A stretch of DNA of 64,000 nucleotides from Cyanobacteria bacterium auto_48_18 (lineage in GTDB: Bacteria; Cyanobacteriota; Vampirovibrionia; Obscuribacterales; Obscuribacteraceae). Positions 1-64,000 of this stretch are shown piece after piece. Where the stretch lies: assembly GCA_036170915.1 (NCBI GenBank), contig JAVHQC010000006.1, positions 64,001 through 128,000 on the forward strand, read 5' to 3'. The translations under genes were made by a program, and so were the position numbers. The notes beneath the pieces are model-generated. The model had not been told where the DNA came from. It saw nothing but the letters and a program-made list of their open reading frames with translations, and made no database searches. Position 1 is the first letter of the stretch; each line of letters starts with the position of its first letter.

Positions 1-2
1 AA

Positions 3-929
3 ACCTCACCCTACACGGGTGCTGCCAAGGCGCTGGTGCAAAACATGGGCAAAGCTCTGGTAGGTCAGGCAAAACCGGCGAAGCTGGCGGTAGTAGCACT
101 GCTGGCTGGTGGTCATGTGCTGCTTGAAGATGTACCTGGTGTGGGCAAAACGCTCCTGGCCAAAAGTCTCGCTAATTCGGTCAAGGCAAATTTTAAGCGC
201 ATCCAGTGCACACCTGATCTTCTGCCCTCAGACGTCTCCGGTGTCAACATTTTTGACCAGAAAGATAGCTCTTTCCACTTTTTGCCAGGGCCGATTTTCA
301 CCAACATACTTCTGGTTGATGAAATTAACCGCGCCACACCCCGCACTCAATCTTCTTTGTTAGAAGCAATGGAAGAGGGTCAGGTCACCAGTGATGGTAC
401 TACCCGGCCTCTACCCCAGCTCTTTTTTGTTATCGCTACTCAAAACCCAATTGAACACCACGGCACATTCCCGTTGCCGGAAGCCCAGCTCGACCGGTTC
501 ATGATGTCTATGTCACTTGGTTATCCGCAGGCAGATCAAGAAGCGGAAATAATTAAGAAGACAATGCGTGACGGGGCTTTTAATGTCGATTCGATTTTAA
601 GTACAGAAGACGTTCTAGCCGCGAGACTGGGCGTTAGAAAAATATTTGTTCACGACGCTCTTGTTAATTATGTTGTGCAAATCGTTCAGACCACAAGAAA
701 GCATCCATCGGTATTGCTCGGGGTCAGCCCACGGGGCTCGCAATTATTAGTAAAGGCGGCACAGGCCAACGCCTTTATCGATGGTCGCGATTTTGTCACT
801 CCTGATGATATTAAGCTGCTTGCCCCTGCTGTGTTCGGCCATCGTGTGCTACCAAAAGTAAAGACCAACCGGGTCAGTCATGCAGAACTCATCGAAAAAA
901 TCCTTGAGACCGTCCCCGTCCCAGCCTAG
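3..929 (+). CDS. moxR: MoxR-family AAA+ ATPase (probably 5'-truncated by the window edge)
   Basis: Walker A EDVPGVGKT, Walker B LLVDEINRA and the MoxR signature QNPIEHHGTFPLPEAQLDRF are present. The frame stays open upstream of the called start at 36 to the window edge. Confidence 0.93.
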   Translation, partial: TSPYTGAAKALVQNMGKALVGQAKPAKLAVVALLAGGHVLLEDVPGVGKTLLAKSLANSVKANFKRIQCTPDLLPSDVSGVNIFDQKDSSFHFLPGPIFTNILLVDEINRATPRTQSSLLEAMEEGQVTSDGTTRPLPQLFFVIATQNPIEHHGTFPLPEAQLDRFMMSMSLGYPQADQEAEIIKKTMRDGAFNVDSILSTEDVLAARLGVRKIFVHDALVNYVVQIVQTTRKHPSVLLGVSPRGSQLLVKAAQANAFIDGRDFVTPDDIKLLAPAVFGHRVLPKVKTNRVSHAELIEKILETVPVPA

Positions 930-2499
930 CGCTGCGGGGAGCACCAAATCTGGTGCAGGTAAGCCAATGCCTCCGGCGCCAGCCGGTTCAGGCATGGGAT
1001 CTGGCATAGGCTCAGGTCCGGGCATGGCCCCAAATGTGAGCTCAGGCCTGGCTCCAGGACGTCCGCTAGATACAAGCACGCCCTTCGGTAACTCCGGCGG
1101 TCGGCGGTTGAAACTTCCTGTTGGTTTTGGGTACAGCGTCTATTTGGAAGGCCGACAGTTTGGCATGCTGGTGGTTTCGGTAGGGCTTTATATTTTTGCT
1201 GCAGTGGTAGCCAGCGAGTGGATTTATTTGCTTTCTGCCGCTTTTCTCGTAGCTTTGATTCTAGGTTTTGTTCTGCCATTTTTTGAATTGGCTGGGCTTA
1301 CTGCCAGTTACTCTTTGCCTCAAGAAGTAGCTCCGCTGGAAACTGCCACCATAAAAGTAAATATCAAGCGTCAGTTTAAACTGGGGCCGATATCATGGGT
1401 GGTGCCAACGCGTGCTCTGCGCATGACGGTCAATATGCTCAAGCGCTCGACTGATGGCTTACCGAGCGACGTCACCGTCGCCCCAGATCCAGTCTATATA
1501 GATAAACTTGAAAGTTCTGAATGGTACAGCTTTCCTACACCATCGCTCAAACGCGGCATCTATTATCTCGATAGCATCGAACTGACAACCTGCTTTCCTT
1601 TCGGTATTGTCTGGTGGACGCGCTCGGTAAAATTGAAAAAAGCTGCGGGCGACTCCGATGCCAGCATTACTGTTTATCCAAATGTTCTATCGATTTCAGG
1701 TAATTTCCTTTATCGACTGACCGGCATCGTTTCGCCCATGGGTCATGCCACTTCCACTTCGGTGATCACTCACCAATCGAGCAGCTTTAGAAGCGTGCGC
1801 GACTTTCGCAGCGGCGACAGCCTGCGCCACATTCACTGGGCCTCTACCGCTCGACAGGGCAAAATGCTGGTGCGCGAATTCGATTCAGAGACGCTGCCGG
1901 TCTTTGATATTTTGCTTAATCTTCGCGCTAATTACCGCTCTCCTGAACAATTTGAATTGACGGTCACCTTAATCAACTCACTGGTGCATCTTGGTCACAG
2001 CCTTGGTCACATGCCCAGGTTGATTCTCAATCCTTCTACCGAATCTGCCGACTTGCAGCCGCTCATGGCCGACTTGCCTCACGTGCCTCCAGGTTTGGCC
2101 TTGACCGCCGAAATATTGGCTCGAGTAGAGCCCATTACTAAGGTGGCGGCCAATCGCAAAACTATTGAAGAGGAAGAGGCGACAGATTTTGAAACCTGGT
2201 CGCATGTTAATGACCGGCCCTTGCTCACAGTTCTGCCTACTTCCGAAAAAATCATGAAATACACTCCGGGCAAGGGCGACGTGGTCTGTCAGCCTGTAGA
2301 AGTGGTGGAAGTTTCGCCCAACTGGCAAGATGAGAGCGAACCTTTGCCGGGGATGGAAAACCAGAATAGCGAAAAAGGCGTAAACTTTAAGAGTGCACGT
2401 GGAGCTTCAACTAAGAAGTCAGAGCGCAACGAAATCGGCCCTACTGGTGGCATGGTAGTGGCTCGCGTGGAGTCGGAAGGAGATTTTGACGGCTTATGA
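880..2499 (+). CDS. DUF58 domain membrane protein
   Basis: Motif FRSVRDFRSGDSLRHIHWASTARQGKMLVREFD, two N-terminal TM helices, and the typical position between MoxR and transglutaminase genes. The start is uncertain. Confidence 0.88.
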   Translation: MQNSSKKSLRPSPSQPSAAGSTKSGAGKPMPPAPAGSGMGSGIGSGPGMAPNVSSGLAPGRPLDTSTPFGNSGGRRLKLPVGFGYSVYLEGRQFGMLVVSVGLYIFAAVVASEWIYLLSAAFLVALILGFVLPFFELAGLTASYSLPQEVAPLETATIKVNIKRQFKLGPISWVVPTRALRMTVNMLKRSTDGLPSDVTVAPDPVYIDKLESSEWYSFPTPSLKRGIYYLDSIELTTCFPFGIVWWTRSVKLKKAAGDSDASITVYPNVLSISGNFLYRLTGIVSPMGHATSTSVITHQSSSFRSVRDFRSGDSLRHIHWASTARQGKMLVREFDSETLPVFDILLNLRANYRSPEQFELTVTLINSLVHLGHSLGHMPRLILNPSTESADLQPLMADLPHVPPGLALTAEILARVEPITKVAANRKTIEEEEATDFETWSHVNDRPLLTVLPTSEKIMKYTPGKGDVVCQPVEVVEVSPNWQDESEPLPGMENQNSEKGVNFKSARGASTKKSERNEIGPTGGMVVARVESEGDFDGL

Positions 2500-5363
2500 G
2501 CAAACGTGAAAGCTTACCTCCTGAAGATTCAATTCCTCTGCGAATTATTGTCTATTTGATGACCCTGACTTGCATTTTGGCCAGCTGTATCTTTGTTAAG
2601 ACAGCGTGGCCAGTGGCTGTGCTTGGTTTTACTTTGTGCACGATTGGCTCGCTGGTGGCCTATCAGTATCGCCACGAGAACCAGAAGTGGATGCAGATTA
2701 TTGTAGTGGTGGGCGTGCTTGCTGTGGGAGCCAATGCTCTGGCCGAATTTATGAACCCGATGAACGGACCGGCCGATTTCTGGGGCCCGGTGGTGCACTT
2801 TATCGCCGGTACTTTTGCTTTGCATACCTTTGATTTGAAATCGCGTTCTGATATCAATCTTTCAGCAATGCTCGGCGCCTTAATTTTGTGCTGCCTTTCA
2901 CCTGTGGCTCGCAGTCTGGCTTTCGGTGGTGCGGTGCTCACTTACATCAGTCTTGGCACCGTCATGCTTTATTACGATTGCATGTCGCGCACTTTGACCA
3001 ACTGGCTTGATAGACCGATGAAACCGGCGCCGATAGTGCCGTCTTTTGTCACCGATAAAAGACGCAGCCCCAGCGGTAGCGCTCAGTTGACTCTGGCTCT
3101 ACTGCCCATCATCACTTTGATTTCTTTTCTCGTGGTACCGCGCTCTGATGACACCATGGACATTATTACTTCTAGCCTGAAGAACATGAACTTGGCTAGT
3201 TTGATGCGACTTCTCCCCGACTTCAGCAATCATGATGCTGCTCATCAGCCTACGCGTAATACTTATAACGCCCCTTTACATAATCTTGGTGTGAAGCGCC
3301 TCAACGATGCTGAAAAGAAGGCAGCACAGTTGGCTGCTCAAGAACAGCAAGCCAACAAGCCGCCGGTAACTCCTCCTTCCGGCAAAGGCAAAGACCCTGC
3401 TGCGAAAGCTTCTGCGGCTGAAAGCGAGAAAGAAAAGGAAAAAGAGAAAGAGAAATCCAAAGCTACTGCTAAACCTGCCGAGAAGCAGGCCAAAGACGAG
3501 AAAGTCGGTGAACAAGGATCTGATAAGGGTTCTGGAAAGAAGGCCGGAAAGGAAAGCAAAGCACAAAAAGATCAAAAACTGGCTGATGCTATTGCCAAAG
3601 TTGGTGGTGGCAACGGCGGTAAAAATGGTGCTGGCAAAGGCTCTGGCAAAGGCTCTGGCGAAGGTACTGGTAAAGGCGCTGGTAAAGGCGCTGGCAAAGG
3701 TACTAACGGAACTAACGGAACTAACGGAACAGGCGGCACTGGTGGTGGTGGCGAGGGCGGTTCGCTGGCCAACAAGCTAATTGATATGGACGGCGCTCAA
3801 GAAACCAAATCAAAAGAAATGCTTTTTAAAGTCAGCTCCACACGTCTGTTTTATGAAAGAAGAGCTGTCTTCGACAATTTTGACGGACGCTTCTGGATGC
3901 GTTCCAAAGATTTTCTCACCGCCAAAAATATGGATATCAAGCCAATTACAGGAAAGCCAGAGACTACTGTTGAGCCTCAGGCGGCAGTAACCCCTGGCCA
4001 ACCGGCACTGAGCGAAGAAGCACAAGCTGAAAAAGAACTTGAAGAAGAGCGCTTGCGCTCATTAGATGGTGAGTTGAGCGGCTTCGGCGCAGCAACAGCA
4101 GTGCACTATGTGTTCTTCAAGCCAGAAAAGCCCAATTTTGATGTGAAGAAGGCCAATGCTTTTATTGTGCCGAAAGTTTTGCCCACAGTAGAACTGACTC
4201 AGGGTTATGAAGTACTGTCCGATCTTGATAATGTGGTGCCGGTTTGCTGGATTCCACAGATGGTGGGCATCGGTGGCAAGACTCTAACCGTAGATGATTA
4301 CGGCATGGTACAGAGCTCAGAAGTATTGAAAAAAGGCACCACTTTTAAAGTGGTATCACAACTTCCTCTGTATGATACGGCTCGCATGCGCAATGAGCCG
4401 GTATTGACGATGCAACAAGAAGAAAAGATTCGCAAACAACTGTCGAATTATTTACAACTTCCCGAAAACCTCTCGCCTGAAGTAGTCAATTTCGCTAACC
4501 AGTCTGCCGGACAAACAGGTAACTGGTTCAGCACCGCCGATAAGATTTGCAAGATATTGCGTTCTCACGCTAAGTTTGAAGCCAATAAACCAACTGATTT
4601 CGAAGCCGCGGAAGATCGCATCAGTCAGTTCTTATTTGAGCGCAAGCTCGGCAACAGCAAAGATTTTGCCGCCTCATTTGTGGTGCTTTGCCGCAGTGTC
4701 GGTTTGCCGGCACGGCTAGTGAGCGGTTATGGCATAGGCAAGACCAATAAAATTTCAGGAATGCGCGAAATCTCGAGCTCAGACGCGCACGTCTGGTCAG
4801 AAGTTTTCATACCTGACTACGGATGGGTGCCGTTTGACTCAGTGCCTGACGGTATTCTGCCGGCCCAGGCTCGTGAAGAAGGCTATAGTTTCAGTGCTCT
4901 AGAAAAAATGGTAGAGGCTCAAACCGGCCTCGACTTAAGCGATGATGGTCTCAGCCCGCGGCGCATCATGGGCTGGATTGCCATCATAATTTCGTCGCTC
5001 ATACTGCTTGCCGGCATAATTTACGGCATTATTGTCCTCATCAAACATCTGCGGCAAGAAGCGGCTATGAAGCGATGGCGTGGGCCTGAGTGGAAGCTCT
5101 ACCTGGCCATTATCAAAGACCTGAAGAAGATAAAGATTGAGCGAATGGAGCACGAGACGAGCACTCAATTTGTTCATCGTGTAGCAGACATTATCAAAGA
5201 TCGAATAAAACAAGGCATGAATGCCGATCGTGGTCTGCCGGACGCTTTGTCTGATTTCTTTACCGTCTACGACGCTGTACACTTTGGCAATAAAGATTTG
5301 ATGCCTGATCTGAAAGAGAAAGCTTCAGAGGTGCATAAGCTGGTCAAGTCCAAGGGCAAGTAG
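2496..5363 (+). CDS. Transglutaminase-like (TgpA/DUF3488-type) membrane protein
   Basis: Multi-TM N-terminus and a TGase core (GNSKDFAASFVVLCRSVGLPARLVSGY, AHVWSEVF, GWVPFD). ATGA overlap with the DUF58 gene. Confidence 0.88.
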   Translation: MSKRESLPPEDSIPLRIIVYLMTLTCILASCIFVKTAWPVAVLGFTLCTIGSLVAYQYRHENQKWMQIIVVVGVLAVGANALAEFMNPMNGPADFWGPVVHFIAGTFALHTFDLKSRSDINLSAMLGALILCCLSPVARSLAFGGAVLTYISLGTVMLYYDCMSRTLTNWLDRPMKPAPIVPSFVTDKRRSPSGSAQLTLALLPIITLISFLVVPRSDDTMDIITSSLKNMNLASLMRLLPDFSNHDAAHQPTRNTYNAPLHNLGVKRLNDAEKKAAQLAAQEQQANKPPVTPPSGKGKDPAAKASAAESEKEKEKEKEKSKATAKPAEKQAKDEKVGEQGSDKGSGKKAGKESKAQKDQKLADAIAKVGGGNGGKNGAGKGSGKGSGEGTGKGAGKGAGKGTNGTNGTNGTGGTGGGGEGGSLANKLIDMDGAQETKSKEMLFKVSSTRLFYERRAVFDNFDGRFWMRSKDFLTAKNMDIKPITGKPETTVEPQAAVTPGQPALSEEAQAEKELEEERLRSLDGELSGFGAATAVHYVFFKPEKPNFDVKKANAFIVPKVLPTVELTQGYEVLSDLDNVVPVCWIPQMVGIGGKTLTVDDYGMVQSSEVLKKGTTFKVVSQLPLYDTARMRNEPVLTMQQEEKIRKQLSNYLQLPENLSPEVVNFANQSAGQTGNWFSTADKICKILRSHAKFEANKPTDFEAAEDRISQFLFERKLGNSKDFAASFVVLCRSVGLPARLVSGYGIGKTNKISGMREISSSDAHVWSEVFIPDYGWVPFDSVPDGILPAQAREEGYSFSALEKMVEAQTGLDLSDDGLSPRRIMGWIAIIISSLILLAGIIYGIIVLIKHLRQEAAMKRWRGPEWKLYLAIIKDLKKIKIERMEHETSTQFVHRVADIIKDRIKQGMNADRGLPDALSDFFTVYDAVHFGNKDLMPDLKEKASEVHKLVKSKGK
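3633..3728 (+). repeat. Intragenic coding repeats (GKGS/GKGA 12-nt units and ACTAACGGA x3) forming a Gly-rich linker
   Basis: Tandem repeats directly visible in the sequence, with ACTAACGGA x3 at 3702-3728. Confidence 0.85.
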
Positions 5364-6722
5364 ATGGGCGCCATAACCGCAGAAGCAGTGATTGGAAAAG
5401 CACAGGCAGCAGGTGTGAAACTGGTGCGCTTTTTGTTCAGCGACACCAATGGTTGTGTGCGTGGTAAGAGTTCGAGCATCGCTACTGCCGACGTCAGATT
5501 TAAGACTGGTATCGGCATAGTCAAAGCCTCCATGGCAATGAATTTGCTCGATCAGATGCAGACCGACAGCGGTTACAGTGCTACCGGAGAAGTGCGTTTA
5601 ATTCCAGATCTCCATACTTTCCGTCTTCTCCCTTACACTTTGGCTTCGGCCTCAGTTCTATGCGATATGCAGGAACTAGATGGGACACCCTGGGCCTCTT
5701 GTCCGCGCAATTTTCTTAAAAGACAAATTGAGGCAGCAGCTGAGATGGGCTTTAAGGTGCTTGCCGCGTTCGAGCCCGAATTTATGCTCGGGGTGATGGA
5801 AGCCGGTGAGTTTAGGCCTATCGATAAAGGTTTGTGTTTTTCAACTCAAAGCATGAATGCTGCTGACCGCTTTATCACTCGCCTATTTGATTGTCTTGAG
5901 CGGCAAGATCTCAAAGTCGAGCAATATTACGCTGAGCTTGGTGCCGGTCAGCACGAGCTCAGCATCGAACCGGCAGCGGCGCTCACGGCTGCAGATAATT
6001 TGATTACTTACAGAGAAACCACATACGGTGTGGCCCAGGAGCTCGGTCTGACGGCCACATTCATGCCCAAGCGCTCATCGGAAGATGCTGGCAATGGCTG
6101 CCATTTGCATTTGTCACTGTGGAGCAGTGATGAAAAAACAAATTTGTTTTACGATGGCCAATCACACAATGGTAATTTGAGCGAAATTGGCCTGCAGTTT
6201 ATCGCCGGAATTTTAACTCATTTAAAAGCGCTCACTGCCATCACTTGCCCTTCAGTCAATTCTTACAGACGCCTCAAGCCGCGCAGTTGGAGCTCTGCTT
6301 ATACTTGCTGGGGCATCGATAACCGCGAGGCCGCTGTGCGTGTACCTTCGCTTTTGTCTGGCCGAGAAAATCAAACTTGTAATATTGAACTTAAGTCATG
6401 CGACGCTACTGTAAATCCGTACCTGGCACTGGGAGCAGTAATCGCTTGCGGCTTAGATGGCGTGAAGCGTAAACTTGTGGCACCACCACCAGTGCAATGC
6501 GATCCCAGTGAACTTAGTGATGACGAAATGATTGCCGGTCAAATTGAACGTCTCCCTCAAAGTCTTAATGAGGCATTAACCGAACTGGAGACAGATTTAT
6601 TTTTGTTTCAGCAACTGGGGCCCGAGCTGGCAAACACCTTTATCGTCGTTAAAACTTCAGAGGTTTCAGCTTACCTCAATGATGCCGAATTTGAGTTCAG
6701 TACACACTTGTTGAGATATTGA
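5364..6722 (+). CDS. Glutamine synthetase-like / gamma-glutamyl ligase (FluG C-terminal-like)
   Basis: Motifs FEPEF, ELGAGQHE, GNGCHLHLSL, NSYRRL, WGIDNREAAVRVP and NIELKSCD..NPYL. Confidence 0.9.
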   Translation: MGAITAEAVIGKAQAAGVKLVRFLFSDTNGCVRGKSSSIATADVRFKTGIGIVKASMAMNLLDQMQTDSGYSATGEVRLIPDLHTFRLLPYTLASASVLCDMQELDGTPWASCPRNFLKRQIEAAAEMGFKVLAAFEPEFMLGVMEAGEFRPIDKGLCFSTQSMNAADRFITRLFDCLERQDLKVEQYYAELGAGQHELSIEPAAALTAADNLITYRETTYGVAQELGLTATFMPKRSSEDAGNGCHLHLSLWSSDEKTNLFYDGQSHNGNLSEIGLQFIAGILTHLKALTAITCPSVNSYRRLKPRSWSSAYTCWGIDNREAAVRVPSLLSGRENQTCNIELKSCDATVNPYLALGAVIACGLDGVKRKLVAPPPVQCDPSELSDDEMIAGQIERLPQSLNEALTELETDLFLFQQLGPELANTFIVVKTSEVSAYLNDAEFEFSTHLLRY

Positions 6723-6734
6723 AATGGTGGCACC

Positions 6735-7898
6735 TTGATCGAGATGGTAGACAATCATGCTCACAATTTGCTCGCTGACTATCGTCAGTGTAGTTTGATT
6801 GATTTTGCTAAGCCGTACTGCGAGAGTCGTTTTGACGAAATGCTGACCAGGCATATTCCGCTGTCTTTGTTTTATCAACATCTGATTAGAAAATTGCTGA
6901 GCCGCTATCGTTGTCCCACTCTTGCTGATTATCTCGAGTTGAGGCTAGAGCAAGATCAAAGTGAGCATCTTAGCGGATTATTTAGCGACGCTGGTATCGA
7001 AACCGTGCTTGTGGACGACGGCTATCACGGTCAAGGAGAGACGCTGTCAGCCCAGAATTTGTCGCGCTTAGCTCAGGTAAAGACTGCAAGAGTCTTGCGC
7101 ATCGAAACAATTTTAGAAAATTTGACTCGTGAATGCACCAGTCTTGACCAGGTGCTCAAAACTTTGCCTGAAGTATTGAACCAAGAACTTAGCGCTGATC
7201 AAAGTTTTCCGGTGGTGGCACTAAAGACCATAGTTGCTTATCGAGGTGGTTTGCAACTCGACTCCGTTAGCTTATCGACTGCGCGCTCAAGTTTTCATCC
7301 TGCTCGCAAAGAAGTCTTAGAAGGCGGCCGCATCAATCGCTCTGCTACATATCACTATCTGCTCAGCGAGGTTTTAGATTTTGCTGTTGCACGCCAGTTG
7401 CCGGTGCAGGTTCATTGCGGCCTCGGAGATGATGATGCGCTTTTGTCGCAAGCCAATCCAGTCCATTTTCAAGCACTTTTGAAAGCCGAGCGCTACCGTG
7501 ACCTTAAGTGCGTATTTTTGCATTGTTATCCATATGTGCGAGAAGTTGCATATTTGGCTTCCATTTATCCGGGCGTCTTTTTTGACCTCTCCCTGGCTAA
7601 CAGTTTGATTGCGCCTGATTTAACTCGTATTTATTACGAAGCGCTTTCGGCCGCTCCCGTTTCTAAGATTTTGGCCGGCACTGACGGCCACAGTCAGCCT
7701 GAGTCTTACTGGTACGGCGCCATGTGTTTACGGCGCAGCCTGACTGAAGCACTTAAAGAGCTGGTAGAAAGAGACTATATGCTCAAAGGGCAACAGGTTG
7801 AGGTTGAGCGGGCGATTCTAAGAAGCAACGCTATTAGCCTCTACAAGTTGAATGTCACTAGCAGTTTAAGTGCAGCCACGTCTCAACAAGTTAAGTAG
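6735..7898 (+). CDS. Amidohydrolase_2-family protein (FluG N-terminal-like)
   Basis: DNHAH metal motif, LKTIVAYRGGL, PVQVHCGLGD, LHCYPY and GTDGH. Confidence 0.85.
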   Translation: MIEMVDNHAHNLLADYRQCSLIDFAKPYCESRFDEMLTRHIPLSLFYQHLIRKLLSRYRCPTLADYLELRLEQDQSEHLSGLFSDAGIETVLVDDGYHGQGETLSAQNLSRLAQVKTARVLRIETILENLTRECTSLDQVLKTLPEVLNQELSADQSFPVVALKTIVAYRGGLQLDSVSLSTARSSFHPARKEVLEGGRINRSATYHYLLSEVLDFAVARQLPVQVHCGLGDDDALLSQANPVHFQALLKAERYRDLKCVFLHCYPYVREVAYLASIYPGVFFDLSLANSLIAPDLTRIYYEALSAAPVSKILAGTDGHSQPESYWYGAMCLRRSLTEALKELVERDYMLKGQQVEVERAILRSNAISLYKLNVTSSLSAATSQQVK

Positions 7899-8010
7899 GC
7901 GGCAAAAAGTTCGAAATCACGGCTAAAATCGCTGCATGTATTATGGGCTTTGCGATTCTGGCGCCTGACAAGTCTCTGGTCAAGTGGGGCGATGCCTTAC
8001 AATTTAATGT

Positions 8011-10335
8011 ATGCAATCACCTGACACGGCCAATACTCGTAAAACAAGCGAAATCAAGCGTTCCGAAGCTCTCGAGGCAATTGTCGCCGCAGGGGCAAAA
8101 GACATAGCGGCAACTCCAGTGCCCCCGGCCGCACCGGTGGCTCCTGTGGCTCCCTTAAATTTGCCCGACGACAATCACATGGTTACCATTACGCAAGAGC
8201 AGCCTCCTGTAGACACTGTCGACGACATTCAGCCCCTCTTAACCGACCCACGTTTTTATCTTAATCGTGAGTTGAGTTTGCTCTCGTTCCAGTGGCGAGT
8301 TTTAGAAGAAGCTACAGATGGCACCAACCCATTGCTTGAGCGTTTCCGCTTTCTTTCAATTTTAGGCTCCAACCTCGAAGAATTTTTTATGGTGCGCGTG
8401 GCTGGGCTCAAGCGCCAGATAGAGTCAGGTGCACATACTGCTGGCCCGGACGGCCTGGCACCATCAGAACAGCTTGATGCGGTCAGTTCGGAAGTAACGA
8501 GACTGCTCGCCAGTGCCCATGATTGTTTGAAAGAACGTCTTTTGCCTGAGCTAAAGATGGCCGGCATTCAAATTCTAGATTTTGACGAACTTTCTGAAGA
8601 GCAAAAAGTCGATGCCCGCGAGTATTTCCGCAAGAAAATATTTCCGGTACTGACACCACTAGCCTTCGACCCTGGCCATCCCTTTCCGCACATTTCCAAC
8701 TTGAGTTTGAACCTGGCCGTACTCATTCGTGATCCGGTTTCAGACGAACGTTTTGCCCGCGTTAAAATTCCTGATAGTTTGCCGCAACTGGTGCCAATCG
8801 GTAAAACCGAGCCTCCAGGCGCTCGATCGAGCGTGATTCAGTGCAAACCAAATACTTATATCTGGCTCGATGATCTATGCAAGGCGAATATTGAGCAGCT
8901 ATTCCCCGGCATGTCGATTGTGGAAGTTTATCCTTTCCACGTCACCCGCGATGCCGAGATGGAAATTCAAGAATGGGAAGCCGGCGATCTGCTTGAGACT
9001 ACTGAAGAAGGTGTAAGACAGCGCCGGTTCGGTGATGTGGTGCGACTGCAAGTGCACCATGCCATGCCTGCTTATATTCTAGAAATTTTGATGAGCAATC
9101 TGCAAATCGAGCCTTACGATGTTTATCTGATCGAAGGCCGCATGCCGTTAAGCTCGCTGAAATATGTAGCAAACTTAGATCGCCATGATCTTAAATACAC
9201 ACCGTTTGTGCCTGCGATTCCAGCTGTCTTAGATCCTGACATGATGGACAAAGGCGAAGATATGTTTGCCGCCATATCCAAGCGCAACATTCTTTTCCAC
9301 CATCCATACGACTCATTCCAACCGGTTATCAATTTCCTCAATGCGGCTGCCAGTGATCCGAATGTGCTTGCTATAAAAATGACTCTCTATCGTGTGGGTA
9401 AGAACTCACCGGTGGTAGAGGCACTATTAAAAGCGCAAGAGCGCGGCAAACAGGTGGCTGTTCTAGTAGAACTAAAAGCTAGATTTGATGAAGAGAGTAA
9501 TATTGAATGGGCCAAGGCCTTAGAAGCTGAGGGTGTGCACGTAGTTTACGGACTGCTTGGCCTGAAGATTCACTCTAAACTGGCTCTGGTTGTGCGTAAA
9601 GAAGGTGACAGCATCAAGCGCTATGTGCACCTTGGCACCGGCAATTACAACCCTATGACCGCACATCTGTATACCGATATTGGCATACTTACCTGCGATG
9701 AAAAAATAGGCACCGATATCTCAGACTTGTTTAATTACCTGACTGGATATTCGGCCAAACGTGACTATCGCAAGCTTTTAGTCGCTCCAATCAATTTGCG
9801 TGAGCGCTTTGAAGAGTTGATTTTAAGAGAAATTGAGCACAGCAAAAGTGGTGCCAAGGGTCGCATCATTTTAAAAATGAATGCTCTATCTGATGAACGG
9901 GTAATCGAACTTCTCTATCGTGCTTCGCAAGCGGGCGTAAAAGTAGATTTGATAGTTCGCGGTGTCTGTTGCTTGATTCCAGGCATTCCTGGAGTGAGTG
10001 AAAATATTCAAGTTATAAGCGTCGTTGGGCGATTTCTTGAACACAGTCGCATCTATTATTTCCGCAATGGTGGCAAAGACGAAATTTTCTGCGGCAGTGC
10101 CGATTTGATGCCGCGCAATTTAAACCGCCGTGTGGAAGTGCTTTTCCCAATTGAAGACGAACGTCTGGCACGCTTTGTGCGTGACGCTGTGCTAAAGACC
10201 TATTTGTTTGATACCAGCAAGGCTCGAGTGATGCAAAGCGACGGCCGTTATTTGCGACTGCGTCCGCGCACTGGCGAGCAAGGCTTGAGCTGCCAGCAGT
10301 GGTTCTTAACCAACAATCAAACTAACAAGCGTTAA
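8011..10335 (+). CDS. ppk1: Polyphosphate kinase 1
   Basis: Motifs NRELSLLSFQWRVL, DPGHPFPHISN, HHPYDSF, ELKARFDEESNI and GRFLEHSRIYYF. Confidence 0.97.
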   Translation: MQSPDTANTRKTSEIKRSEALEAIVAAGAKDIAATPVPPAAPVAPVAPLNLPDDNHMVTITQEQPPVDTVDDIQPLLTDPRFYLNRELSLLSFQWRVLEEATDGTNPLLERFRFLSILGSNLEEFFMVRVAGLKRQIESGAHTAGPDGLAPSEQLDAVSSEVTRLLASAHDCLKERLLPELKMAGIQILDFDELSEEQKVDAREYFRKKIFPVLTPLAFDPGHPFPHISNLSLNLAVLIRDPVSDERFARVKIPDSLPQLVPIGKTEPPGARSSVIQCKPNTYIWLDDLCKANIEQLFPGMSIVEVYPFHVTRDAEMEIQEWEAGDLLETTEEGVRQRRFGDVVRLQVHHAMPAYILEILMSNLQIEPYDVYLIEGRMPLSSLKYVANLDRHDLKYTPFVPAIPAVLDPDMMDKGEDMFAAISKRNILFHHPYDSFQPVINFLNAAASDPNVLAIKMTLYRVGKNSPVVEALLKAQERGKQVAVLVELKARFDEESNIEWAKALEAEGVHVVYGLLGLKIHSKLALVVRKEGDSIKRYVHLGTGNYNPMTAHLYTDIGILTCDEKIGTDISDLFNYLTGYSAKRDYRKLLVAPINLRERFEELILREIEHSKSGAKGRIILKMNALSDERVIELLYRASQAGVKVDLIVRGVCCLIPGIPGVSENIQVISVVGRFLEHSRIYYFRNGGKDEIFCGSADLMPRNLNRRVEVLFPIEDERLARFVRDAVLKTYLFDTSKARVMQSDGRYLRLRPRTGEQGLSCQQWFLTNNQTNKR

Positions 10336-10359
10336 AGTCGGCAGAATTAGCCGATCTAA

Positions 10360-11307
10360 TTAGCCGACATTGCTTGTCACCAAATCTAGTGACGCCAGGA
10401 AGGTTCGAGGATCGTTAACAGGCGTTCTCGGTTTGATGCGTTCGGGGCTAAAGTTTGAAGCGAGATGCTCAAAGCGGGAAGATGAATTTGGTCTACGGGT
10501 AGCTTTTTCCATGGCTTTGAGAGCGGCGGCTTCGTCTTTTATTTCTCCGCCTGGTTGAAGACCGGCTCTGCGCATAACTCTTCTCATGCCGCCTTCACCC
10601 ATTTGATTGGTGATATCGGCTACTAATGCAGCGCCCAATTCTGATTTGAGGCCATATTTCTTGGCAGTCTCCGCCGACTTGTCGGCAAATTTACGGAATT
10701 TATCTACTTGTACTTCTTGAAATTCAGGATCAGCCAGAGCTGATTTCATACCTCTCATAATTTCTTTGTTACCGGCCAAATTGGCTTTTCTAACATACTT
10801 TTCGCTTAGCAGGCGATCGGCATAACGACCAAACATAGCATCAAATTTTTCTGGATTTTTGTCATGAAAACTTTTCAGCAAATCTGGTAATTCGCCTCGT
10901 TTTTGATTCCACTGCCTGATGCCTACAGAAATACCGTGACCAGCGTCGTTTTTAGTAAGTGTTGTCAGACCGCCTTCATTGCTGGCTACAGTGCGTATCA
11001 CCCGGTCGTTCAGTGAATCGCTTAGATGGGCTTCGAGCTTGGCTTTAGGGCCCGCGATGAGCTTGCGATCTTGTTCATCGCGGCCAAGGGTGCCGTTCAT
11101 CTTACCCAAATTTGTTTCTAAAATTAAGGGTGTGGAAAAACCGAATTTCTCCATGGTGGCATTATCGAGAGCAGCATTGCGGCCTACTTTTTGCTCATGG
11201 GGAGGCATAGCATCAATCTCTTTTTGCGCGCCGCGATTAAAATTGTCTCCGCCGCGAAGCGTAGTTCTTTCGTTTCGAGGTGTGAAATCGGTAGTTTCGA
11301 TTGACAT
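10360..11307 (-). CDS. Hypothetical protein with a putative lysozyme/chitosanase-like (muramidase-fold) domain
   Basis: 315-aa ORF. The segments VASNEGG...NDAGHGISVGIRQWN...GELPDLL and YGLKSELGAALVADITNQMG resemble lysozyme-fold glycosidases. Confidence 0.55.
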   Translation of the reverse strand: MSIETTDFTPRNERTTLRGGDNFNRGAQKEIDAMPPHEQKVGRNAALDNATMEKFGFSTPLILETNLGKMNGTLGRDEQDRKLIAGPKAKLEAHLSDSLNDRVIRTVASNEGGLTTLTKNDAGHGISVGIRQWNQKRGELPDLLKSFHDKNPEKFDAMFGRYADRLLSEKYVRKANLAGNKEIMRGMKSALADPEFQEVQVDKFRKFADKSAETAKKYGLKSELGAALVADITNQMGEGGMRRVMRRAGLQPGGEIKDEAAALKAMEKATRRPNSSSRFEHLASNFSPERIKPRTPVNDPRTFLASLDLVTSNVG

Positions 11308-11351
11308 GAGGGATCTCCGGCGATTCGATATACCTATAATGTGGGCAATTA

Positions 11352-11374
11352 CGTGAAAATCCCGTGACTGCCAT
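11352..11374 (-). promoter_or_regulatory. Putative regulator-binding motif (TCACG-N6-TCACG on the minus strand), copy 1
   Basis: Plus strand CGTGAAAATCCCGTGACTGCCAT is 21/23 identical to 14976-14998. It lies upstream of the minus-strand gene that starts at 11307. Confidence 0.6.
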
Positions 11375-11501
11375 GCTAGAGCTGCATCCGGGATTTTGGT
11401 CTCTTAGCCTCTTGAGTTGCCAATAATTTGCCAGTAACCTGACCATACATTGCCCGTTCGATGTAATAGTCTGAGACTACTTACGAGGGACGGCAATTTA
11501 T

Positions 11502-13025
11502 ATGGCAAATGACCGCACAACTGCAGAAAAGCCTGAAGCATCTGAGTCGCTTTCACCGCGTTTTTTCCAGTCAGGGGAAAGAATGGTGCAAGATGCCTAT
11601 TCTTTATCACCTGTTCGGTCCAGCAAAGATCTGGTACCTTCTTCTGCTGAACGATATTTGCCGAAGTTCGATGATTTGTTCAACGCTGATGATCGCTCTG
11701 AGAAAACTTCCTATGCGACCAAGTGGCCTGTAGACCAGGCCAAAATGGAAGCTGCTGCAAAAGATCTGGACTCGGCTTTTAACGCCACCAGTAAGTACTC
11801 ACCAGCACGCCTGCTGGGCTCTGGCTACGACTTCAACAAAATCTATAAAATTCTGGAGAATAAAACACCAGAAGAAATAAAGCGTATTGACGATCTGTAC
11901 ACCCACAAATACGGCATCAGATTCGATAGCAATAAAGTAGAAATGCTGAATCTTAGCGAACAAATGCGTCGCGTTGCCAGCCCAGGTGAAAATGCCCGTT
12001 TCCAGATGCTGATCGATGCAAAGAAAAGCAATGACGTACCAGAAGAGTTTCGCATCACCGGAGATCAGTTGCTTAAAGCCGGCAGTAATTTGAAAGTTGG
12101 TGAAGTCAATGACGTTAAAATCGGAGATCGTCACTATGAAATTTACGTGCCTAAAAATGCAGATTCTCGAGCCCCTATGGTCATAGCTATGCACGGCGCT
12201 GCTGCTGGAGACGGTGCTGGGCTACCTCGTGAAGAGATGGGTATGGTTGCCGCTGCTGAGCGCACAGGCAGCATCGTTGTATTCGCTTATCCTAAATTGA
12301 ATACTTTCGATGCAGGTAGAGTCGCCAACGCAATTGGCGCAAACACTGGTGCTGCTTGGAACGTTCCTGGCCGCATTAATTTGCCTGCTCAAGAAAACAG
12401 CTCTTACAGTGATGTCGATTATCTTGATCAGGTAATTAAAAATGTCAAGGCCAAGGTTTCGACACCAGATCAGGTGGGCCTGGCCGGCTTCAGCGATGGT
12501 GCCAGATTTGCTCAAGTCTATGCTACTGAGCGTCCTAATCAGGTTTCAGGAGTATATAGCAGCCATGGCACCTGGATGACCGGCGAACAGGCACCACGCC
12601 AATCAGTGCCGATTAAAATCGTTCTTGGCGCCGATGATCAGACTCTTCCACTCAAAGGTGGCATGGGTGATATCAGTAAGAAAATGGACTGGATGATCAA
12701 AACCAATCTTGAGCTTTCTCAGCCCCTTAAGCAAGAAAAAGTATGGGCAGCCGCAAACGACTGTGAGGCCAATGCCAAAAAGGTAGTAAAAGCCGACGTG
12801 GTGGTCAGTGAGTACAACTGCAAGGGTGCGCCGGTGGTGGTGGAAATAATTAAAGATGGACAGCATGCCTGGGATGACCATGGTAATCGCGGAATGCCAC
12901 TAATTCAGTCAGTTTTACATGGTACACCCGATCGAACACGCAGCGCCGCACTCGACGCCCAGCAGTGGCTTAAACAACAAGCCGTTGCCAGAGAAAAGAT
13001 GCCAGCCAAAGCTTATGGTAATTAA
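11502..13025 (+). CDS. PHB-depolymerase/LpqC-like alpha/beta esterase with an N-terminal annexin-like repeat
   Basis: PMVIAMHGA, DVDYL, nucleophile elbow GFSDG, GADDQTLP (Asp) and GQHAW (His). The N-terminal GYDFNKIYKILENKTPEEIKRIDDLYTHKYG resembles an annexin repeat. Confidence 0.78.
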   Translation: MANDRTTAEKPEASESLSPRFFQSGERMVQDAYSLSPVRSSKDLVPSSAERYLPKFDDLFNADDRSEKTSYATKWPVDQAKMEAAAKDLDSAFNATSKYSPARLLGSGYDFNKIYKILENKTPEEIKRIDDLYTHKYGIRFDSNKVEMLNLSEQMRRVASPGENARFQMLIDAKKSNDVPEEFRITGDQLLKAGSNLKVGEVNDVKIGDRHYEIYVPKNADSRAPMVIAMHGAAAGDGAGLPREEMGMVAAAERTGSIVVFAYPKLNTFDAGRVANAIGANTGAAWNVPGRINLPAQENSSYSDVDYLDQVIKNVKAKVSTPDQVGLAGFSDGARFAQVYATERPNQVSGVYSSHGTWMTGEQAPRQSVPIKIVLGADDQTLPLKGGMGDISKKMDWMIKTNLELSQPLKQEKVWAAANDCEANAKKVVKADVVVSEYNCKGAPVVVEIIKDGQHAWDDHGNRGMPLIQSVLHGTPDRTRSAALDAQQWLKQQAVAREKMPAKAYGN

Positions 13026-14926
13026 GGCTTGATCAGGCAGTGGGGCAAAGCTCGCTTAAGCGCTGTCACTTCATTTTCAGACCAGCTCTGGGTAGAAATT
13101 GCAAGAATCTTCAGTTGTTTGAACTTTGCCAGAGTTTTCGAGCAGTTTGAATCGAGTGGTACATAAGAGATAGAAAGTCGATTCAACTTAGGTAAATCGG
13201 CTAACAGGCCGAGCCCGGTTGCATCGATCTGTCTATTGCCGTTCAGTTCCAGAAATTCAAGATTGCTCAATGAACTGATGATTTTTAGATCTTGATTTTG
13301 CAGATTATCATTGTTGAGGGCCAGATGTTTTATATGTTGGTTATTTTTCAAGGTCGACAAAACATTGCTAACATCAGTCATATCGCACGCTTCTAGTGTC
13401 TTCAATTCTTTCAGTCGATTGAATTTAAGTAAATCAGAACCATTTATATCGGTATCTTCTAAAACCAATTCAGTCAGACCTGGAAGCTTATTCAATGTAT
13501 CAATTGACTTTGCAGTGACGGCACAATTTTTCACTTCAAGAGACTTCAGACCGGTCAGAGAGCCGATATATTTCATGGCCCGATCGTTAAATTCAACGGG
13601 GCATCCTTTAATCGAAAGCTCTGCCAGGTCATTTGGGCGGAAGGATTGAAACAGATGAGGTTGCTGCAAAAAAAGATCACTTGGGGTAAATTTGAGCGGC
13701 AGGTGCATAGGCACTATCACTACTCCACTGGCGTTGATGCTATTTTCACCAGCTATGAATTTACCCATGCTGTTTTTAGGAAAATAAAAGCGGGTTTGAC
13801 CTTGCTCGGTAACATCGCTGGCCACAGTGTGTGGAAGTAAGCTGCTGGTAGTACCTGGAATCGGCAGCTGCTCAAATTCAGGCTCTGTCGTGTTGTAGCC
13901 CACTGTGCTGGGAAAAGCATAAAAGATCAGAGTAGCAAAAGCCGACAATAGCAAAAACACTAAGGAAATCATGACCCACAGAAGCTTGCTATTCTTATTT
14001 GAAAGTGGTGCCAGTAAGGTCGAAGAATCAGAGGAACTTGCCCTTGTCACTTCACTGTCAATTCTTTGGCCGGAGGAGAGACGGTTCAGGTCATCTCTTA
14101 AATCAGCCATGCTTTGATAACGCTCTTCCGGATTTTTAGCCAGCATCTTTTGCAAAATCAGATCCCAATTGAAATGATTTTCCGGCGGATTGCTCAAATC
14201 ACCAAGATACGGCACAGGCTCTGTGATATGAAGCACAGCTGTGGCGAAAGCGTTCTCACCTTGATAGGGCACAGTGCCACTTAATGCCTCAAATAAGGAG
14301 ACGCCCAGTGAATAAATATCGGCACTGGCAGAAATATTTTCGCCATTCCATTGTTCTGGGCTCATGTAATAAGGACTGCCAAAAACTTCACCGGTGGCTG
14401 TAAGTGATTGTACAAACTCACTGCCGCTGCCACATTTCGAAAGGCCAAAATCTATAAGTTTCGCTCCGGTGATTTCTCCATGCATATCAGTGGTCAATAT
14501 TATATTGGCCGGCTTAATGTCGCGATGAATAATATTGAGCTCGTGAGCGTAAAGTAACGCGCTAGCCATGGCCTTGAACACTGTTAATGTCTCGTAGCCT
14601 GTCAGGGGCCCGTTGCTTTTTATACGCTCATGGAGTGTTTGACCGTGCACCAGTTCCATTACCAGGTAAGGCACTTTTTTGTCGAGCAGACCAAAATCAT
14701 AGACCCTGGCTATATTCGGATGATTTAAGCGGCTGGCAATGCGTGCCTCCCGTTCAAATCTACCCCACGATACTTGTCGGTCAAGATTGAGTTCTAGAGT
14801 TTTTAAGGCCAGCTGGCGATTGCGTACAAGATCTACCGTCAAATAGACTGTGCCCGAGCCTCCCTGACCGATTGTGGTGACAATCTGATAGCGTTCATCA
14901 ATGAGGCTGTCGGTGCTGCAAAACAT
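13022..14926 (-). CDS. Hanks-type Ser/Thr protein kinase with a TM helix and C-terminal leucine-rich repeats
   Basis: GQGGSG, ALK, HRDIKPAN, DFG and GSPYYMSPE, followed by a TM segment and LxxLxL repeats. Confidence 0.93.
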   Translation of the reverse strand: MFCSTDSLIDERYQIVTTIGQGGSGTVYLTVDLVRNRQLALKTLELNLDRQVSWGRFEREARIASRLNHPNIARVYDFGLLDKKVPYLVMELVHGQTLHERIKSNGPLTGYETLTVFKAMASALLYAHELNIIHRDIKPANIILTTDMHGEITGAKLIDFGLSKCGSGSEFVQSLTATGEVFGSPYYMSPEQWNGENISASADIYSLGVSLFEALSGTVPYQGENAFATAVLHITEPVPYLGDLSNPPENHFNWDLILQKMLAKNPEERYQSMADLRDDLNRLSSGQRIDSEVTRASSSDSSTLLAPLSNKNSKLLWVMISLVFLLLSAFATLIFYAFPSTVGYNTTEPEFEQLPIPGTTSSLLPHTVASDVTEQGQTRFYFPKNSMGKFIAGENSINASGVVIVPMHLPLKFTPSDLFLQQPHLFQSFRPNDLAELSIKGCPVEFNDRAMKYIGSLTGLKSLEVKNCAVTAKSIDTLNKLPGLTELVLEDTDINGSDLLKFNRLKELKTLEACDMTDVSNVLSTLKNNQHIKHLALNNDNLQNQDLKIISSLSNLEFLELNGNRQIDATGLGLLADLPKLNRLSISYVPLDSNCSKTLAKFKQLKILAISTQSWSENEVTALKRALPHCLIKP

Positions 14927-14975
14927 ATGTTGATGAGTTCATTACTAAGTAAGAAGCCTACAGTAATAAATCAGG

Positions 14976-14998
14976 CGTGAAAATCTCGTGACTGCAAT
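14976..14998 (-). promoter_or_regulatory. Putative regulator-binding motif (TCACG-N6-TCACG on the minus strand), copy 2
   Basis: Plus strand CGTGAAAATCTCGTGACTGCAAT, upstream of the kinase start at 14926. It matches 11352-11374. Confidence 0.6.
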
Positions 14999-15006
14999 TC
15001 AATCAG

Positions 15007-15036
15007 ATTGCCGCGGTGGCTGTCCGCCGCGGCAAT
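15007..15036 (-). terminator. GC-rich hairpin downstream of rtcB (probable terminator or stabilising stem)
   Basis: ATTGCCGCGGTGG-CTGT-CCGCCGCGGCAAT forms a 13-bp stem with one mismatch/wobble, about 25 nt after the rtcB stop. It has no strong U-tract. Confidence 0.55.
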
Positions 15037-15059
15037 ATTGATCAGAATTGCGATTTACT

Positions 15060-16316
15060 TCAACCCTTGACACAGACCAGGGGTCTGAGTTTGTGGACAA
15101 TTTCAACCAGACTGGCCTGGGCGGCCATCACCGCATCTAGTGGCTTGTAGGCTGAAGGCGATTCGTCAAGAATACCTTCGTCCTTGCGGCACTCTACGTG
15201 TGCGGTGTCCTCAGCATGGCGCTCAAGAGAAATTTTCTTTCTTGCTTGTGTACGCGACATGGTTCGACCGGCGCCGTGAGAACAGCTGTTGAAGCTCTGA
15301 GCGTTACCCTTGCCCTTGACGATGTAAGAACCCACGCCCATTGAACCTGGGATGATGCCCCAATCGCCAAGTTGCGCTCTGACTGCACCCTTTCTAGTGA
15401 CCCAAACATCTTCACCGAAGTGAATTTCTCTAGTCACATAGTTGTGGTGGCAGTTGATCACTTGTGCTTCTGCTTCAAAATCAGGCAGCAGACCAGTGGC
15501 CTTAAGCGCAGTGATGACCTGTCCCATCATTACCTGTCTGTTCAAATAGGCATAGTCTTGTGCCCACTGAACGGCAAAGAGATAGTCGTCAAAATATAAG
15601 GCTCCTTCTGAAAGGTAGGCCAAATCTTGATCAGGCAAATGAATTTGGTTCTTTGCCATTTCTTTGCGAGCCAGGTCGATGAAATAAGTACCGATGCGGT
15701 TGCCCACACCACGGCTGCCTGAGTGCAGCATGAACCAGACATTGTCACTGCCATCGAGCAAAATCTCGATGAAGTGATTACCAGATCCAAGTGTACCGAG
15801 CTGTAGACGGTTACGATTTTGGCCAATTTCTACTTGTGGGTGCTTTTCAGCAATCACATCCCATCTGTCAGCCAGCGAAGCCCAGGCCTGATTGACCGGC
15901 TTTTGAGCCGGATGGTTGCCTGCCAGATCGTTGCGCCAGAAGCCAGCACCAACAGGCACTGCATTCTCAATGGCATTTCTTAAAGCCTTGAGATCGTCAG
16001 GCAAATCGGTGGCCTTTAAACTGGTGGCAATTGCAATCATGCCGCATCCTAAGTCAACTCCAACCGCAGCAGGAATGATTGCTTTAAAAGTTGGAATAAC
16101 CGTACCGACAGTGGTGCCCTTACCCATATGAGCATCGGGCATGACCGCGATATGTTTGTGAATAAAAGGCATTGAAGCTAAATTGATCAGCTGTTGGAGA
16201 GCAGGTTGTTCTAGTGCAACACCCTTAATCCAGGCCTTGATTGGCTTTCTTTCTTTGATCTTGATCATCTCGTAGTCTTCGTGAGAGCTATCGAGGTGAA
16301 TTTTTTCGCTGTTCAT
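15060..16316 (-). CDS. rtcB: RNA 2',3'-cyclic phosphate ligase RtcB
   Basis: Motifs MPDAHMGKG, VGVDLGCG, GTLGSGNHFIE, HSGSRG, CHHNY, IIPGSMG, SCSHGAGR, DESPSAYK and the terminal VKG. Confidence 0.97.
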   Translation of the reverse strand: MNSEKIHLDSSHEDYEMIKIKERKPIKAWIKGVALEQPALQQLINLASMPFIHKHIAVMPDAHMGKGTTVGTVIPTFKAIIPAAVGVDLGCGMIAIATSLKATDLPDDLKALRNAIENAVPVGAGFWRNDLAGNHPAQKPVNQAWASLADRWDVIAEKHPQVEIGQNRNRLQLGTLGSGNHFIEILLDGSDNVWFMLHSGSRGVGNRIGTYFIDLARKEMAKNQIHLPDQDLAYLSEGALYFDDYLFAVQWAQDYAYLNRQVMMGQVITALKATGLLPDFEAEAQVINCHHNYVTREIHFGEDVWVTRKGAVRAQLGDWGIIPGSMGVGSYIVKGKGNAQSFNSCSHGAGRTMSRTQARKKISLERHAEDTAHVECRKDEGILDESPSAYKPLDAVMAAQASLVEIVHKLRPLVCVKG

Positions 16317-16344
16317 TTTTCTATCTCTTTCTTGTGATTTTAAC

Positions 16345-16563
16345 TTACATGGCCTTAGTGGGCTGTAGGGTCAGCTGTAACAACGACTTAATCTCGATGA
16401 CCGCGCCTTCGGCATCCTCTGTCACCCCTGTGGCTGGGGTGGCATTAACGGCATCGCTGTTGCAATTACCGTATTCGCGGTAACCGGCATGTACAAATAC
16501 ATGCTCAACGATAAATCGCCTCATCAGGCGAGCAGGATTTATGGCTTCGATCATGAACCTCAT
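16345..16563 (-). CDS. Small hypothetical protein (72 aa) immediately upstream of rtcB
   Basis: ATG at 16563 is preceded by a GGAGG RBS (cggaggaactgatATG). The stop lies 28 nt before rtcB. Confidence 0.55.
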   Translation of the reverse strand: MRFMIEAINPARLMRRFIVEHVFVHAGYREYGNCNSDAVNATPATGVTEDAEGAVIEIKSLLQLTLQPTKAM

Positions 16564-16769
16564 ATCAGTTCCTCCGAGTGTTTGGGTGTGGCCAGTGATA
16601 TCACCGGTGGTGCCGCACGAATGCGACAGCCGGCTTTCAGGCGGATGAAAAATTTGCTTCAATGCAATTAGCTATCAGGTAATTTGGTAAATTCTTTGCC
16701 GTGAATTGACCCTGGTTCATCAAAAGATGAAGCAGCAAAAACCGCTAGCTGTCTATGTTTTAAAAGGGT

Positions 16770-16922
16770 TTACGCTCGCCGTGTCGGTGTGGTCACCGAA
16801 TACATATTGAGGTTACTGCCTTTGAAATTTTTGCTTACTGAAAAGACCTGCTCGTTAGAATACGAGCCGCACATAATGCCGCGGGAATCTCGTTTAACGA
16901 TGCTGGTGGTTGGCCGAAACAT
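16770..16922 (-). CDS. Unannotated small ORF (50 aa, MFRPTTSIVKRDSRG...TPTRRA) in the rtcB leader
   Basis: GAGGA RBS precedes the ATG (gacgaggacagcgccATG). It is the first ORF downstream of a near-consensus promoter. Confidence 0.4.
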   Translation of the reverse strand: MFRPTTSIVKRDSRGIMCGSYSNEQVFSVSKNFKGSNLNMYSVTTPTRRA

Positions 16923-17000
16923 GGCGCTGTCCTCGTCTTTACAGATTGACCGAAATAAAAAGCTCCTCGCGGGAGCAGTTCAAGGTCAATGCATAATTCC

Positions 17001-17029
17001 AGAATAGTAGCGCTCGCAATTTATGTCAA
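17001..17029 (-). promoter_or_regulatory. Sigma-70 promoter TTGACA-N17-TATTCT driving the rtcB leader/operon
   Basis: On the minus strand, TTGACA (17024-17029) is followed by a 17-nt spacer and TATTCT (17001-17006). A TAGCGCT-N14-AGCGCTA inverted repeat overlaps it. Confidence 0.65.
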
Positions 17030-17128
17030 GCGCTATTTTTCAATTGTTGCTATTTGCCAGCGAAATATCGCCGCATCACATATGGTGGCACTGAGCCAGT
17101 CAATTTATTGGTGCGCTTCTTAAATGCG

Positions 17129-17233
17129 CTACGGATTGTCTTCAATGTAATCACCACCCATCGTGGTGAAATCATTGATTAAAGTGCAGATTATCGTTCC
17201 CAGGACAACAATGGCCAAACTGGCAAGAGTCAT
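17129..17233 (-). CDS. Unannotated small membrane peptide (34 aa, MTLASLAIVVLGTIICTLINDFTTMGGDYIEDNP)
   Basis: GGAG lies upstream. The peptide has a single hydrophobic helix and an acidic tail. Confidence 0.4.
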   Translation of the reverse strand: MTLASLAIVVLGTIICTLINDFTTMGGDYIEDNP

Positions 17234-17401
17234 AAAAATGAACACTCCGGAGGGATGGCTTATTATCTTCCTGCCAGGGCTACCACAGGGCACCTGGTAA
17301 AGAATTTGTTACGTGATTACCAGGCTAATCCTGGCTGTTTGGCTGCTTCTAGATGTCGGCATAATCAATTTAACCTGACATCGTGAACGGATAGTGAACG
17401 G

Positions 17402-18301
17402 CTAGGAGATGAAATCGTTCAAAGATTTGTTATGGAGATGCCGCCTGAGCTTCTTTAACGAGCGTTTTTGAATGCGGCGTAGCTCTGCTACATCAATATT
17501 GAGCTTTGCGGCCACCATTTTTGCATCGTAAAGGCCGTCTCCTTCCAGACCATACAAATAGCTGATAGCAGTTTTCTCTAAGGTACTCAGCTGTGCGGTC
17601 ATGCGGTCAATTCCGCGCCTGAGCATGGCTTGTTCGGCCGCTTGTTCGGGCATGGCTGAGAACTGATCTTCTATAAAACACTCCAGGGTGTCCTTCTCAG
17701 CGCCGCTTACCGGCTCGTCAAGGGAGACAATGCTGCTAGAGCTGCTCACCAATCTGACAATCTCTTCAGGTTGGCATTCAAGCGCCACGGCCAGTTCGGC
17801 CTCAGTGGGGAAGCGGCCATGAGATTGCAAATACTCTTTTGCCACTCTCTTGAGGCGTCCCATTTGAGTTCTGATGTGCACCGGTATGCGTATCGTGCGG
17901 CCCTTGTTGGCGATGGCACGGTTAACAGACTCACGAATCCACCATGTCGCATAAGTCGAGAATCGGTTCCCCATAGAGGGGTCGAATTTTTTTGCGGCAT
18001 GAATTAGACCCAGGTTGCCTTCCTGAATCATGTCTTCCATATCCATACCCTGGTTACGAAAGCGTTTGGCTATGCTGACTACGAGCCTGAGGTTACTGAC
18101 CACAAGTTTTGAAAGGGCTGCATTATCACCCTGTCGGATGGCCCGCCCAAGCTCAATTTCTTCATTGGCCTTTATCAGGCTGGTCTTACCGATATTCTGC
18201 AAATAGGCAGTCAAAGCCGCTTCGCTGTTAGCTGCAGGGTCATCGGTTTTGACGATTGTTAACTCGTCAATTTGATCGATTTGATCATCTAAGTCATACA
18301 T
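17402..18301 (-). CDS. Alternative sigma-70 factor (RpoD/RpoS-like regions 1.2-3, divergent region 4)
   Basis: AYLQNIG, NLRLVVSIAKRF and DMIQEGNLGL..KFDP..RFSTYATWWIR..RTIRIPVH. Region 1.1 is absent. Confidence 0.92.
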   Translation of the reverse strand: MYDLDDQIDQIDELTIVKTDDPAANSEAALTAYLQNIGKTSLIKANEEIELGRAIRQGDNAALSKLVVSNLRLVVSIAKRFRNQGMDMEDMIQEGNLGLIHAAKKFDPSMGNRFSTYATWWIRESVNRAIANKGRTIRIPVHIRTQMGRLKRVAKEYLQSHGRFPTEAELAVALECQPEEIVRLVSSSSSIVSLDEPVSGAEKDTLECFIEDQFSAMPEQAAEQAMLRRGIDRMTAQLSTLEKTAISYLYGLEGDGLYDAKMVAAKLNIDVAELRRIQKRSLKKLRRHLHNKSLNDFIS

Positions 18302-18361
18302 TTTTGTTCACCTCTAAAGTTTCCAGTGCGCCAACATCTAGAAATCTTTTCAGTGTGCTTT

Positions 18362-19516
18362 TCAATTGACCTCGCTTTTTACTTTTGTATAAATTTCGAA
18401 CCAGAAAGTACTTCCTTTACCTAATTCGCTTTCCACGCCAATTTGACCGCCATGTAGTTCAACTAGCGAGCGGCTGATAGATAAGCCCAGACCTGTGCCA
18501 CCGGTTCTTCTTTTGTCGGAAGAATCTAATTGTTGGAAAACCTTGAACAATTTAGTCAATTGATCTTTGGGAATTCCTGGCCCTTGATCCAGTACAGAAA
18601 AACGGACGGTGTCGGAGTTGCGAAGTTCCACTCGAATAGTGACAACATCGTCTGCGGCCGAGAATTTAATCGCGTTGTCTACAAGATTGGTCAGTATCTG
18701 TAGAGTTCGATCAATATCTAAATAGACCTCGGCTTTAGTTTGCACTTCCTTTAAAAGTTGTACTTTGGCAGAGCTTGAAAGTGGCTTCACTCCAGTGATT
18801 AATCTATCTACCAGCGCCTCGGGGGAGGTATAGGTTTTGTTCAGTTTAAACTTTCCAGACTCAATCTTTTTCCAATCAAGAATGTCTGAAATTAAACGCA
18901 CCAGTCGTTCAGAATTTTCCAGTGCAATTTCAACCATACGCATTATTTGCGCGTTGGCTTTACCGGCTGAACCATCAGCAATGACACTGAGAGCGCTATT
19001 GATTGCTGTTAGTGGTGTGCGCAACTCATGCGAGATCACCGAGTAAAATTCTGAAACTCTTTTTTCAGCATCTTTGCGAGCTGAAATATCGTTCTGCACT
19101 CCGACAAAGTTTATCAAGCGACCTGATTGATCGTGCACCGGAGATAGTGTCAGCTCATTCCAGAAAAGTGAGCCGTCTCTTCGATAATTGCGCAGCACAG
19201 TAGTGATGGGAATCTCTAAACGCAAGGCTTCACGAATACTCTCAATAGCAACTTGGTCGCGATCGTCTCTTTGTAAAAAGCGGCAATTGCGACCCATTAC
19301 TTGCTCTTTTTTGTATCCTGTAAATTCAAGAAAAGCATCATTGACATAAACAATCGGATTGTCAGCAACTCGCGGATCTGTAATGCAAATGCCATTGCGA
19401 GCAGCTTCCACCGCCCGTTTGAAGAACAAAAGCTGCTCGTCTTCAGGACCGTAAGTGTATGATTTGTCCACGATCGATTCTACTTCTAATTTATTTGAAC
19501 GCTGATGCTGTGACAT
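18362..19516 (-). CDS. LOV-domain (blue-light) sensor histidine kinase
   Basis: LOV motifs DNPIVYVN, GRNCRFLQ, NYRRDG and FVGVQ. HisKA SHELRTPL. HATPase NLVDNAIKF, DQGPGI and GTGLGL. Confidence 0.95.
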   Translation of the reverse strand: MSQHQRSNKLEVESIVDKSYTYGPEDEQLLFFKRAVEAARNGICITDPRVADNPIVYVNDAFLEFTGYKKEQVMGRNCRFLQRDDRDQVAIESIREALRLEIPITTVLRNYRRDGSLFWNELTLSPVHDQSGRLINFVGVQNDISARKDAEKRVSEFYSVISHELRTPLTAINSALSVIADGSAGKANAQIMRMVEIALENSERLVRLISDILDWKKIESGKFKLNKTYTSPEALVDRLITGVKPLSSSAKVQLLKEVQTKAEVYLDIDRTLQILTNLVDNAIKFSAADDVVTIRVELRNSDTVRFSVLDQGPGIPKDQLTKLFKVFQQLDSSDKRRTGGTGLGLSISRSLVELHGGQIGVESELGKGSTFWFEIYTKVKSEVN

Positions 19517-20399
19517 TTTCTACTTTAGGTTTTAACTCATGAGCAATTGCCATTTCTAAATTTGCATGTTCAAATCTAAAACCGGCGTTTTGAAGCTTGG
19601 CCGGCAGCACTCTATTTCCTTCTAACAGCATTTCTTGAGCCATGTCGCCCAAGATAAGTTTCAACCCGAAGGCTGGCGCAGGCAAGATAGCTGGTCTATG
19701 CAAGACTTTCGCCATTGCTTTAGTGAATTCAGCGTTGGTCGCCGGTTCTGGAGCAGTTAGGTTGACGGGCCCTTCAATATTGTTTTCAAGGAGAAAGGCA
19801 ATGGCGCTGACCACGTCGTCTAGCGCAATCCAGCTCATATACTGGCGGCCGGAACCCAACACACCTCCAGCACCCAGCTGGAAGGGCAGTAGCATCTTGT
19901 TCAAAGCGCCGCCGTCTTTGCTAAGAATGGGACCAAGCCGCGCTAATACTACTCTCAAACCCGGACGTTTGGCACTTTTTGTGGCTTCTTCCCATTTCTG
20001 GCATGTACTGGCGAGAAAACCGCTACCAGCGGTGCTCTCTTCTGTAAGCTTTTCGTCGCCGCGATTACCGTAGATGCCTACCGCCGATGCATTGATGAAT
20101 ACTGTGGGGCCAAGAGTCTGCGCCAATGTATTAGCTAAAAAAGATGTGGTGTTGACCCGACTGTCGACAATCAGTTTTTTCTGATCTTCATCCCAGCGTT
20201 TGGCTGCAATATTTTCCCCCGCCATATTGATGACGGCATCAAAATCTTGCATACTCTCGGGTGTGACATCAACAAAAGCGTCAGTGGCGCCACCATTGGG
20301 TTTGCGCCTGAGGGCAATGACTGTGTGACCATTTTTGTTGAGATAACTGGTGAGGGCTTTGCCTACCATTCCACTGGCGCCGGCTATGGCAACTTTCAT
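19491..20399 (-). CDS. TIGR01777-family epimerase/oxidoreductase (YfcH-like)
   Basis: MKVAIAGASGMVG, INMAGENI..RW, SRVNTT, ASAVGIYG and GSGRQYMSWI. The start was reassigned to the ATG at 20399. Confidence 0.92.
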   Translation of the reverse strand: MKVAIAGASGMVGKALTSYLNKNGHTVIALRRKPNGGATDAFVDVTPESMQDFDAVINMAGENIAAKRWDEDQKKLIVDSRVNTTSFLANTLAQTLGPTVFINASAVGIYGNRGDEKLTEESTAGSGFLASTCQKWEEATKSAKRPGLRVVLARLGPILSKDGGALNKMLLPFQLGAGGVLGSGRQYMSWIALDDVVSAIAFLLENNIEGPVNLTAPEPATNAEFTKAMAKVLHRPAILPAPAFGLKLILGDMAQEMLLEGNRVLPAKLQNAGFRFEHANLEMAIAHELKPKVENVTASAFK

Positions 20400-20513
20400 A
20401 CTTTTTCTCCGCTGTGCATCACAACTACCAAAATAGACCCTGACTGTGAATATGCAGTGAACGCATTGTTGAGTCAGACGGGTGGCTGTCCATCCTGGTA
20501 TCATTTTGCCCAT

Positions 20514-21218
20514 ATGGCCAAGATCTTACTAGTAGAAGACGATGCCGCACTGGCTGAAGTGACCAAATTTGGGCTTGAAAGCCAGGGTCACATGGTGCAG
20601 ATTGCCACGAACGGCGATGACGCCTTGGTGAATTTGCGGGTCAACAAGTATGACCTGGTGGTTTTAGACTGGATGATGCCGGATCTTACTGGCATTGAAG
20701 TGCTGCAGGGCTACCGAGGCCAGGGCGGCAAGACGCCGGTTTTGATGTTGACCGCCAAAACGCGGTTGGAAGATAAAGAAGCTGGTCTCGACGCCGGGGC
20801 CGATGATTATTTGACCAAGCCTTTTGAGCATCGGGAATTGCAGGCCCGCGTGCGCGCACTTTTGCGGCGGCCCACATCGCTGGCTAATACCGTTTTGACT
20901 GTGAATGGCATCACCTTGGACCCTGCCACCTGCCAGGTGACCAAAGACGGCGAGGCAATTAAGCTGCGGCCCAAAGTCTACAGCCTGCTCGAGTTTCTGA
21001 TGCGTCACCAGAATCAGGTCTTTTCAGCTGATGCCATTCTGGAGAGGGTCTGGCTTGACGACGCCATGGTTTCGACCGATACGGTGCGCGCGCATTTTAA
21101 GCTGTTGCGCAAAAGTCTTGGCATTAAAGAGGGCAGCATTATCAAAACCGTACGTAACCGCGGTTATATGCTAGTGCCTGATGGTGACAAAGCTTCAGCC
21201 GATCAGTTGGAGAATTGA
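20514..21218 (+). CDS. OmpR/PhoB-family response regulator
   Basis: MAKILLVEDD, LDWMMP, MLTAK, GADDYLTKPF and winged-helix IKTVRNRGY. The start was reassigned to the ATG at 20514. Confidence 0.95.
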   Translation: MAKILLVEDDAALAEVTKFGLESQGHMVQIATNGDDALVNLRVNKYDLVVLDWMMPDLTGIEVLQGYRGQGGKTPVLMLTAKTRLEDKEAGLDAGADDYLTKPFEHRELQARVRALLRRPTSLANTVLTVNGITLDPATCQVTKDGEAIKLRPKVYSLLEFLMRHQNQVFSADAILERVWLDDAMVSTDTVRAHFKLLRKSLGIKEGSIIKTVRNRGYMLVPDGDKASADQLEN

Positions 21219-21291
21219 GCGCGGTTTGAGCGTTTGTGCATCTTGGTATAAAGGAGGCGGGCATAAGGGTTGTGCCTGGAAAGAGGCGAAT

Positions 21292-21738
21292 ATGGCACAT
21301 TTAGTCCTGTTGAAAGAGCTGTCGCAGAAAGCTTTAGTCTTGGCCGCTCTGGGGATAATCAGCCTGCCGCTGACGCCGGCCCACGCCGAGTCTAAGACCG
21401 ATAAAAAAGCTCACCCTGGCTACGACGCCCGTGTGGTCATGGTCTTCGACCGTGAGTGCAGCGTCTGGTGCGGTGAAGTGAAGCCAATTTTGTCGAGTTT
21501 GCAAAGTGAATACAAAAAAGTGGAGTTTGTTTCGCTTGATACTTCGAAAGAAGGTTTGCCAGACAGTAAAAGCACGGCCAAAACCATGGGCATTTCTAAG
21601 TTTCTTTCTGAAAATGTTGATTATGCGCCAGTGATAGGCGTTTTTTCGGCTAAAGGTAAGTTGGTTAAAGAGCTTGTCGGACCAAAGAAGAAAGAAATTT
21701 ATTTAGCCGCCATCAGCCAGGCGCTATCTGCCAAATAA
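21292..21738 (+). CDS. Secreted thioredoxin-fold protein (CxxxC variant)
   Basis: Signal peptide (..TPAHA), VVMVFDRECSVWCGEVKPIL and a YAPVIGVF cis-Pro-like segment. Confidence 0.65.
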   Translation: MAHLVLLKELSQKALVLAALGIISLPLTPAHAESKTDKKAHPGYDARVVMVFDRECSVWCGEVKPILSSLQSEYKKVEFVSLDTSKEGLPDSKSTAKTMGISKFLSENVDYAPVIGVFSAKGKLVKELVGPKKKEIYLAAISQALSAK

Positions 21739-23715
21739 ATGTCTACTGTTCAAACTGACCAATACATAAACCAGCGTCTTGTGACTTTTGCTAAGTGGCT
21801 GGCAGTAGCTCTTGTGGGCATTGCCACCATATTAGGTGCGTGCATCACATATGGCTGGGTACTCGACGCTGAAATATGCAAGCACATGTTTATGAGCGGC
21901 CCGGTTATCTGGTCGAGCGTCGGCATTAACACCGTCTTGCTAGCAACGGTGCTCAGCCTGCTGATTGCCTGTTTTCAACTACCGCTTTCTGCCAAAGTTG
22001 TGTTCGGCTGCAAAGTGGTGGGCAGCGTCTTGTGCTTTATTGTCTTCGCCAGCGCTCTTAGTACGGTAATTGAAACCCTAGGCGGATTAGATCTGGGTTT
22101 GAACCACATATGGTATCGCCCTTCAGAAGACTCAAGTGGTTTATCGTACCCAGGACCGATGACACCTGATGTCTCTCTGGCATTCATTGCACTGAGTGTC
22201 GCTTTATTTATACAGACATGGTTAAGTGTGAGCAAAATTGAGATTGCCCAGTGGTTGTGTGTTATTGCTTTAGGCGTAACTTCTTTACCATTGGTGGGTG
22301 CCATGAGTGGTGCTGAATCGCTCTGCACTTTCTTCGGTTGCTTGCGAATGTCAGAAGCAATCTCGATTCTTTTCATTTTGCTTTCAGGTTCATGCTTTTT
22401 GCTCAGGCCAGATCAAGGACTATCGGCCTTTCTCTGGTCTTACTCTGCTGCCGGTCTGGTGGCACGGCGTGCGGCTCTTCTTGTGATTTTTTTGCCTGCG
22501 CTATTCGGTTTGCGATTTGCGCTGGTGCACTACAAAATTGTGGACAATTCTCTTGGCTGGGTGGCTTTCGGAGTTGGTGGGCTGTCACTGGCGATTGCTC
22601 TAGTGGTCAGTGGTGTCAGATCGGCCGAACAACTAATGACCTCGGCAGTACGTGTGTCACCAGCACTGGTGGCGCCGTCATCTGAGGCCTCAGGGAACTC
22701 GATTCAAAGTTTTGGTACCGGATCTTTTATGGGTATCGACGGGCTTATACAAGCTCCGGTGCCTAGCGACCGAGTGCGAAAGGTGTGCCTCGCCTGCGAA
22801 GTAGAATTTTCAAAGTATGAGGACGTCTGCCCTGAGTGCGAATCAGCACTGACGCGCATGATTGATAAGTCGCTGGTGGGCCAACTTTTTGCTGATAAGT
22901 ACGAAGTAGTGTGGGCTCTTGGTGATGGTGGCATGGCCAGTGTTTATCTGGCAAAGCATGTGTATACCAAGCAAGATGTGGCCATCAAAGTTTTGCATGC
23001 ATCGCTTGCTGGAAATATTCATGGTGTCAAACGTTTTCAGCAAGAGGCAAAAGCTCTGGGTACGCTTAACCATCCCAATATTGTAGGTGTGAAAGACTTT
23101 GGTTTCACCACTGATGGTGAGGCCTTTCTAGCGATGGAATATGTCAAAGGCACCGCTCTCAGTGACTTAATTAGCAAGCAAAAGAGTTTGACTATGTACG
23201 ACACTGCTTTGATCATGGTGCAGGTCTGCGAAGCTCTGCTGCATGCGCATGGTGCGGGCATAATTCACCGCGACCTCAAGCCTTCTAACATTATGTGCAG
23301 CCCTGACGGTCATGGTGGCTATGACGTCAAGGTCGTAGATTTTGGCCTGGCAAAAATGTCTGGGCGCGATGATCCTGACATGATAAAACTCACCCAGACT
23401 GGTGACTGTCAGGGCAGCCCACCTTATATGAGCCCAGAGCAATGCACTGCTAAGCCAGTGGATTATCGCAGCGATATTTACTCGCTGGGTTGTATTGTTT
23501 TTGAATGTCTGGTCGGCACGCCGCCATTCTTATCTACAAGTGTTTTTGAAACAATGACAATGCACGTAAGCACCCCAGCACCAGGCTTTCCGCCGAACAT
23601 GCCGATTCCTCAAGAGGTTCGTTCTATGGTTTCGATCGCTTTAGAAAAGAATCCGGAAGCGCGGCAGAAATCGGTTGATGAAATTCAGTCAGTGCTAGTT
23701 TCTGTAATTTCGTGA
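21739..23715 (+). CDS. Multi-TM Ser/Thr kinase with a zinc ribbon
   Basis: About 7 TM helices, CLAC...CPEC, and kinase motifs GDGGMA, VAIK, HRDLKPSN, DFG and GSPPYMSPE. Confidence 0.92.
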   Translation: MSTVQTDQYINQRLVTFAKWLAVALVGIATILGACITYGWVLDAEICKHMFMSGPVIWSSVGINTVLLATVLSLLIACFQLPLSAKVVFGCKVVGSVLCFIVFASALSTVIETLGGLDLGLNHIWYRPSEDSSGLSYPGPMTPDVSLAFIALSVALFIQTWLSVSKIEIAQWLCVIALGVTSLPLVGAMSGAESLCTFFGCLRMSEAISILFILLSGSCFLLRPDQGLSAFLWSYSAAGLVARRAALLVIFLPALFGLRFALVHYKIVDNSLGWVAFGVGGLSLAIALVVSGVRSAEQLMTSAVRVSPALVAPSSEASGNSIQSFGTGSFMGIDGLIQAPVPSDRVRKVCLACEVEFSKYEDVCPECESALTRMIDKSLVGQLFADKYEVVWALGDGGMASVYLAKHVYTKQDVAIKVLHASLAGNIHGVKRFQQEAKALGTLNHPNIVGVKDFGFTTDGEAFLAMEYVKGTALSDLISKQKSLTMYDTALIMVQVCEALLHAHGAGIIHRDLKPSNIMCSPDGHGGYDVKVVDFGLAKMSGRDDPDMIKLTQTGDCQGSPPYMSPEQCTAKPVDYRSDIYSLGCIVFECLVGTPPFLSTSVFETMTMHVSTPAPGFPPNMPIPQEVRSMVSIALEKNPEARQKSVDEIQSVLVSVIS

Positions 23716-23764
23716 GCTTTTCGAAGGCGTTATAATGGTGCTGTTAAGCTGGTGAGAGTTTCGT

Positions 23765-24376
23765 ATGAAATTGCTTGTTGTGGCATTTACGGTTTGCGCT
23801 TTGTTGCTGGGCTCGTCGGTTTCGGCTGCTGAATCTTCAAATGCTCAAGCGGAGTTGGCTCGGATTGAAGCGCAGCTAGCGAAGAATCCCGGTGATGTAG
23901 ATTTGCAGGTGAACCGCGGCATTGTCTTGGGTGAGCTGAGACGCTATGAAGATGAAATTGCGCAGGCAAATAAGCTGATAGCTAACAAGGTGTCTCTACG
24001 AAAAGCGTATTTGATGCAGGAGCATGGTTATGCTGGCCTGGAAAAGTTTGACAGAGCACTACAATCTTTGGAAATGGCATTTAATTACGAAAAGCCCTCG
24101 ACGGCTGAGCTCTTGTTAAATATCGATTTGCTAATTGAAAACGGAAAATACAAAGATGGTCTCAAACTAGCTTCTGATCTGATAGGTAGAGAACCTCGTA
24201 ATGCTGAGGCGTACGTATGTCGTGCGGATTGTTACTTTCACATCTTTGGACCCTGTCAGCAAGCAATAAAGGACTTGGAGGTTAGCCTCGCTTTGAACCC
24301 GTCGCGTGAAAGTACCAATTCGCTTTTAACCGAAATGAGAAGGAGATTGTCGCTTAAGAATAAGGTTTCGCCTTAA
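23765..24376 (+). CDS. Secreted TPR protein
   Basis: Signal peptide and TPR-like helical repeats (AYVCRADCY..AIKDLEVSLALNP). Confidence 0.75.
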   Translation: MKLLVVAFTVCALLLGSSVSAAESSNAQAELARIEAQLAKNPGDVDLQVNRGIVLGELRRYEDEIAQANKLIANKVSLRKAYLMQEHGYAGLEKFDRALQSLEMAFNYEKPSTAELLLNIDLLIENGKYKDGLKLASDLIGREPRNAEAYVCRADCYFHIFGPCQQAIKDLEVSLALNPSRESTNSLLTEMRRRLSLKNKVSP

Positions 24377-24455
24377 AAGAACAGTTATCAGATTGCTTTG
24401 AATTGGGCAAAATAACTTCAGGTACGGCCTCCTTGCAGTTAATTGGTGAGCTGAA

Positions 24456-27011
24456 GTGGACAAACCAGGAGAACCGCCAAAGAAACTAGATGATCTGCAG
24501 AGTTCGGACGATCCATTCGCCTCTGTTCGAAAAGCTAGGTTTGATGGATCTGAACAAAAAGCTGGGAAGGACACAACAGCAATCCATGATTCGTCTAATG
24601 CCGAGTCTGGCAATGCTAAACCTTTAGATGTTCAAAGCAAATATTCAGATGGTGTGAATCCGTCGGCGTTAGACAGTAAGAGTCATCCTCAGTCCTCCGA
24701 GCCACCCCAATCTAAAGAAATCCTCCCGGCCCAACGCACTGAATCTAAGCCTGCCCCAACAGAGACCTCGGCCCAACACGCTCCCATTCGAACCGAGCAA
24801 GAACATCCCCAATCGTCGGCAAAAGCCCAACCAAACGAACAGACACTAGTCCAGTCGCAATCACAACGCTCTCTTCCCAGCAGCGAACAGGCGTCACCCA
24901 CTGACAAACAGGTCAAGCAAACTCAACCGTTAACGGTTGAGCAATCTGCAGGTGACGTTGCGCGACCAGCAAAACCCATAGAGCCTTCATCACGATCGCT
25001 CGACACGCCCAAGCAGTCAGAAAATTCAAAAGCAGAAGTTCAGCGTCCTGCAGAGAGGCCTGCCGAGATTTCGAAGTCAGAAAATCAGTCGCCCAACGGC
25101 CAATCTGCACTTAAATCAATTTCTGTGGCAGATTTGCGAGCTGGCAGTCTTGTTAGTTTGCCCATTCCCGAACACCGTTCTGATCCCGTATTGCCGACGA
25201 AGCAGGTTCTTGAAGACAATCGTAAGGCCCCAGCCATAGAAAGTCGCCCAGCAACAGAGATTGCATCTAATTCGAGCAGGCTGCCACCTGGAATTGCAGA
25301 GCCCGTGAAGCTCGATGCAGCGCGTGACTTAAAGGTAGAAACTTTAAAACTTGATGGAAATTCCAACGCAAAAGTAGAAAATACACGACTTCCGCAAGTT
25401 TCTCCCACTGAAGGAAAAATTGCCGAAGCTGCCAAGCCAAAAACTGAATTGACCGAGAATGTCCGATCGCCATTCGAAGGTAAAATTCCCGAAGGAAAAA
25501 TTGCAGACGGAAAGCAAAGTGAAAAGAATGACAAATCTGAATTTATCAAATCCGAATCTAACAAAGCCGACAAGTCAGATAGATCAGAAATAAAAACCGA
25601 GAAAGGTGATACCAAGGGCGATAAGATTACCGGCAATAAAAGCTCAGGTGGCTCGTCAGGGCCTTCTGCTTTCATTCAATTTATCGAAAGTCAGGCGGGC
25701 ATCAGAGGGGGCAAACCGGCGTCGGACAAAACAGACAAATCGGACAAATCCGACAAACCAGACAAATCCGCTATAACAAACAAAACCGACAAATCGGACA
25801 AGACGCAAAAAGAACAAGGGTCAGAGAACAAGTCAGAGCCGTCTACAAAGAATGTCGGCAATAAAATTCCAGATTCTATAAAAATCGATGCCACCAAATC
25901 TGGTGCTGATCGAACTCAGGCTTCCGGTGCTGAGGGTGCAAAGATAGCAGGGGTTAAACTTGATGGAATCAAATCAAGCGTAGATGGGCTACTTGGCCTG
26001 GTAGACACAGTCAAAGAAAATATAAAGAGCACGCTAAAGGGTCAGGTTGATCGCGCTCAAGTTAGTCTTAAGCCAGGCGAGTTTGTGGCATTCACTCAAA
26101 AAGATCGCGTACCACCACTAAAAAGTGAAATATATTCCTCTGCTGAAATCATTGCTGTACTTATTCCATCACACCTCGTCAAATGGAGCATTGTTCGCGC
26201 ACCCAACATAAAGCCTTCTGACGTTTCTCCTCAACCGCCGAAGAACAAATCTTCGCGCGCGCAGGTTGTTCGAACAGCCGACCAGAAGCCTTCGCCGAAA
26301 TCTCCAGAGGGAAAGACTCCCGAGCAGAAACCTTTTGATATAAATAATCCACCTGATAAAAGTCGTCCGTTCATTCAGTTGCACGGAGTTGACAGTGAAT
26401 ACAGTGCAGGCAGACAGCCACTTCCACAGAGAAGGCCAGTAGTAAAGATTGAGCAGCCTGAACAGCCACCCAAGTCAGACGCGGTCAAGGTAATTTCTAC
26501 TGAAGCTACTCCATGGTTGGATGTGCCTGACGCCAGTCAGAAAACTCAAGATGATCAAAGTTCGACTCGGCCTGCAATTAACGCGGCTTTGGCCGAAAAA
26601 CGCAAAGTAGTAGAAGCGCAAGAGCATACGCTGCCAACTCTGGCCGACGAGTCTTCCACCAACTCGAAGCCTTTGCCTGCTTCCGATCTTTCATCACCTG
26701 GTAAGGATGATCGACGCACCGTTTACGTTAACAAAGAAATCGACGCCCAAGAAAGCACCTGGTCCAGCGACGACGAATCTACTGAGCCTGTGCGGCCAAT
26801 GCACCGTTATGCATACGTAGTGCGACCAGGTGACACGGTTGAATCCGTCGCTGTGACTGAGTTAAATGATTTGAGTTTGGCACCACTCCTGTACGGCAAA
26901 AACCGCAAGTATGTTTTGTCTGAAATTGCGTATGGTGTTCACCCCTTCCTTGAGGGGGCTGTGATTGACTTGCCAACACCGGCAGAAATTGCAGCATTTC
27001 GGCAACTGTGA
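24456..27011 (+). CDS. Large low-complexity protein with a C-terminal LysM-like domain
   Basis: S/P/K/Q-rich disordered body. The C-terminus reads YVVRPGDTVESVA...GAVIDLPT. Confidence 0.7.
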   Translation: MDKPGEPPKKLDDLQSSDDPFASVRKARFDGSEQKAGKDTTAIHDSSNAESGNAKPLDVQSKYSDGVNPSALDSKSHPQSSEPPQSKEILPAQRTESKPAPTETSAQHAPIRTEQEHPQSSAKAQPNEQTLVQSQSQRSLPSSEQASPTDKQVKQTQPLTVEQSAGDVARPAKPIEPSSRSLDTPKQSENSKAEVQRPAERPAEISKSENQSPNGQSALKSISVADLRAGSLVSLPIPEHRSDPVLPTKQVLEDNRKAPAIESRPATEIASNSSRLPPGIAEPVKLDAARDLKVETLKLDGNSNAKVENTRLPQVSPTEGKIAEAAKPKTELTENVRSPFEGKIPEGKIADGKQSEKNDKSEFIKSESNKADKSDRSEIKTEKGDTKGDKITGNKSSGGSSGPSAFIQFIESQAGIRGGKPASDKTDKSDKSDKPDKSAITNKTDKSDKTQKEQGSENKSEPSTKNVGNKIPDSIKIDATKSGADRTQASGAEGAKIAGVKLDGIKSSVDGLLGLVDTVKENIKSTLKGQVDRAQVSLKPGEFVAFTQKDRVPPLKSEIYSSAEIIAVLIPSHLVKWSIVRAPNIKPSDVSPQPPKNKSSRAQVVRTADQKPSPKSPEGKTPEQKPFDINNPPDKSRPFIQLHGVDSEYSAGRQPLPQRRPVVKIEQPEQPPKSDAVKVISTEATPWLDVPDASQKTQDDQSSTRPAINAALAEKRKVVEAQEHTLPTLADESSTNSKPLPASDLSSPGKDDRRTVYVNKEIDAQESTWSSDDESTEPVRPMHRYAYVVRPGDTVESVAVTELNDLSLAPLLYGKNRKYVLSEIAYGVHPFLEGAVIDLPTPAEIAAFRQL
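25722..25802 (+). repeat. Intragenic 9-nt repeats encoding (S/T/P)DK
   Basis: Sequence reads tcggacaaa acagacaaa tcggacaaa tccgacaaa ccagacaaa, with two further units after a short interruption. Confidence 0.75.
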
Positions 27012-27931
27012 GTAGAAGCCTTTTTGATTTTCGCTTTATTTCTGACCTTTAGTGTGGCGTTTTCTTGTAGTCCTTGCAAGCACAAAAGGCTAACGTCACC
27101 GCGTCTACTCGGATACTTTCTGATCAACTCTAAAGCTGTATTATATTCCAGATTTGATTTGTCATAATCGTATTTCTTAGCAAAACAACGACCTAACTCA
27201 TAGTGGCAGCGTGACCACGACCAGCGAAGGTCAGGCGCGTTCTTTGATAATTGCAGTATTTGCTTGGCTTGCTTTTCTGATTTGTCAAATTCATTAGTAG
27301 TGCCATATAGTGATGTCAAAACTAGTTGATCATTAATCAACTGATCAGTTTTAAATCGTGAGAAATTCTTCTCTATTTCGATAGCAGATTTTATGTAACT
27401 GATGGCGCTGCGGTCATCACCATGGTTGTGAGCATAAATAGCTAAATCGCGATATGAAATGTATACCCTCGGATGATGAGGATCAATGCGTTTACGTAGC
27501 TGCAGCGCGTGTATGAGGCACTCTTTCGTGTTTTGTTTGAGCGCTAAATTGCGATAAGAGTCAGCAAATTCGTCCATTTCCACTAGCAGCTCTCGATCTT
27601 CCTTAAGGCGGCTAGCAGCAAGTTTCACAACTTCTTTAAAGGTGTGTTCAGCCTTGTCCATCTGACCAGTGTCTAAGAGAATACAAGCAATGCGGATGCG
27701 AGAGCGAAGTATAAATGGGCTGTGCGGATCCTGCCGCATTTTTTCAGCAATAAGTTGTTCATAGAGAGCAATGGCTTTTTTCGGCAACTGCTGGTTTTTT
27801 GCTGAATTCGCCTCAAGAAACAAAAGTGGCTGTCTATCGCCGTCGCTTGCACTTGAAGCGATAGCAGAATTAATTAGCACCAGCATTATTGAAAGAGCTT
27901 TGGCGAGAGTCGACGCAAGATAAATTCTCAT
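26939..27931 (-). CDS. Secreted TPR protein
   Basis: Signal peptide and TPR-like repeats. It has a 73-nt convergent overlap with the LysM gene. Confidence 0.72.
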   Translation of the reverse strand: MRIYLASTLAKALSIMLVLINSAIASSASDGDRQPLLFLEANSAKNQQLPKKAIALYEQLIAEKMRQDPHSPFILRSRIRIACILLDTGQMDKAEHTFKEVVKLAASRLKEDRELLVEMDEFADSYRNLALKQNTKECLIHALQLRKRIDPHHPRVYISYRDLAIYAHNHGDDRSAISYIKSAIEIEKNFSRFKTDQLINDQLVLTSLYGTTNEFDKSEKQAKQILQLSKNAPDLRWSWSRCHYELGRCFAKKYDYDKSNLEYNTALELIRKYPSRRGDVSLLCLQGLQENATLKVRNKAKIKKASTHSCRNAAISAGVGKSITAPSRKG

Positions 27932-27943
27932 GGCAGCCTCAGC

Positions 27944-28810
27944 TCACTTGTGACGTACGCTGGACTCCTGATTGTTTTTACCCATTTTTTTAAAACATAA
28001 TTCGCGTTGTTGTAAGCAATGTTTGTAGCAGTCGGTACCTTTTAATATCGCTGTGTTGTAGTCAGAGCCTGCTTCTTTGTAACGACCAAGAGCAAAATAG
28101 CGGTCAGCTCTGCCAACATAAGCTTCGAATTCGTCAGGATAAAATTTTATCAGTGAGCTGTAATCGACAATTGCCTTTTGTGAATCACCGAGCTGCGTGT
28201 ATAGTTTGGCTCGATGCAAAAGATTTTCCTCATCGCTTGGATTATCTTTGAGCATGCTTGAATAATCATCCAATGCTCCCTTCAGATTTCCCATCGAAGC
28301 GTGGCATTTAGCCCGCAGTACGCGGCCTCCGTCATATTGAGGATCCATCGTCAAAATTTTATTCAGGTCAGCGATTGCTTCCTTATATTTGAATAGACTT
28401 ACATATGTAAATGCGCGACGATAGAGCAGATCTTTGTCTTTAGCATCTACTTTTAAAGCTTGATTATTTATGGCCAGTGCACTGGCATAATCTTCATCGT
28501 ACATGTAGCACGAGCCCAGAGTGTACATGGCGCCCGTGCACTTAGGATCCAGAGCTACTGCTTCTTTCAGTAAGGCAATGGCGTTACCGAAATCGCCGTT
28601 TTCACTTGCGATTAAACCAGAGATGTATTTGTCGCAAGCTTTCATATTTCTTTTGGGGTTGCTCTGGTAGCTTTTAAAATGCAGTCTATCAGTGCTCGTT
28701 TTTGCGATAACGCCAGAGCCTGAAACAAGTGCAACTAAAGTCGTCAGAGTAATTGCGACCAGTCTGATTATGAAATAGTTAGTTAATAGTCTAGAGATGC
28801 CGATGTACAT
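27944..28810 (-). CDS. TPR protein with an N-terminal signal/TM segment
   Basis: Canonical TPRs (AIADLNKILTMDP, ALDDYSSMLKDNP, AIVDYSSLIKFYP). Confidence 0.85.
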   Translation of the reverse strand: MYIGISRLLTNYFIIRLVAITLTTLVALVSGSGVIAKTSTDRLHFKSYQSNPKRNMKACDKYISGLIASENGDFGNAIALLKEAVALDPKCTGAMYTLGSCYMYDEDYASALAINNQALKVDAKDKDLLYRRAFTYVSLFKYKEAIADLNKILTMDPQYDGGRVLRAKCHASMGNLKGALDDYSSMLKDNPSDEENLLHRAKLYTQLGDSQKAIVDYSSLIKFYPDEFEAYVGRADRYFALGRYKEAGSDYNTAILKGTDCYKHCLQQRELCFKKMGKNNQESSVRHK

Positions 28811-28817
28811 TCTCCAA

Positions 28818-29759
28818 TTAAAGCGAGCTGACCATCAATGCTTCTAATTCTTTGAGAGTCGGCAAAGACGGCACTGCTCCTGCTTTCGTGCAAGCGAGTG
28901 AGCCGGCGGCACAGCCAAATTTAGCGGCGTCTACAAGACCGTCACCTGCTGCCAGGCGCATGGCCAGAGCACCACAGAAGGCATCACCCGCAGCGGTTGA
29001 ATCAATCACTGTAACTTTAAAAGCATCAACAAAGTGCGGTTTGTCTGGTTGGCTGCTTTCTAATATCAGCGCACCTCTTTCACCTAAAGTAAGAATTACA
29101 TTTTTTACGCCCATAGTAAGCAGTTTGCGAGCACACTGGTGTGCCAGCTCATTTGTAGATGGATTAATTCCTGTCAGCAAGTCTGCTTCGCTTTCGTTAG
29201 GCACCAGAATATCTATATATTGGAAGAGCTCAGCTGGCAGATCGGCAGGCGCGGCTGCAGGGGCCGGATTGAGTATTACAGTGATGCCTTTGGTGTGTGC
29301 CATTTTTGCAGCAGCTAAAACTGTGTCGATCTGAATTTCAAGCTGTAGCAGCAATACTTTTGATTTTTCCATCAAGTGGCTTTTCAATTCTAGATCTTGG
29401 GGGCGCAAAGCATTATTTGCGTTTGGCACAATGACGATACTATTTTCGCCTGACTGACCCACCCAGATATTGGCAATTCCGGTGGTCTCATTTTTGTCGG
29501 CGAACATGCCTTCGATGCTCACCTTGTTCTCCGCCAGTGTGTCCAACAATATTTGACCGTAAGAATCGCCGCCCACTTTTCCGATCATTGTCACTTTGGC
29601 ACCGGCGCGGGCTGCTGCCAGGGCCTGGTTATTGCCTTTGCCGCCCGGAAATGTGTCGAAGGTCGTGCCTTTTAGAGTCTCGCCGCGCGCAGGCAGGCGT
29701 GGAACTCGAATGACGATATCCATGCTCAGGCTGCCGACGACAGTTACCTCTGAATTCAT
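28818..29759 (-). CDS. rbsK: Ribokinase
   Basis: GSLSMD, PGGKGNNQA, NESEA and DSTAAGDAFCG. The start was reassigned to the ATG at 29759, which has a GGAGG RBS. Confidence 0.93.
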   Translation of the reverse strand: MNSEVTVVGSLSMDIVIRVPRLPARGETLKGTTFDTFPGGKGNNQALAAARAGAKVTMIGKVGGDSYGQILLDTLAENKVSIEGMFADKNETTGIANIWVGQSGENSIVIVPNANNALRPQDLELKSHLMEKSKVLLLQLEIQIDTVLAAAKMAHTKGITVILNPAPAAAPADLPAELFQYIDILVPNESEADLLTGINPSTNELAHQCARKLLTMGVKNVILTLGERGALILESSQPDKPHFVDAFKVTVIDSTAAGDAFCGALAMRLAAGDGLVDAAKFGCAAGSLACTKAGAVPSLPTLKELEALMVSSL

Positions 29760-29874
29760 ACATCCTCCATTAGTGTGGCTAGCGTTATCTCCAGCACTGC
29801 AAGGTTGCCATTTGAGCAATTTATATTAGCAGAAGGTGCTGCTAGACTGTCAGTGCTACTGAGGAATCAAAGAC

Positions 29875-30867
29875 ATGTCGCAGATTATTCGTTTTCATCA
29901 GACCGGTGCTGCCGACGTGCTTAAGTTTGAAGATATGGCGGAGCCGGAACCGATGGCCGGTGAAGTGCTCATTCAAGTTCACGCTCTCGGGTTAAATCGC
30001 GCTGAAGTGCTATTGCGTCAGGGGCGCTATCTGGAAAAACCAGTTTTGCCCTCCCGCATTGGCTATGAGGCTAGCGGAATAATTGTCGCCCTAGGAGAGG
30101 GTGTGCAGGGCTTTAGTGTGGGCGATAGAGTCAGTACGATACCCTGCTTTTCGCAGACAAAGTATGGCGTTTACGGAGAGTGGGCGCTGGTGCCAGCTCG
30201 TTGCCTGGCAAAGTATCCTGAGAACCTTAGCGATGAGCAGGCCACTTCAATCTGGATGCAATACCTCACCGCATATGGTGCCTTGATTGAGCTTGGTCAA
30301 CTAAAAGAAAATCAGTATGTGCTCATTACTGCGGCTTCGAGTTCTGTGGGTTTTGCCGCCATTCAAATTGCGCGCCAGCAAGGCGCGAAAATCATCGCCA
30401 CTACGCGCGGTATTGCCAAAAAACAGACTCTGCTCGATGCTGGTGCTGATTTTGTTGTTGTCACTGACCAAGATAGTCTCGTAGACGAAGTGATGTTGGC
30501 CACCGGCGGCAAGGGCGCCGACATAATTTTCGACGCAGTGGCAGGTCCACTACTGCTACAGTTGGCGAAAGCGGCTGCCTATGAGGCTCGCATTTTTATA
30601 TATGGCGCACTGAGCCTTGAAACGACACCTTTTCCTTTGCAGATTGCATTGAAAAAAGGCCTTACTGTGCAAGGCTATACGATGTTTCAGGTGACTGATG
30701 ACAATGAACGTTTTTCGAGAGGAAAACAATACATCTATAGTGGTTTAAAAGAAGGTTCACTCGCACCAGTGATCGACAAGGTTTTTTCTTTTAAGCAGAT
30801 AGTTGCAGCTCACGAGTACATGGAATCAAATGAACAGCGCGGCAAAATAGTCGTTAAAGTTCGGTGA
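29875..30867 (+). CDS. MDR-family NADPH:quinone oxidoreductase / zinc-independent alcohol dehydrogenase-like protein
   Basis: GLNRAE, GYEASG, YLTAYGAL, TAASSSVG and AHEYMESN..GKIVV. Confidence 0.9.
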   Translation: MSQIIRFHQTGAADVLKFEDMAEPEPMAGEVLIQVHALGLNRAEVLLRQGRYLEKPVLPSRIGYEASGIIVALGEGVQGFSVGDRVSTIPCFSQTKYGVYGEWALVPARCLAKYPENLSDEQATSIWMQYLTAYGALIELGQLKENQYVLITAASSSVGFAAIQIARQQGAKIIATTRGIAKKQTLLDAGADFVVVTDQDSLVDEVMLATGGKGADIIFDAVAGPLLLQLAKAAAYEARIFIYGALSLETTPFPLQIALKKGLTVQGYTMFQVTDDNERFSRGKQYIYSGLKEGSLAPVIDKVFSFKQIVAAHEYMESNEQRGKIVVKVR

Positions 30868-30973
30868 CTTCAGTGGGCCAGCGCTTTTCCAGCATGTGAT
30901 CGATCAAACTGCCTAGTTTGAACGACATGGCATAAAGCACGGGTATTGAGAACAAACACATAATTTCTTCCAT
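30854..30973 (-). CDS. Unannotated small ORF (39 aa, MEEIMCLFSIPVLYAMSFKLGSLIDHMLEKRWPTEVTEL)
   Basis: Lies about 60 nt downstream of a near-consensus promoter and has a hydrophobic N-terminal half. Confidence 0.45.
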   Translation of the reverse strand: MEEIMCLFSIPVLYAMSFKLGSLIDHMLEKRWPTEVTEL

Positions 30974-31032
30974 GGCGGACCTACGGGGGAATGGATGAGC
31001 GCCCTTTATGATTTCCTTATATTTCTACTTGA

Positions 31033-31061
31033 ATAGTAAATCCGCTACCTAGTCATGTCAA
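31033..31061 (-). promoter_or_regulatory. Sigma-70 promoter TTGACA-N17-TACTAT
   Basis: On the minus strand, TTGACA (31056-31061) is followed by 17 nt and TACTAT (31033-31038). Confidence 0.6.
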
Positions 31062-31142
31062 ATGTTATTTCTGTTATATACAGCGGAGAATACGAAAGCG
31101 TATTCTTTCGGGGACAGAATGTGAAAAGCAGGTTAGTCCGAC

Positions 31143-33341
31143 TTATTCCGCGCCCGATGAATAGAATCTTCTTCCTGTCTGACTCATAGACGTGAGCAGA
31201 TTAGAAATTTCTCGTTTTGGCTTTGTGGTGCCGTAAATTTTGCCGAGGGTCTCAACCAGTTGTGGAATGCCATAGCTGTCGGCATAGCGAAGTACGCCGC
31301 CTCTAAATGCGGGGAAGCCTGTTCCCACCACTAGAGCCAGATCGAGCTCACGCGGTTTACGCACAACTTTTTCTTCTAGACAGCGTGCGGCCTCATCGAC
31401 CATCACCAGTATCAGTCTGTTTTGAATCTCGCTTATTTGCTCAGGGCTTGCTTTTTTATCGCTAGTCTTCATTTTTGAAATAGCTGAAAATTCAGCATTG
31501 ATTTCGAGTTTTTTGCCGCTTGCATCCCAGTGATAGCAGCCTGCACCATCAGCCTTGCCTTTGAAGCCGGCTGCAGATGTTATCTGCATAACTTCAGGCG
31601 GAGTGAATCTTTCGCCAAAAGCAGCATGCAGTTTCTTCGCCACTGAAATGCATAAAGGCAAACCGAGCTCATCCACAAGAGTAAATGGTCCCATGGGCAA
31701 ACCAAACTGCAGAGCTGCATCTTCAATCCAAGTAAACGGATAGCCTTCGTCGAGCATTCGCGAGGCTTCCATCAGATGGGTAGTGAGCAGACGGTTAACA
31801 AGAAAACCAACTGAGTCTTTTACACTGATTGGCACTTTGCCCAATTTTGTCAGTAGCCCAATCGCACGGGCATTGGTCACAGCATTAGTGCTGGGGTGGC
31901 TTATCACTTCGACCAGGGGCATTTTGTCTACCGGATAAAAGAAATGCAAACCAACAAAGCGCTCAGGTTTTTTCAATTCTTGGCCGAGCTCAATTAGCTC
32001 TATCGCCGATGTGTTTGTCACCAGTACGCAGTCATCGGAAACCAAACTTTCTACTTCAGCAAGAAGTTTTTGTTTGAGCTTGCTGTCTTCTGGTACTGCC
32101 TCAATCACCATGCCACAAGCGCTCAATATGGAGAGCTCGTGTGAAAACTTGATCTCTGTATGTTCAGGCAAGTGATCAGGCGTCAGGCGATGATGCTCTT
32201 CAACTGCATGGTAAGCTTCTGTCATCTGCTGTGCGCGTGCTTCTGAGCTAGTTTTCACTAGAACATCGATGCCGTGAGCAGATGCGATCTTGGCAATATC
32301 CATGCCCATAATGCCACTGCCGATAATGCCTAAAGTTTTCAGCTGCTTGCCCGCTGTTTTTTCAGCTGTTCGTGCAGCAGATCGAATTGTGAAGTCTTGC
32401 GAGAAGAACAGCTGAATCAAATTGGAAGAGGTTTTATCTGAAGCCAGGTCAGCAAAAGACTTTGCTTCAAAGGCGAGACCCTCTGCCATTGCAGTGGTGG
32501 TAGCCAGTTGTACTGCTTCAATAGCTTTAACGGGAGCTGGATAATTGCCTTTCAAGCGAATTTTAATTGATCTGGTCATGGTGGCAAAAAGCTTTTTAAG
32601 CTTCTCGGGATCTTCAACATTTGCTGTACGTGGAGGAGCTTGACCACTAAGAATGGCTAAGGCAACGGTCTCTGCTTCTTTATACAAAATCTGTGCATCT
32701 ACAATTTTGTCTACAATTCCAAGCTCAAGTGCGCGTTCAGCTGAAACAATATCTGAATTGAGAATGTATTCCAGAGCCACTTTGACTGGTATCAGGCGTG
32801 GCAGTCTTTGGGTGCCGCCCAAACCTGGAATCAAACCCAGGCGCACCTCAGGTAAGCCTAAAACAGTCAGAGGTGAATCTGTAGCGATGCGATAGTTTGT
32901 ACACAAAGCTACTTCAAGACCGCCTCCGAGGCAAGGACCATTAATGGCTGCTACAGTGGGCTTGCCTAAGTTTTCTAACTGATTGAAAACAAACTGCCCA
33001 TCTTGCGAGAGCTGGTGCGCTTGTTCCATTGACTCGAAACTCATGATTTCATGCAAGTCAGCGCCAGAGACAAAAGTATCAGGCTTTTTGGAAGCTATTA
33101 TCAGGGCTCTAATTTCTTCATCGCCTTTGATGGCTTGAATCAGCTCACGCAATTCCACCATAGCGTTGCTGCCCAAAACGTTGACTTTACCGGCGCAGTC
33201 GAACCAGAGAATGGCCACGCCTGAAGGCAACTTTTCAATCTTTAGATCACGCTGATGCTTCAAAGTCAGTAAGGTTGGAGCTTCTGCCGATCCTTCCTTC
33301 TGCAAGGCATCAACTGCCTCTTCGGTTGTCGGCTTATTCAA
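31143..33341 (-). CDS. fadJ: Fatty acid oxidation multifunctional enzyme alpha subunit (enoyl-CoA hydratase + 3-hydroxyacyl-CoA dehydrogenase), FadJ/FadB-like
   Basis: GGGLEVAL, LGLPEVRLGLIPGLGGTQRLPR, GSGIMG, IEAVPED, TNTS, GLHFF..MPLVE and GFLVNR. Confidence 0.88.
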   Translation of the reverse strand: MNKPTTEEAVDALQKEGSAEAPTLLTLKHQRDLKIEKLPSGVAILWFDCAGKVNVLGSNAMVELRELIQAIKGDEEIRALIIASKKPDTFVSGADLHEIMSFESMEQAHQLSQDGQFVFNQLENLGKPTVAAINGPCLGGGLEVALCTNYRIATDSPLTVLGLPEVRLGLIPGLGGTQRLPRLIPVKVALEYILNSDIVSAERALELGIVDKIVDAQILYKEAETVALAILSGQAPPRTANVEDPEKLKKLFATMTRSIKIRLKGNYPAPVKAIEAVQLATTTAMAEGLAFEAKSFADLASDKTSSNLIQLFFSQDFTIRSAARTAEKTAGKQLKTLGIIGSGIMGMDIAKIASAHGIDVLVKTSSEARAQQMTEAYHAVEEHHRLTPDHLPEHTEIKFSHELSILSACGMVIEAVPEDSKLKQKLLAEVESLVSDDCVLVTNTSAIELIELGQELKKPERFVGLHFFYPVDKMPLVEVISHPSTNAVTNARAIGLLTKLGKVPISVKDSVGFLVNRLLTTHLMEASRMLDEGYPFTWIEDAALQFGLPMGPFTLVDELGLPLCISVAKKLHAAFGERFTPPEVMQITSAAGFKGKADGAGCYHWDASGKKLEINAEFSAISKMKTSDKKASPEQISEIQNRLILVMVDEAARCLEEKVVRKPRELDLALVVGTGFPAFRGGVLRYADSYGIPQLVETLGKIYGTTKPKREISNLLTSMSQTGRRFYSSGAE

Positions 33342-33362
33342 TTCATTCCCCTTGGTGCTTTA

Positions 33363-34376
33363 TTAGGTTTGCAGTTTATAGCCGAAGGTCATGGCTTCTG
33401 AGAGTAACTGTTCTGGCAGTATATGAGCTTCTACTGCTCCTTTGCTAATTTCTCGAATTTCTGCCAATAGGCTTTCGGCTTCTTCAACATAGAGCTGGTC
33501 GGCAATTTTATAACCACCAAATGGCTTGCCCTGCTTGATGAACACCAGTATGTCCGGCTGCATTCCGTCTTCGCCCTCAGAAAAAGTCAGACAGCCGGTC
33601 TCGCCAGAAACCGCAATAGACATTAAAGTGGTATCAAAATAGTCTAGTAAAGTTTTTTCTTTGTCTTTGGCAACCGGGCAACCAAGAAACAAGGCCGACA
33701 TCGAAAGCACTACATCTGGTGGCAGCTCATAAACCTGCAAGAACGTATCTTGCTCATGTATGTCTGCTTTCATCAGTTTCATGGCTTTTTCTACAGCAAA
33801 AGTTTCTTGAGCATCTTTGCGACCATAAATGGCTCCTGCTACTCTTCCTTCAAACAGGAGCATTGCCGAACGCGACTTTTGCACTTCCGAGCGCACTTTA
33901 ATGCAACCGGTAAAATTGGCCAGTTCAAGCTCTGCCAGCAACATGGAAGTGTCGGCTACAGAGCTATTGAGCTCACGAAATAATTTGCCTGATACCGCAG
34001 GCATAATCAAGTCGATAGCACGTCGTAATTTTTGTGTACTGGGATATGAATCGACCCAAATGGCAAATGCATTATCTTCGTCAGAAGCGGTGCTGTGTTG
34101 AACCCGCTCAGTGGTGCCTAGCATAAAAGCGAAAGTCATGAGAGCGCGGTTGTTATGCATGCAAACAAAAGTTGCAGGAACAGTCTGGCCGATTTTCAGG
34201 GGCTCAATACTGGGCAAGAATGCCTTTATTTGTTGATGCTGAGGGTCATCATGTTCTGCTGACGGAGGCAACCCAGAACTGACCACAACGGCGTTGTAGC
34301 CGCCTGGCTCAGCGCTCTCGATCTTGCACATGACACTCTGGCCCGGGCGATAAATAATTGTGCTGTTATCAGTCAT
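33363..34376 (-). CDS. Hypothetical protein with two DUF4388/PATAN-like repeats
   Basis: Internally repeated segments FTGCIKV..MLLFEGRVAGA and ETGCLTF..VFIKQGKPFGG. The start is probably the ATG at 34376. Confidence 0.55.
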   Translation of the reverse strand: MTDNSTIIYRPGQSVMCKIESAEPGGYNAVVVSSGLPPSAEHDDPQHQQIKAFLPSIEPLKIGQTVPATFVCMHNNRALMTFAFMLGTTERVQHSTASDEDNAFAIWVDSYPSTQKLRRAIDLIMPAVSGKLFRELNSSVADTSMLLAELELANFTGCIKVRSEVQKSRSAMLLFEGRVAGAIYGRKDAQETFAVEKAMKLMKADIHEQDTFLQVYELPPDVVLSMSALFLGCPVAKDKEKTLLDYFDTTLMSIAVSGETGCLTFSEGEDGMQPDILVFIKQGKPFGGYKIADQLYVEEAESLLAEIREISKGAVEAHILPEQLLSEAMTFGYKLQT

Positions 34377-34451
34377 GAAGATGCGACCCGCACGTCTAGG
34401 TGGAAGTGACAATTTCTCACTTCTTATATCAATGTAGTTTATCATTACCAA

Positions 34452-35117
34452 ATGAACAGTGTTGCCAGCGTTTGCGTTGTAGCCATAATCCTATCTTTGC
34501 CCTTGACAAGCTGCGCCACCGCTGAGAACAGCTCTGTGACAAGCGTTTCTGTTTCATCGCAAGCAAGTCAGCCTGCTCCGGGCACCGTTAATTCTGCACC
34601 ATCACCCTTAGATCGCGTCACTGTGGCTGATGTTGAAGCAATTGCCAAGAATGTCGACATGGGCTTTGAAGACGGGTGGATTGCCGGCCGTGACGCTCGA
34701 GTATTTAAATCGCCATATAAAAAATTGTCCGCCCGTGACAAAGCAAGTTTTGCTGTGGCTTACCATGACTGGCTTGAGCCCTTTCATCAAGATCTCGGCA
34801 ATACGCTCTCTACGTATGTGCCTTATAAAAAACGATCTGCTTTCGCCAGGGAGTACTGGCAAAATTCATCTTCTTCCAGTTTATTTAAAAGCGCCATTGA
34901 GAAGTATCAAGTGGCCTGGATTCACGAGTCTCTGCTGGATGGATCGGAACTCTGGTGGCGGGCTGCTGAAAAGCGCTTTGGTAATAGAATAAATTCTGTT
35001 TTGACCCTGGTGCATGACACCGAGCAGAACATGGTGTCAAAATATATGGAAGACGAAAAAAGCGAAAGTACTTTTTCTGCTCAGATGTCAGACAAAACAA
35101 AGAAGCCTGAAAAATAG
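34452..35117 (+). CDS. Putative lipoprotein
   Basis: Hydrophobic signal ending in the lipobox-like LTSC, followed by a Ser/Pro linker. Confidence 0.6.
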   Translation: MNSVASVCVVAIILSLPLTSCATAENSSVTSVSVSSQASQPAPGTVNSAPSPLDRVTVADVEAIAKNVDMGFEDGWIAGRDARVFKSPYKKLSARDKASFAVAYHDWLEPFHQDLGNTLSTYVPYKKRSAFAREYWQNSSSSSLFKSAIEKYQVAWIHESLLDGSELWWRAAEKRFGNRINSVLTLVHDTEQNMVSKYMEDEKSESTFSAQMSDKTKKPEK

Positions 35118-35834
35118 ATGGGCCAAGATCACTTAGAAATTGCTAGAAGAAATGCCGAGCGCGCTGAGCAAGAGCTGCGTTTTCAGAAGCGTCTGGCTGA
35201 GCTGCAAGCGCGCAATAATCAGTTTCCATGGAATCTGAAAGAGCAGCCTAATTTTGAAATTCCGGCAGAACAATCTAAGCTTTTTGCCGATCGTTATATT
35301 GAAGACCCGTCTTTGACTGATGAAGAAGTTGAACGGCGCGCACTACTTGATCTTAACTCTTTTAATTTCTGGTCGTTTTACAAGCGCCTCAACTATGAGG
35401 CTCGTCGCGCGGCCAGATACAAGCGCCCATTATCGCTACTGTTTGTTACTGTGGATAAGCTGGCACAAATTGTGGAGCGTCACGGCTTACAAGGCGAGAA
35501 TGCCGTTATTCTCGGGTCAGGCCGCGGCCTGTTAGGCTGCGTAAGGGATGTTGATATTGCTGGGCGCTGTCGTGACGATTGCTTTGGCGTGATACTACCT
35601 GAGACACCAAGAAACGGGGCTGAAATTGCAGCAGAACGTATTCGCACACGTATGGAAAATTTAGCAGTTGATTTTAAAGGTGCGGAAATATTACTCACTG
35701 TCACTGTAGGTGGTGCCAGTATGGACGAAGTTTTAGATAAACCAGACCAGCTAATTGCGGCAGCTGTGGAGACTTTGCAGGTCGGCATTAAAGCCGGAGG
35801 CAATAGTGTCAATTTTCCAATTAGCGATGACTAG
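35118..35834 (+). CDS. Degenerate GGDEF-domain protein
   Basis: GGDEF-fold motifs (RYKRPLSLL, HGLQG, AERIR, TVTVG, GGN). The active site reads RDDCF, and the RxxD I-site (RDVD) is intact. Confidence 0.85.
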   Translation: MGQDHLEIARRNAERAEQELRFQKRLAELQARNNQFPWNLKEQPNFEIPAEQSKLFADRYIEDPSLTDEEVERRALLDLNSFNFWSFYKRLNYEARRAARYKRPLSLLFVTVDKLAQIVERHGLQGENAVILGSGRGLLGCVRDVDIAGRCRDDCFGVILPETPRNGAEIAAERIRTRMENLAVDFKGAEILLTVTVGGASMDEVLDKPDQLIAAAVETLQVGIKAGGNSVNFPISDD

Positions 35835-35877
35835 AGATCTTCCTAGATTTTTTCGACTGGTATAACAGATGTTTTCA

Positions 35878-36996
35878 CTATTCAGCCATTTGCTTGGCGC
35901 GTTCAGAGTGTACGGCATAGTCGGTATAGCCTTGAACCGAATCTGGTCCTCGTCCATAAAATGTGCTCGGATTTGCTTCGGTCAATTCAAGCTCGTTGGC
36001 AAGGCGATAAACAAAATCTGGATTTCCGATGAACGGGCGACCGAATGAGACCAGGTCGGCGGAACCTTTCTCCAGAATCTCTTCTGCTCGATGCCTGTCA
36101 TACCCGCCATTTGTTATCAATACATGTTTACAGCATTGACGAAACTTTTCAGCCACGTTCTTGATAATCGCTCCGGCTTCTATATCTGCCGGATTTGGCT
36201 CCATCAAATGAACATAAGCGAGATCCAGCGAGTTTAGTCTTTCCAGCGCGTGGGTGAAAAGCGCCTCAGGGTTAGAATCTCCCATTCCGTAAAAAGTGTT
36301 CGATGGTGAAAGCTTGATGCCTGTTTTCCCAGGGAAGATGCTACTAACGGCCTCAGCAATTTCGTACATAAACCTGGTTCGATTTTCTATTGAACCGCCA
36401 TATGAGTCTTCACGCTTATTACTGATGTCTTGAAGAAATTGATCTATCAAATATCCAAAAGCACCATGAATCTCAACTCCGTCAAAATTGGCTGCCAGAG
36501 CTAATTTTGCTGATGCACGAAATTGTTCGACGATATCGGCAATTTCATGCAGTTCCAACTGACGAGGAACTGCCAAATTCTCTTTGCCTTTTGGTGTATG
36601 GAGATCACCGATTCCAGCTATTGATGAAGGTGCTACGGGCTGTTTACCCTCGAGCAAATTTGGATGCGATACTCGACCAGAGTGCCACAATTGCAGAAAA
36701 ATACGTCCGTTGGACGCGTGAACTTTTTCAGTAACAACGGCCCAGCTTTTTGCCTGTTTCTCAGTAAAAATTCCTGGGGCATGCATGTAGCCATGACTAA
36801 GCGGGCTCACCATTGTACACTCTGAAACAATCAATCCAGCGCTGGCGCGCTGTGCATAGTATTCAGCCATGGGCGACGAGGGTTCGCCATCATCATGTGC
36901 CCTTAATCGAGTCATTGGTGCCATGACAATGCGATTAGGCAGTTGCAGTGCTTTCAAGCTAAAGCCTTGAAAGAGCTTTGTACTCTGAGTGTTCAT
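35878..36996 (-). CDS. nemA: Old yellow enzyme / alkene reductase (NemA-like)
   Basis: NRIVMAPMTR, YYAQRASAGLI, QLWHSGR, DGVEIHGAFGYLIDQF and FGRPFIGNPD. Confidence 0.88.
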   Translation of the reverse strand: MNTQSTKLFQGFSLKALQLPNRIVMAPMTRLRAHDDGEPSSPMAEYYAQRASAGLIVSECTMVSPLSHGYMHAPGIFTEKQAKSWAVVTEKVHASNGRIFLQLWHSGRVSHPNLLEGKQPVAPSSIAGIGDLHTPKGKENLAVPRQLELHEIADIVEQFRASAKLALAANFDGVEIHGAFGYLIDQFLQDISNKREDSYGGSIENRTRFMYEIAEAVSSIFPGKTGIKLSPSNTFYGMGDSNPEALFTHALERLNSLDLAYVHLMEPNPADIEAGAIIKNVAEKFRQCCKHVLITNGGYDRHRAEEILEKGSADLVSFGRPFIGNPDFVYRLANELELTEANPSTFYGRGPDSVQGYTDYAVHSERAKQMAE

Positions 36997-37040
36997 TTAT
37001 TAGGTCTCCTGAGGTCTTATACTTATTGCGGTTATTCTGC

Positions 37041-38804
37041 TTATTGCGCTTTGCCTAGCACAGCAATCTTTGCTTTTGCCTTTTCAACGCGCGGATCTTG
37101 AACCGGTGCCAACTCGATAAATGTAGTCAACTCTGACTTCGCCCCTTGAGCGTCGCCGAGCTTTTCCATGGTGCTGGCCAGCAAGAAGTGGGCATCAAGG
37201 TTCTTAGGATCAATGGCGGTTGTTTCTTGGTAGACCTTTTTAGCAGAGTCGGCGTCACCTTTGAGCAAAAGCGCAGAGCCCAGGTTTAAACGGGCAGAAA
37301 TTAGCTTAGGGTCTAATTTGACAGCTTCTTTGGCGTGAGCAAATGATTGACTGACGTTGCCAGAGCGAGCGAATGCGTAGCTCAATCGATCATGCATCTG
37401 GGCAGAATTAGGAAACAGGTAAATAGCTTGCTCTAGCAAGTTAATGGCGTTATCAAAATTGCCCGCAGCCACGCATTTGTTAGCCAGCGCACCTAAAATC
37501 ACTTTGTCTTTGGGGTTCAACTGATAAGCCAGTTCAAGCTCTTTAATGCTCTGGTCTTCTTGACCGAGCTTGTTCAGCACCCTGGCATAGTTTGCGTGAA
37601 ACAGGGCATCATTCGGCTTTAGAGTAATCGCTCTTTTATATTGTTCAGCGGCGGCTGTCCAGTCGCCTTTGATCGTCAGCACTGCACCATAATCGGCAAT
37701 GGCGTCGGCATAGTCAGGATCTGTTTCGATGGCGGCTTTGTATTCGGTAATGGCCCCGTCAAAATTGCCTTCGCCCACAAGATTGTTGGCTTTGAGATAG
37801 TGTGCCTCTGCCGCCAAGAACTGCATAACGTTTTCAGGAATCTCTTTTATGCGTTCTTTAGTGGGCGCACCAAGTACGATGTCATTTCCCACCCAGTCAG
37901 ATTTCATTACAGGCGTCTGTTTTTTTGAATTGGAGCTGCCACTGGTTTCTTGTTCAGTCAACTCACGGGCTTTTTGAAAAGCAGTGGTAAGTGGTGCCAT
38001 TCCATCATTTTCTTTAAGCGCTTTGATCAAATTAGATGAAAAAGAACTGCCCCAGGTCATTTGATCTGGTTTGCTTGATGTCAAAATAATGTAGCCCTTG
38101 CCTAGATTTACCTTACTCGAATCTACGCTGGCCTTAGGGTAGGCGGTTTTAGCCCCTTCAGTTAACTCTGCCGCTCCACTGTAGGGTGCCTCAAGCACCA
38201 TGACGATGCGGTCAGTGTTCACGTTTTCTTTCAAGGTCTTCATCAAAGACTGCATTGATATGCAAGTTGAATAGACGTTATCTAAAGCACAATCATATGC
38301 GCTTAAGTAAGTAGTACCGTCGGTGGTGGGAAAACCGTGGGTGGAAATGAAGACAACCACAAGATCATCAGGACCGGCCAGACTTCCGAGCCAGCCTTTA
38401 CCTAGATTGTTTAGGATGTTTTGCCTGGTGGCTTCTTGGTTGATTAGCGTCTTGACGTGGCTTTCCGGAAAACGACCAGCAGTTTCGTCTTTCAGATAGC
38501 TGGCAAAATTACGAGCTGCTGCATCCATTTTTGCATCAGGCGCGTCCAGTCGGTGTTCTCTAAACTTAGCGGTGCCGATTACAACCGCCCATTTCTGTTT
38601 AATGGGGCGATTGCCGGCTGTAGCATGCGGGTCAAGATCTTGAATTTTTGTCCATTGCACCCCTGATGCTGGTGCTTTATTCAAATCGGGCTCGGGGGCG
38701 GCACCACTAGTGGTACTGTTTTGTGCGGCTAGAGTCGGTGTCAAGGCCGTAAGAATCAAGCTTCCGGCCAGGCTTATCAACCTATTCAACAGACAAAACT
38801 TCAA
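37041..38804 (-). CDS. Secreted caspase-like (C14) domain + TPR protein with the catalytic Cys replaced (pseudo-caspase)
   Basis: Signal peptide, KWAVVIG, ATRQNI and ISTHG. LEAPYSG replaces the usual LD.CHSG. C-terminal TPRs. TTG start with an AGGAG RBS. Confidence 0.85.
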   Translation of the reverse strand: MKFCLLNRLISLAGSLILTALTPTLAAQNSTTSGAAPEPDLNKAPASGVQWTKIQDLDPHATAGNRPIKQKWAVVIGTAKFREHRLDAPDAKMDAAARNFASYLKDETAGRFPESHVKTLINQEATRQNILNNLGKGWLGSLAGPDDLVVVFISTHGFPTTDGTTYLSAYDCALDNVYSTCISMQSLMKTLKENVNTDRIVMVLEAPYSGAAELTEGAKTAYPKASVDSSKVNLGKGYIILTSSKPDQMTWGSSFSSNLIKALKENDGMAPLTTAFQKARELTEQETSGSSNSKKQTPVMKSDWVGNDIVLGAPTKERIKEIPENVMQFLAAEAHYLKANNLVGEGNFDGAITEYKAAIETDPDYADAIADYGAVLTIKGDWTAAAEQYKRAITLKPNDALFHANYARVLNKLGQEDQSIKELELAYQLNPKDKVILGALANKCVAAGNFDNAINLLEQAIYLFPNSAQMHDRLSYAFARSGNVSQSFAHAKEAVKLDPKLISARLNLGSALLLKGDADSAKKVYQETTAIDPKNLDAHFLLASTMEKLGDAQGAKSELTTFIELAPVQDPRVEKAKAKIAVLGKAQ

Positions 38805-38828
38805 TTGCTATCTCCTGCTACTCACTAC

Positions 38829-40580
38829 TTATTGATGGGCAAGAGCCACATCTACCGCCATAAGTCCATTGGGGTCGTTAAAGCTTACTTTAACCAAACT
38901 GCCTGACATAATTGTGGTGCTGCGAGCCATTCTTTCTTGACCAGGCACTTGATCAGGCAAAATCACCGGGGTTGGATCGTCCCATGATAATTGCATGCGT
39001 GTGGGCACCAGATCTTTAGCACCAGACATGTCGTCAGAAACATAGGCAGTGAGATATTCAGGCGGGTTAAGAGCGGCTTCGTCAGCTATTTTCTTGGTTG
39101 AATAAAGCAGACTGATTTTTTCAATACCAGGATTGTGATCGAAGGTCAGCCAATCTTTAGGCAATGGGTAGTCGACTTTGGCTTTGAGCTGATTGTCTTT
39201 ACCTGTATCCTTAGATGGGAACAGGATGGCTTTTTTACCACTGCTGCTCTGTTTCATCAAGATGTAAGCAAAGCCGTCTTTGTCTGGTATCACATGAAAG
39301 CGAATTGAATCACCAGATTGAAAAGCCATTTTATTGTTGCAGCGGAAAATCTTGCCTTTGCGATTGAGTTCAATCCAGTAAGACATGCCTGTGCTCTCAG
39401 ATGACACTTTAACTGTGTTCTTAGGAGACTCTGTCATAGGGGTTACAGGCTTAACTGGCTTTACCGTCACGGCTGGTGCCAGTACAACAACTTCTTCCTC
39501 TTTTTTGGGCTTCACCGCAATTTCTTCAGTCGGTTCTTCAACGCCCTTGGCCAGAACTTTTTTGTCTATCCACTTATTGACGAAGCTAAGATCGTCTTTG
39601 CTGAATTGACCGATTTCAAAGATCAAGTGCTCAGCCGAGTTTGACATTACTTTGTCTTTGTTTGGAGTGGCGAGACTATCGAAAAGTTTGAAGGTGGCAA
39701 CTGGCCGCACCAATTTATCGTTCGAACCCATAATGAAGAGTACAGGTGTTTGCTTGATCAGGGTAGCTTGTTCGATATTGCCGTCCATGAATTTTTGGAA
39801 GGCTCTCAGTTCGTTAGGGCTCAGTTTGGTACGGCAAAGTGGGTCGTTAAGCCAGCGCGATCTCAGATCGCTTTTTGTTGTGGCTTTGCCAACTACCATC
39901 GGGCCGATGTCCATGGGTTTGTCGAAGCCAGCAAAAATGGCATGAGCACCGACGTGCAGAGTGACGTCGTTGAAGCGATCACCTGACGGTACTGACGAAA
40001 TCAGTCCGTCAATTAAGTCAGGGTACATGGCGGTGGCGTGAATGCCTATTCCTCCACCCATAGACTCACCCAGCATAATCACAGGAAGACCAGGGTGCAC
40101 TTTGCGAATCTCGAGCAAAGCTCTTTTGATATCCACCAGTGAGCCATCAAAGTCTATCAGCGCATTTTTTTCTTTTGGAATCCACGAACCAAAACCACGC
40201 ATATCAATGGCGTAAGTAATGATGCCCTTTTTCGCCATTTCTCGGCCGAACTCTTCGTAAACACCTTTGTGTAAGCCCAGGCCGTGGATGCACAAGAGCA
40301 CTGCCCTTGGAGTGGCCGTTTCGTCTATCCACCGCAGGCAAGGCACTTTGTCGAGCTTCTGTGTTTTGCCTGTGTTAGCCACAGTGGCCCCGGCCATGGC
40401 AGAGACTGGAAACTGTGCTGACGGGCCGGCTGGCGGAGCATAGTGACTGATTGCGTTTTCAGCGCGAAAGATATCATAGTTGTCGCCGGCGTTCTGGGCC
40501 TTTGCTTGCATCCCGTTAGCCTGGCTAAAAATTATGGTGGCGAGAGCCAGAAATGTATTTGTTTTTTTCATCACTTTCAC
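38829..40580 (-). CDS. Secreted alpha/beta hydrolase (lysophospholipase/Hydrolase_4-like) fused to a DUF4384-like domain
   Basis: Signal peptide, CIHGLG, DMRGFG, GESMGG, GSNDKLV and AEHLI. The C-terminal FQSGDSIRFHV..DGFAYIL..ILFPS..LTFDHNPGIEKI is DUF4384-like. Confidence 0.85.
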   Translation of the reverse strand: MKVMKKTNTFLALATIIFSQANGMQAKAQNAGDNYDIFRAENAISHYAPPAGPSAQFPVSAMAGATVANTGKTQKLDKVPCLRWIDETATPRAVLLCIHGLGLHKGVYEEFGREMAKKGIITYAIDMRGFGSWIPKEKNALIDFDGSLVDIKRALLEIRKVHPGLPVIMLGESMGGGIGIHATAMYPDLIDGLISSVPSGDRFNDVTLHVGAHAIFAGFDKPMDIGPMVVGKATTKSDLRSRWLNDPLCRTKLSPNELRAFQKFMDGNIEQATLIKQTPVLFIMGSNDKLVRPVATFKLFDSLATPNKDKVMSNSAEHLIFEIGQFSKDDLSFVNKWIDKKVLAKGVEEPTEEIAVKPKKEEEVVVLAPAVTVKPVKPVTPMTESPKNTVKVSSESTGMSYWIELNRKGKIFRCNNKMAFQSGDSIRFHVIPDKDGFAYILMKQSSSGKKAILFPSKDTGKDNQLKAKVDYPLPKDWLTFDHNPGIEKISLLYSTKKIADEAALNPPEYLTAYVSDDMSGAKDLVPTRMQLSWDDPTPVILPDQVPGQERMARSTTIMSGSLVKVSFNDPNGLMAVDVALAHQ

Positions 40581-40722
40581 TTAGACAGATATCCTAACAA
40601 GTCACCTACTGCAGCCACTGCCAATTTAGGCGTAACCGGCAAAAAGTAAATGAGCCCCAGCCGAGGGCCAGGGCATCATTATATATGGTTGCCATTAAAA
40701 CCGGCTTGAGCTTAGCTGACCT

Positions 40723-42762
40723 TTATTTTGCCGCTCCGGCTTCTTCTTCGGCGTTAGCTCCGTCTTCAGCCTTAGCGCCATTTTCAGCTTTGGTTTCATG
40801 ATTAGAATTACCGTTGCTGCCTTCAGGCTTAGCTTCTTCGGCATCAACGTCTTTCTCATCTTCGCCTTCAGCGTCAGCTTCGTCTGTTGCTGCCGCTTCG
40901 CCTTCGGCTTTGGCTTCCGTGCCTTCATCTGAGGCGGTTTCAGCCGCTTGCTTCTGCTTGTATTCGTTGCCTTCCTGGTCCATGATGACAACATGGCCGC
41001 GCAGCTCGTTCATAGTCTCTCTGATTTCGGCTTCTGCAGCCTCGGCAGCTACTTGACCGCGCAATTTACCTATGATGTCTTCGGCTTTTGCTTTTGAAGC
41101 GTCAGTTAAGCCTTTGCCCAGATCTTGCATCTGTCTTTCGACTGTGTAGATCAGGCCGTCAACTTCATTGCGCAAATCGGCCATGGCTTTGGTCTTTCTA
41201 TCGCCTTCGGCATTCTCGGCAGCTTCTTTAACCATCCGCTCAATATCTTCTTTGGTCAGGTTAGTGCTGGCTGTGATGGTGACATTTTGTTCTTTGCCGG
41301 TGCCCAGATCTTTAGCCGTTACTTTGACTATGCCGCTGGCATCAATATCGAAAGATACTTCGATGCGTGATGCGCCACGGGCACCAGGGGCGATGCCGTC
41401 CAGTCTGAAATTACCAAGCTTTTTGTTGTCGCGTGCCATGGCCCGCTCACCCTGGAAGATGTAGATATCTACTGCGGTCTGGTTGTCTTCGGCAGTTGAG
41501 CAGAGTTGGGTTTTGTGGCAAGGAATAGTGGTGTTACGCTCCACCAATTTGGCGAAAACACCACCCATGGTTTCAATACCAAGAGAAAGGGGTGTGACAT
41601 CAAGCAGTACCAGGTCTGTTACTTCACCGGCGAGCACACCTGCTTGCAGTGCGGCACCCACTGCCACCACTTCGTCAGGGTTAACGCTTTGATTTGGTTC
41701 TTTACCGCCAGTCAGGCTTTTGACCAGGTCTTTGACGGCAGGTATACGAGTTGAACCGCCAACCAGAACCACTTCATCAATTTCGTTGTAAGTAAGTTTG
41801 GCATCGGCCATAGCCTGTTCGATTGGCTGTTTGCAACGCTCAACGAGAGTGTGAGTGAGCTCGTTAAAACGTGAGCGAGTCAATTTCATGTCAAGGTGCT
41901 TGGGCCCCTGATCGTTGGCTGTAATGAAAGGCAAGGAGATAACTGTTTCAGTCACTGATGAGAGTTCAACTTTTGCTTTTTCTGCAGCTTCAGTTAGACG
42001 TTGTAGAGCTTGTGGATCTTTGCGCAAATCAATAGATTCGGAACTTTGAAATTCTGTGGCAATCCACTGTACAAGCGCGTGATCGAAATCGTCGCCACCC
42101 AGGTGAGTATCACCTGAGGTTGATTTTACTTCGATCAAACCATCACTGACTTCGAGAATGGAAACGTCAAATGTACCGCCGCCAAGATCGAAAACCAGAA
42201 TAGTTTCGTCTTTGCCTTTTTTCTCAACGCCATATGCAAGCGCTGCTGCAGTGGGTTCGTTGATGATGCGCAGCACTTCAAGACCAGCAATAGTGCCTGA
42301 GTTTTTGGTTGATTGTCTTTGTGAGTCATTGAAATAAGCAGGTACTGTAATGACGGCACTGTCTACTTTTTCGCCCAGATATTTTTCAGCATCTTCTTTC
42401 AGTTTGCGCAGAATCATGGCTGAAATTTCTTCAGGCGTGTATTCTTTGTCTGAAATCATCACGCGTACGCCGCCATCTGATGATTCTTTAACTTTATACG
42501 AGACGATTTTGCATTCTTCTGATACTTCGTTAAAGCGTCTGCCGATGAAGCGCTTGATTGAGTAAATGGTATTGACCGGATTGACTACGGCCTGTCTGCG
42601 GGCCAGAAGCCCCACTAGCCGTTCACCAGTTTTATTGAAGGCCACAACTGAAGGTGTGGTGCGACCGCCTTCAGAGTTTGCGATGACGGTGGCGCGGCCA
42701 CCCTCCATCACTGCGACGACAGAGTTTGTTGTTCCAAGATCGATTCCGACTGTTTTTGCCAT
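40723..42762 (-). CDS. dnaK: Hsp70 chaperone DnaK (paralog)
   Basis: [41 protein letters not shown] and NPDEVVA. Confidence 0.95.
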
Positions 42763-42950
42763 GGTTTTTTTCGCGGTTCCTAAGAAACGGTTTTAATATA
42801 GATATAGACTAGCAAAGGCTACCACCAAGCATCGCTCGCTGTAAGACTTAGTGCCAGACTGTAACTTTCTTTTAGTGCAAATGGTGGGAAAAGGGAATAG
42901 AATGGCAGTCAAGAGCAACGCTGTTTTTTGTAGCGGTCAGTAAGAGGAAT

Positions 42951-43274
42951 TTGAGAATGGATCAACAGGGTGAGCAACCGCTGGAGGCAAGACCAGGTAG
43001 GCGGGCCGGACGCATGACCCATAGCGAGCTCAAAACGCTCAAAACTGTGCAGACAAAAGAAGACAGTCCGCTTGTTCAGCTCGTCAAAGGCATTCAAGGT
43101 TTTTGGCTTGGAATATTCAGCACTTTTGCCAGTTTACTTCCCACCAAAAAACATTCGTCCTGTGCGGTAAATGGTCATGTTTTCCCAAAAGGAGCATGGG
43201 ACGGCGATTTTCCCCGCTGCACACATTGCGGAGAGCAAATCACTACGGCTGATCAATTTGGTGGACCCAGATAA
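42951..43274 (+). CDS. Small hypothetical protein with a C-terminal C/H zinc-binding motif
   Basis: SCAVNGHVF...RCTHCGE. The start may be the ATG at 42957. Confidence 0.6.
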   Translation: MRMDQQGEQPLEARPGRRAGRMTHSELKTLKTVQTKEDSPLVQLVKGIQGFWLGIFSTFASLLPTKKHSSCAVNGHVFPKGAWDGDFPRCTHCGEQITTADQFGGPR

Positions 43275-43350
43275 ATTGATTGACTGAGCTCTTGATTCCC
43301 TATACCATACGTATCTATGTAATTGTTTTTGAATCGGTATACCTTCGCTA

Positions 43351-45822
43351 GTGTCGCAGTCTGCAAAAAAAACAGTAGTGATAGGTGTAAGAGACTTCGC
43401 TATGCCCTGTCCACGTACAGGCAGCATCGAGGTTAACAGTGGCTATGGTCAATTATTTGGCGGGCCGCTCGCCCTGGCTGCAGAAGGCCGGCAGTTGCAT
43501 GGAAAAATTCAGAAGGAACGCCAGCGCCTTTTTCCAATTTACAAAGCCGAGGTTAAGGCTGCCCACAAATTTGACGGTGAGAAATATATTTTCAGTGTGT
43601 CTGGACGCATTGATGGTTTTGTTGATGGCCTGATACCAGAAATTGAAGAAATCAAAAGCTCAACTTCGCCAGTGGAGTTGTTGCAGAAACTGGCCAGCGA
43701 TCACGAACATCCATACAGTTTGCAGCTGGCCACCTACGCATACATTTTATATCTAGAGAGAGAAGTGGTGCCACGCACCAGATTCTTAGTTACTTCGAAC
43801 ACATTCGATAAAGTCGATGTTCTCGAATACGATTTTCAGGTTCCACTTTACGAAAAGTGGCTTGCTCTGCGCATGGCCGAGCTTGAAGAAGAAGTCAAAG
43901 CTGAAGAAGATGCGCGCACTCGTCGCATGGAGATGGCCGAGCGATTAATATTTCCCTTTACGAAATTGCGCGTGGGGCAAAAAGAATTAGTCGATGAACT
44001 GGCCAGTGATATTCAAAGCAAACATCAAGTGCTGGTGCAGGCACCGACAGGCCTTGGCAAAACCATCGGCGTAATTTTTCCGCTTTTGCAAGACAGCTTA
44101 CGGCGTGGTCAAAAGCTCGTCTACGTCACTCCCAAAAACAGTCAGCATTCTGTTGCACAAGAAGCCATAACCCGACTGCAAGATGGTGGTGCTGCCATTA
44201 AAGCTTTGACTCTTAATGCTAAAGCAAAAATGTGTTTGAAAGAAGAAGTTATTTGCAATCCTGGCTATTGTGAATATGCTCGTGACTATTATGAAAAAAT
44301 GAGCGAGCATAAAGTTGTTGAAAAAATGGCAGAAATGACCAGCCTCACTGCCGATGCTTTCAAAGAAATCGGGCAGCAATATCAGGTTTGCCCCTTTGAA
44401 GCCTCACTAGATGCGGTGGCAGCAGCTGATGTAGTAATTGGCGATTATAACTATGTTTTCTCGCCGCGTAATACACTGGGAAGATTTACTTATAGTTTGA
44501 GTAAAACACCGCAGAAACCTAATTTGGTCATTGACGAAGCTCATAATTTGCCTCAGCGCGCAGTTGATTATTACAGTAAAAGTTTAAATTCAGCAGTAAT
44601 TGCTAACCTGGCTCTTGAGCTGGCATCATTGCCCTTTGATCAGGTGGTGGAAGCAAGAGCTGTTGTCTCAAAAATTCAATTTGTCATTGCTAACGTTGGT
44701 CGCATGGTCGGCTACAAAGAATCGCGTATCACCATTTCGCGTGACTTATTTGGCGAAGCTTTGCCGGCTTTGCAAGACCTGGTAGTGCGTAGAATCGCCA
44801 GCAAGGCTGCTGACAGCAGCCCAGGGGCAGATCCGCTTATGGCTATCATGCACTATTTCAACGATTTTATTGATGCCGTTGATTATGAAGGTGAAGAATT
44901 TTTCCACCTTTATACTCGCAATAAACTACGCGACGGCACCATAGATGAAGCGCTAAAAGTAATTTGCTGCGATGCGTCGGCCAAGCTCAAAATGGCTCAT
45001 AAAGAGTTTGCACACGTGGTGGCATTTTCTGCCACCATTAAGCCATTTGATTATTTTGCTCAACTCTCAGGGTTGGACGACCCAGAGCTTTCTAAGCGTG
45101 AGTATACGAGCCCTTTTCCTAAAGAACACCGCAAGCTACTTGTCATTCCTCAAGTTTCCACAAAATATTCAGATCGGCAGAGAAATTTTGGCAAAATTGC
45201 TGATGGAATAGCCCGCATTGTGCAAGTCAAGCCTGGCAATTATTTTGTTTTCTTCCCCAGTTTTGCTTTTCTTGGCAGTGTGCACGATCTGATCAAAGAG
45301 AAATTGCCCAATTCTGTTTTGCTGCTCAAACAAGATAGTGAAATTACTCAGGCGAAGGCCAAAAGTATTATGGAATCACTGGCTAAATCAGATTCGCCCA
45401 CTTTAGTCTTTGCTGTGCAGGGTGGGGTTTTTGCCGAAGGAGTAGACTATCCGGGCGAAATGATTATTGGTGCGATTATTGTGGGGCCCGGCCTGCCCAA
45501 TTTCAATTTTGAAAGAGAGCAAATTCGACAATATTACGATAAACGTTATGGCAATGGTTTTGACTATGCCTACGTTTATCCGGCCATGGCTAAAGTTATT
45601 CAAGCGGCAGGCAGAGTTATTCGCTCAGGTGATGACCGCGGTTTGATTGTGCTGATGGATCAGCGCTTTATTCAGAAACAGTATGCTGATTCCATGCCCG
45701 CCGACTGGTTCGATAAACAAGTCAGTGAGTTAGTATCAGCCAGCATCATTGCCGATATTCAATCGTTCTGGCAGAGTCAAGACACAGCCATAAAAGATCG
45801 AGTTTTAAGTGAAACTAGCTGA
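43351..45822 (+). CDS. Fe-S XPD/DinG/YoaA-family helicase with an N-terminal PD-(D/E)XK nuclease-like domain
   Basis: GRIDG..IEEIKS..QLATY (nuclease). APTGLGKT, four Cys (KMC..ICNPGYC..VCPFE), DEAHNL, FSAT, FFPSF, EGVD and QAAGRVIR. Confidence 0.92.
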   Translation: MSQSAKKTVVIGVRDFAMPCPRTGSIEVNSGYGQLFGGPLALAAEGRQLHGKIQKERQRLFPIYKAEVKAAHKFDGEKYIFSVSGRIDGFVDGLIPEIEEIKSSTSPVELLQKLASDHEHPYSLQLATYAYILYLEREVVPRTRFLVTSNTFDKVDVLEYDFQVPLYEKWLALRMAELEEEVKAEEDARTRRMEMAERLIFPFTKLRVGQKELVDELASDIQSKHQVLVQAPTGLGKTIGVIFPLLQDSLRRGQKLVYVTPKNSQHSVAQEAITRLQDGGAAIKALTLNAKAKMCLKEEVICNPGYCEYARDYYEKMSEHKVVEKMAEMTSLTADAFKEIGQQYQVCPFEASLDAVAAADVVIGDYNYVFSPRNTLGRFTYSLSKTPQKPNLVIDEAHNLPQRAVDYYSKSLNSAVIANLALELASLPFDQVVEARAVVSKIQFVIANVGRMVGYKESRITISRDLFGEALPALQDLVVRRIASKAADSSPGADPLMAIMHYFNDFIDAVDYEGEEFFHLYTRNKLRDGTIDEALKVICCDASAKLKMAHKEFAHVVAFSATIKPFDYFAQLSGLDDPELSKREYTSPFPKEHRKLLVIPQVSTKYSDRQRNFGKIADGIARIVQVKPGNYFVFFPSFAFLGSVHDLIKEKLPNSVLLLKQDSEITQAKAKSIMESLAKSDSPTLVFAVQGGVFAEGVDYPGEMIIGAIIVGPGLPNFNFEREQIRQYYDKRYGNGFDYAYVYPAMAKVIQAAGRVIRSGDDRGLIVLMDQRFIQKQYADSMPADWFDKQVSELVSASIIADIQSFWQSQDTAIKDRVLSETS

Positions 45823-47560
45823 AGAGAAAATTCTATTTTTAGATTGCCAGACCACTGGTGCCACTCCAAAAACAGCGCATGTACTTGAACTTGGCTGGTC
45901 TTTGAGTGAAGTCAGTGATACGAAACCGACCATAGTCAATCGGATTTTACGGCTGCCTGACGCTCAGGAATTACCCTTGCGTATTCAGCGCATTACCGGC
46001 ATCACAGCTGATGATATGGCCACAGCACACAGTCCGGCCGATGTAGTGGCAGAGCTGATGGGGCAAGTTGGTGATGTATCGCTTGGTGGTGTTAGATTTG
46101 TGGTGGCACATTACGCACAGTTTGAAGAAAGTTTTGTTGGGCAACTTTTTGCCGATCATGCGGTGGACGCACCATTCAAATTTATTTGCACCTGTCAGAT
46201 TGCCAAAAGGCTTTATCCTGATTTACCATCACGTGCAATCCGGGCACTGGGCGGCTATTTCGGCTTGAGTCTTTCTGAAATGAAACGATCATCGTGTCAT
46301 GTGGAAGCCACCTTCTTTATCTGGCAGAGATTACTAGCAGATTTGTCCGCGTTGGGCATTGAAGATAGCGATCAATTGCTTGAGTGGTTAAGTAAACCGC
46401 TGGTGAAAAAACAAGCTAAGAAGAATGCCTATGCCATTCCTATGGAAAGGCTGAAGCGACTTGATCTGCCAGACCGGCCAGGCATCTATCGTATGCTAAA
46501 TGCTGAAGGCAAAATTCTCTATGTGGGCAAAGCCACTTCGTTAAAAAGCCGCGTCAACAGTTATTTTCGCGGACGCAAAGGTAAAGATTCTAAAACCAAA
46601 GAGCTGATTAGCCAGATATTTGATGTGATGGTAACCGTTGTAGCCACCCCGCTTGAGGCCGCTCTACTAGAAACTGATCTGATCAAACAACACGACCCAC
46701 CCTATAACCGGGCATTGCGCGAGCGCGGCCGCTTCCTCAGTTTTTATAATCACGATTTTACTGAAAGCTCGCTTAACCAGGATACCAACTTTAAATTTGG
46801 CCCTTTTATCAGCGATCAATTTAAACCGCTGCTCGATTTATTAGAGGCTTTGAAGATCGGCTCGCGGCCGCCGGAGTTGTTCTGGGGCCTGGTGGGAGAA
46901 GAGGTGATTGGCGCTGCCTTTGAACTATTTCTACAAAATCTACAAAATAGAATGCTGGCCGATTATTCTCTTGAGCAAATGACGGCGCGAAAATTTCTTG
47001 CACAGGGCATGGTGCTTCTTCGTGCTGAAGTCAATGCTTTGCGCGCTCTCAAGCGCGAAGCGGAAAAGCTGTTGAAGGATACAGAAGGTCAGTTAGAAGT
47101 TGTGGGGCAGCCAGATAATCAACTTGATGAACAGCTTGTTGAACAGGCAGATGACCAGGCTGACGAAGAAGAGCGCGAATTAGATGAAAATGATGTTCTG
47201 GAGATGATCTACGGCATTTTGATGCGCAGCGCTAAGATGCATCTGCAAGCAAAGAAACTAACAATTTTGTTGAACAGTAGCATTGAATTTTTTGACGGTG
47301 AGCATCGGGTTTTAACTTTTAGTAACGGAAGCTTAGCTGATATGCCTGATTCGTTGGCTGACGCTGGTTGGGGCTCAGGTGACAGCCCATGGCGCGGTCT
47401 TGATATAAACACTTATGATCGCATGCGGGTGTTAATGACTGAATTGGCCCGCGTCTCGGCTAAAAATCAGGTAGTGATGTTCGGCCCATTAGAAGTGCGC
47501 GAGAAAGCATTGCTACAGCCTCATGTTGACCAAATGAGTAAGCTTAGTTTTACCCGTTGA
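45809..47560 (+). CDS. DEDDh 3'-5' exonuclease fused to a UvrC/Cho-like GIY-YIG nuclease
   Basis: FLDCQTTG..ITGI..VAHYAQFE (DnaQ-like, partly degenerate) and PGIYRM..ILYVGKATSLKSRVNSYF..ALLETDLIK..PPYN. Confidence 0.88.
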   Translation: MKLAEEKILFLDCQTTGATPKTAHVLELGWSLSEVSDTKPTIVNRILRLPDAQELPLRIQRITGITADDMATAHSPADVVAELMGQVGDVSLGGVRFVVAHYAQFEESFVGQLFADHAVDAPFKFICTCQIAKRLYPDLPSRAIRALGGYFGLSLSEMKRSSCHVEATFFIWQRLLADLSALGIEDSDQLLEWLSKPLVKKQAKKNAYAIPMERLKRLDLPDRPGIYRMLNAEGKILYVGKATSLKSRVNSYFRGRKGKDSKTKELISQIFDVMVTVVATPLEAALLETDLIKQHDPPYNRALRERGRFLSFYNHDFTESSLNQDTNFKFGPFISDQFKPLLDLLEALKIGSRPPELFWGLVGEEVIGAAFELFLQNLQNRMLADYSLEQMTARKFLAQGMVLLRAEVNALRALKREAEKLLKDTEGQLEVVGQPDNQLDEQLVEQADDQADEEERELDENDVLEMIYGILMRSAKMHLQAKKLTILLNSSIEFFDGEHRVLTFSNGSLADMPDSLADAGWGSGDSPWRGLDINTYDRMRVLMTELARVSAKNQVVMFGPLEVREKALLQPHVDQMSKLSFTR

Positions 47561-47655
47561 CCGGAAATATCTTCATTTTTGTCTCATTTTTCAAAGCGAG
47601 GCTATGGCCCTTGAGCGGGTATAGAAAGCTTGGAGAAGGTGCAGAGGAAGAAATT

Positions 47656-48345
47656 ATGTTTGCCAAACGTTGCAGTTTCAGAACTTATCAGTTGATTTTA
47701 GCCACTATTTCTCTTGCCAGTCTTGTATCTGCGCCCGCTGCCATGGCTCAGGTCGCCGGGGCAAATCAGAGCATTTATCGCGACGAGCAAGAAATGCTAA
47801 ATACTGACCAGGCCATGATTAACCAGTATCAGACTTCTGAAACAGCGGCGGAGAACAAACTCGCTGCGGAGCAGGCAAAAACTAATGCCTACAGATTATA
47901 TGCTGAAGAGCGTATTGCCCAACTCGAGCAAAATAAAAGCAAATCGCCTGCGCTGGCCGGTTCCAAAGCTGGTGAGATGAGAGTTTTGCAGCAATGGTTG
48001 ATGCAAGACAATGCTTATCGCGCCAAACAGCAGGCTTATATCGACCAATTAGAGCAGTGCATCAGCAATTTGCGCACTAGCCAAACCAACACTTTGGCTA
48101 ATTTGAACACTGATATCAATTCTATGCGCCAGAGTGTGCAAGATGGCAAAGATCAGCAAAAATTTGAAAATCAGATGCAGATGAACCAGTTTAACGAGCT
48201 GAAGAGTGAAATGGGCGCCTGTTCCTGGGGTGATACTCCTAGAGATGGCACTTACAACTCGGTGGGTGGTTACGGCTTCAATGGAGGCTATGGCTACAGC
48301 ATGGGGGGCGGACGCCGCTGGCTCGGGGGCGGTCGAGGTTATTAA
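47656..48345 (+). CDS. Secreted coiled-coil protein with a Gly/Tyr-rich C-terminus
   Basis: GAGGA RBS before the ATG at 47656, signal peptide (APAAMA) and a Q/E/N-rich helical body. Confidence 0.7.
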   Translation: MFAKRCSFRTYQLILATISLASLVSAPAAMAQVAGANQSIYRDEQEMLNTDQAMINQYQTSETAAENKLAAEQAKTNAYRLYAEERIAQLEQNKSKSPALAGSKAGEMRVLQQWLMQDNAYRAKQQAYIDQLEQCISNLRTSQTNTLANLNTDINSMRQSVQDGKDQQKFENQMQMNQFNELKSEMGACSWGDTPRDGTYNSVGGYGFNGGYGYSMGGGRRWLGGGRGY

Positions 48346-48348
48346 AGA

Positions 48349-50301
48349 TTGTCCGAAGCTGATACTAATAAAAAGAAAAAAGATGATACCGCTGCTGGTG
48401 GCGATCTTCCTGGCTCGCCCTCCGGTTACTCATTCTTTGTAAACGAACCAGGTAATGCTGCTTATACATTCGGTATGGATACCTCTCCTCCAGATTGGTT
48501 CCATACAATGACTTCAGGTATTAGTGTCTCTGCACCTTCTCCTTCTCCTAACCAAGCTTCCGGCCCTTCTCAGACTTCTTCAGTACCGCCTTCTGCCGGT
48601 GATGATGGCGACCATGCCAGTATTGCTCAAGATGTGATGTTTTCTCAAGGCGTGACCATTTCTCAAAACGCGGCGCCTACGCAGGAAGCAAAGGTTTTTG
48701 AAAATACTTTTGACTGGCAGCATACTAGTGTGGCTGAAAATGCCACCTATTCAGCAATGGCACACGTTACTCAAGATGCCTTCAATACGCCACATACAAA
48801 TGTGGCCCAGAATGCCAGCTATTCGCAGCAAGCTTCGGTGGCTCAAGACGCATTTGCTACACAGCAATCTAGCGTGCAAGCAAGCGTTGCTCAAAATGCT
48901 TTTTCTCTGGAAGATGCCAGTGTCTCTCAAGATGCCTTCCAAGTGCCTGAGGCTGCACCTTTTACTCAAGCAGAAAACTCTGACGGCACCGCTAAAAGTG
49001 CACCAGATTTGCGAGATTGGGGAGTGGTGCCTCCCACGGAACCGGCTTATGATGCCTATCAGGCTGATGCTGAAGGCTGGCCCAAGCAACGTGGGGCGAA
49101 AAGGCCACGTGAAGTAACTACCGCACCCTTGCACTTATCGGCTGATAAACGCTTTGCCAAGCTAGCGCTCACACCTGAGTTGACGGCCACCATCGATCGA
49201 ATTTACACACTGGTTGACCTCGACTTTAATGGCTATGTTGATTTCTTCGAACTTTCATCAGTGCTGGAAAGCGATCATCTAAGCGAGTCAGAGAAAGGCT
49301 TTGTACGTCTCATTTATGCAGTTGGATGCAAGGTTTTGGCAGAGCGGCCGCCAGTTTCTAATGGTACGGTGCCGGCGTTGACAAAACAAGATTTTACCCT
49401 TGCCTTTGCCTATCAGGTAGCCAGCACCATGGGTAATACCGAGGCAGTCAGCAAAGGTATTCTGCAAAGCGGACAGAGTACGAAAACCGGTCAATTTGTG
49501 GAGTTTAAGCCCTCACTTTATGCCGACCCTGATTATCCTCTGGTTTCAATCAAACCAGCTGCTGTGAAGCTAGGCACTATGGGCGATGCCTATTTCGCAG
49601 CTGGTGTGGGCTCACTGGCTGAAACTCGGCCGCGTGCCATGATGCGCATTATTTGCGAAAATCTTGACCATAGTTTTTCCATTAGCTTTCCCGGTGCTCA
49701 CGGCAAGCCACTAGAAGTGATGCCCCCTCGTCCGGAAGAGCTAATGCGCTATGCCCTGGCGGCCAAGTACGGCTTCTGGTTTCCTTTGTTGGAGAAGGCT
49801 AACGGTATCTATATGGCCCAGACTAATAGATTGGGTGCAAAGCTTGTGGATAAGCGTAATGAGTCATTTTCTCGCGCCGCTGAAGTAATTGAAACTTTAA
49901 CCGGTGCCACTACGGGCACACTGGTCACAGCTGATTGTTTGCCCGCAGATCTTTTGCGCAAGATTGCTGACCTGACTGGTAAAAAACAGCTAGTTATTGC
50001 TGTTTCTTCTGACTTTGTTCCTGATGCTTCGGCATTCGTGGGCACATCTCCTATTGCCAATAAGCCCTATCCGCTCACCGGTATCGATTTGCAGCGTGGC
50101 CAGGTCTTTCTCGCCAGTGTCTACGGCCAGGCTCAGAGCGCACTTGGTGATGAGCCGATGCAATTTAGCACCGAGCAATTTTTACGCTTTTTCAAAGTTG
50201 TTTATTATGAAGAAGACAGTGAGTCAGGCTCAAAGGTCTCTCATTTGATGCGCACTAAAAAGAAACCTAATGCTGGCGGCAATCCATGGAAACAAGCTTG
50301 A
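48349..50301 (+). CDS. Protein with SVAQ(D/N)A repeats, an EF-hand and a degenerate calpain-like (C2) domain
   Basis: EF-hand DLDFNGYVDFFEL. Calpain-like VKLGTMGDAYFAAG and WFPLLEKA, with catalytic residues replaced. Confidence 0.65.
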   Translation: MSEADTNKKKKDDTAAGGDLPGSPSGYSFFVNEPGNAAYTFGMDTSPPDWFHTMTSGISVSAPSPSPNQASGPSQTSSVPPSAGDDGDHASIAQDVMFSQGVTISQNAAPTQEAKVFENTFDWQHTSVAENATYSAMAHVTQDAFNTPHTNVAQNASYSQQASVAQDAFATQQSSVQASVAQNAFSLEDASVSQDAFQVPEAAPFTQAENSDGTAKSAPDLRDWGVVPPTEPAYDAYQADAEGWPKQRGAKRPREVTTAPLHLSADKRFAKLALTPELTATIDRIYTLVDLDFNGYVDFFELSSVLESDHLSESEKGFVRLIYAVGCKVLAERPPVSNGTVPALTKQDFTLAFAYQVASTMGNTEAVSKGILQSGQSTKTGQFVEFKPSLYADPDYPLVSIKPAAVKLGTMGDAYFAAGVGSLAETRPRAMMRIICENLDHSFSISFPGAHGKPLEVMPPRPEELMRYALAAKYGFWFPLLEKANGIYMAQTNRLGAKLVDKRNESFSRAAEVIETLTGATTGTLVTADCLPADLLRKIADLTGKKQLVIAVSSDFVPDASAFVGTSPIANKPYPLTGIDLQRGQVFLASVYGQAQSALGDEPMQFSTEQFLRFFKVVYYEEDSESGSKVSHLMRTKKKPNAGGNPWKQA

Positions 50302-50316
50302 TTGCCACCTTATATT

Positions 50317-50685
50317 TCAAGCTTTGTAGTTGCCGAATTCTTTGATCAAATCGGCCACAGCAGCTTTTAGCTCTTTGCCGGCAGTTAACTCGGCAATTTT
50401 TTGATCTTGCTTGAATGTCGTCAATGCCACTTCTGCTTTCTGCCTGACTCTGTCGTTAGGATGGGCTTGCGAGACAAAATAGAGGGGCGGAATGCTCACC
50501 GGTTTTTGTTCTTTAACCAATTGATCGATAACTATGCTGACTGCTTGATAATCTTCGTTTTTCAGCCCAGCGATTAATGCTTTGAAAAGCATATGATCGA
50601 TTTTATTGAAAATGCCTTTGGTGGCTGTAGAGACCAGATCGGCTACTGAATTAAACTGAGCACCATAATCACTCAAAATGGGCAC
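50317..50685 (-). CDS. Hypothetical helical protein
   Basis: 122-aa ORF filling the gap between genes, with a HEAT-like segment (HPNDRVRQKAEVAL). Confidence 0.6.
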   Translation of the reverse strand: MPILSDYGAQFNSVADLVSTATKGIFNKIDHMLFKALIAGLKNEDYQAVSIVIDQLVKEQKPVSIPPLYFVSQAHPNDRVRQKAEVALTTFKQDQKIAELTAGKELKAAVADLIKEFGNYKA

Positions 50686-50745
50686 CTTAAGAAAGCTGTT
50701 AAACTGTCGGGGCTAAAGAATAGATAGCTGCCATTATGTCATGGG

Positions 50746-53352
50746 TTGATAAGCTTGAGAAGTAAATCACTGCTGCCGGCGTCTGTGAGCCTGCTTTTGT
50801 GGCTTGCCGGTGCCAATGCGTGGGCTTCTCATGATAGTTTTCTCTTTGGTGAACAAGAGAAAATTACTACCTGGGACGGTGCCCTTAAAGCTTCCGACCT
50901 GGGCATCGTTAGCTTGATTAACAGCGGTTGGCAAGCCAATTTAAACCAAGTGTTAGTTGATCAATATCTCGCACGCACTGTACTCAATCAACTTGCTCCC
51001 GACTCAAAATCTCTCAAACAAATTGATAAAGTCAGCAGAGCTGCCGAGGTTCAGTTGCTGACAAAGTTTTCTAATCTTCGTTTGGCCCGGGCCGAAAAGA
51101 TATTGCAATTACATACACTGGCGAGAGCCCAGCAGTTTGACCAGGCTCGCAATCAGCTTATCGCTCTGATTGTTTTTCAGCAGTCATCGACAACGAAAGA
51201 GCCAGGAAAAAAAGAGCCTGACAAAAAAACGCCTGGCAAAGAACAGTCTGGCAAAAAACAGTCTGGCAAGAAACAGCCTGACAAAAAGCAGAACACTGCC
51301 AAGGCAAAGCTTTCTTTCGCTGCCGCCTATCAACTAGCAATGAAATTGGCTAATGATTTAAAAAACAGTGAACCCGAAAACAGCCGCTCTTTATTGACAG
51401 CATTAAACCTGCTTGCACAGTCAGGTGCTAAAGTGAAATCTATGAAGCCTTTCAATTTGGATATCGGCCAGAATGTTGATGCGGAGGCAGAAAGTCTCTA
51501 TTCAGACGGTGTGGCACTGTTTAAGGCGGGGCAATTTGAGAAGGCCGAAGCAAAGTTGCGCCAGGCTCTGACTGCTTATGAGCAGGCTAGTGGTGAAAAG
51601 AGACTGTTGCAAGAGCGCGAAACCCGACTGGCCCTGGCTCAGAGCTTAAGCGGCCTTGACCGTCGTGAAGAGGCTCTGCAACATTTTAGTGCCGTCATTG
51701 AAAATCTAAAACAGTCGCCACTTTCTGCCAGGCCGCAGACCGATGAAACTGTGGAGCAATTCATACGCTTGGCCGAAATTGGTCTGGTTGACTTACCTTT
51801 GCCGCCTGCAAAAAATTACATAATTACACAAGAGCAAAAAGACAAAGTCGTGCATAGCTTGCACGCTCTAGTTTCAGCTGCATATCTGTGCAAAATAGAC
51901 GGCAAGCTTAGCGAGGCTGCCCATCTTTTTCGTAAGGCCAATTTAGTCAGTCAATATTATTTTCCCGAACTAGAAGATTTGCGCTCTAGTGTTTCTTATG
52001 ATTTGGGTGAAACTTTATTTTGGGCTGGCTCCTGCGATGAAGCTGAGCACTATATGACCGAAGCGCTCAATTTGAGGGAAAAGAAAGGCAAAACCGATAA
52101 TGCTGCAGTTGATACACGAAGCACCCTTGGTCGTATTTTGATTGCAGCAGAGCGTGGAGAATTTGCCAGACGCTTTTACCTAGAGACCATGCAGCTTTTG
52201 GCCGCACGAGAGTTTGGCGCACCTGTTGATAATTTTCGAGCGCTTTCGTTTGAGCAATTGACTGAACAACTTTCGCAGCATTATTTTAAAACTGCTCAAA
52301 GGGCTTCAGATACGGCCAGTGAAAGTTTTAAGCGGCAATTCAGCGATGCACTTCAAGGTTACGCCGATGCCTCAATTGCTTGTAAGCGTTACGACCAGGC
52401 CACCATCAGTGATGCTGTTTTGCTTTCTATGCGGGAAGCCAAAGGCGATGAAAAAGACCAGGTTTTAGCCACTTTATGGCAAATGGCCTGGGTGGCTCAG
52501 ATGGCCAATCAATTTGAAGAGTCGGCTAGACTTTATACGCGTATGATAGAAGAGTTTCCCCAGACAAAAATCAGGCAGGTGGCTGACTGGTATCAGTCTC
52601 GCGCCATTGCTCTCGATCTTCTCGGGCGCTATAAAGAAGCCACCAGTGATTTTAAAAAGGCACGCGATGGTTTTAAGATATGTCTTAAAGACGAGCAAGA
52701 TCTTGATGAAATCGACCGTCTCACTTGGACCATCGGTGACATTGAATATAACTTGTTAAGCCGCCATAAAAGCCCACCTTCAGATAGTGATTATCTTAAA
52801 GCCGAACCAACCTGTTTTTGGCAAGCAAAGCGCTTTCCACTAAAAGTATTTGTCGAGAGCAGCACCACCAATGGTTTCGGCGGCGATCTGAAAAAATTGA
52901 TGCTTAAGGCCATGGCGCAATGGACTGATTTTGAAAACTCACCAGTCAAGCTTGCTTTCGTCGACAGCGCTAAAGAGGCTGATGTATATATCGAAAGAGT
53001 GACTTCATATGACGATATTCCTTACAGTTCTGCCGGTCGCACCAGCGTAATTTACGTTAACGGTGATGCTGGTTCAAGAGCACTGGATAAGGCCCATGTG
53101 CGCGTCTACTGCCCATCATACGATGGGGAGTCTTCGGTGCAAAATGGCATTGACAAGATCATCAATCAAGAAATGAGTTCATTTGCAAAAACTCATCTTT
53201 ATACACTTTTTATGCACGAATTTGGTCACGTAATTGGAGTTGGGCACTCTCCCGCCGGGCAAGATGTAATGTACTGGAAGTCATGTTCGTCAGAGCTTTC
53301 TAGCCGTGACCGAGAAAGTATTCGCAAGCTTTATCGTCATAACCAAAAATAA
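50746..53352 (+). CDS. Secreted TPR protein with a C-terminal matrixin (M10-like) metallopeptidase
   Basis: Signal peptide, TPR-like repeats, HEFGHVIGVGHS and Met-turn DVMY. Confidence 0.85.
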   Translation: MISLRSKSLLPASVSLLLWLAGANAWASHDSFLFGEQEKITTWDGALKASDLGIVSLINSGWQANLNQVLVDQYLARTVLNQLAPDSKSLKQIDKVSRAAEVQLLTKFSNLRLARAEKILQLHTLARAQQFDQARNQLIALIVFQQSSTTKEPGKKEPDKKTPGKEQSGKKQSGKKQPDKKQNTAKAKLSFAAAYQLAMKLANDLKNSEPENSRSLLTALNLLAQSGAKVKSMKPFNLDIGQNVDAEAESLYSDGVALFKAGQFEKAEAKLRQALTAYEQASGEKRLLQERETRLALAQSLSGLDRREEALQHFSAVIENLKQSPLSARPQTDETVEQFIRLAEIGLVDLPLPPAKNYIITQEQKDKVVHSLHALVSAAYLCKIDGKLSEAAHLFRKANLVSQYYFPELEDLRSSVSYDLGETLFWAGSCDEAEHYMTEALNLREKKGKTDNAAVDTRSTLGRILIAAERGEFARRFYLETMQLLAAREFGAPVDNFRALSFEQLTEQLSQHYFKTAQRASDTASESFKRQFSDALQGYADASIACKRYDQATISDAVLLSMREAKGDEKDQVLATLWQMAWVAQMANQFEESARLYTRMIEEFPQTKIRQVADWYQSRAIALDLLGRYKEATSDFKKARDGFKICLKDEQDLDEIDRLTWTIGDIEYNLLSRHKSPPSDSDYLKAEPTCFWQAKRFPLKVFVESSTTNGFGGDLKKLMLKAMAQWTDFENSPVKLAFVDSAKEADVYIERVTSYDDIPYSSAGRTSVIYVNGDAGSRALDKAHVRVYCPSYDGESSVQNGIDKIINQEMSSFAKTHLYTLFMHEFGHVIGVGHSPAGQDVMYWKSCSSELSSRDRESIRKLYRHNQK
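51196..51285 (+). repeat. Six imperfect 15-nt coding repeats (KEPGK/KEPDK/KQSGK...)
   Basis: aaagagccaggaaaa aaagagcctgacaaa aaaacgcctggcaaa gaacagtctggcaaa aaacagtctggcaag aaacagcctgacaaa. Confidence 0.8.
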
Positions 53353-53459
53353 AGTTAGGCACTGGTGGTGCCAAATTTGAACACAAGGATTGTAAAGGGT
53401 TAATCTTGCTCAAACGGCAAGCGGCTAAAATGTTGCTTGCCCCTACTTTGAGAATAGAT

Positions 53460-54158
53460 ATGCATTCTGCCAAAACTGATCCTGGCATCCATCCAAGCCC
53501 TGTAGACCGCAACAAGTCGATTATCTGGGCCCGGTATCTAATTGATTCCACCGATTGGTTGATGCTTGCAATCAATGTCAGTCGCGCTGAACCTTCAGAT
53601 CTGCGCAATAGCGTTCTGTCGTCGTCTATACGACTTTTGACACTATCAGTGGTGACTCCAGGTGGCAAGGTTTTGTTTGAAACTATGCTCAAGCCACAGC
53701 AAGTTATACCCAACGAGCTGATTAGTGATCATGGTATTGATCAAGCCGTGGTCTTTAATGCACTGCCTTTCAGTGAGATTGTTATTCACTTGAACAAATT
53801 GTTCGAAGGCAGAAAAGTATTGGCCTGGGATCTCAATGCATTGCAAGAATTGCTAGATGAAGTATCTACGGTTTATGCTCAACCGCAGTTGCCTTTAATC
53901 GGCTTTAGTCTGCGCCCTGAATATGCTCGATTTGTCGGGCAGATGGATACACAAGCCCATTATTCGCCACAAGAATTAAAGGTCGAAGGCAAAGGTGCTA
54001 CCGCCCAGTGTCGTGCTCTGCTATCTACACTTTACGAAATGGCCAGTTCTTCGCAATCTAGCAACAATGCTGTTGCCGGCAACCAAGGTTGGACTGGCGA
54101 ATTTTACCGGCCTAAAGTTTCGGCAACTGAAAAAATCAAAGACTTTCTAGGTCTTTAG
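53460..54158 (+). CDS. Catalytically degenerate DEDDh/DnaQ-like exonuclease-fold protein
   Basis: GKVLFETMLKP..IP..HGI..ALPFSEI..RKVLAW matches the DnaQ-fold scaffold, but the acidic and His catalytic motifs are absent. Confidence 0.6.
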   Translation: MHSAKTDPGIHPSPVDRNKSIIWARYLIDSTDWLMLAINVSRAEPSDLRNSVLSSSIRLLTLSVVTPGGKVLFETMLKPQQVIPNELISDHGIDQAVVFNALPFSEIVIHLNKLFEGRKVLAWDLNALQELLDEVSTVYAQPQLPLIGFSLRPEYARFVGQMDTQAHYSPQELKVEGKGATAQCRALLSTLYEMASSSQSSNNAVAGNQGWTGEFYRPKVSATEKIKDFLGL

Positions 54159-55194
54159 TAATCAATTGCAAGGCCGGATCGGATAAAAACCGCACGGGCA
54201 TAATTGGATCTAATAGAGTGGTGCCGGCACCAAATAGGCCGGTACCATAGTGATTGATTGGCACTCCCAGTCGCCTGTATAGCTCGACGGCAGCGCCAAT
54301 GCAGGTCCACCTATCGCTGGCTATGCGGCCCATAAAGGTACCGAACCAGTCGTAGCCGCTGGCATGAAAAAATTTTTGCAGCCCATTTTTAATAGATTGT
54401 GGCAAAGGCAGATAATCAATTCTTTTTGCTAATCGAATATTCTCTTCAATGGCCCATTTTTTATTGGTCTGAACCATTTCTAAAGCTGCGTCGGCGGCCT
54501 TCTTTTTTTGCTCCGCTGTCCACGGTGTCTTTAAATGCAGGCCTACATAGTGACCTTTGTAGCCCGCACCTGTGAGATCATCAATGTCGTGCAAAATGCA
54601 GCCTTTCGCCATATATGAGCTGAAAAGCATTTTTTTACCGTCCGCCATTTCAATTACTGTTTCGGCATGACCAACACTTTCATGCAAAGTTTTGGCGATA
54701 TTTCCGCTGGTGAGAAGCAAATCGCCTGATTGCAGTACCGCAGCCGGCGGATTAATTAGCGTATTCAAAGGCACGGGCCCATACCCCTGTTTCTTGAACC
54801 GTGCTTTGTTTCTTCTGTAAAGAACGAAAATATAGATCCATAGGGCCAGCTCTGCCAGGGCAAATACATGCACCACTGGATGAATGGCCCTGGCCAAAAG
54901 AGCGACTGAACTCATGAGGATACCGAGCACCACTGGTAGTTGCAGCTCAATGCGCGAGAGCACATCAAAATAAGTCTGTAATAAATGGTCTACTTTTATA
55001 CGAGTTAAAATCAACCAGGCGCCGCTTACCGCTACGCAACCGCCCGATAGCTGCACGTCTAACTGGCCGCTGAAAAATTTCCATGTCAGCCAGATTAAGG
55101 CCAAGTAGCTGATGGTATTGAGGCCTTTTACCAGGCTAAAGTAAGCAGGTGTGCGTTGTACTTCAACGCTGGCGGCTGGTGGACAATAAGACAT
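54136..55194 (-). CDS. Membrane protein with a permuted papain-like (YiiX/YebB/LRAT-type NlpC/P60) domain
   Basis: About 4 TM helices, then LQSGDLLL, GHAETV, GYD and WTCIGAAVELY (His before Cys). Confidence 0.7.
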   Translation of the reverse strand: MSYCPPAASVEVQRTPAYFSLVKGLNTISYLALIWLTWKFFSGQLDVQLSGGCVAVSGAWLILTRIKVDHLLQTYFDVLSRIELQLPVVLGILMSSVALLARAIHPVVHVFALAELALWIYIFVLYRRNKARFKKQGYGPVPLNTLINPPAAVLQSGDLLLTSGNIAKTLHESVGHAETVIEMADGKKMLFSSYMAKGCILHDIDDLTGAGYKGHYVGLHLKTPWTAEQKKKAADAALEMVQTNKKWAIEENIRLAKRIDYLPLPQSIKNGLQKFFHASGYDWFGTFMGRIASDRWTCIGAAVELYRRLGVPINHYGTGLFGAGTTLLDPIMPVRFLSDPALQLITKDLESL

Positions 55195-55354
55195 CGCCCT
55201 AATTTACAGGGCCGTAGAGTTTTTGGCCAGCTTTGCGTGTTCCAGCTTTAACTTCTCAGCTTTACCTTTTAGGGATGAGATGAGAATTCTTCCTAACTTC
55301 TCCATAAGCAGTGTCAGGTTGGTAGAATGCTCAATTTAGGCCCTGCTCTCTCAT

Positions 55355-58015
55355 ATGCGTGATTTTCAAATCAAAAGCAAAACTGCCGCTCTGGCCCTCA
55401 CCGTTCTTTTGAGCGCGTCTGCAGGCAGCTTTGTATTCGGGCAAGAGTCTGTCTGGCAGGCTCTCTTTGCTTCTGGCGCTAATGCCGCGCAGGCTCGTAA
55501 CTGGCCCGAAGCCGAGAAGCACTTAACTGCCGCGTGGAATTCTGCCAACGAATTTGAAAACAGCGATCCACGAAAGGCAAAGACCTTGAGGGCGCTAGCT
55601 GGAGTCTACTCAGCATCAGGCAACTATGTTGCTGCCGAAAGTCATTATCAACAGTTGCTCAAATTAGATGATGGCGCCACCGACGCCGTGCGATTTGTCG
55701 ATTTGCGCGCCCTCAATCATGTGCTCGTGGCCGCAGGCAAATTTGCCGACGCTGAAAAAATCCTTCAACAACAACAAGAGATTGCCGAAAAGCTCAATGA
55801 AAGCAATGCCAGGGCCTCTGTCTGTACCGATCTTGCCATGCTCTATCAGCGCACCGGGTCCATTGGCAAAGTCGAAACCCTGTTGTTACAAGCCATAAAA
55901 CTGAAAGAGCAAGATCACAGCAAGAGCGATGCTGCTGTTCTAATTGCTCAAGAACGTCTGGCTGACTTTTATTTGAGCCAGGGCCGCCTCTCAGAAGCAG
56001 AGACCCTTTATACACTGGCAACGACTCAGCGTCAGATTATTAACGCTAAAGACTTATCTCTTTCAAAAAATCTAGCTAGCCTGGCAGTTTTATATCAGAA
56101 GCAAGGCAAGGATGCTAAGGCCGACAGTACCTCTAAACAAGCCATTGCTGAGGTTGAAAAACAATTTGGACAATCGCAAGAATTGGCTGCCGCTCTTGTT
56201 GTTCGCGGCCGGCTGCTCAGTGAAAATCGCCCTGACCTGGCAATTATTGTTTTGCAAAAAGCACTGCAAATTCGCCTCAAAGAAGCAACTTCCGACGATC
56301 AGCAATTGAGCGCAACACTGCTGGCGCTGGGCAATGCTTATCTTGAGTGTGACAATTATAGAGCGACAGAAAAAAGTGTAAAACAAGCCCTGGCTATTGA
56401 TGAAAGGGCCGCGGGAAGAAAGTCACCGGCAGTGGTGCTCGACTTAACTACCCTGGGGCAGTTGTATCTGCGCCAGGGTAAATATTCACTTTCAGAACAA
56501 GTCTATAAAGAAGCGTTGGAAATCTCCAGGGCCATCCACGGCGATGAGCATCCTGAAGTCGCCACCTGCATGAACAATCTCGCTTTCCTTTACGGCAACA
56601 TGGGCCACCTTGATCAAGCGCAGGCCTTACTGACTCAGGCACTGGCTGTGCGAGAGAAAGTTTATGGTAAATCGCACATTCAAGTAGCGCAAAATCTGGT
56701 CAATCTTGCCGACATTCTGGTGCGGAATGATCAAAAATCTAAAGCGGTACCACTTCTGGTGCGTGCTCTAGCAATTGAAGAGCAATCGCTTGGCGCTGAC
56801 CATGACTATGTAGCGCTTATATTGCGCGAACTGATTGATATCATGAAAGATGATAATGCCCAGTTAGACGCGGCCGAACAATACGCCAGGAGCCTGTTGG
56901 CCCGTGATCAGCGCCTCACCAGTGACAGTAATTTGTTAGTCGCTCGTGATCTCGAAATTCTCGCTAAAGTGCTTATTTCTGCAAATAAAACTGCTGAAGC
57001 AAAACCGCTAATTGCCCAAGCGCGGTCAATTGAAAAAGCAGAGAAGGGTCTTTATTTTGAGCAGAATCAGCCGGCGGTTGTCGCTGCTCCTGCCGGAGCA
57101 AAACCTATTCAAGATAAATGGGCGCTGGTAGTAGGTATCAGTAGTTTCCAAGATTCGTCGTTGAATTTGCGATTTGCCGCTAAAGACGCCATCGACTTCA
57201 AAAATTTCCTCATTACTCGTGCCAATTTTCAGCCTGACCATGTCAAATTGATTACCGATCAAGACGCCACCCGGTCAAATATTGTGGCCCTACTTGGCGA
57301 CAAGTGGTTGAAACATGTCGTCAAGAAGGATGATATGGCTGTGATTTATATTTCCAGCCACGGTACTCAGGCCGCCAGCCAGGTTGGCGGAGCCAATTTT
57401 ATTGTGCCTTATGAAGGTAACGCCCAGAACATCGTCTTTTCTGGTATTCCCATGCAGTGGCTGGTGGCCGGTCTTAAAGATCTGGTGCATTCTGATCGTA
57501 TCTGTGTGTTTTTAGACGTTTGCCACGGTGGCGCGGCTGCCAACAGCGAAGTGCTCAAAGAAAAGTCTGCCTATTCAGAGCCTGCTGAAACTGCGCAATC
57601 ACCTGGAGAATCTGGTGGTAAGGGCATCTATCGCATTCGCAATATTACTGCCGAGACCTTAGTCTCGCCGCCGGGGCAAATTGTGGTTGCAGCCAGTCAA
57701 GCCGATCAGATATCCTGGGAGTCAAAGCGCTATTCTAATGGCGTGTTTACTCGGCGGCTGATAGAAGGTCTGACCTTAAACGGTGCCGACACTACTCTCA
57801 ACCAGGCTTTTAATTATTTAAAAGAGCAGGTTGAAGAGGAAGTATTGAGAGATCGCACTCAATTGCAAGCACCGGTGGTAGTACCAAAACTCGGTCTCGA
57901 TAATGAACCAAAATTAGGCACTAAACCGGCAAATCCACGTAGCCCTGCAGAAATTTTAGCTAAGCCCTCAGGCACTAAGGCATCCAGCTCATCGGTCACT
58001 GTTAAGAAGCAATAG
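55355..58015 (+). CDS. Secreted TPR + caspase-like (C14) protease with an intact His/Cys dyad
   Basis: Signal peptide, kinesin-light-chain-type TPRs (HPEVATCMNNLAFLY), KWALVVGIS, ISSHG, LDVCHGG and NGVFT..LIEGL. Confidence 0.88.
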   Translation: MRDFQIKSKTAALALTVLLSASAGSFVFGQESVWQALFASGANAAQARNWPEAEKHLTAAWNSANEFENSDPRKAKTLRALAGVYSASGNYVAAESHYQQLLKLDDGATDAVRFVDLRALNHVLVAAGKFADAEKILQQQQEIAEKLNESNARASVCTDLAMLYQRTGSIGKVETLLLQAIKLKEQDHSKSDAAVLIAQERLADFYLSQGRLSEAETLYTLATTQRQIINAKDLSLSKNLASLAVLYQKQGKDAKADSTSKQAIAEVEKQFGQSQELAAALVVRGRLLSENRPDLAIIVLQKALQIRLKEATSDDQQLSATLLALGNAYLECDNYRATEKSVKQALAIDERAAGRKSPAVVLDLTTLGQLYLRQGKYSLSEQVYKEALEISRAIHGDEHPEVATCMNNLAFLYGNMGHLDQAQALLTQALAVREKVYGKSHIQVAQNLVNLADILVRNDQKSKAVPLLVRALAIEEQSLGADHDYVALILRELIDIMKDDNAQLDAAEQYARSLLARDQRLTSDSNLLVARDLEILAKVLISANKTAEAKPLIAQARSIEKAEKGLYFEQNQPAVVAAPAGAKPIQDKWALVVGISSFQDSSLNLRFAAKDAIDFKNFLITRANFQPDHVKLITDQDATRSNIVALLGDKWLKHVVKKDDMAVIYISSHGTQAASQVGGANFIVPYEGNAQNIVFSGIPMQWLVAGLKDLVHSDRICVFLDVCHGGAAANSEVLKEKSAYSEPAETAQSPGESGGKGIYRIRNITAETLVSPPGQIVVAASQADQISWESKRYSNGVFTRRLIEGLTLNGADTTLNQAFNYLKEQVEEEVLRDRTQLQAPVVVPKLGLDNEPKLGTKPANPRSPAEILAKPSGTKASSSSVTVKKQ

Positions 58016-58023
58016 GAGAAATT

Positions 58024-59058
58024 ATGAAACTGGTAAATAGCGTTGGCAACGGTGGCAGAAATATGTTTACTACTCGTCGAACAGTTGCCGCCGCCTTGCT
58101 TGTGGCGCTGCTGGCTGCCTCGCTTCCTGTTGCTCCGGCTCAAGCATTCTGGCCATTTTCAAAGAAACATTCTGCCGACAACAAACGTAAGAAAAGAAAT
58201 TTGCACGGCACACAAGTTGGCCTCGTGCCTGGTAATCCACCAGCAATTTACTGGCAGGCGAAAAAACCTAAGGCCGTAATTTTGGCACTGCACGAGCTTG
58301 GTCTTTATAGTGGCTGCTTCGACGACCTCGGCCAGCGTATGGCTGAAAAAGACATTTCTGTCTACGCCATTGACTTGCGCGGCTTTGGTGGATGGCGTGA
58401 AATGGACAAAAAAGAAAGCAAAATGGATTTGAAAAAGACATTAGCTGACGTCAAAGGTTCTTGTGAAGAAATACGCAAACTTCATCCGGACGTACCTGTT
58501 TTCATTCTCGGTGAGGCCATGGGTGGTGCTCTGGCACTGCAAGCCGCAAGCGAATATCCAACCTTAATTAACGGCATCATCTCAGCTGCCCCTGGTGGCG
58601 ATCACTTTAAGTCAGTGAACAATTTCATGAACGTTGGATTAGGCATGGCTGTAGGCTCTAAGCATGCGTTTGGTTTGGGCGAAAAACTGATGGATGTGGC
58701 CACACCAAAGCAAGAATTGAAAGCAGCACTTAGTGACGACGACATGGTGCGCATGGACGTTACTGCAGGCGAAATGGTGGCCTGCCAGTTCTTTATGTAC
58801 AAGACTAAAGCGATGGCAAAAGAAATTAAAAACATGCCTGTGCTGATTGTGCACGGCGACAAAGATGGCGAATCTAAGCTTGTTGGTTCAGAAAGCGTCT
58901 ATAAAAATCTGGCCACTAAAGACAAAAAGTTTGTGCGTTTGCCAGAAGGCGACCACTACACCTTTGAAGATGTAAAAGTGGCAGATGATGCTTTTGGCAC
59001 AGCTCTGGCGTTCATTGACGAACATACCAGCGGCAATGCACCGGCTAAAGCGGAATAG
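58024..59058 (+). CDS. Secreted alpha/beta hydrolase-fold protein with the nucleophile Ser replaced by Ala
   Basis: Signal peptide, ALHELG, DLRGFG, GEAMGG, GDKDG and GDHY. It is a paralog of 38829-40580. Confidence 0.85.
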   Translation: MKLVNSVGNGGRNMFTTRRTVAAALLVALLAASLPVAPAQAFWPFSKKHSADNKRKKRNLHGTQVGLVPGNPPAIYWQAKKPKAVILALHELGLYSGCFDDLGQRMAEKDISVYAIDLRGFGGWREMDKKESKMDLKKTLADVKGSCEEIRKLHPDVPVFILGEAMGGALALQAASEYPTLINGIISAAPGGDHFKSVNNFMNVGLGMAVGSKHAFGLGEKLMDVATPKQELKAALSDDDMVRMDVTAGEMVACQFFMYKTKAMAKEIKNMPVLIVHGDKDGESKLVGSESVYKNLATKDKKFVRLPEGDHYTFEDVKVADDAFGTALAFIDEHTSGNAPAKAE

Positions 59059-59089
59059 CTAAAAGTCGTTTGTGTTCTAAAAGGTAAAA

Positions 59090-59164
59090 TGGTGCACGAG
59101 GAGAGATTCGAACTCTCGACCAAGCGCTTAAGAGGCGCGTGCTCTACCGCTGAGCTACTCATGC
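59090..59164 (-). tRNA. tRNA-Lys (anticodon CTT) with encoded CCA
   Basis: Minus strand GCATGAGTAGCTCAGCGGTAGAGCACGCGCCTCTTAAGCGCTTGGTCGAGAGTTCGAATCTCTCCTCGTGCACCA folds as a cloverleaf with a TTCGAAT T-loop. Confidence 0.95.
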
Positions 59165-59489
59165 AAAAAAAGGCCAACAATTGGCCTGCTCAATCATTAT
59201 AAACTGATTCAGTGGAGTCTGAGCCCTTAGACCTGCATCATTTAAGCAGGTGGTCCGTAAATTGTTGCATTGCTTTTACAAATATCAAATCGAAGAGCGC
59301 TTGCACTACATGTGGTGCAATTTCCCTTAGATTTATCCCTTACAGCTGCCTAACTTTCAATGATTGAAAAGTGCTGCTCGAATTTATCAACACTTTGACA
59401 ACTCTTTGTTTGCAGAATTTTCCAGGAAAAAACTATTCAATCTGGTCAGTGTCTGGTCTAATAGTGTTGAATGTGCAACCATTGAACGA

Positions 59490-59516
59490 ATCGAAGAAAT
59501 CGAAGAAATCGAAGAA
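59490..59516 (+). repeat. ATCGAAGAA x3 tandem repeat just upstream of an RBS
   Basis: Perfect 9-nt triple repeat. Confidence 0.85.
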
Positions 59517-59533
59517 ATGAACAGGAGCAAACC

Positions 59534-59794
59534 GTGGACATCCATGAATTGGCGAGATTGCAACAACAGAGTGACAGCGATCACGTCATGGTTGAAGTTG
59601 AAGACACGATAAAAGCGGGCAAGCCACGCTGTTTTCTTTCTGCCGATCGCAATGCGCCCGACACTGTGACGTTGCATCGCTATCGCGATGGCGGCACGCT
59701 GCTTCGAATTTTAGATTTGAATACAGAACGCGGCCTCAAAAGGCTGACAGAGCTTAATGTTGTGTCCGCCCCAGGTGGCGATCGCTCCTTTTAG
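59534..59794 (+). CDS. Hypothetical protein (86 aa)
   Basis: AGGAG RBS before a GTG start. Confidence 0.6.
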   Translation: MDIHELARLQQQSDSDHVMVEVEDTIKAGKPRCFLSADRNAPDTVTLHRYRDGGTLLRILDLNTERGLKRLTELNVVSAPGGDRSF

Positions 59795-59889
59795 ACTTTC
59801 CCTTTATAAATCTCTCAGGTTGTCAGTACGTTCGTCGGTGGCGATACTGTGGGAACAACTTCAGGCATCTGCGGTCTACTTTGAAAATC

Positions 59890-59909
59890 ATCAGAATTAA
59901 ACTTCTGAT
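59890..59909. promoter_or_regulatory. Inverted repeat ATCAGAA-N6-TTCTGAT upstream of the Rrf2 gene (possible operator)
   Basis: Perfect 7-bp inverted repeat ending 17 nt before the start codon. Confidence 0.35.
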
Positions 59910-59926
59910 TGACCGGAGTGGACACC

Positions 59927-60382
59927 ATGATTTCTCATACCGCTGAATACGCGCTGCGTGCAGTAATTTTCCTGGCTCAGGATTATCGCGGAGCGCACAC
60001 TGCGCAGGAGATTTCTCAGGCCACTCATGTTCCTCTGCCTTACTTGTCGAAAATTCTTAACGGTCTTGTGCGCACCACCCTGGTCACCTCACAGCGCGGC
60101 CTGGGCGGTGGATTTGCCCTGGCGGCTAATCCGAATAAACTTAGCTTGCTGACGATTATTGACGCTGTAGAACCAATTAAGCTTTGTGAGCAGTGTCCCA
60201 CCGGTTTGGGGCGAAAAAGGGGCAATAGCTGCCCTCTGCACGCTCTTTTAAATCAATCTGTGGAGCAAACCAGGGCAATTTTCGCTCAATCAACTGTGGG
60301 CGATTTACTTACCCAAGATAAACAAGCCAGGCAAAAACTTTGTGTTTTAACTAATGGCGCTAAATCAGTAAAGCGCAGCTAA
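59927..60382 (+). CDS. Rrf2-family transcriptional regulator
   Basis: MISHTAEYALRA, YLSKIL and SQRGLGGGF. Three C-terminal Cys (CEQC..CPLH) suggest Fe-S binding. Confidence 0.92.
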   Translation: MISHTAEYALRAVIFLAQDYRGAHTAQEISQATHVPLPYLSKILNGLVRTTLVTSQRGLGGGFALAANPNKLSLLTIIDAVEPIKLCEQCPTGLGRKRGNSCPLHALLNQSVEQTRAIFAQSTVGDLLTQDKQARQKLCVLTNGAKSVKRS

Positions 60383-60407
60383 TTCCTATTACGTATCATA
60401 TACAAAT

Positions 60408-61103
60408 TTAGGCAACGTGAACAATCGGACGTTTATCAGGTTCGCGCTCGTGCTCGCGTAATATTTCTCTGATCAAAGGAGCCGTTCCACCTTCACCGAA
60501 AAAGGCGTACTTGAGCGCGTAGGCCAGGGGATGACCTTCACTCCAGGAAAGGTAAATGTGAGGATTTTCGTGCTCTAAATCACGCAGATGCAGCAGCAGG
60601 GCGGCTATGGCATTGGCGGCAGCCGGTGACTTGCAGCGAAGCACGCGAAAATTCCCCTCAAGATGACCCGTGACAGTCAGACTGTCTTGATTCTCGGCCA
60701 GTATTGGTATTACTTCCACAAAAATAAAATCGCCTTCGTCTGCCTGAATGCTGTGTTTTCGCCTGGCGTCTTGCTGGATTTGTTCGTAATTTTTGTGGCC
60801 ATATCTCTGGGCCAATAGTCTAATGACGCCTAGATGTTTGGCGCCGGCTTCATCAACGAAACCTTTGGCCAGGTCGTCGAGTTGCACCGTTACGACTCGG
60901 CTTTCTCTTTTGCGCATGTACAGAGCCACGGTCACTACCAGAAAGATTGCCACTATGGCACCTGTAACCAGGCCGTCTGCCTCATCGAGATACCAGCCTA
61001 AAACACAGAGGGAAAGCACGGCAAAAAAGAGGCTCAAACCGATTAGCGATCGGCGTGTATAAACATTGAGCAGTATTTTTTGATTCTGGTTGTTGTCTGT
61101 CAT
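60408..61103 (-). CDS. Short paralog of the C-terminal region of the adjacent transporter (2 TM + cytoplasmic domain)
   Basis: Shares HSIQA.EG.FIF.EV, VLRCKS.A..NAIAA.LLH.RD, PH.YL.W.EGHP, FFGEG.TA and P.VHVA with 61118-63112. Confidence 0.8.
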   Translation of the reverse strand: MTDNNQNQKILLNVYTRRSLIGLSLFFAVLSLCVLGWYLDEADGLVTGAIVAIFLVVTVALYMRKRESRVVTVQLDDLAKGFVDEAGAKHLGVIRLLAQRYGHKNYEQIQQDARRKHSIQADEGDFIFVEVIPILAENQDSLTVTGHLEGNFRVLRCKSPAAANAIAALLLHLRDLEHENPHIYLSWSEGHPLAYALKYAFFGEGGTAPLIREILREHEREPDKRPIVHVA

Positions 61104-61117
61104 AAAGTTGTGTCTGA

Positions 61118-63112
61118 TCAGGCTACGTGAACTAGTGGTCTTTTGATATCATTCGGCTCAGTGTTGCGAATGATTTCTCGCGTCAGGGTGGCAGTTTCAC
61201 CCTCACCGAAAAATATGAACTTGAAGGTATAAACAATAGGGTGGCCTTCTGTCCAGCCCAAATAAACGTGCGGATTCTTTTTGGTTTTATCGCGAATGTG
61301 CAACAAGATTGCGGCAATGGCATTTGGCACAGCCAGGCTCTTACAACGCAGCACATGGTGGCCGTCAATTTCATGACCCGTCACTTCCAGTACGGTGTCA
61401 GAAAATTCTGAGACATCTTCTGTTTCAACTTCGAGGAAAATAAAATTGCCTTCGCGAGCCTGTATGCTGTGAATCATGCGGGCATGCGCTTCTTTCTCGC
61501 TGAGATCGGTGCTACCGGCGCGGCTGGCCAATAAGCGAATTTCGCCCCAGTGACTTTTGCAGGCAGCATTGATAAATTCAGTGGCTTTTTTATCGAGAGT
61601 TACAGTTTCTACTCGAAGCTCAGTAGAGCGGAAAGCTCGTGAAACAAACGAAGTCACCAGAATGCTGAAGACAAAGAACAGGGCGATGCGAACGCCTTCT
61701 GGTTTCTGAGTAATATTGACGATGGATGTCCAGATAAAAACAATACTGATAATTGAAAAAAGATACTTTTTAGGCAGACGAGTTTGCCATGATGTAATTG
61801 CTGAGGCTAGAGCAGCTGATGTAATCAACACCAGCACACCTGTGGCATAGGCCCCGGCCTGCGCGTCGACGTCGGCCTTGAATATAATCGTGACACCATA
61901 GGCGATGGCGGTGAAAAACATCACCAGGGGGCGCACAGCACCGGCCCATTCAGGTGCCATACCATAGCGAGGCAAATAGCGCGGCACCAGACTGAGCAAA
62001 CCAGCGATTGCCGAAGCGCCTGCAAACCAGAGAATCATTATGGTGCTGAAATCGTAAAAGGTGCCAAAAATTTCGCCCAGATGTGTGTGGGCCAGATAGG
62101 CCAGTGCTCGACCGTTGGCTTCGCCGCCTTCTTTATACAACTCAGCAGGAATGAGTAGCGTGGTGACCATGCTTGATGCCACCAGGTAATAACTCATAAT
62201 CAATGCGGCGGTGGTGAGTAAGTGTTTGGCATTGCGAATGCGCCCTGCCGGATTTTGCGGCGTGTCTGTGGCATCGCCGCGCACCATGGGCATCACCGCA
62301 ACGCCTGTTTCAAAACCCGACAAACCGAGAGCTAAGCTCGGAAAAAGCAGGCACGCGGTAGTGAGCATATTGAAGCCGTTGCCAAAATTGGTCACCAGTT
62401 TCTGCACCCAGTCGTTTAATAGCGCAGGGTGTGTTGCAATCTGCCACAAGCCCCAACCGACAATAACATTGGTCAAAAGCAGATAGATGCCGACGATCCA
62501 GACTGAGATACCAATAGCTTCTTTGAAGCCTTTGAGAAAAACGGCACCAAGGGTGGTTATTAATAGCAGAGTAACCAAGACTCTATTTTTCTGATGCATC
62601 CAGAATGGAATCAGTGGGTTTTCAAGTATATGCGCGGTGGCGTCCGCTGCCGATAGAGTGATTGTGATGATAAAACCGGTGGCGGCAAAGCCAAGTAAAA
62701 GCAAAACAATGGTTTTACCCCACCAGCCTGGCAGAAGGCCTTCTAGCATTGACACTGAGCCCTGGCCGTTCGGGCTGCGTTCGGCCACGAAGCAGTAGGC
62801 GGGAAGAGCACCGAAAAGTGTAACGATTACCAGCACAAGAGTAGCTACCGGCGACAAAATATTGGCCGCCAGAAAAGCAATGCCTGGTTGATACCCGAGG
62901 GTAGAGAAGTAATCTACGCCTGTCAGGCACATCACTTTCCACCAGGCATCTGTGTGATGCGTCTGGCTGTCCTTGTTCTTGAGGCCTTCCAGTAGCCACT
63001 TTTCAAATTTGTCAGGTTTCTTGGCGGCCAAGTTTAGCTCCCTTATCAACTGTAAGAGTATATCTTGCTCTGAGGGCTCAATGCTTATGTTTGCTCTGTT
63101 TACAAGAGGCAC
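61118..63112 (-). CDS. APC-superfamily (amino acid/ion) transporter
   Basis: [33 protein letters not shown], many TM helices and a cytoplasmic C-terminal domain. Confidence 0.85.
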
Positions 63113-63221
63113 TAAATATCTTTGAATCTGTTATTAGTAGATGCATATGTAGATTTAAGCGGGTGGCGGAGACTTTCAAATGTTTAGCGGCGGCCCGCCT
63201 GTCCACTTAATGTGGTCTAGC

Positions 63222-64000
63222 ATGTATAACTCCGATAAAGCCAAGCTCAAGCGTAAGGTTGAGTGGCGGCGTATTGCCGCGCTTTTTGCCCCTTACTGGA
63301 AGCTCGAGCTTGCCGTAATCGGGTCCATTATTGTTTCATCAACCCTGGGCCTCGCCCCGCCGCTGCTTACACTGGCCATTATCGACAAAGCTCTACCGAG
63401 CCACAACTTTCCCCTTCTTTGCTGGCTGGTGGCGGCTATGGTGGCATCAGCCTTTCTTGCCGGGCTGGTTGGGGTCTATCAAGGATATTTAAATTCGAAA
63501 GTGGGCGAAGGTATTGTGCGTGACTTGCACACTAACTTAGTTTCGCATCTGCATCGTATGCCTGTTTCATTTTTTACCAGTACTAAGACCGGCGAAATCA
63601 TGAATCGCGTCAGCAGCGATGTGGAAAGTGTTGACGGCGTGATTACTGGCACCATTGTATCCATTGCTACGAATATCATTACTATTATTACTACACTGAT
63701 AGCCATATTCGCACTCAATGTTAGCCTTGCGGTGGTCTCGATTGTAGTAGTGCCACTGATGGTAGTACCGCTCTGGCCTGTGGGCCGTCGCATGTATGAC
63801 GCCCGCAAAAAGACGAGAACCAAACGCGATCAAATTCAAGCTGCTACTCAGGAGACTCTTTCTGTCTCGGGTACTGTTCTGGTTAAGTCATTTGTCAAAG
63901 AAGATTATGAACGTAAGCGCTTTTATAATCTGGCTTCAGAACTGATGGATTTAGAAATAAATGTAGCGATGATCGGCCGCTGGTTTATGATGGCAATTAC
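63222..64000 (+). CDS. ABC transporter permease/ATP-binding protein (MsbA-like exporter), 3'-truncated by the window
   Basis: My translation from the ATG at 63222 (MYNSDKAKLKRKVEWRRIAALFAPYW...) gives TM helices and HLHRMPVSFFTSTKTGEIMNRVSSDV..TQETLSVSG, typical of an ABC_membrane domain. It is absent from the ORF track because it has no stop in the window. Confidence 0.9.
   Translation, partial: MYNSDKAKLKRKVEWRRIAALFAPYWKLELAVIGSIIVSSTLGLAPPLLTLAIIDKALPSHNFPLLCWLVAAMVASAFLAGLVGVYQGYLNSKVGEGIVRDLHTNLVSHLHRMPVSFFTSTKTGEIMNRVSSDVESVDGVITGTIVSIATNIITIITTLIAIFALNVSLAVVSIVVVPLMVVPLWPVGRRMYDARKKTRTKRDQIQAATQETLSVSGTVLVKSFVKEDYERKRFYNLASELMDLEINVAMIGRWFMMAI

Follow-up and report, generated by a model that had tools for sequence, protein, structure and literature searches.

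The window (the whole stretch of 64,000 nucleotides analysed here) contains two old, separately maintained gene pairs, A and B, each of which couples a predicted exported caspase-fold protein (cA, cB) to a predicted exported alpha/beta-hydrolase (hA, hB). One partner of each pair, cA in A and hB in B, is a pseudoenzyme under strong purifying selection. The favoured reading, to which a probability of about 0.5 is given, is that the pairs belong to an exported, lysine-specific caspase network in which DUF4384 serves as a substrate tag and the dead partners as regulators. What the analysis establishes directly is gene content, catalytic states, kept adjacency, purifying selection, a common motif and protein folds. 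What is new here is the lysine motif common to the DUF4384 loop and the caspase linker, with R-G found at both places in cyanobacteria.

Gene pairs and catalytic residues

The features of the two loci are as follows:

37041-38804, minus strand: cA, predicted exported pseudo-caspase with C-terminal TPRs (C14 fold at about residues 71-302)
38148..38156, minus strand: cA inter-subdomain linker G217-A218-K219, candidate site for processing in trans
38262..38264, minus strand: cA Cys181, an A-clade-specific residue (77/81) that is missing from the four three-gene loci
38829-40580, minus strand: hA, predicted exported monoacylglycerol-lipase-like hydrolase with C-terminal DUF4384 (Hydrolase_4 and DUF4384 profiles)
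39009..39023, minus strand: DUF4384 loop G520-A-K522-D-L524, candidate Lys-P1 caspase site
40723..42762, minus strand: dnaK paralog next to pair A on its upstream side, kept as a neighbour in 33/35 genomes
55355-58015, plus strand: cB, predicted exported TPR_12-repeat caspase (Peptidase_C14, E 3e-21)
57614..57628, plus strand: cB linker G754-G-K756-G-I758, candidate self-processing site
58024-59058, plus strand: hB, predicted exported protein of the monoacylglycerol lipase (MGL) fold (Hydrolase_4, E 3e-34)

The two pairs, their coordinates and motifs, and the short gaps (24 nt from hA to cA, 8 nt from cB to hB) were all as the earlier note had described them, and the profile searches that it had proposed (Peptidase_C14, Hydrolase_4 and DUF4384) were run and placed the families above cut-off. 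In pair A, cA matched Peptidase_C14 (PF00656; E 2e-11, 44.3 bits against a gathering score of 21.4) and keeps His156, with proline at the cysteine position (Pro207, codon CCC at 38184-38186) and both S1-pocket aspartates lost; no match below E 0.18 was obtained when the cA domain was searched against PDB sequences. The partner hA matched Hydrolase_4 (PF12146, E 1e-33) and DUF4384 (PF14326; E 6e-9, 36.3 against 27 bits), and its catalytic residues are intact (H99-G100, S173 in GESMGG, D288 and H318). In pair B, cB (PF00656, 76.6 bits against 21.4) has His669, Cys723 (TGC at 57521) and both S1-pocket aspartates, and hB carries H90-E91 at the oxyanion loop and Ala165 (GCC at 58516) in place of the nucleophile, with D281 and H311 kept. 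Judged by a His-Cys dyad plus an acidic S1 pocket, cB is a putative active protease and cA is not; judged by GxSxG plus HG, hA has the residues of a Hydrolase_4/monoacylglycerol lipase and hB lacks them. The TPR types also differ between the pairs (TPR_11/19 in A, TPR_12 in B).

The MGL fold was modelled for hB only, and in a Foldseek comparison the model matched MGL of human and bacterial origin (E 1e-16, TM 0.78, about 20% identity). The DUF4384 domain of hA spans about residues 396-583 and is an Ig-like sandwich in the predicted structure: the model is all-beta (pLDDT 73), filamin Ig domains scored best against it (Z 8.3, rmsd 2.5 over 94), and its Atlas match was DUF4384 itself, with no Foldseek match at E 0.001. 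A terminator-like hairpin (40654-40674) lies between the dnaK paralog and hA; a promoter scan gave results at chance level (4 found against 6.5 expected).

Distribution, selection and origin

The survey sample comprised 107 genomes of Ca. Obscuribacterales, non-photosynthetic relatives of cyanobacteria. Pair B (an intact TPR-caspase followed by hB with fixed HE and GEAMG) was found in 61/107 genomes and the pair A caspase in 83/107; the B genes are adjacent in 57/61 cases and in 82/83 loci the ORF immediately upstream of the A caspase encodes DUF4384, so the adjacency on which the earlier proposal depended is conserved. Pair A is duplicated in many genomes and pair B is single. The host genome has a second copy of pair A (contig C12), eight such caspases (six with His and Cys, five of these intact caspases besides cB) and ten such hydrolases (nine with Ser). 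It also has many exported TPR-hydrolase fusions.

The residue changes proved to be real and not the assembly errors against which the earlier note had warned: alanine replaces the nucleophile in 61/61 hB orthologs, using all four alanine codons, HE occurs in 60/60, and proline stands at the cysteine position in 25/83 cA loci. Against the two closest genomes, dN/dS was 0.015/0.032 for hA, 0.024/0.024 for cA, 0.032/0.025 for hB and 0.10/0.09 for cB. Because the values for cA and hB are about 0.03 (0.02-0.03), the two are selected pseudoenzymes, as had been supposed. Over 16 genera, dead and live partners show the same degree of conservation (mean identity 0.54 for hB, 0.49 for hA, 0.53 for cA and 0.56 for cB).

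The two inactivations differ in kind. In hB, Glu91, Ala165, Cys254, Asp281 and His311 are fixed over 61 orthologs, down to 39% identity. The cA dyad drifts freely: it is broken in 78/83 loci in many different ways, with at least nine residues at the His position and at least seven at the Cys position. In the A clade the first S1 aspartate is kept in 0/91 rows and the second position is Q/E/D in 47/42/2; Tyr was found at the His position in none of the 83 cA loci and the pocket aspartates are lost, so cA is not of the YS/YN type. The live partners are constant, with Ser in 80/80 filled hA rows and the oxyanion Gly in 58/58 (rows include duplicates), and with Cys in 58/58, His in 57/57 visible, and the two S1 aspartates in 65/65 and 63/63 filled rows of cB orthologs.

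The interpretation in the earlier note was supported in part. Pairs in which both partners are dead were not observed, and an active protease beside a complete hydrolase occurs in no B pair; in 5/83 A loci the dyad is complete and the partner hydrolase likewise intact, with the S1 aspartates absent. The reciprocal inactivation concerns only two gene lineages, with one event in each, and is not a repeated anti-correlation.

The caspase domains of A and B are 31% identical and the hydrolases 35%. The trees are compatible both with independent origin of the two pairs and with duplication of one ancestral pair: an A+B clade was not rejected by the AU test (p 0.17 for caspases, 37 rows; p 0.55 for hydrolases), and in the best caspase tree cB groups with a paralog (C37; support 98-99) and not with cA. 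DUF4384-caspase fusions with intact dyads occur in the same lineage, and at four loci the hydrolase, DUF4384 and the caspase are each encoded by a gene of their own. Five genomes without DUF4384 of the pair-A type had 0-2 caspase matches each and five genomes with it had 7-22 (matches, not copies).

A lysine motif in the DUF4384 loop and the caspase linkers

The flexible DUF4384 loop contains G-x-K-[DE]-[LIV] in 82/82 pairs, which matches the caspases' own linker; the loop G and K are invariant in 62 aligned rows and the loop has a pLDDT below 50 in the model. The lysine motif was found in the linker of 53/58 cB and of 62/76 parsed cA sequences (mostly GAKAL or GAKSL), the cA linker of the window being off consensus (GAKTA). 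Lysine stands at the same linker spot in all eight caspases of the host genome, and K-[GAS]-[LI] in 26/28 caspases from five B-less genomes (by eye; 16/33 rows with a stricter pattern). As background, the strict motif occurred 15 times in 4059 ORFs, six of these occurrences being in caspases or in proteins with DUF4384, and the motif was present in 80/150 DUF4384 representatives against 24/4059 ORFs. It was absent from hB (G-x-K-x-L in 0/60), and the only conserved RG in the hydrolase is that of the general DxRGxG motif. The motif was also observed at the N-terminus of stand-alone DUF4384 proteins.

At cyanobacterial caspase-DUF4384 loci the linker has R-G in 14/16 fusions, and the DUF4384 loop reads [TS]R[GSN] at 16/18 caspase-linked loci against 1/12 unlinked ones, a comparison that is close to one data point because most of these fusions belong to a single family of orthologs whose loops are long and rich in Arg and Gly. 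C14 proteases with an acidic S1 pocket are specific for Arg/Lys, and many C14 members self-process in the linker. Judged from sequence, the lysine loop common to the proteases and the DUF4384 tail is likely a caspase cutting site; the motif could be structural instead.

Export and the disulfide question

Signal peptides were called with a crude script in 53/55 hA, 74/81 cA, 49/60 hB and 25/32 cB sequences, against 1244/4059 ORFs of the genome, and internal transmembrane segments were found in none of the four sets, which points to export of the pair proteins. An interchain disulfide between cA Cys181 and hA Cys414 was also considered. These residues are conserved in 58 and 61 of 62 aligned pairs, respectively, and Cys181 is the only Cys of three local positions in nine pairs. 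Oxidase genes are scarce (DsbB in 0/51 genomes, VKOR in 15/51; DsbB, VKOR and Thioredoxin_4 all absent from the host genome), and the disulfide was left as a weak lead.

Proposed mechanism

In the lysine-specific network, G-x-K↓x-L loops are the predicted sites at which cB and other intact caspases cleave, on the C-terminal side of the Lys. Two substrates would follow: the intact lipase hA, through its DUF4384 tail, and the dead caspase cA, through its linker. Each dead partner would probably bind and regulate its neighbour, with cA as a scaffold or guard of hA and hB as a likely lipid-binding regulator of cB; having no S1 aspartate, cA cannot hold the lysine loop as a classical substrate trap. 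With respect to pair A, cB would be one of several possible proteases and not a dedicated partner. Export, cutting at the lysine of the motif, association between the two proteins of a pair, a lipid-sensing role for hB and an effect of cleavage on the lipase are what we infer from the observed features. cFLIP, which is cleaved in trans by caspase-8, offers by analogy a possible model for cA: a dead caspase that keeps its linker site and regulates its partners. Lys522 of hA is a named residue that makes DUF4384 function directly testable.

A more elaborate scheme, offered as speculation and improbable as a whole, is an extracytoplasmic caspase cascade in Obscuribacteraceae: hB would sense a mono-acyl or lyso-lipid and activate cB, caspases would cut G-x-K↓x-L tags on DUF4384 and on the cFLIP-like dead caspase, and this would free or switch hA, which would clear the signal. 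The DUF4384 loop would then be a general tag that tracks the protease P1 across phyla (Lys here, Arg in cyanobacteria).

Alternative explanations

The fixed Glu/Ala active site of hB leaves two readings of the protein, a lipid receptor and a new catalyst. As a repurposed enzyme, in which His-Asp and the new Glu91 (perhaps also Cys254) perform other chemistry and cB processes or positions hB, it would account for the five fixed residues, unlike the drifting cA dyad, and for Arg58 (55/61), which ends a basic N-terminal tail and is a candidate processing site. Tomato MKS1, a decarboxylase in which Ala87 takes the place of the nucleophile according to the part of the source used here (PMC3531081), provides a precedent. 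A fixed ligand-binding pocket would, however, give equal conservation, and substrate or biosynthetic neighbour genes were not found around hB; this explanation is rather doubtful.

An arrangement without proteolysis is also on the unlikely side. The genes of each pair would form an operon whose products are exported together, TPR and caspase folds would act as scaffolds of lipolytic enzymes, and G-x-K-x-L would be a structural or docking element. Pair A loci functioning without the dyad (78/83) agree with this, and a TPR-hydrolase partnership, given the many exported fusions of this kind in the genome, could alone account for the adjacency. It leaves unexplained the presence of the motif in both the protease linker and the flexible DUF4384 loop, as well as the joint K-to-R switch in cyanobacteria.

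The strict reciprocal system suggested in the earlier note, a four-part unit acting in trans in which cB is dedicated to hA and cA and hB are matching decoys, is distinctly improbable. In 19/36 tabulated genomes (four genera, 8-75 kb between matches) a single contig carries A and B in head-to-head orientation, with dnaK alone between them in two (G076 and G077), and 59/61 genomes with the B hydrolase also carry A. Obligate pairing of A to B was nevertheless not supported: hB is absent from 24/83 genomes with A, of which 12 are at least 90% complete, and the A-only genomes include 3/6 of one genus. Moreover, A is often duplicated where B is single, other intact caspases are plentiful, and linkage between A and B decays while linkage within each pair holds.

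If the pairs were a death module for phage defence or conflict, like LcCaspase-LcHydrolase, the hydrolase would be a zymogen that turns toxic once the caspase activates it. The gross layout of a caspase beside an alpha/beta-hydrolase is common to both (PMC12642450, in the part used here), and cB matched the PADLOC 'caspase' and 'TPR' models. Neither hydrolase had a PADLOC match, the NCBIfam EACC1-type caspase score was far below its cut-off (54-64 against 140 bits), nearly every pair has one non-catalytic partner, signal peptides are present, and the genes are inherited vertically in synteny with housekeeping neighbours, all of which make such a module very unlikely. Assembly errors at the Pro and Ala codons, or gene decay, can be dismissed in view of like residues in independent genomes, different codons, open frames and dN/dS of about 0.03.

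Comparison with known systems

Within the main texts of the open-access literature searched, where only seven papers mention DUF4384, the topics of Obscuribacterales caspases and DUF4384-caspases gave no description of the pairs, in keeping with the earlier note's view of an undescribed module. The comparisons below draw on parts of most of the cited papers. The monoacylglycerol lipases (PDB 6qe2, 3jw8, 6eic, 4zwn) have a fold like that of hB, but in hB Ala replaces the Ser and Glu the oxyanion Gly; hA differs from them by carrying DUF4384. The non-serine alpha/beta-hydrolase-fold protein MKS1 (PMC3531081) is the comparison for the hB active site. cFLIP is likewise an inactive caspase (PMC8195603), and its likeness to cA, which is without death-effector domains, is an analogy based on the shared fold.

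The bacterial pseudo-orthocaspases (PMC6426788) are C14 folds without the dyad that form a separate clade, some with TPR or DUF4384, like cA; the acidic S1 pocket, lost from cA, is still present in the YS/YN forms of cyanobacteria, and pairing with a lipase is not described in the part of that paper used here. The type II metacaspase AtMC4 (bioRxiv 10.1101/2020.03.09.983940) and the orthocaspase MaOC1 (PMC7475262) self-process at a basic linker residue (Lys225 and Arg219, respectively), and their S1 pocket is formed by the Asp at position -2 relative to the catalytic Cys; as presented in the relevant parts of these papers, they are without TPR, export or a hydrolase partner, unlike the proteins here.

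In the Type III-E CRISPR system, the TPR-bearing caspase-fold protease Csx29 cuts a hairpin in the C-terminal domain of its substrate Csx30, and in one group of Csx30 proteins that domain is a DUF4384 (bioRxiv 10.1101/2022.08.17.504292, in part). Csx29 is a CHAT protease that becomes active on CRISPR target RNA, and in the characterised system its cut is Met↓Lys; the pairs described here showed no link to CRISPR.

In LcCaspase-LcHydrolase of Actinobacteria and Pseudomonadota, the active protease cuts the hydrolase twice, at conserved R↓G sites in its N-terminal half, to give a death effector (Evans et al. 2025, PMC12642450, in part). In both systems a caspase-like gene adjoins an alpha/beta-hydrolase gene, and the LcCaspase P1 site (R↓G) resembles the K↓D or K↓G proposed here in having a basic and then a small residue. 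The present pairs differ in having one non-catalytic partner, signal peptides, an MGL/Hydrolase_4 hydrolase, a candidate site in the appended DUF4384, and vertical inheritance. The bacterial caspase systems of the cited papers are phage-defence or cell-death systems; the pairs described here, if the lysine-specific network is correct, would be a vertically inherited and expanded set of caspases, predicted to be exported and having dedicated pseudoenzyme partners, and would point to regulatory proteolysis at the cell envelope.

The four genes

Every open reading frame (ORF), gap, codon and domain that the earlier note described was exact on re-checking:

37041-38804, minus strand: cA, caspase-TPR gene of pair A; His156 present, Pro207 at the Cys position
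38829-40580, minus strand: hA, hydrolase gene of pair A; hydrolase site complete, with DUF4384
55355-58015, plus strand (window): cB, TPR-caspase gene of pair B; His669 and Cys723 present
58024-59058, plus strand (window): hB, lipase-fold hydrolase gene of pair B; Glu91 and Ala165, with Asp281 and His311 retained

The caspase domains of cA and cB are 31% identical and the hydrolases hA and hB 35%; the pairs may or may not share one origin. In both pairs, a ribosome-binding-like GGAG lies 5' of the downstream gene's start. Signal peptides were called with a crude script (passed by 1244 of the 4059 genome ORFs) in 53/55 hA, 74/81 cA, 49/60 hB and 25/32 cB sequences.

Conservation of pair B

Orthologs of hB, separated from paralogs at a score gap (E 7e-73, next 4e-64), were found in 61 of 107 genomes of the order (20 genera), and all 61 were retrieved for residue counts. 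Ala occupied the nucleophile position in 61/61 (four codons in use), HE and Asp/His were each present in 60/60 visible and Cys254 in 61/61; this active-site pattern persisted at identities as low as 39%. The modelled fold is that of MGL (pLDDT 91; Foldseek TM 0.78 to human MGL). A TPR-caspase was directly 5' of hB at 57 of the 61 loci; elsewhere it lay 3.3 kb off, was cut by a contig end, was unlinked, or was absent within ~10 kb (one locus each). The cB orthologs kept Cys in 58/58 and His in 57/57 visible.

The N-terminus of hB (window 58024-58200) has a basic tail ending in Arg58 in 55/61 orthologs, with an aromatic FWPF/WWFF start past the signal peptide in 32/61; a membrane anchor and processing site is possible. 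Immediately past hB is a tRNA-Lys(CTT) (59090-59164, minus) and, ~400 nt beyond, a threefold GAATCGAAGAA-type repeat. Further genes in the window were as follows:

48349-50301, plus strand: low-complexity N-terminus, EF-hand-like segment and weak calpain-like domain (Peptidase_C2, E 0.006), its catalytic Cys seemingly missing; possibly another pseudo-protease
50746-53352, plus strand: TPR protein, predicted exported, whose C-terminal domain is a matrixin (M10) zinc protease with HExxHxxGxxH preserved
60408-63112, minus strand: amino-acid-permease-like gene, then a shorter gene repeating its C-terminal part

Conservation of pair A and selection

Searching with the cA domain yielded 120 matches, spread over 83 of the 107 genomes; pair A was counted at 83 distinct loci (71 genomes, 27 genera). 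The dyad (caspase His and Cys) was complete at 5 loci, reduced to His at 20 and to Cys at 8, and wholly missing at 50, with nine residues at the His position and seven at the Cys position. The cA clade sits on a long, fully supported stem; its members, including those keeping His and Cys, are without the S1-pocket Asp. A DUF4384 ORF was immediately 5' of cA at 82/83 loci (the single miss is a contig end); the adjacency noted within both pairs is kept in relatives. DUF4384 was fused with the hydrolase at 75 loci and was its own gene at four; four of the 83 stop before the hydrolase. The hydrolase Ser was present in 80/80 filled rows.

The dead partners are pseudoenzymes under selection. Against the two closest genomes (more distant pairs being mostly synonymous-saturated), dN/dS was 0.024 for cA, ~0.03 for hB and 0.09-0.10 for intact cB. 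Of the reciprocal inactivation proposed from the window, this much was seen: no pair with both partners dead occurred among the loci examined. The pattern stems from two lineages, however, rather than from repeated independent switching, and at five A loci the caspase and hydrolase sites are both complete.

A dnaK paralog (40723-42762, minus; one of three in the genome) immediately precedes pair A, in the same orientation, in 33/35 top-scoring genomes, the other two being at contig ends or unlinked; in genome G018, a dnaK and cB lie back to back. Extra stand-alone DUF4384 genes, often on the opposite strand, adjoin pair A at loci L147/L314 (genome G062), L136, L152 and L146. In G062 an intact caspase also adjoins pair A, and in G071 and G072 an additional hydrolase lies upstream.

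Caspases, hydrolases and DUF4384 in the lineage

This genome (G000) encodes eight caspases of the cA/cB family, six with His and Cys. The other two, cA and a paralog on contig C12, are each immediately 3' of an intact hydrolase-DUF4384 gene. Among ten related hydrolases, Ser is missing in hB alone. A second copy of pair A and two stand-alone DUF4384 proteins were found:

G000:C12:8145-11671: second pair A copy; caspase with Ser/Ala at the dyad, hydrolase-DUF4384 intact
G000:C34:75899-76810: stand-alone DUF4384 protein; signal peptide, motif twice (GAKGL N-terminal, GSKDL in the loop)
G000:C6:10671-11732: stand-alone DUF4384 protein

By eye, the C12 copy adjoins carotenoid-like genes and a rhodopsin-resembling gene. 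Within the family, the DUF4384 profile had matches in 85 of the 96 other genomes, against 0/204 from other families of the class; relatives bearing names are Ca. Obscuribacterales, which also have DUF4384-caspase fusions. An hB-alignment pattern scan of 185,579 genomes returned 60 loci, titled mostly Obscuribacterales, Melainabacteria or Cyanobacteria (few other or generic). Among 51 family genomes searched, DsbB was found in none and VKOR in just 15; exported cysteine proteases would be well served by an envelope that is weakly oxidising.

A shared lysine motif

The motif G-[ASK]-K-[DE]-[LIV] was present in the DUF4384 extension of 82/82 pairs, its G and K invariant in the alignment, within a loop (pLDDT <50) of an Ig-like sandwich model. 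A matching motif follows the catalytic Cys, in the linker, in 53/58 cB, 62/76 parsed cA and, by eye, 26/28 other caspases. The strict motif is scarce (15 matches in 4059 ORFs, six within the caspase/DUF4384 families). PMC5756287 describes C14 proteases, except animal caspases, as cleaving after Arg or Lys by way of an acidic pocket; AtMC4 self-processes at Lys225 and MaOC1 at Arg219.

For comparison, 30 loci were taken from a phylum-wide DUF4384 search, in which the Lys motif occurred at this genome's own locus only. Sixteen were caspase fusions (linker R-G in 14, RKG in 2), and the loop carried [TS]R[GSN] at 16/18 caspase-linked loci versus 1/12 unlinked, a linker-loop comparison made mostly within one protein family. 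We infer that DUF4384 bears the recognition site of co-resident caspases, a residue-level hypothesis on this domain. Because the dead caspase retains the motif, its linker may be processed in trans. Against recognition count the lack of a Lys motif in hB and the inability of cA to trap Lys in a normal S1 pocket.

Proposed mechanism and alternatives

Intact, predicted exported caspases would cleave the Lys loops of hA DUF4384 and cA; cA would act as scaffold or guard, bound to hA, and hB would bind lipid and thereby regulate cB. This whole reading is the most likely one, with a probability of about 0.5. That hB is a repurposed enzyme, for which PMC3531081 offers MKS1 as precedent, is unlikely but compatible with the exported-caspase reading; both can hold. 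Purely structural operons are similarly doubtful.

A strict four-part unit of A and B is less probable still. In 19 of the 36 genomes tabulated (picked, from 59 with both, for own genus and larger contigs), one contig carries both pairs in head-to-head orientation, and dnaK alone separates them in G076 and G077, so the closeness of A and B seen in the window dates far back in part of the family. However, hB is missing in 24/83 A-bearing genomes, of which 12 reach a completeness of 90% or more. A profile search in five of these 12 gave paralog-level scores only. In five A-only genomes there are many further intact caspases (His-Gly and Cys in 27/28 read, His-Ala in one). These results make an obligate partnership of A and B unlikely. 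A phage-defence death module is the least credible reading.

Comparison with known systems

Literature searches (main texts) found no description of pairs A/B, which are a real, conserved and apparently so far undescribed variant of caspase-hydrolase coupling. Some Csx30 substrates have DUF4384 at the end (10.1101/2022.08.17.504292). Pseudo-orthocaspases are known, with the acidic pocket retained (PMC6426788), whereas the cA clade is without the pocket Asp. The nearest known system is the LcCaspase-LcHydrolase module (PMC12642450), which couples an active protease with a complete hydrolase; pairs A and B depart from this combination and differ from that module in predicted location and in inheritance.
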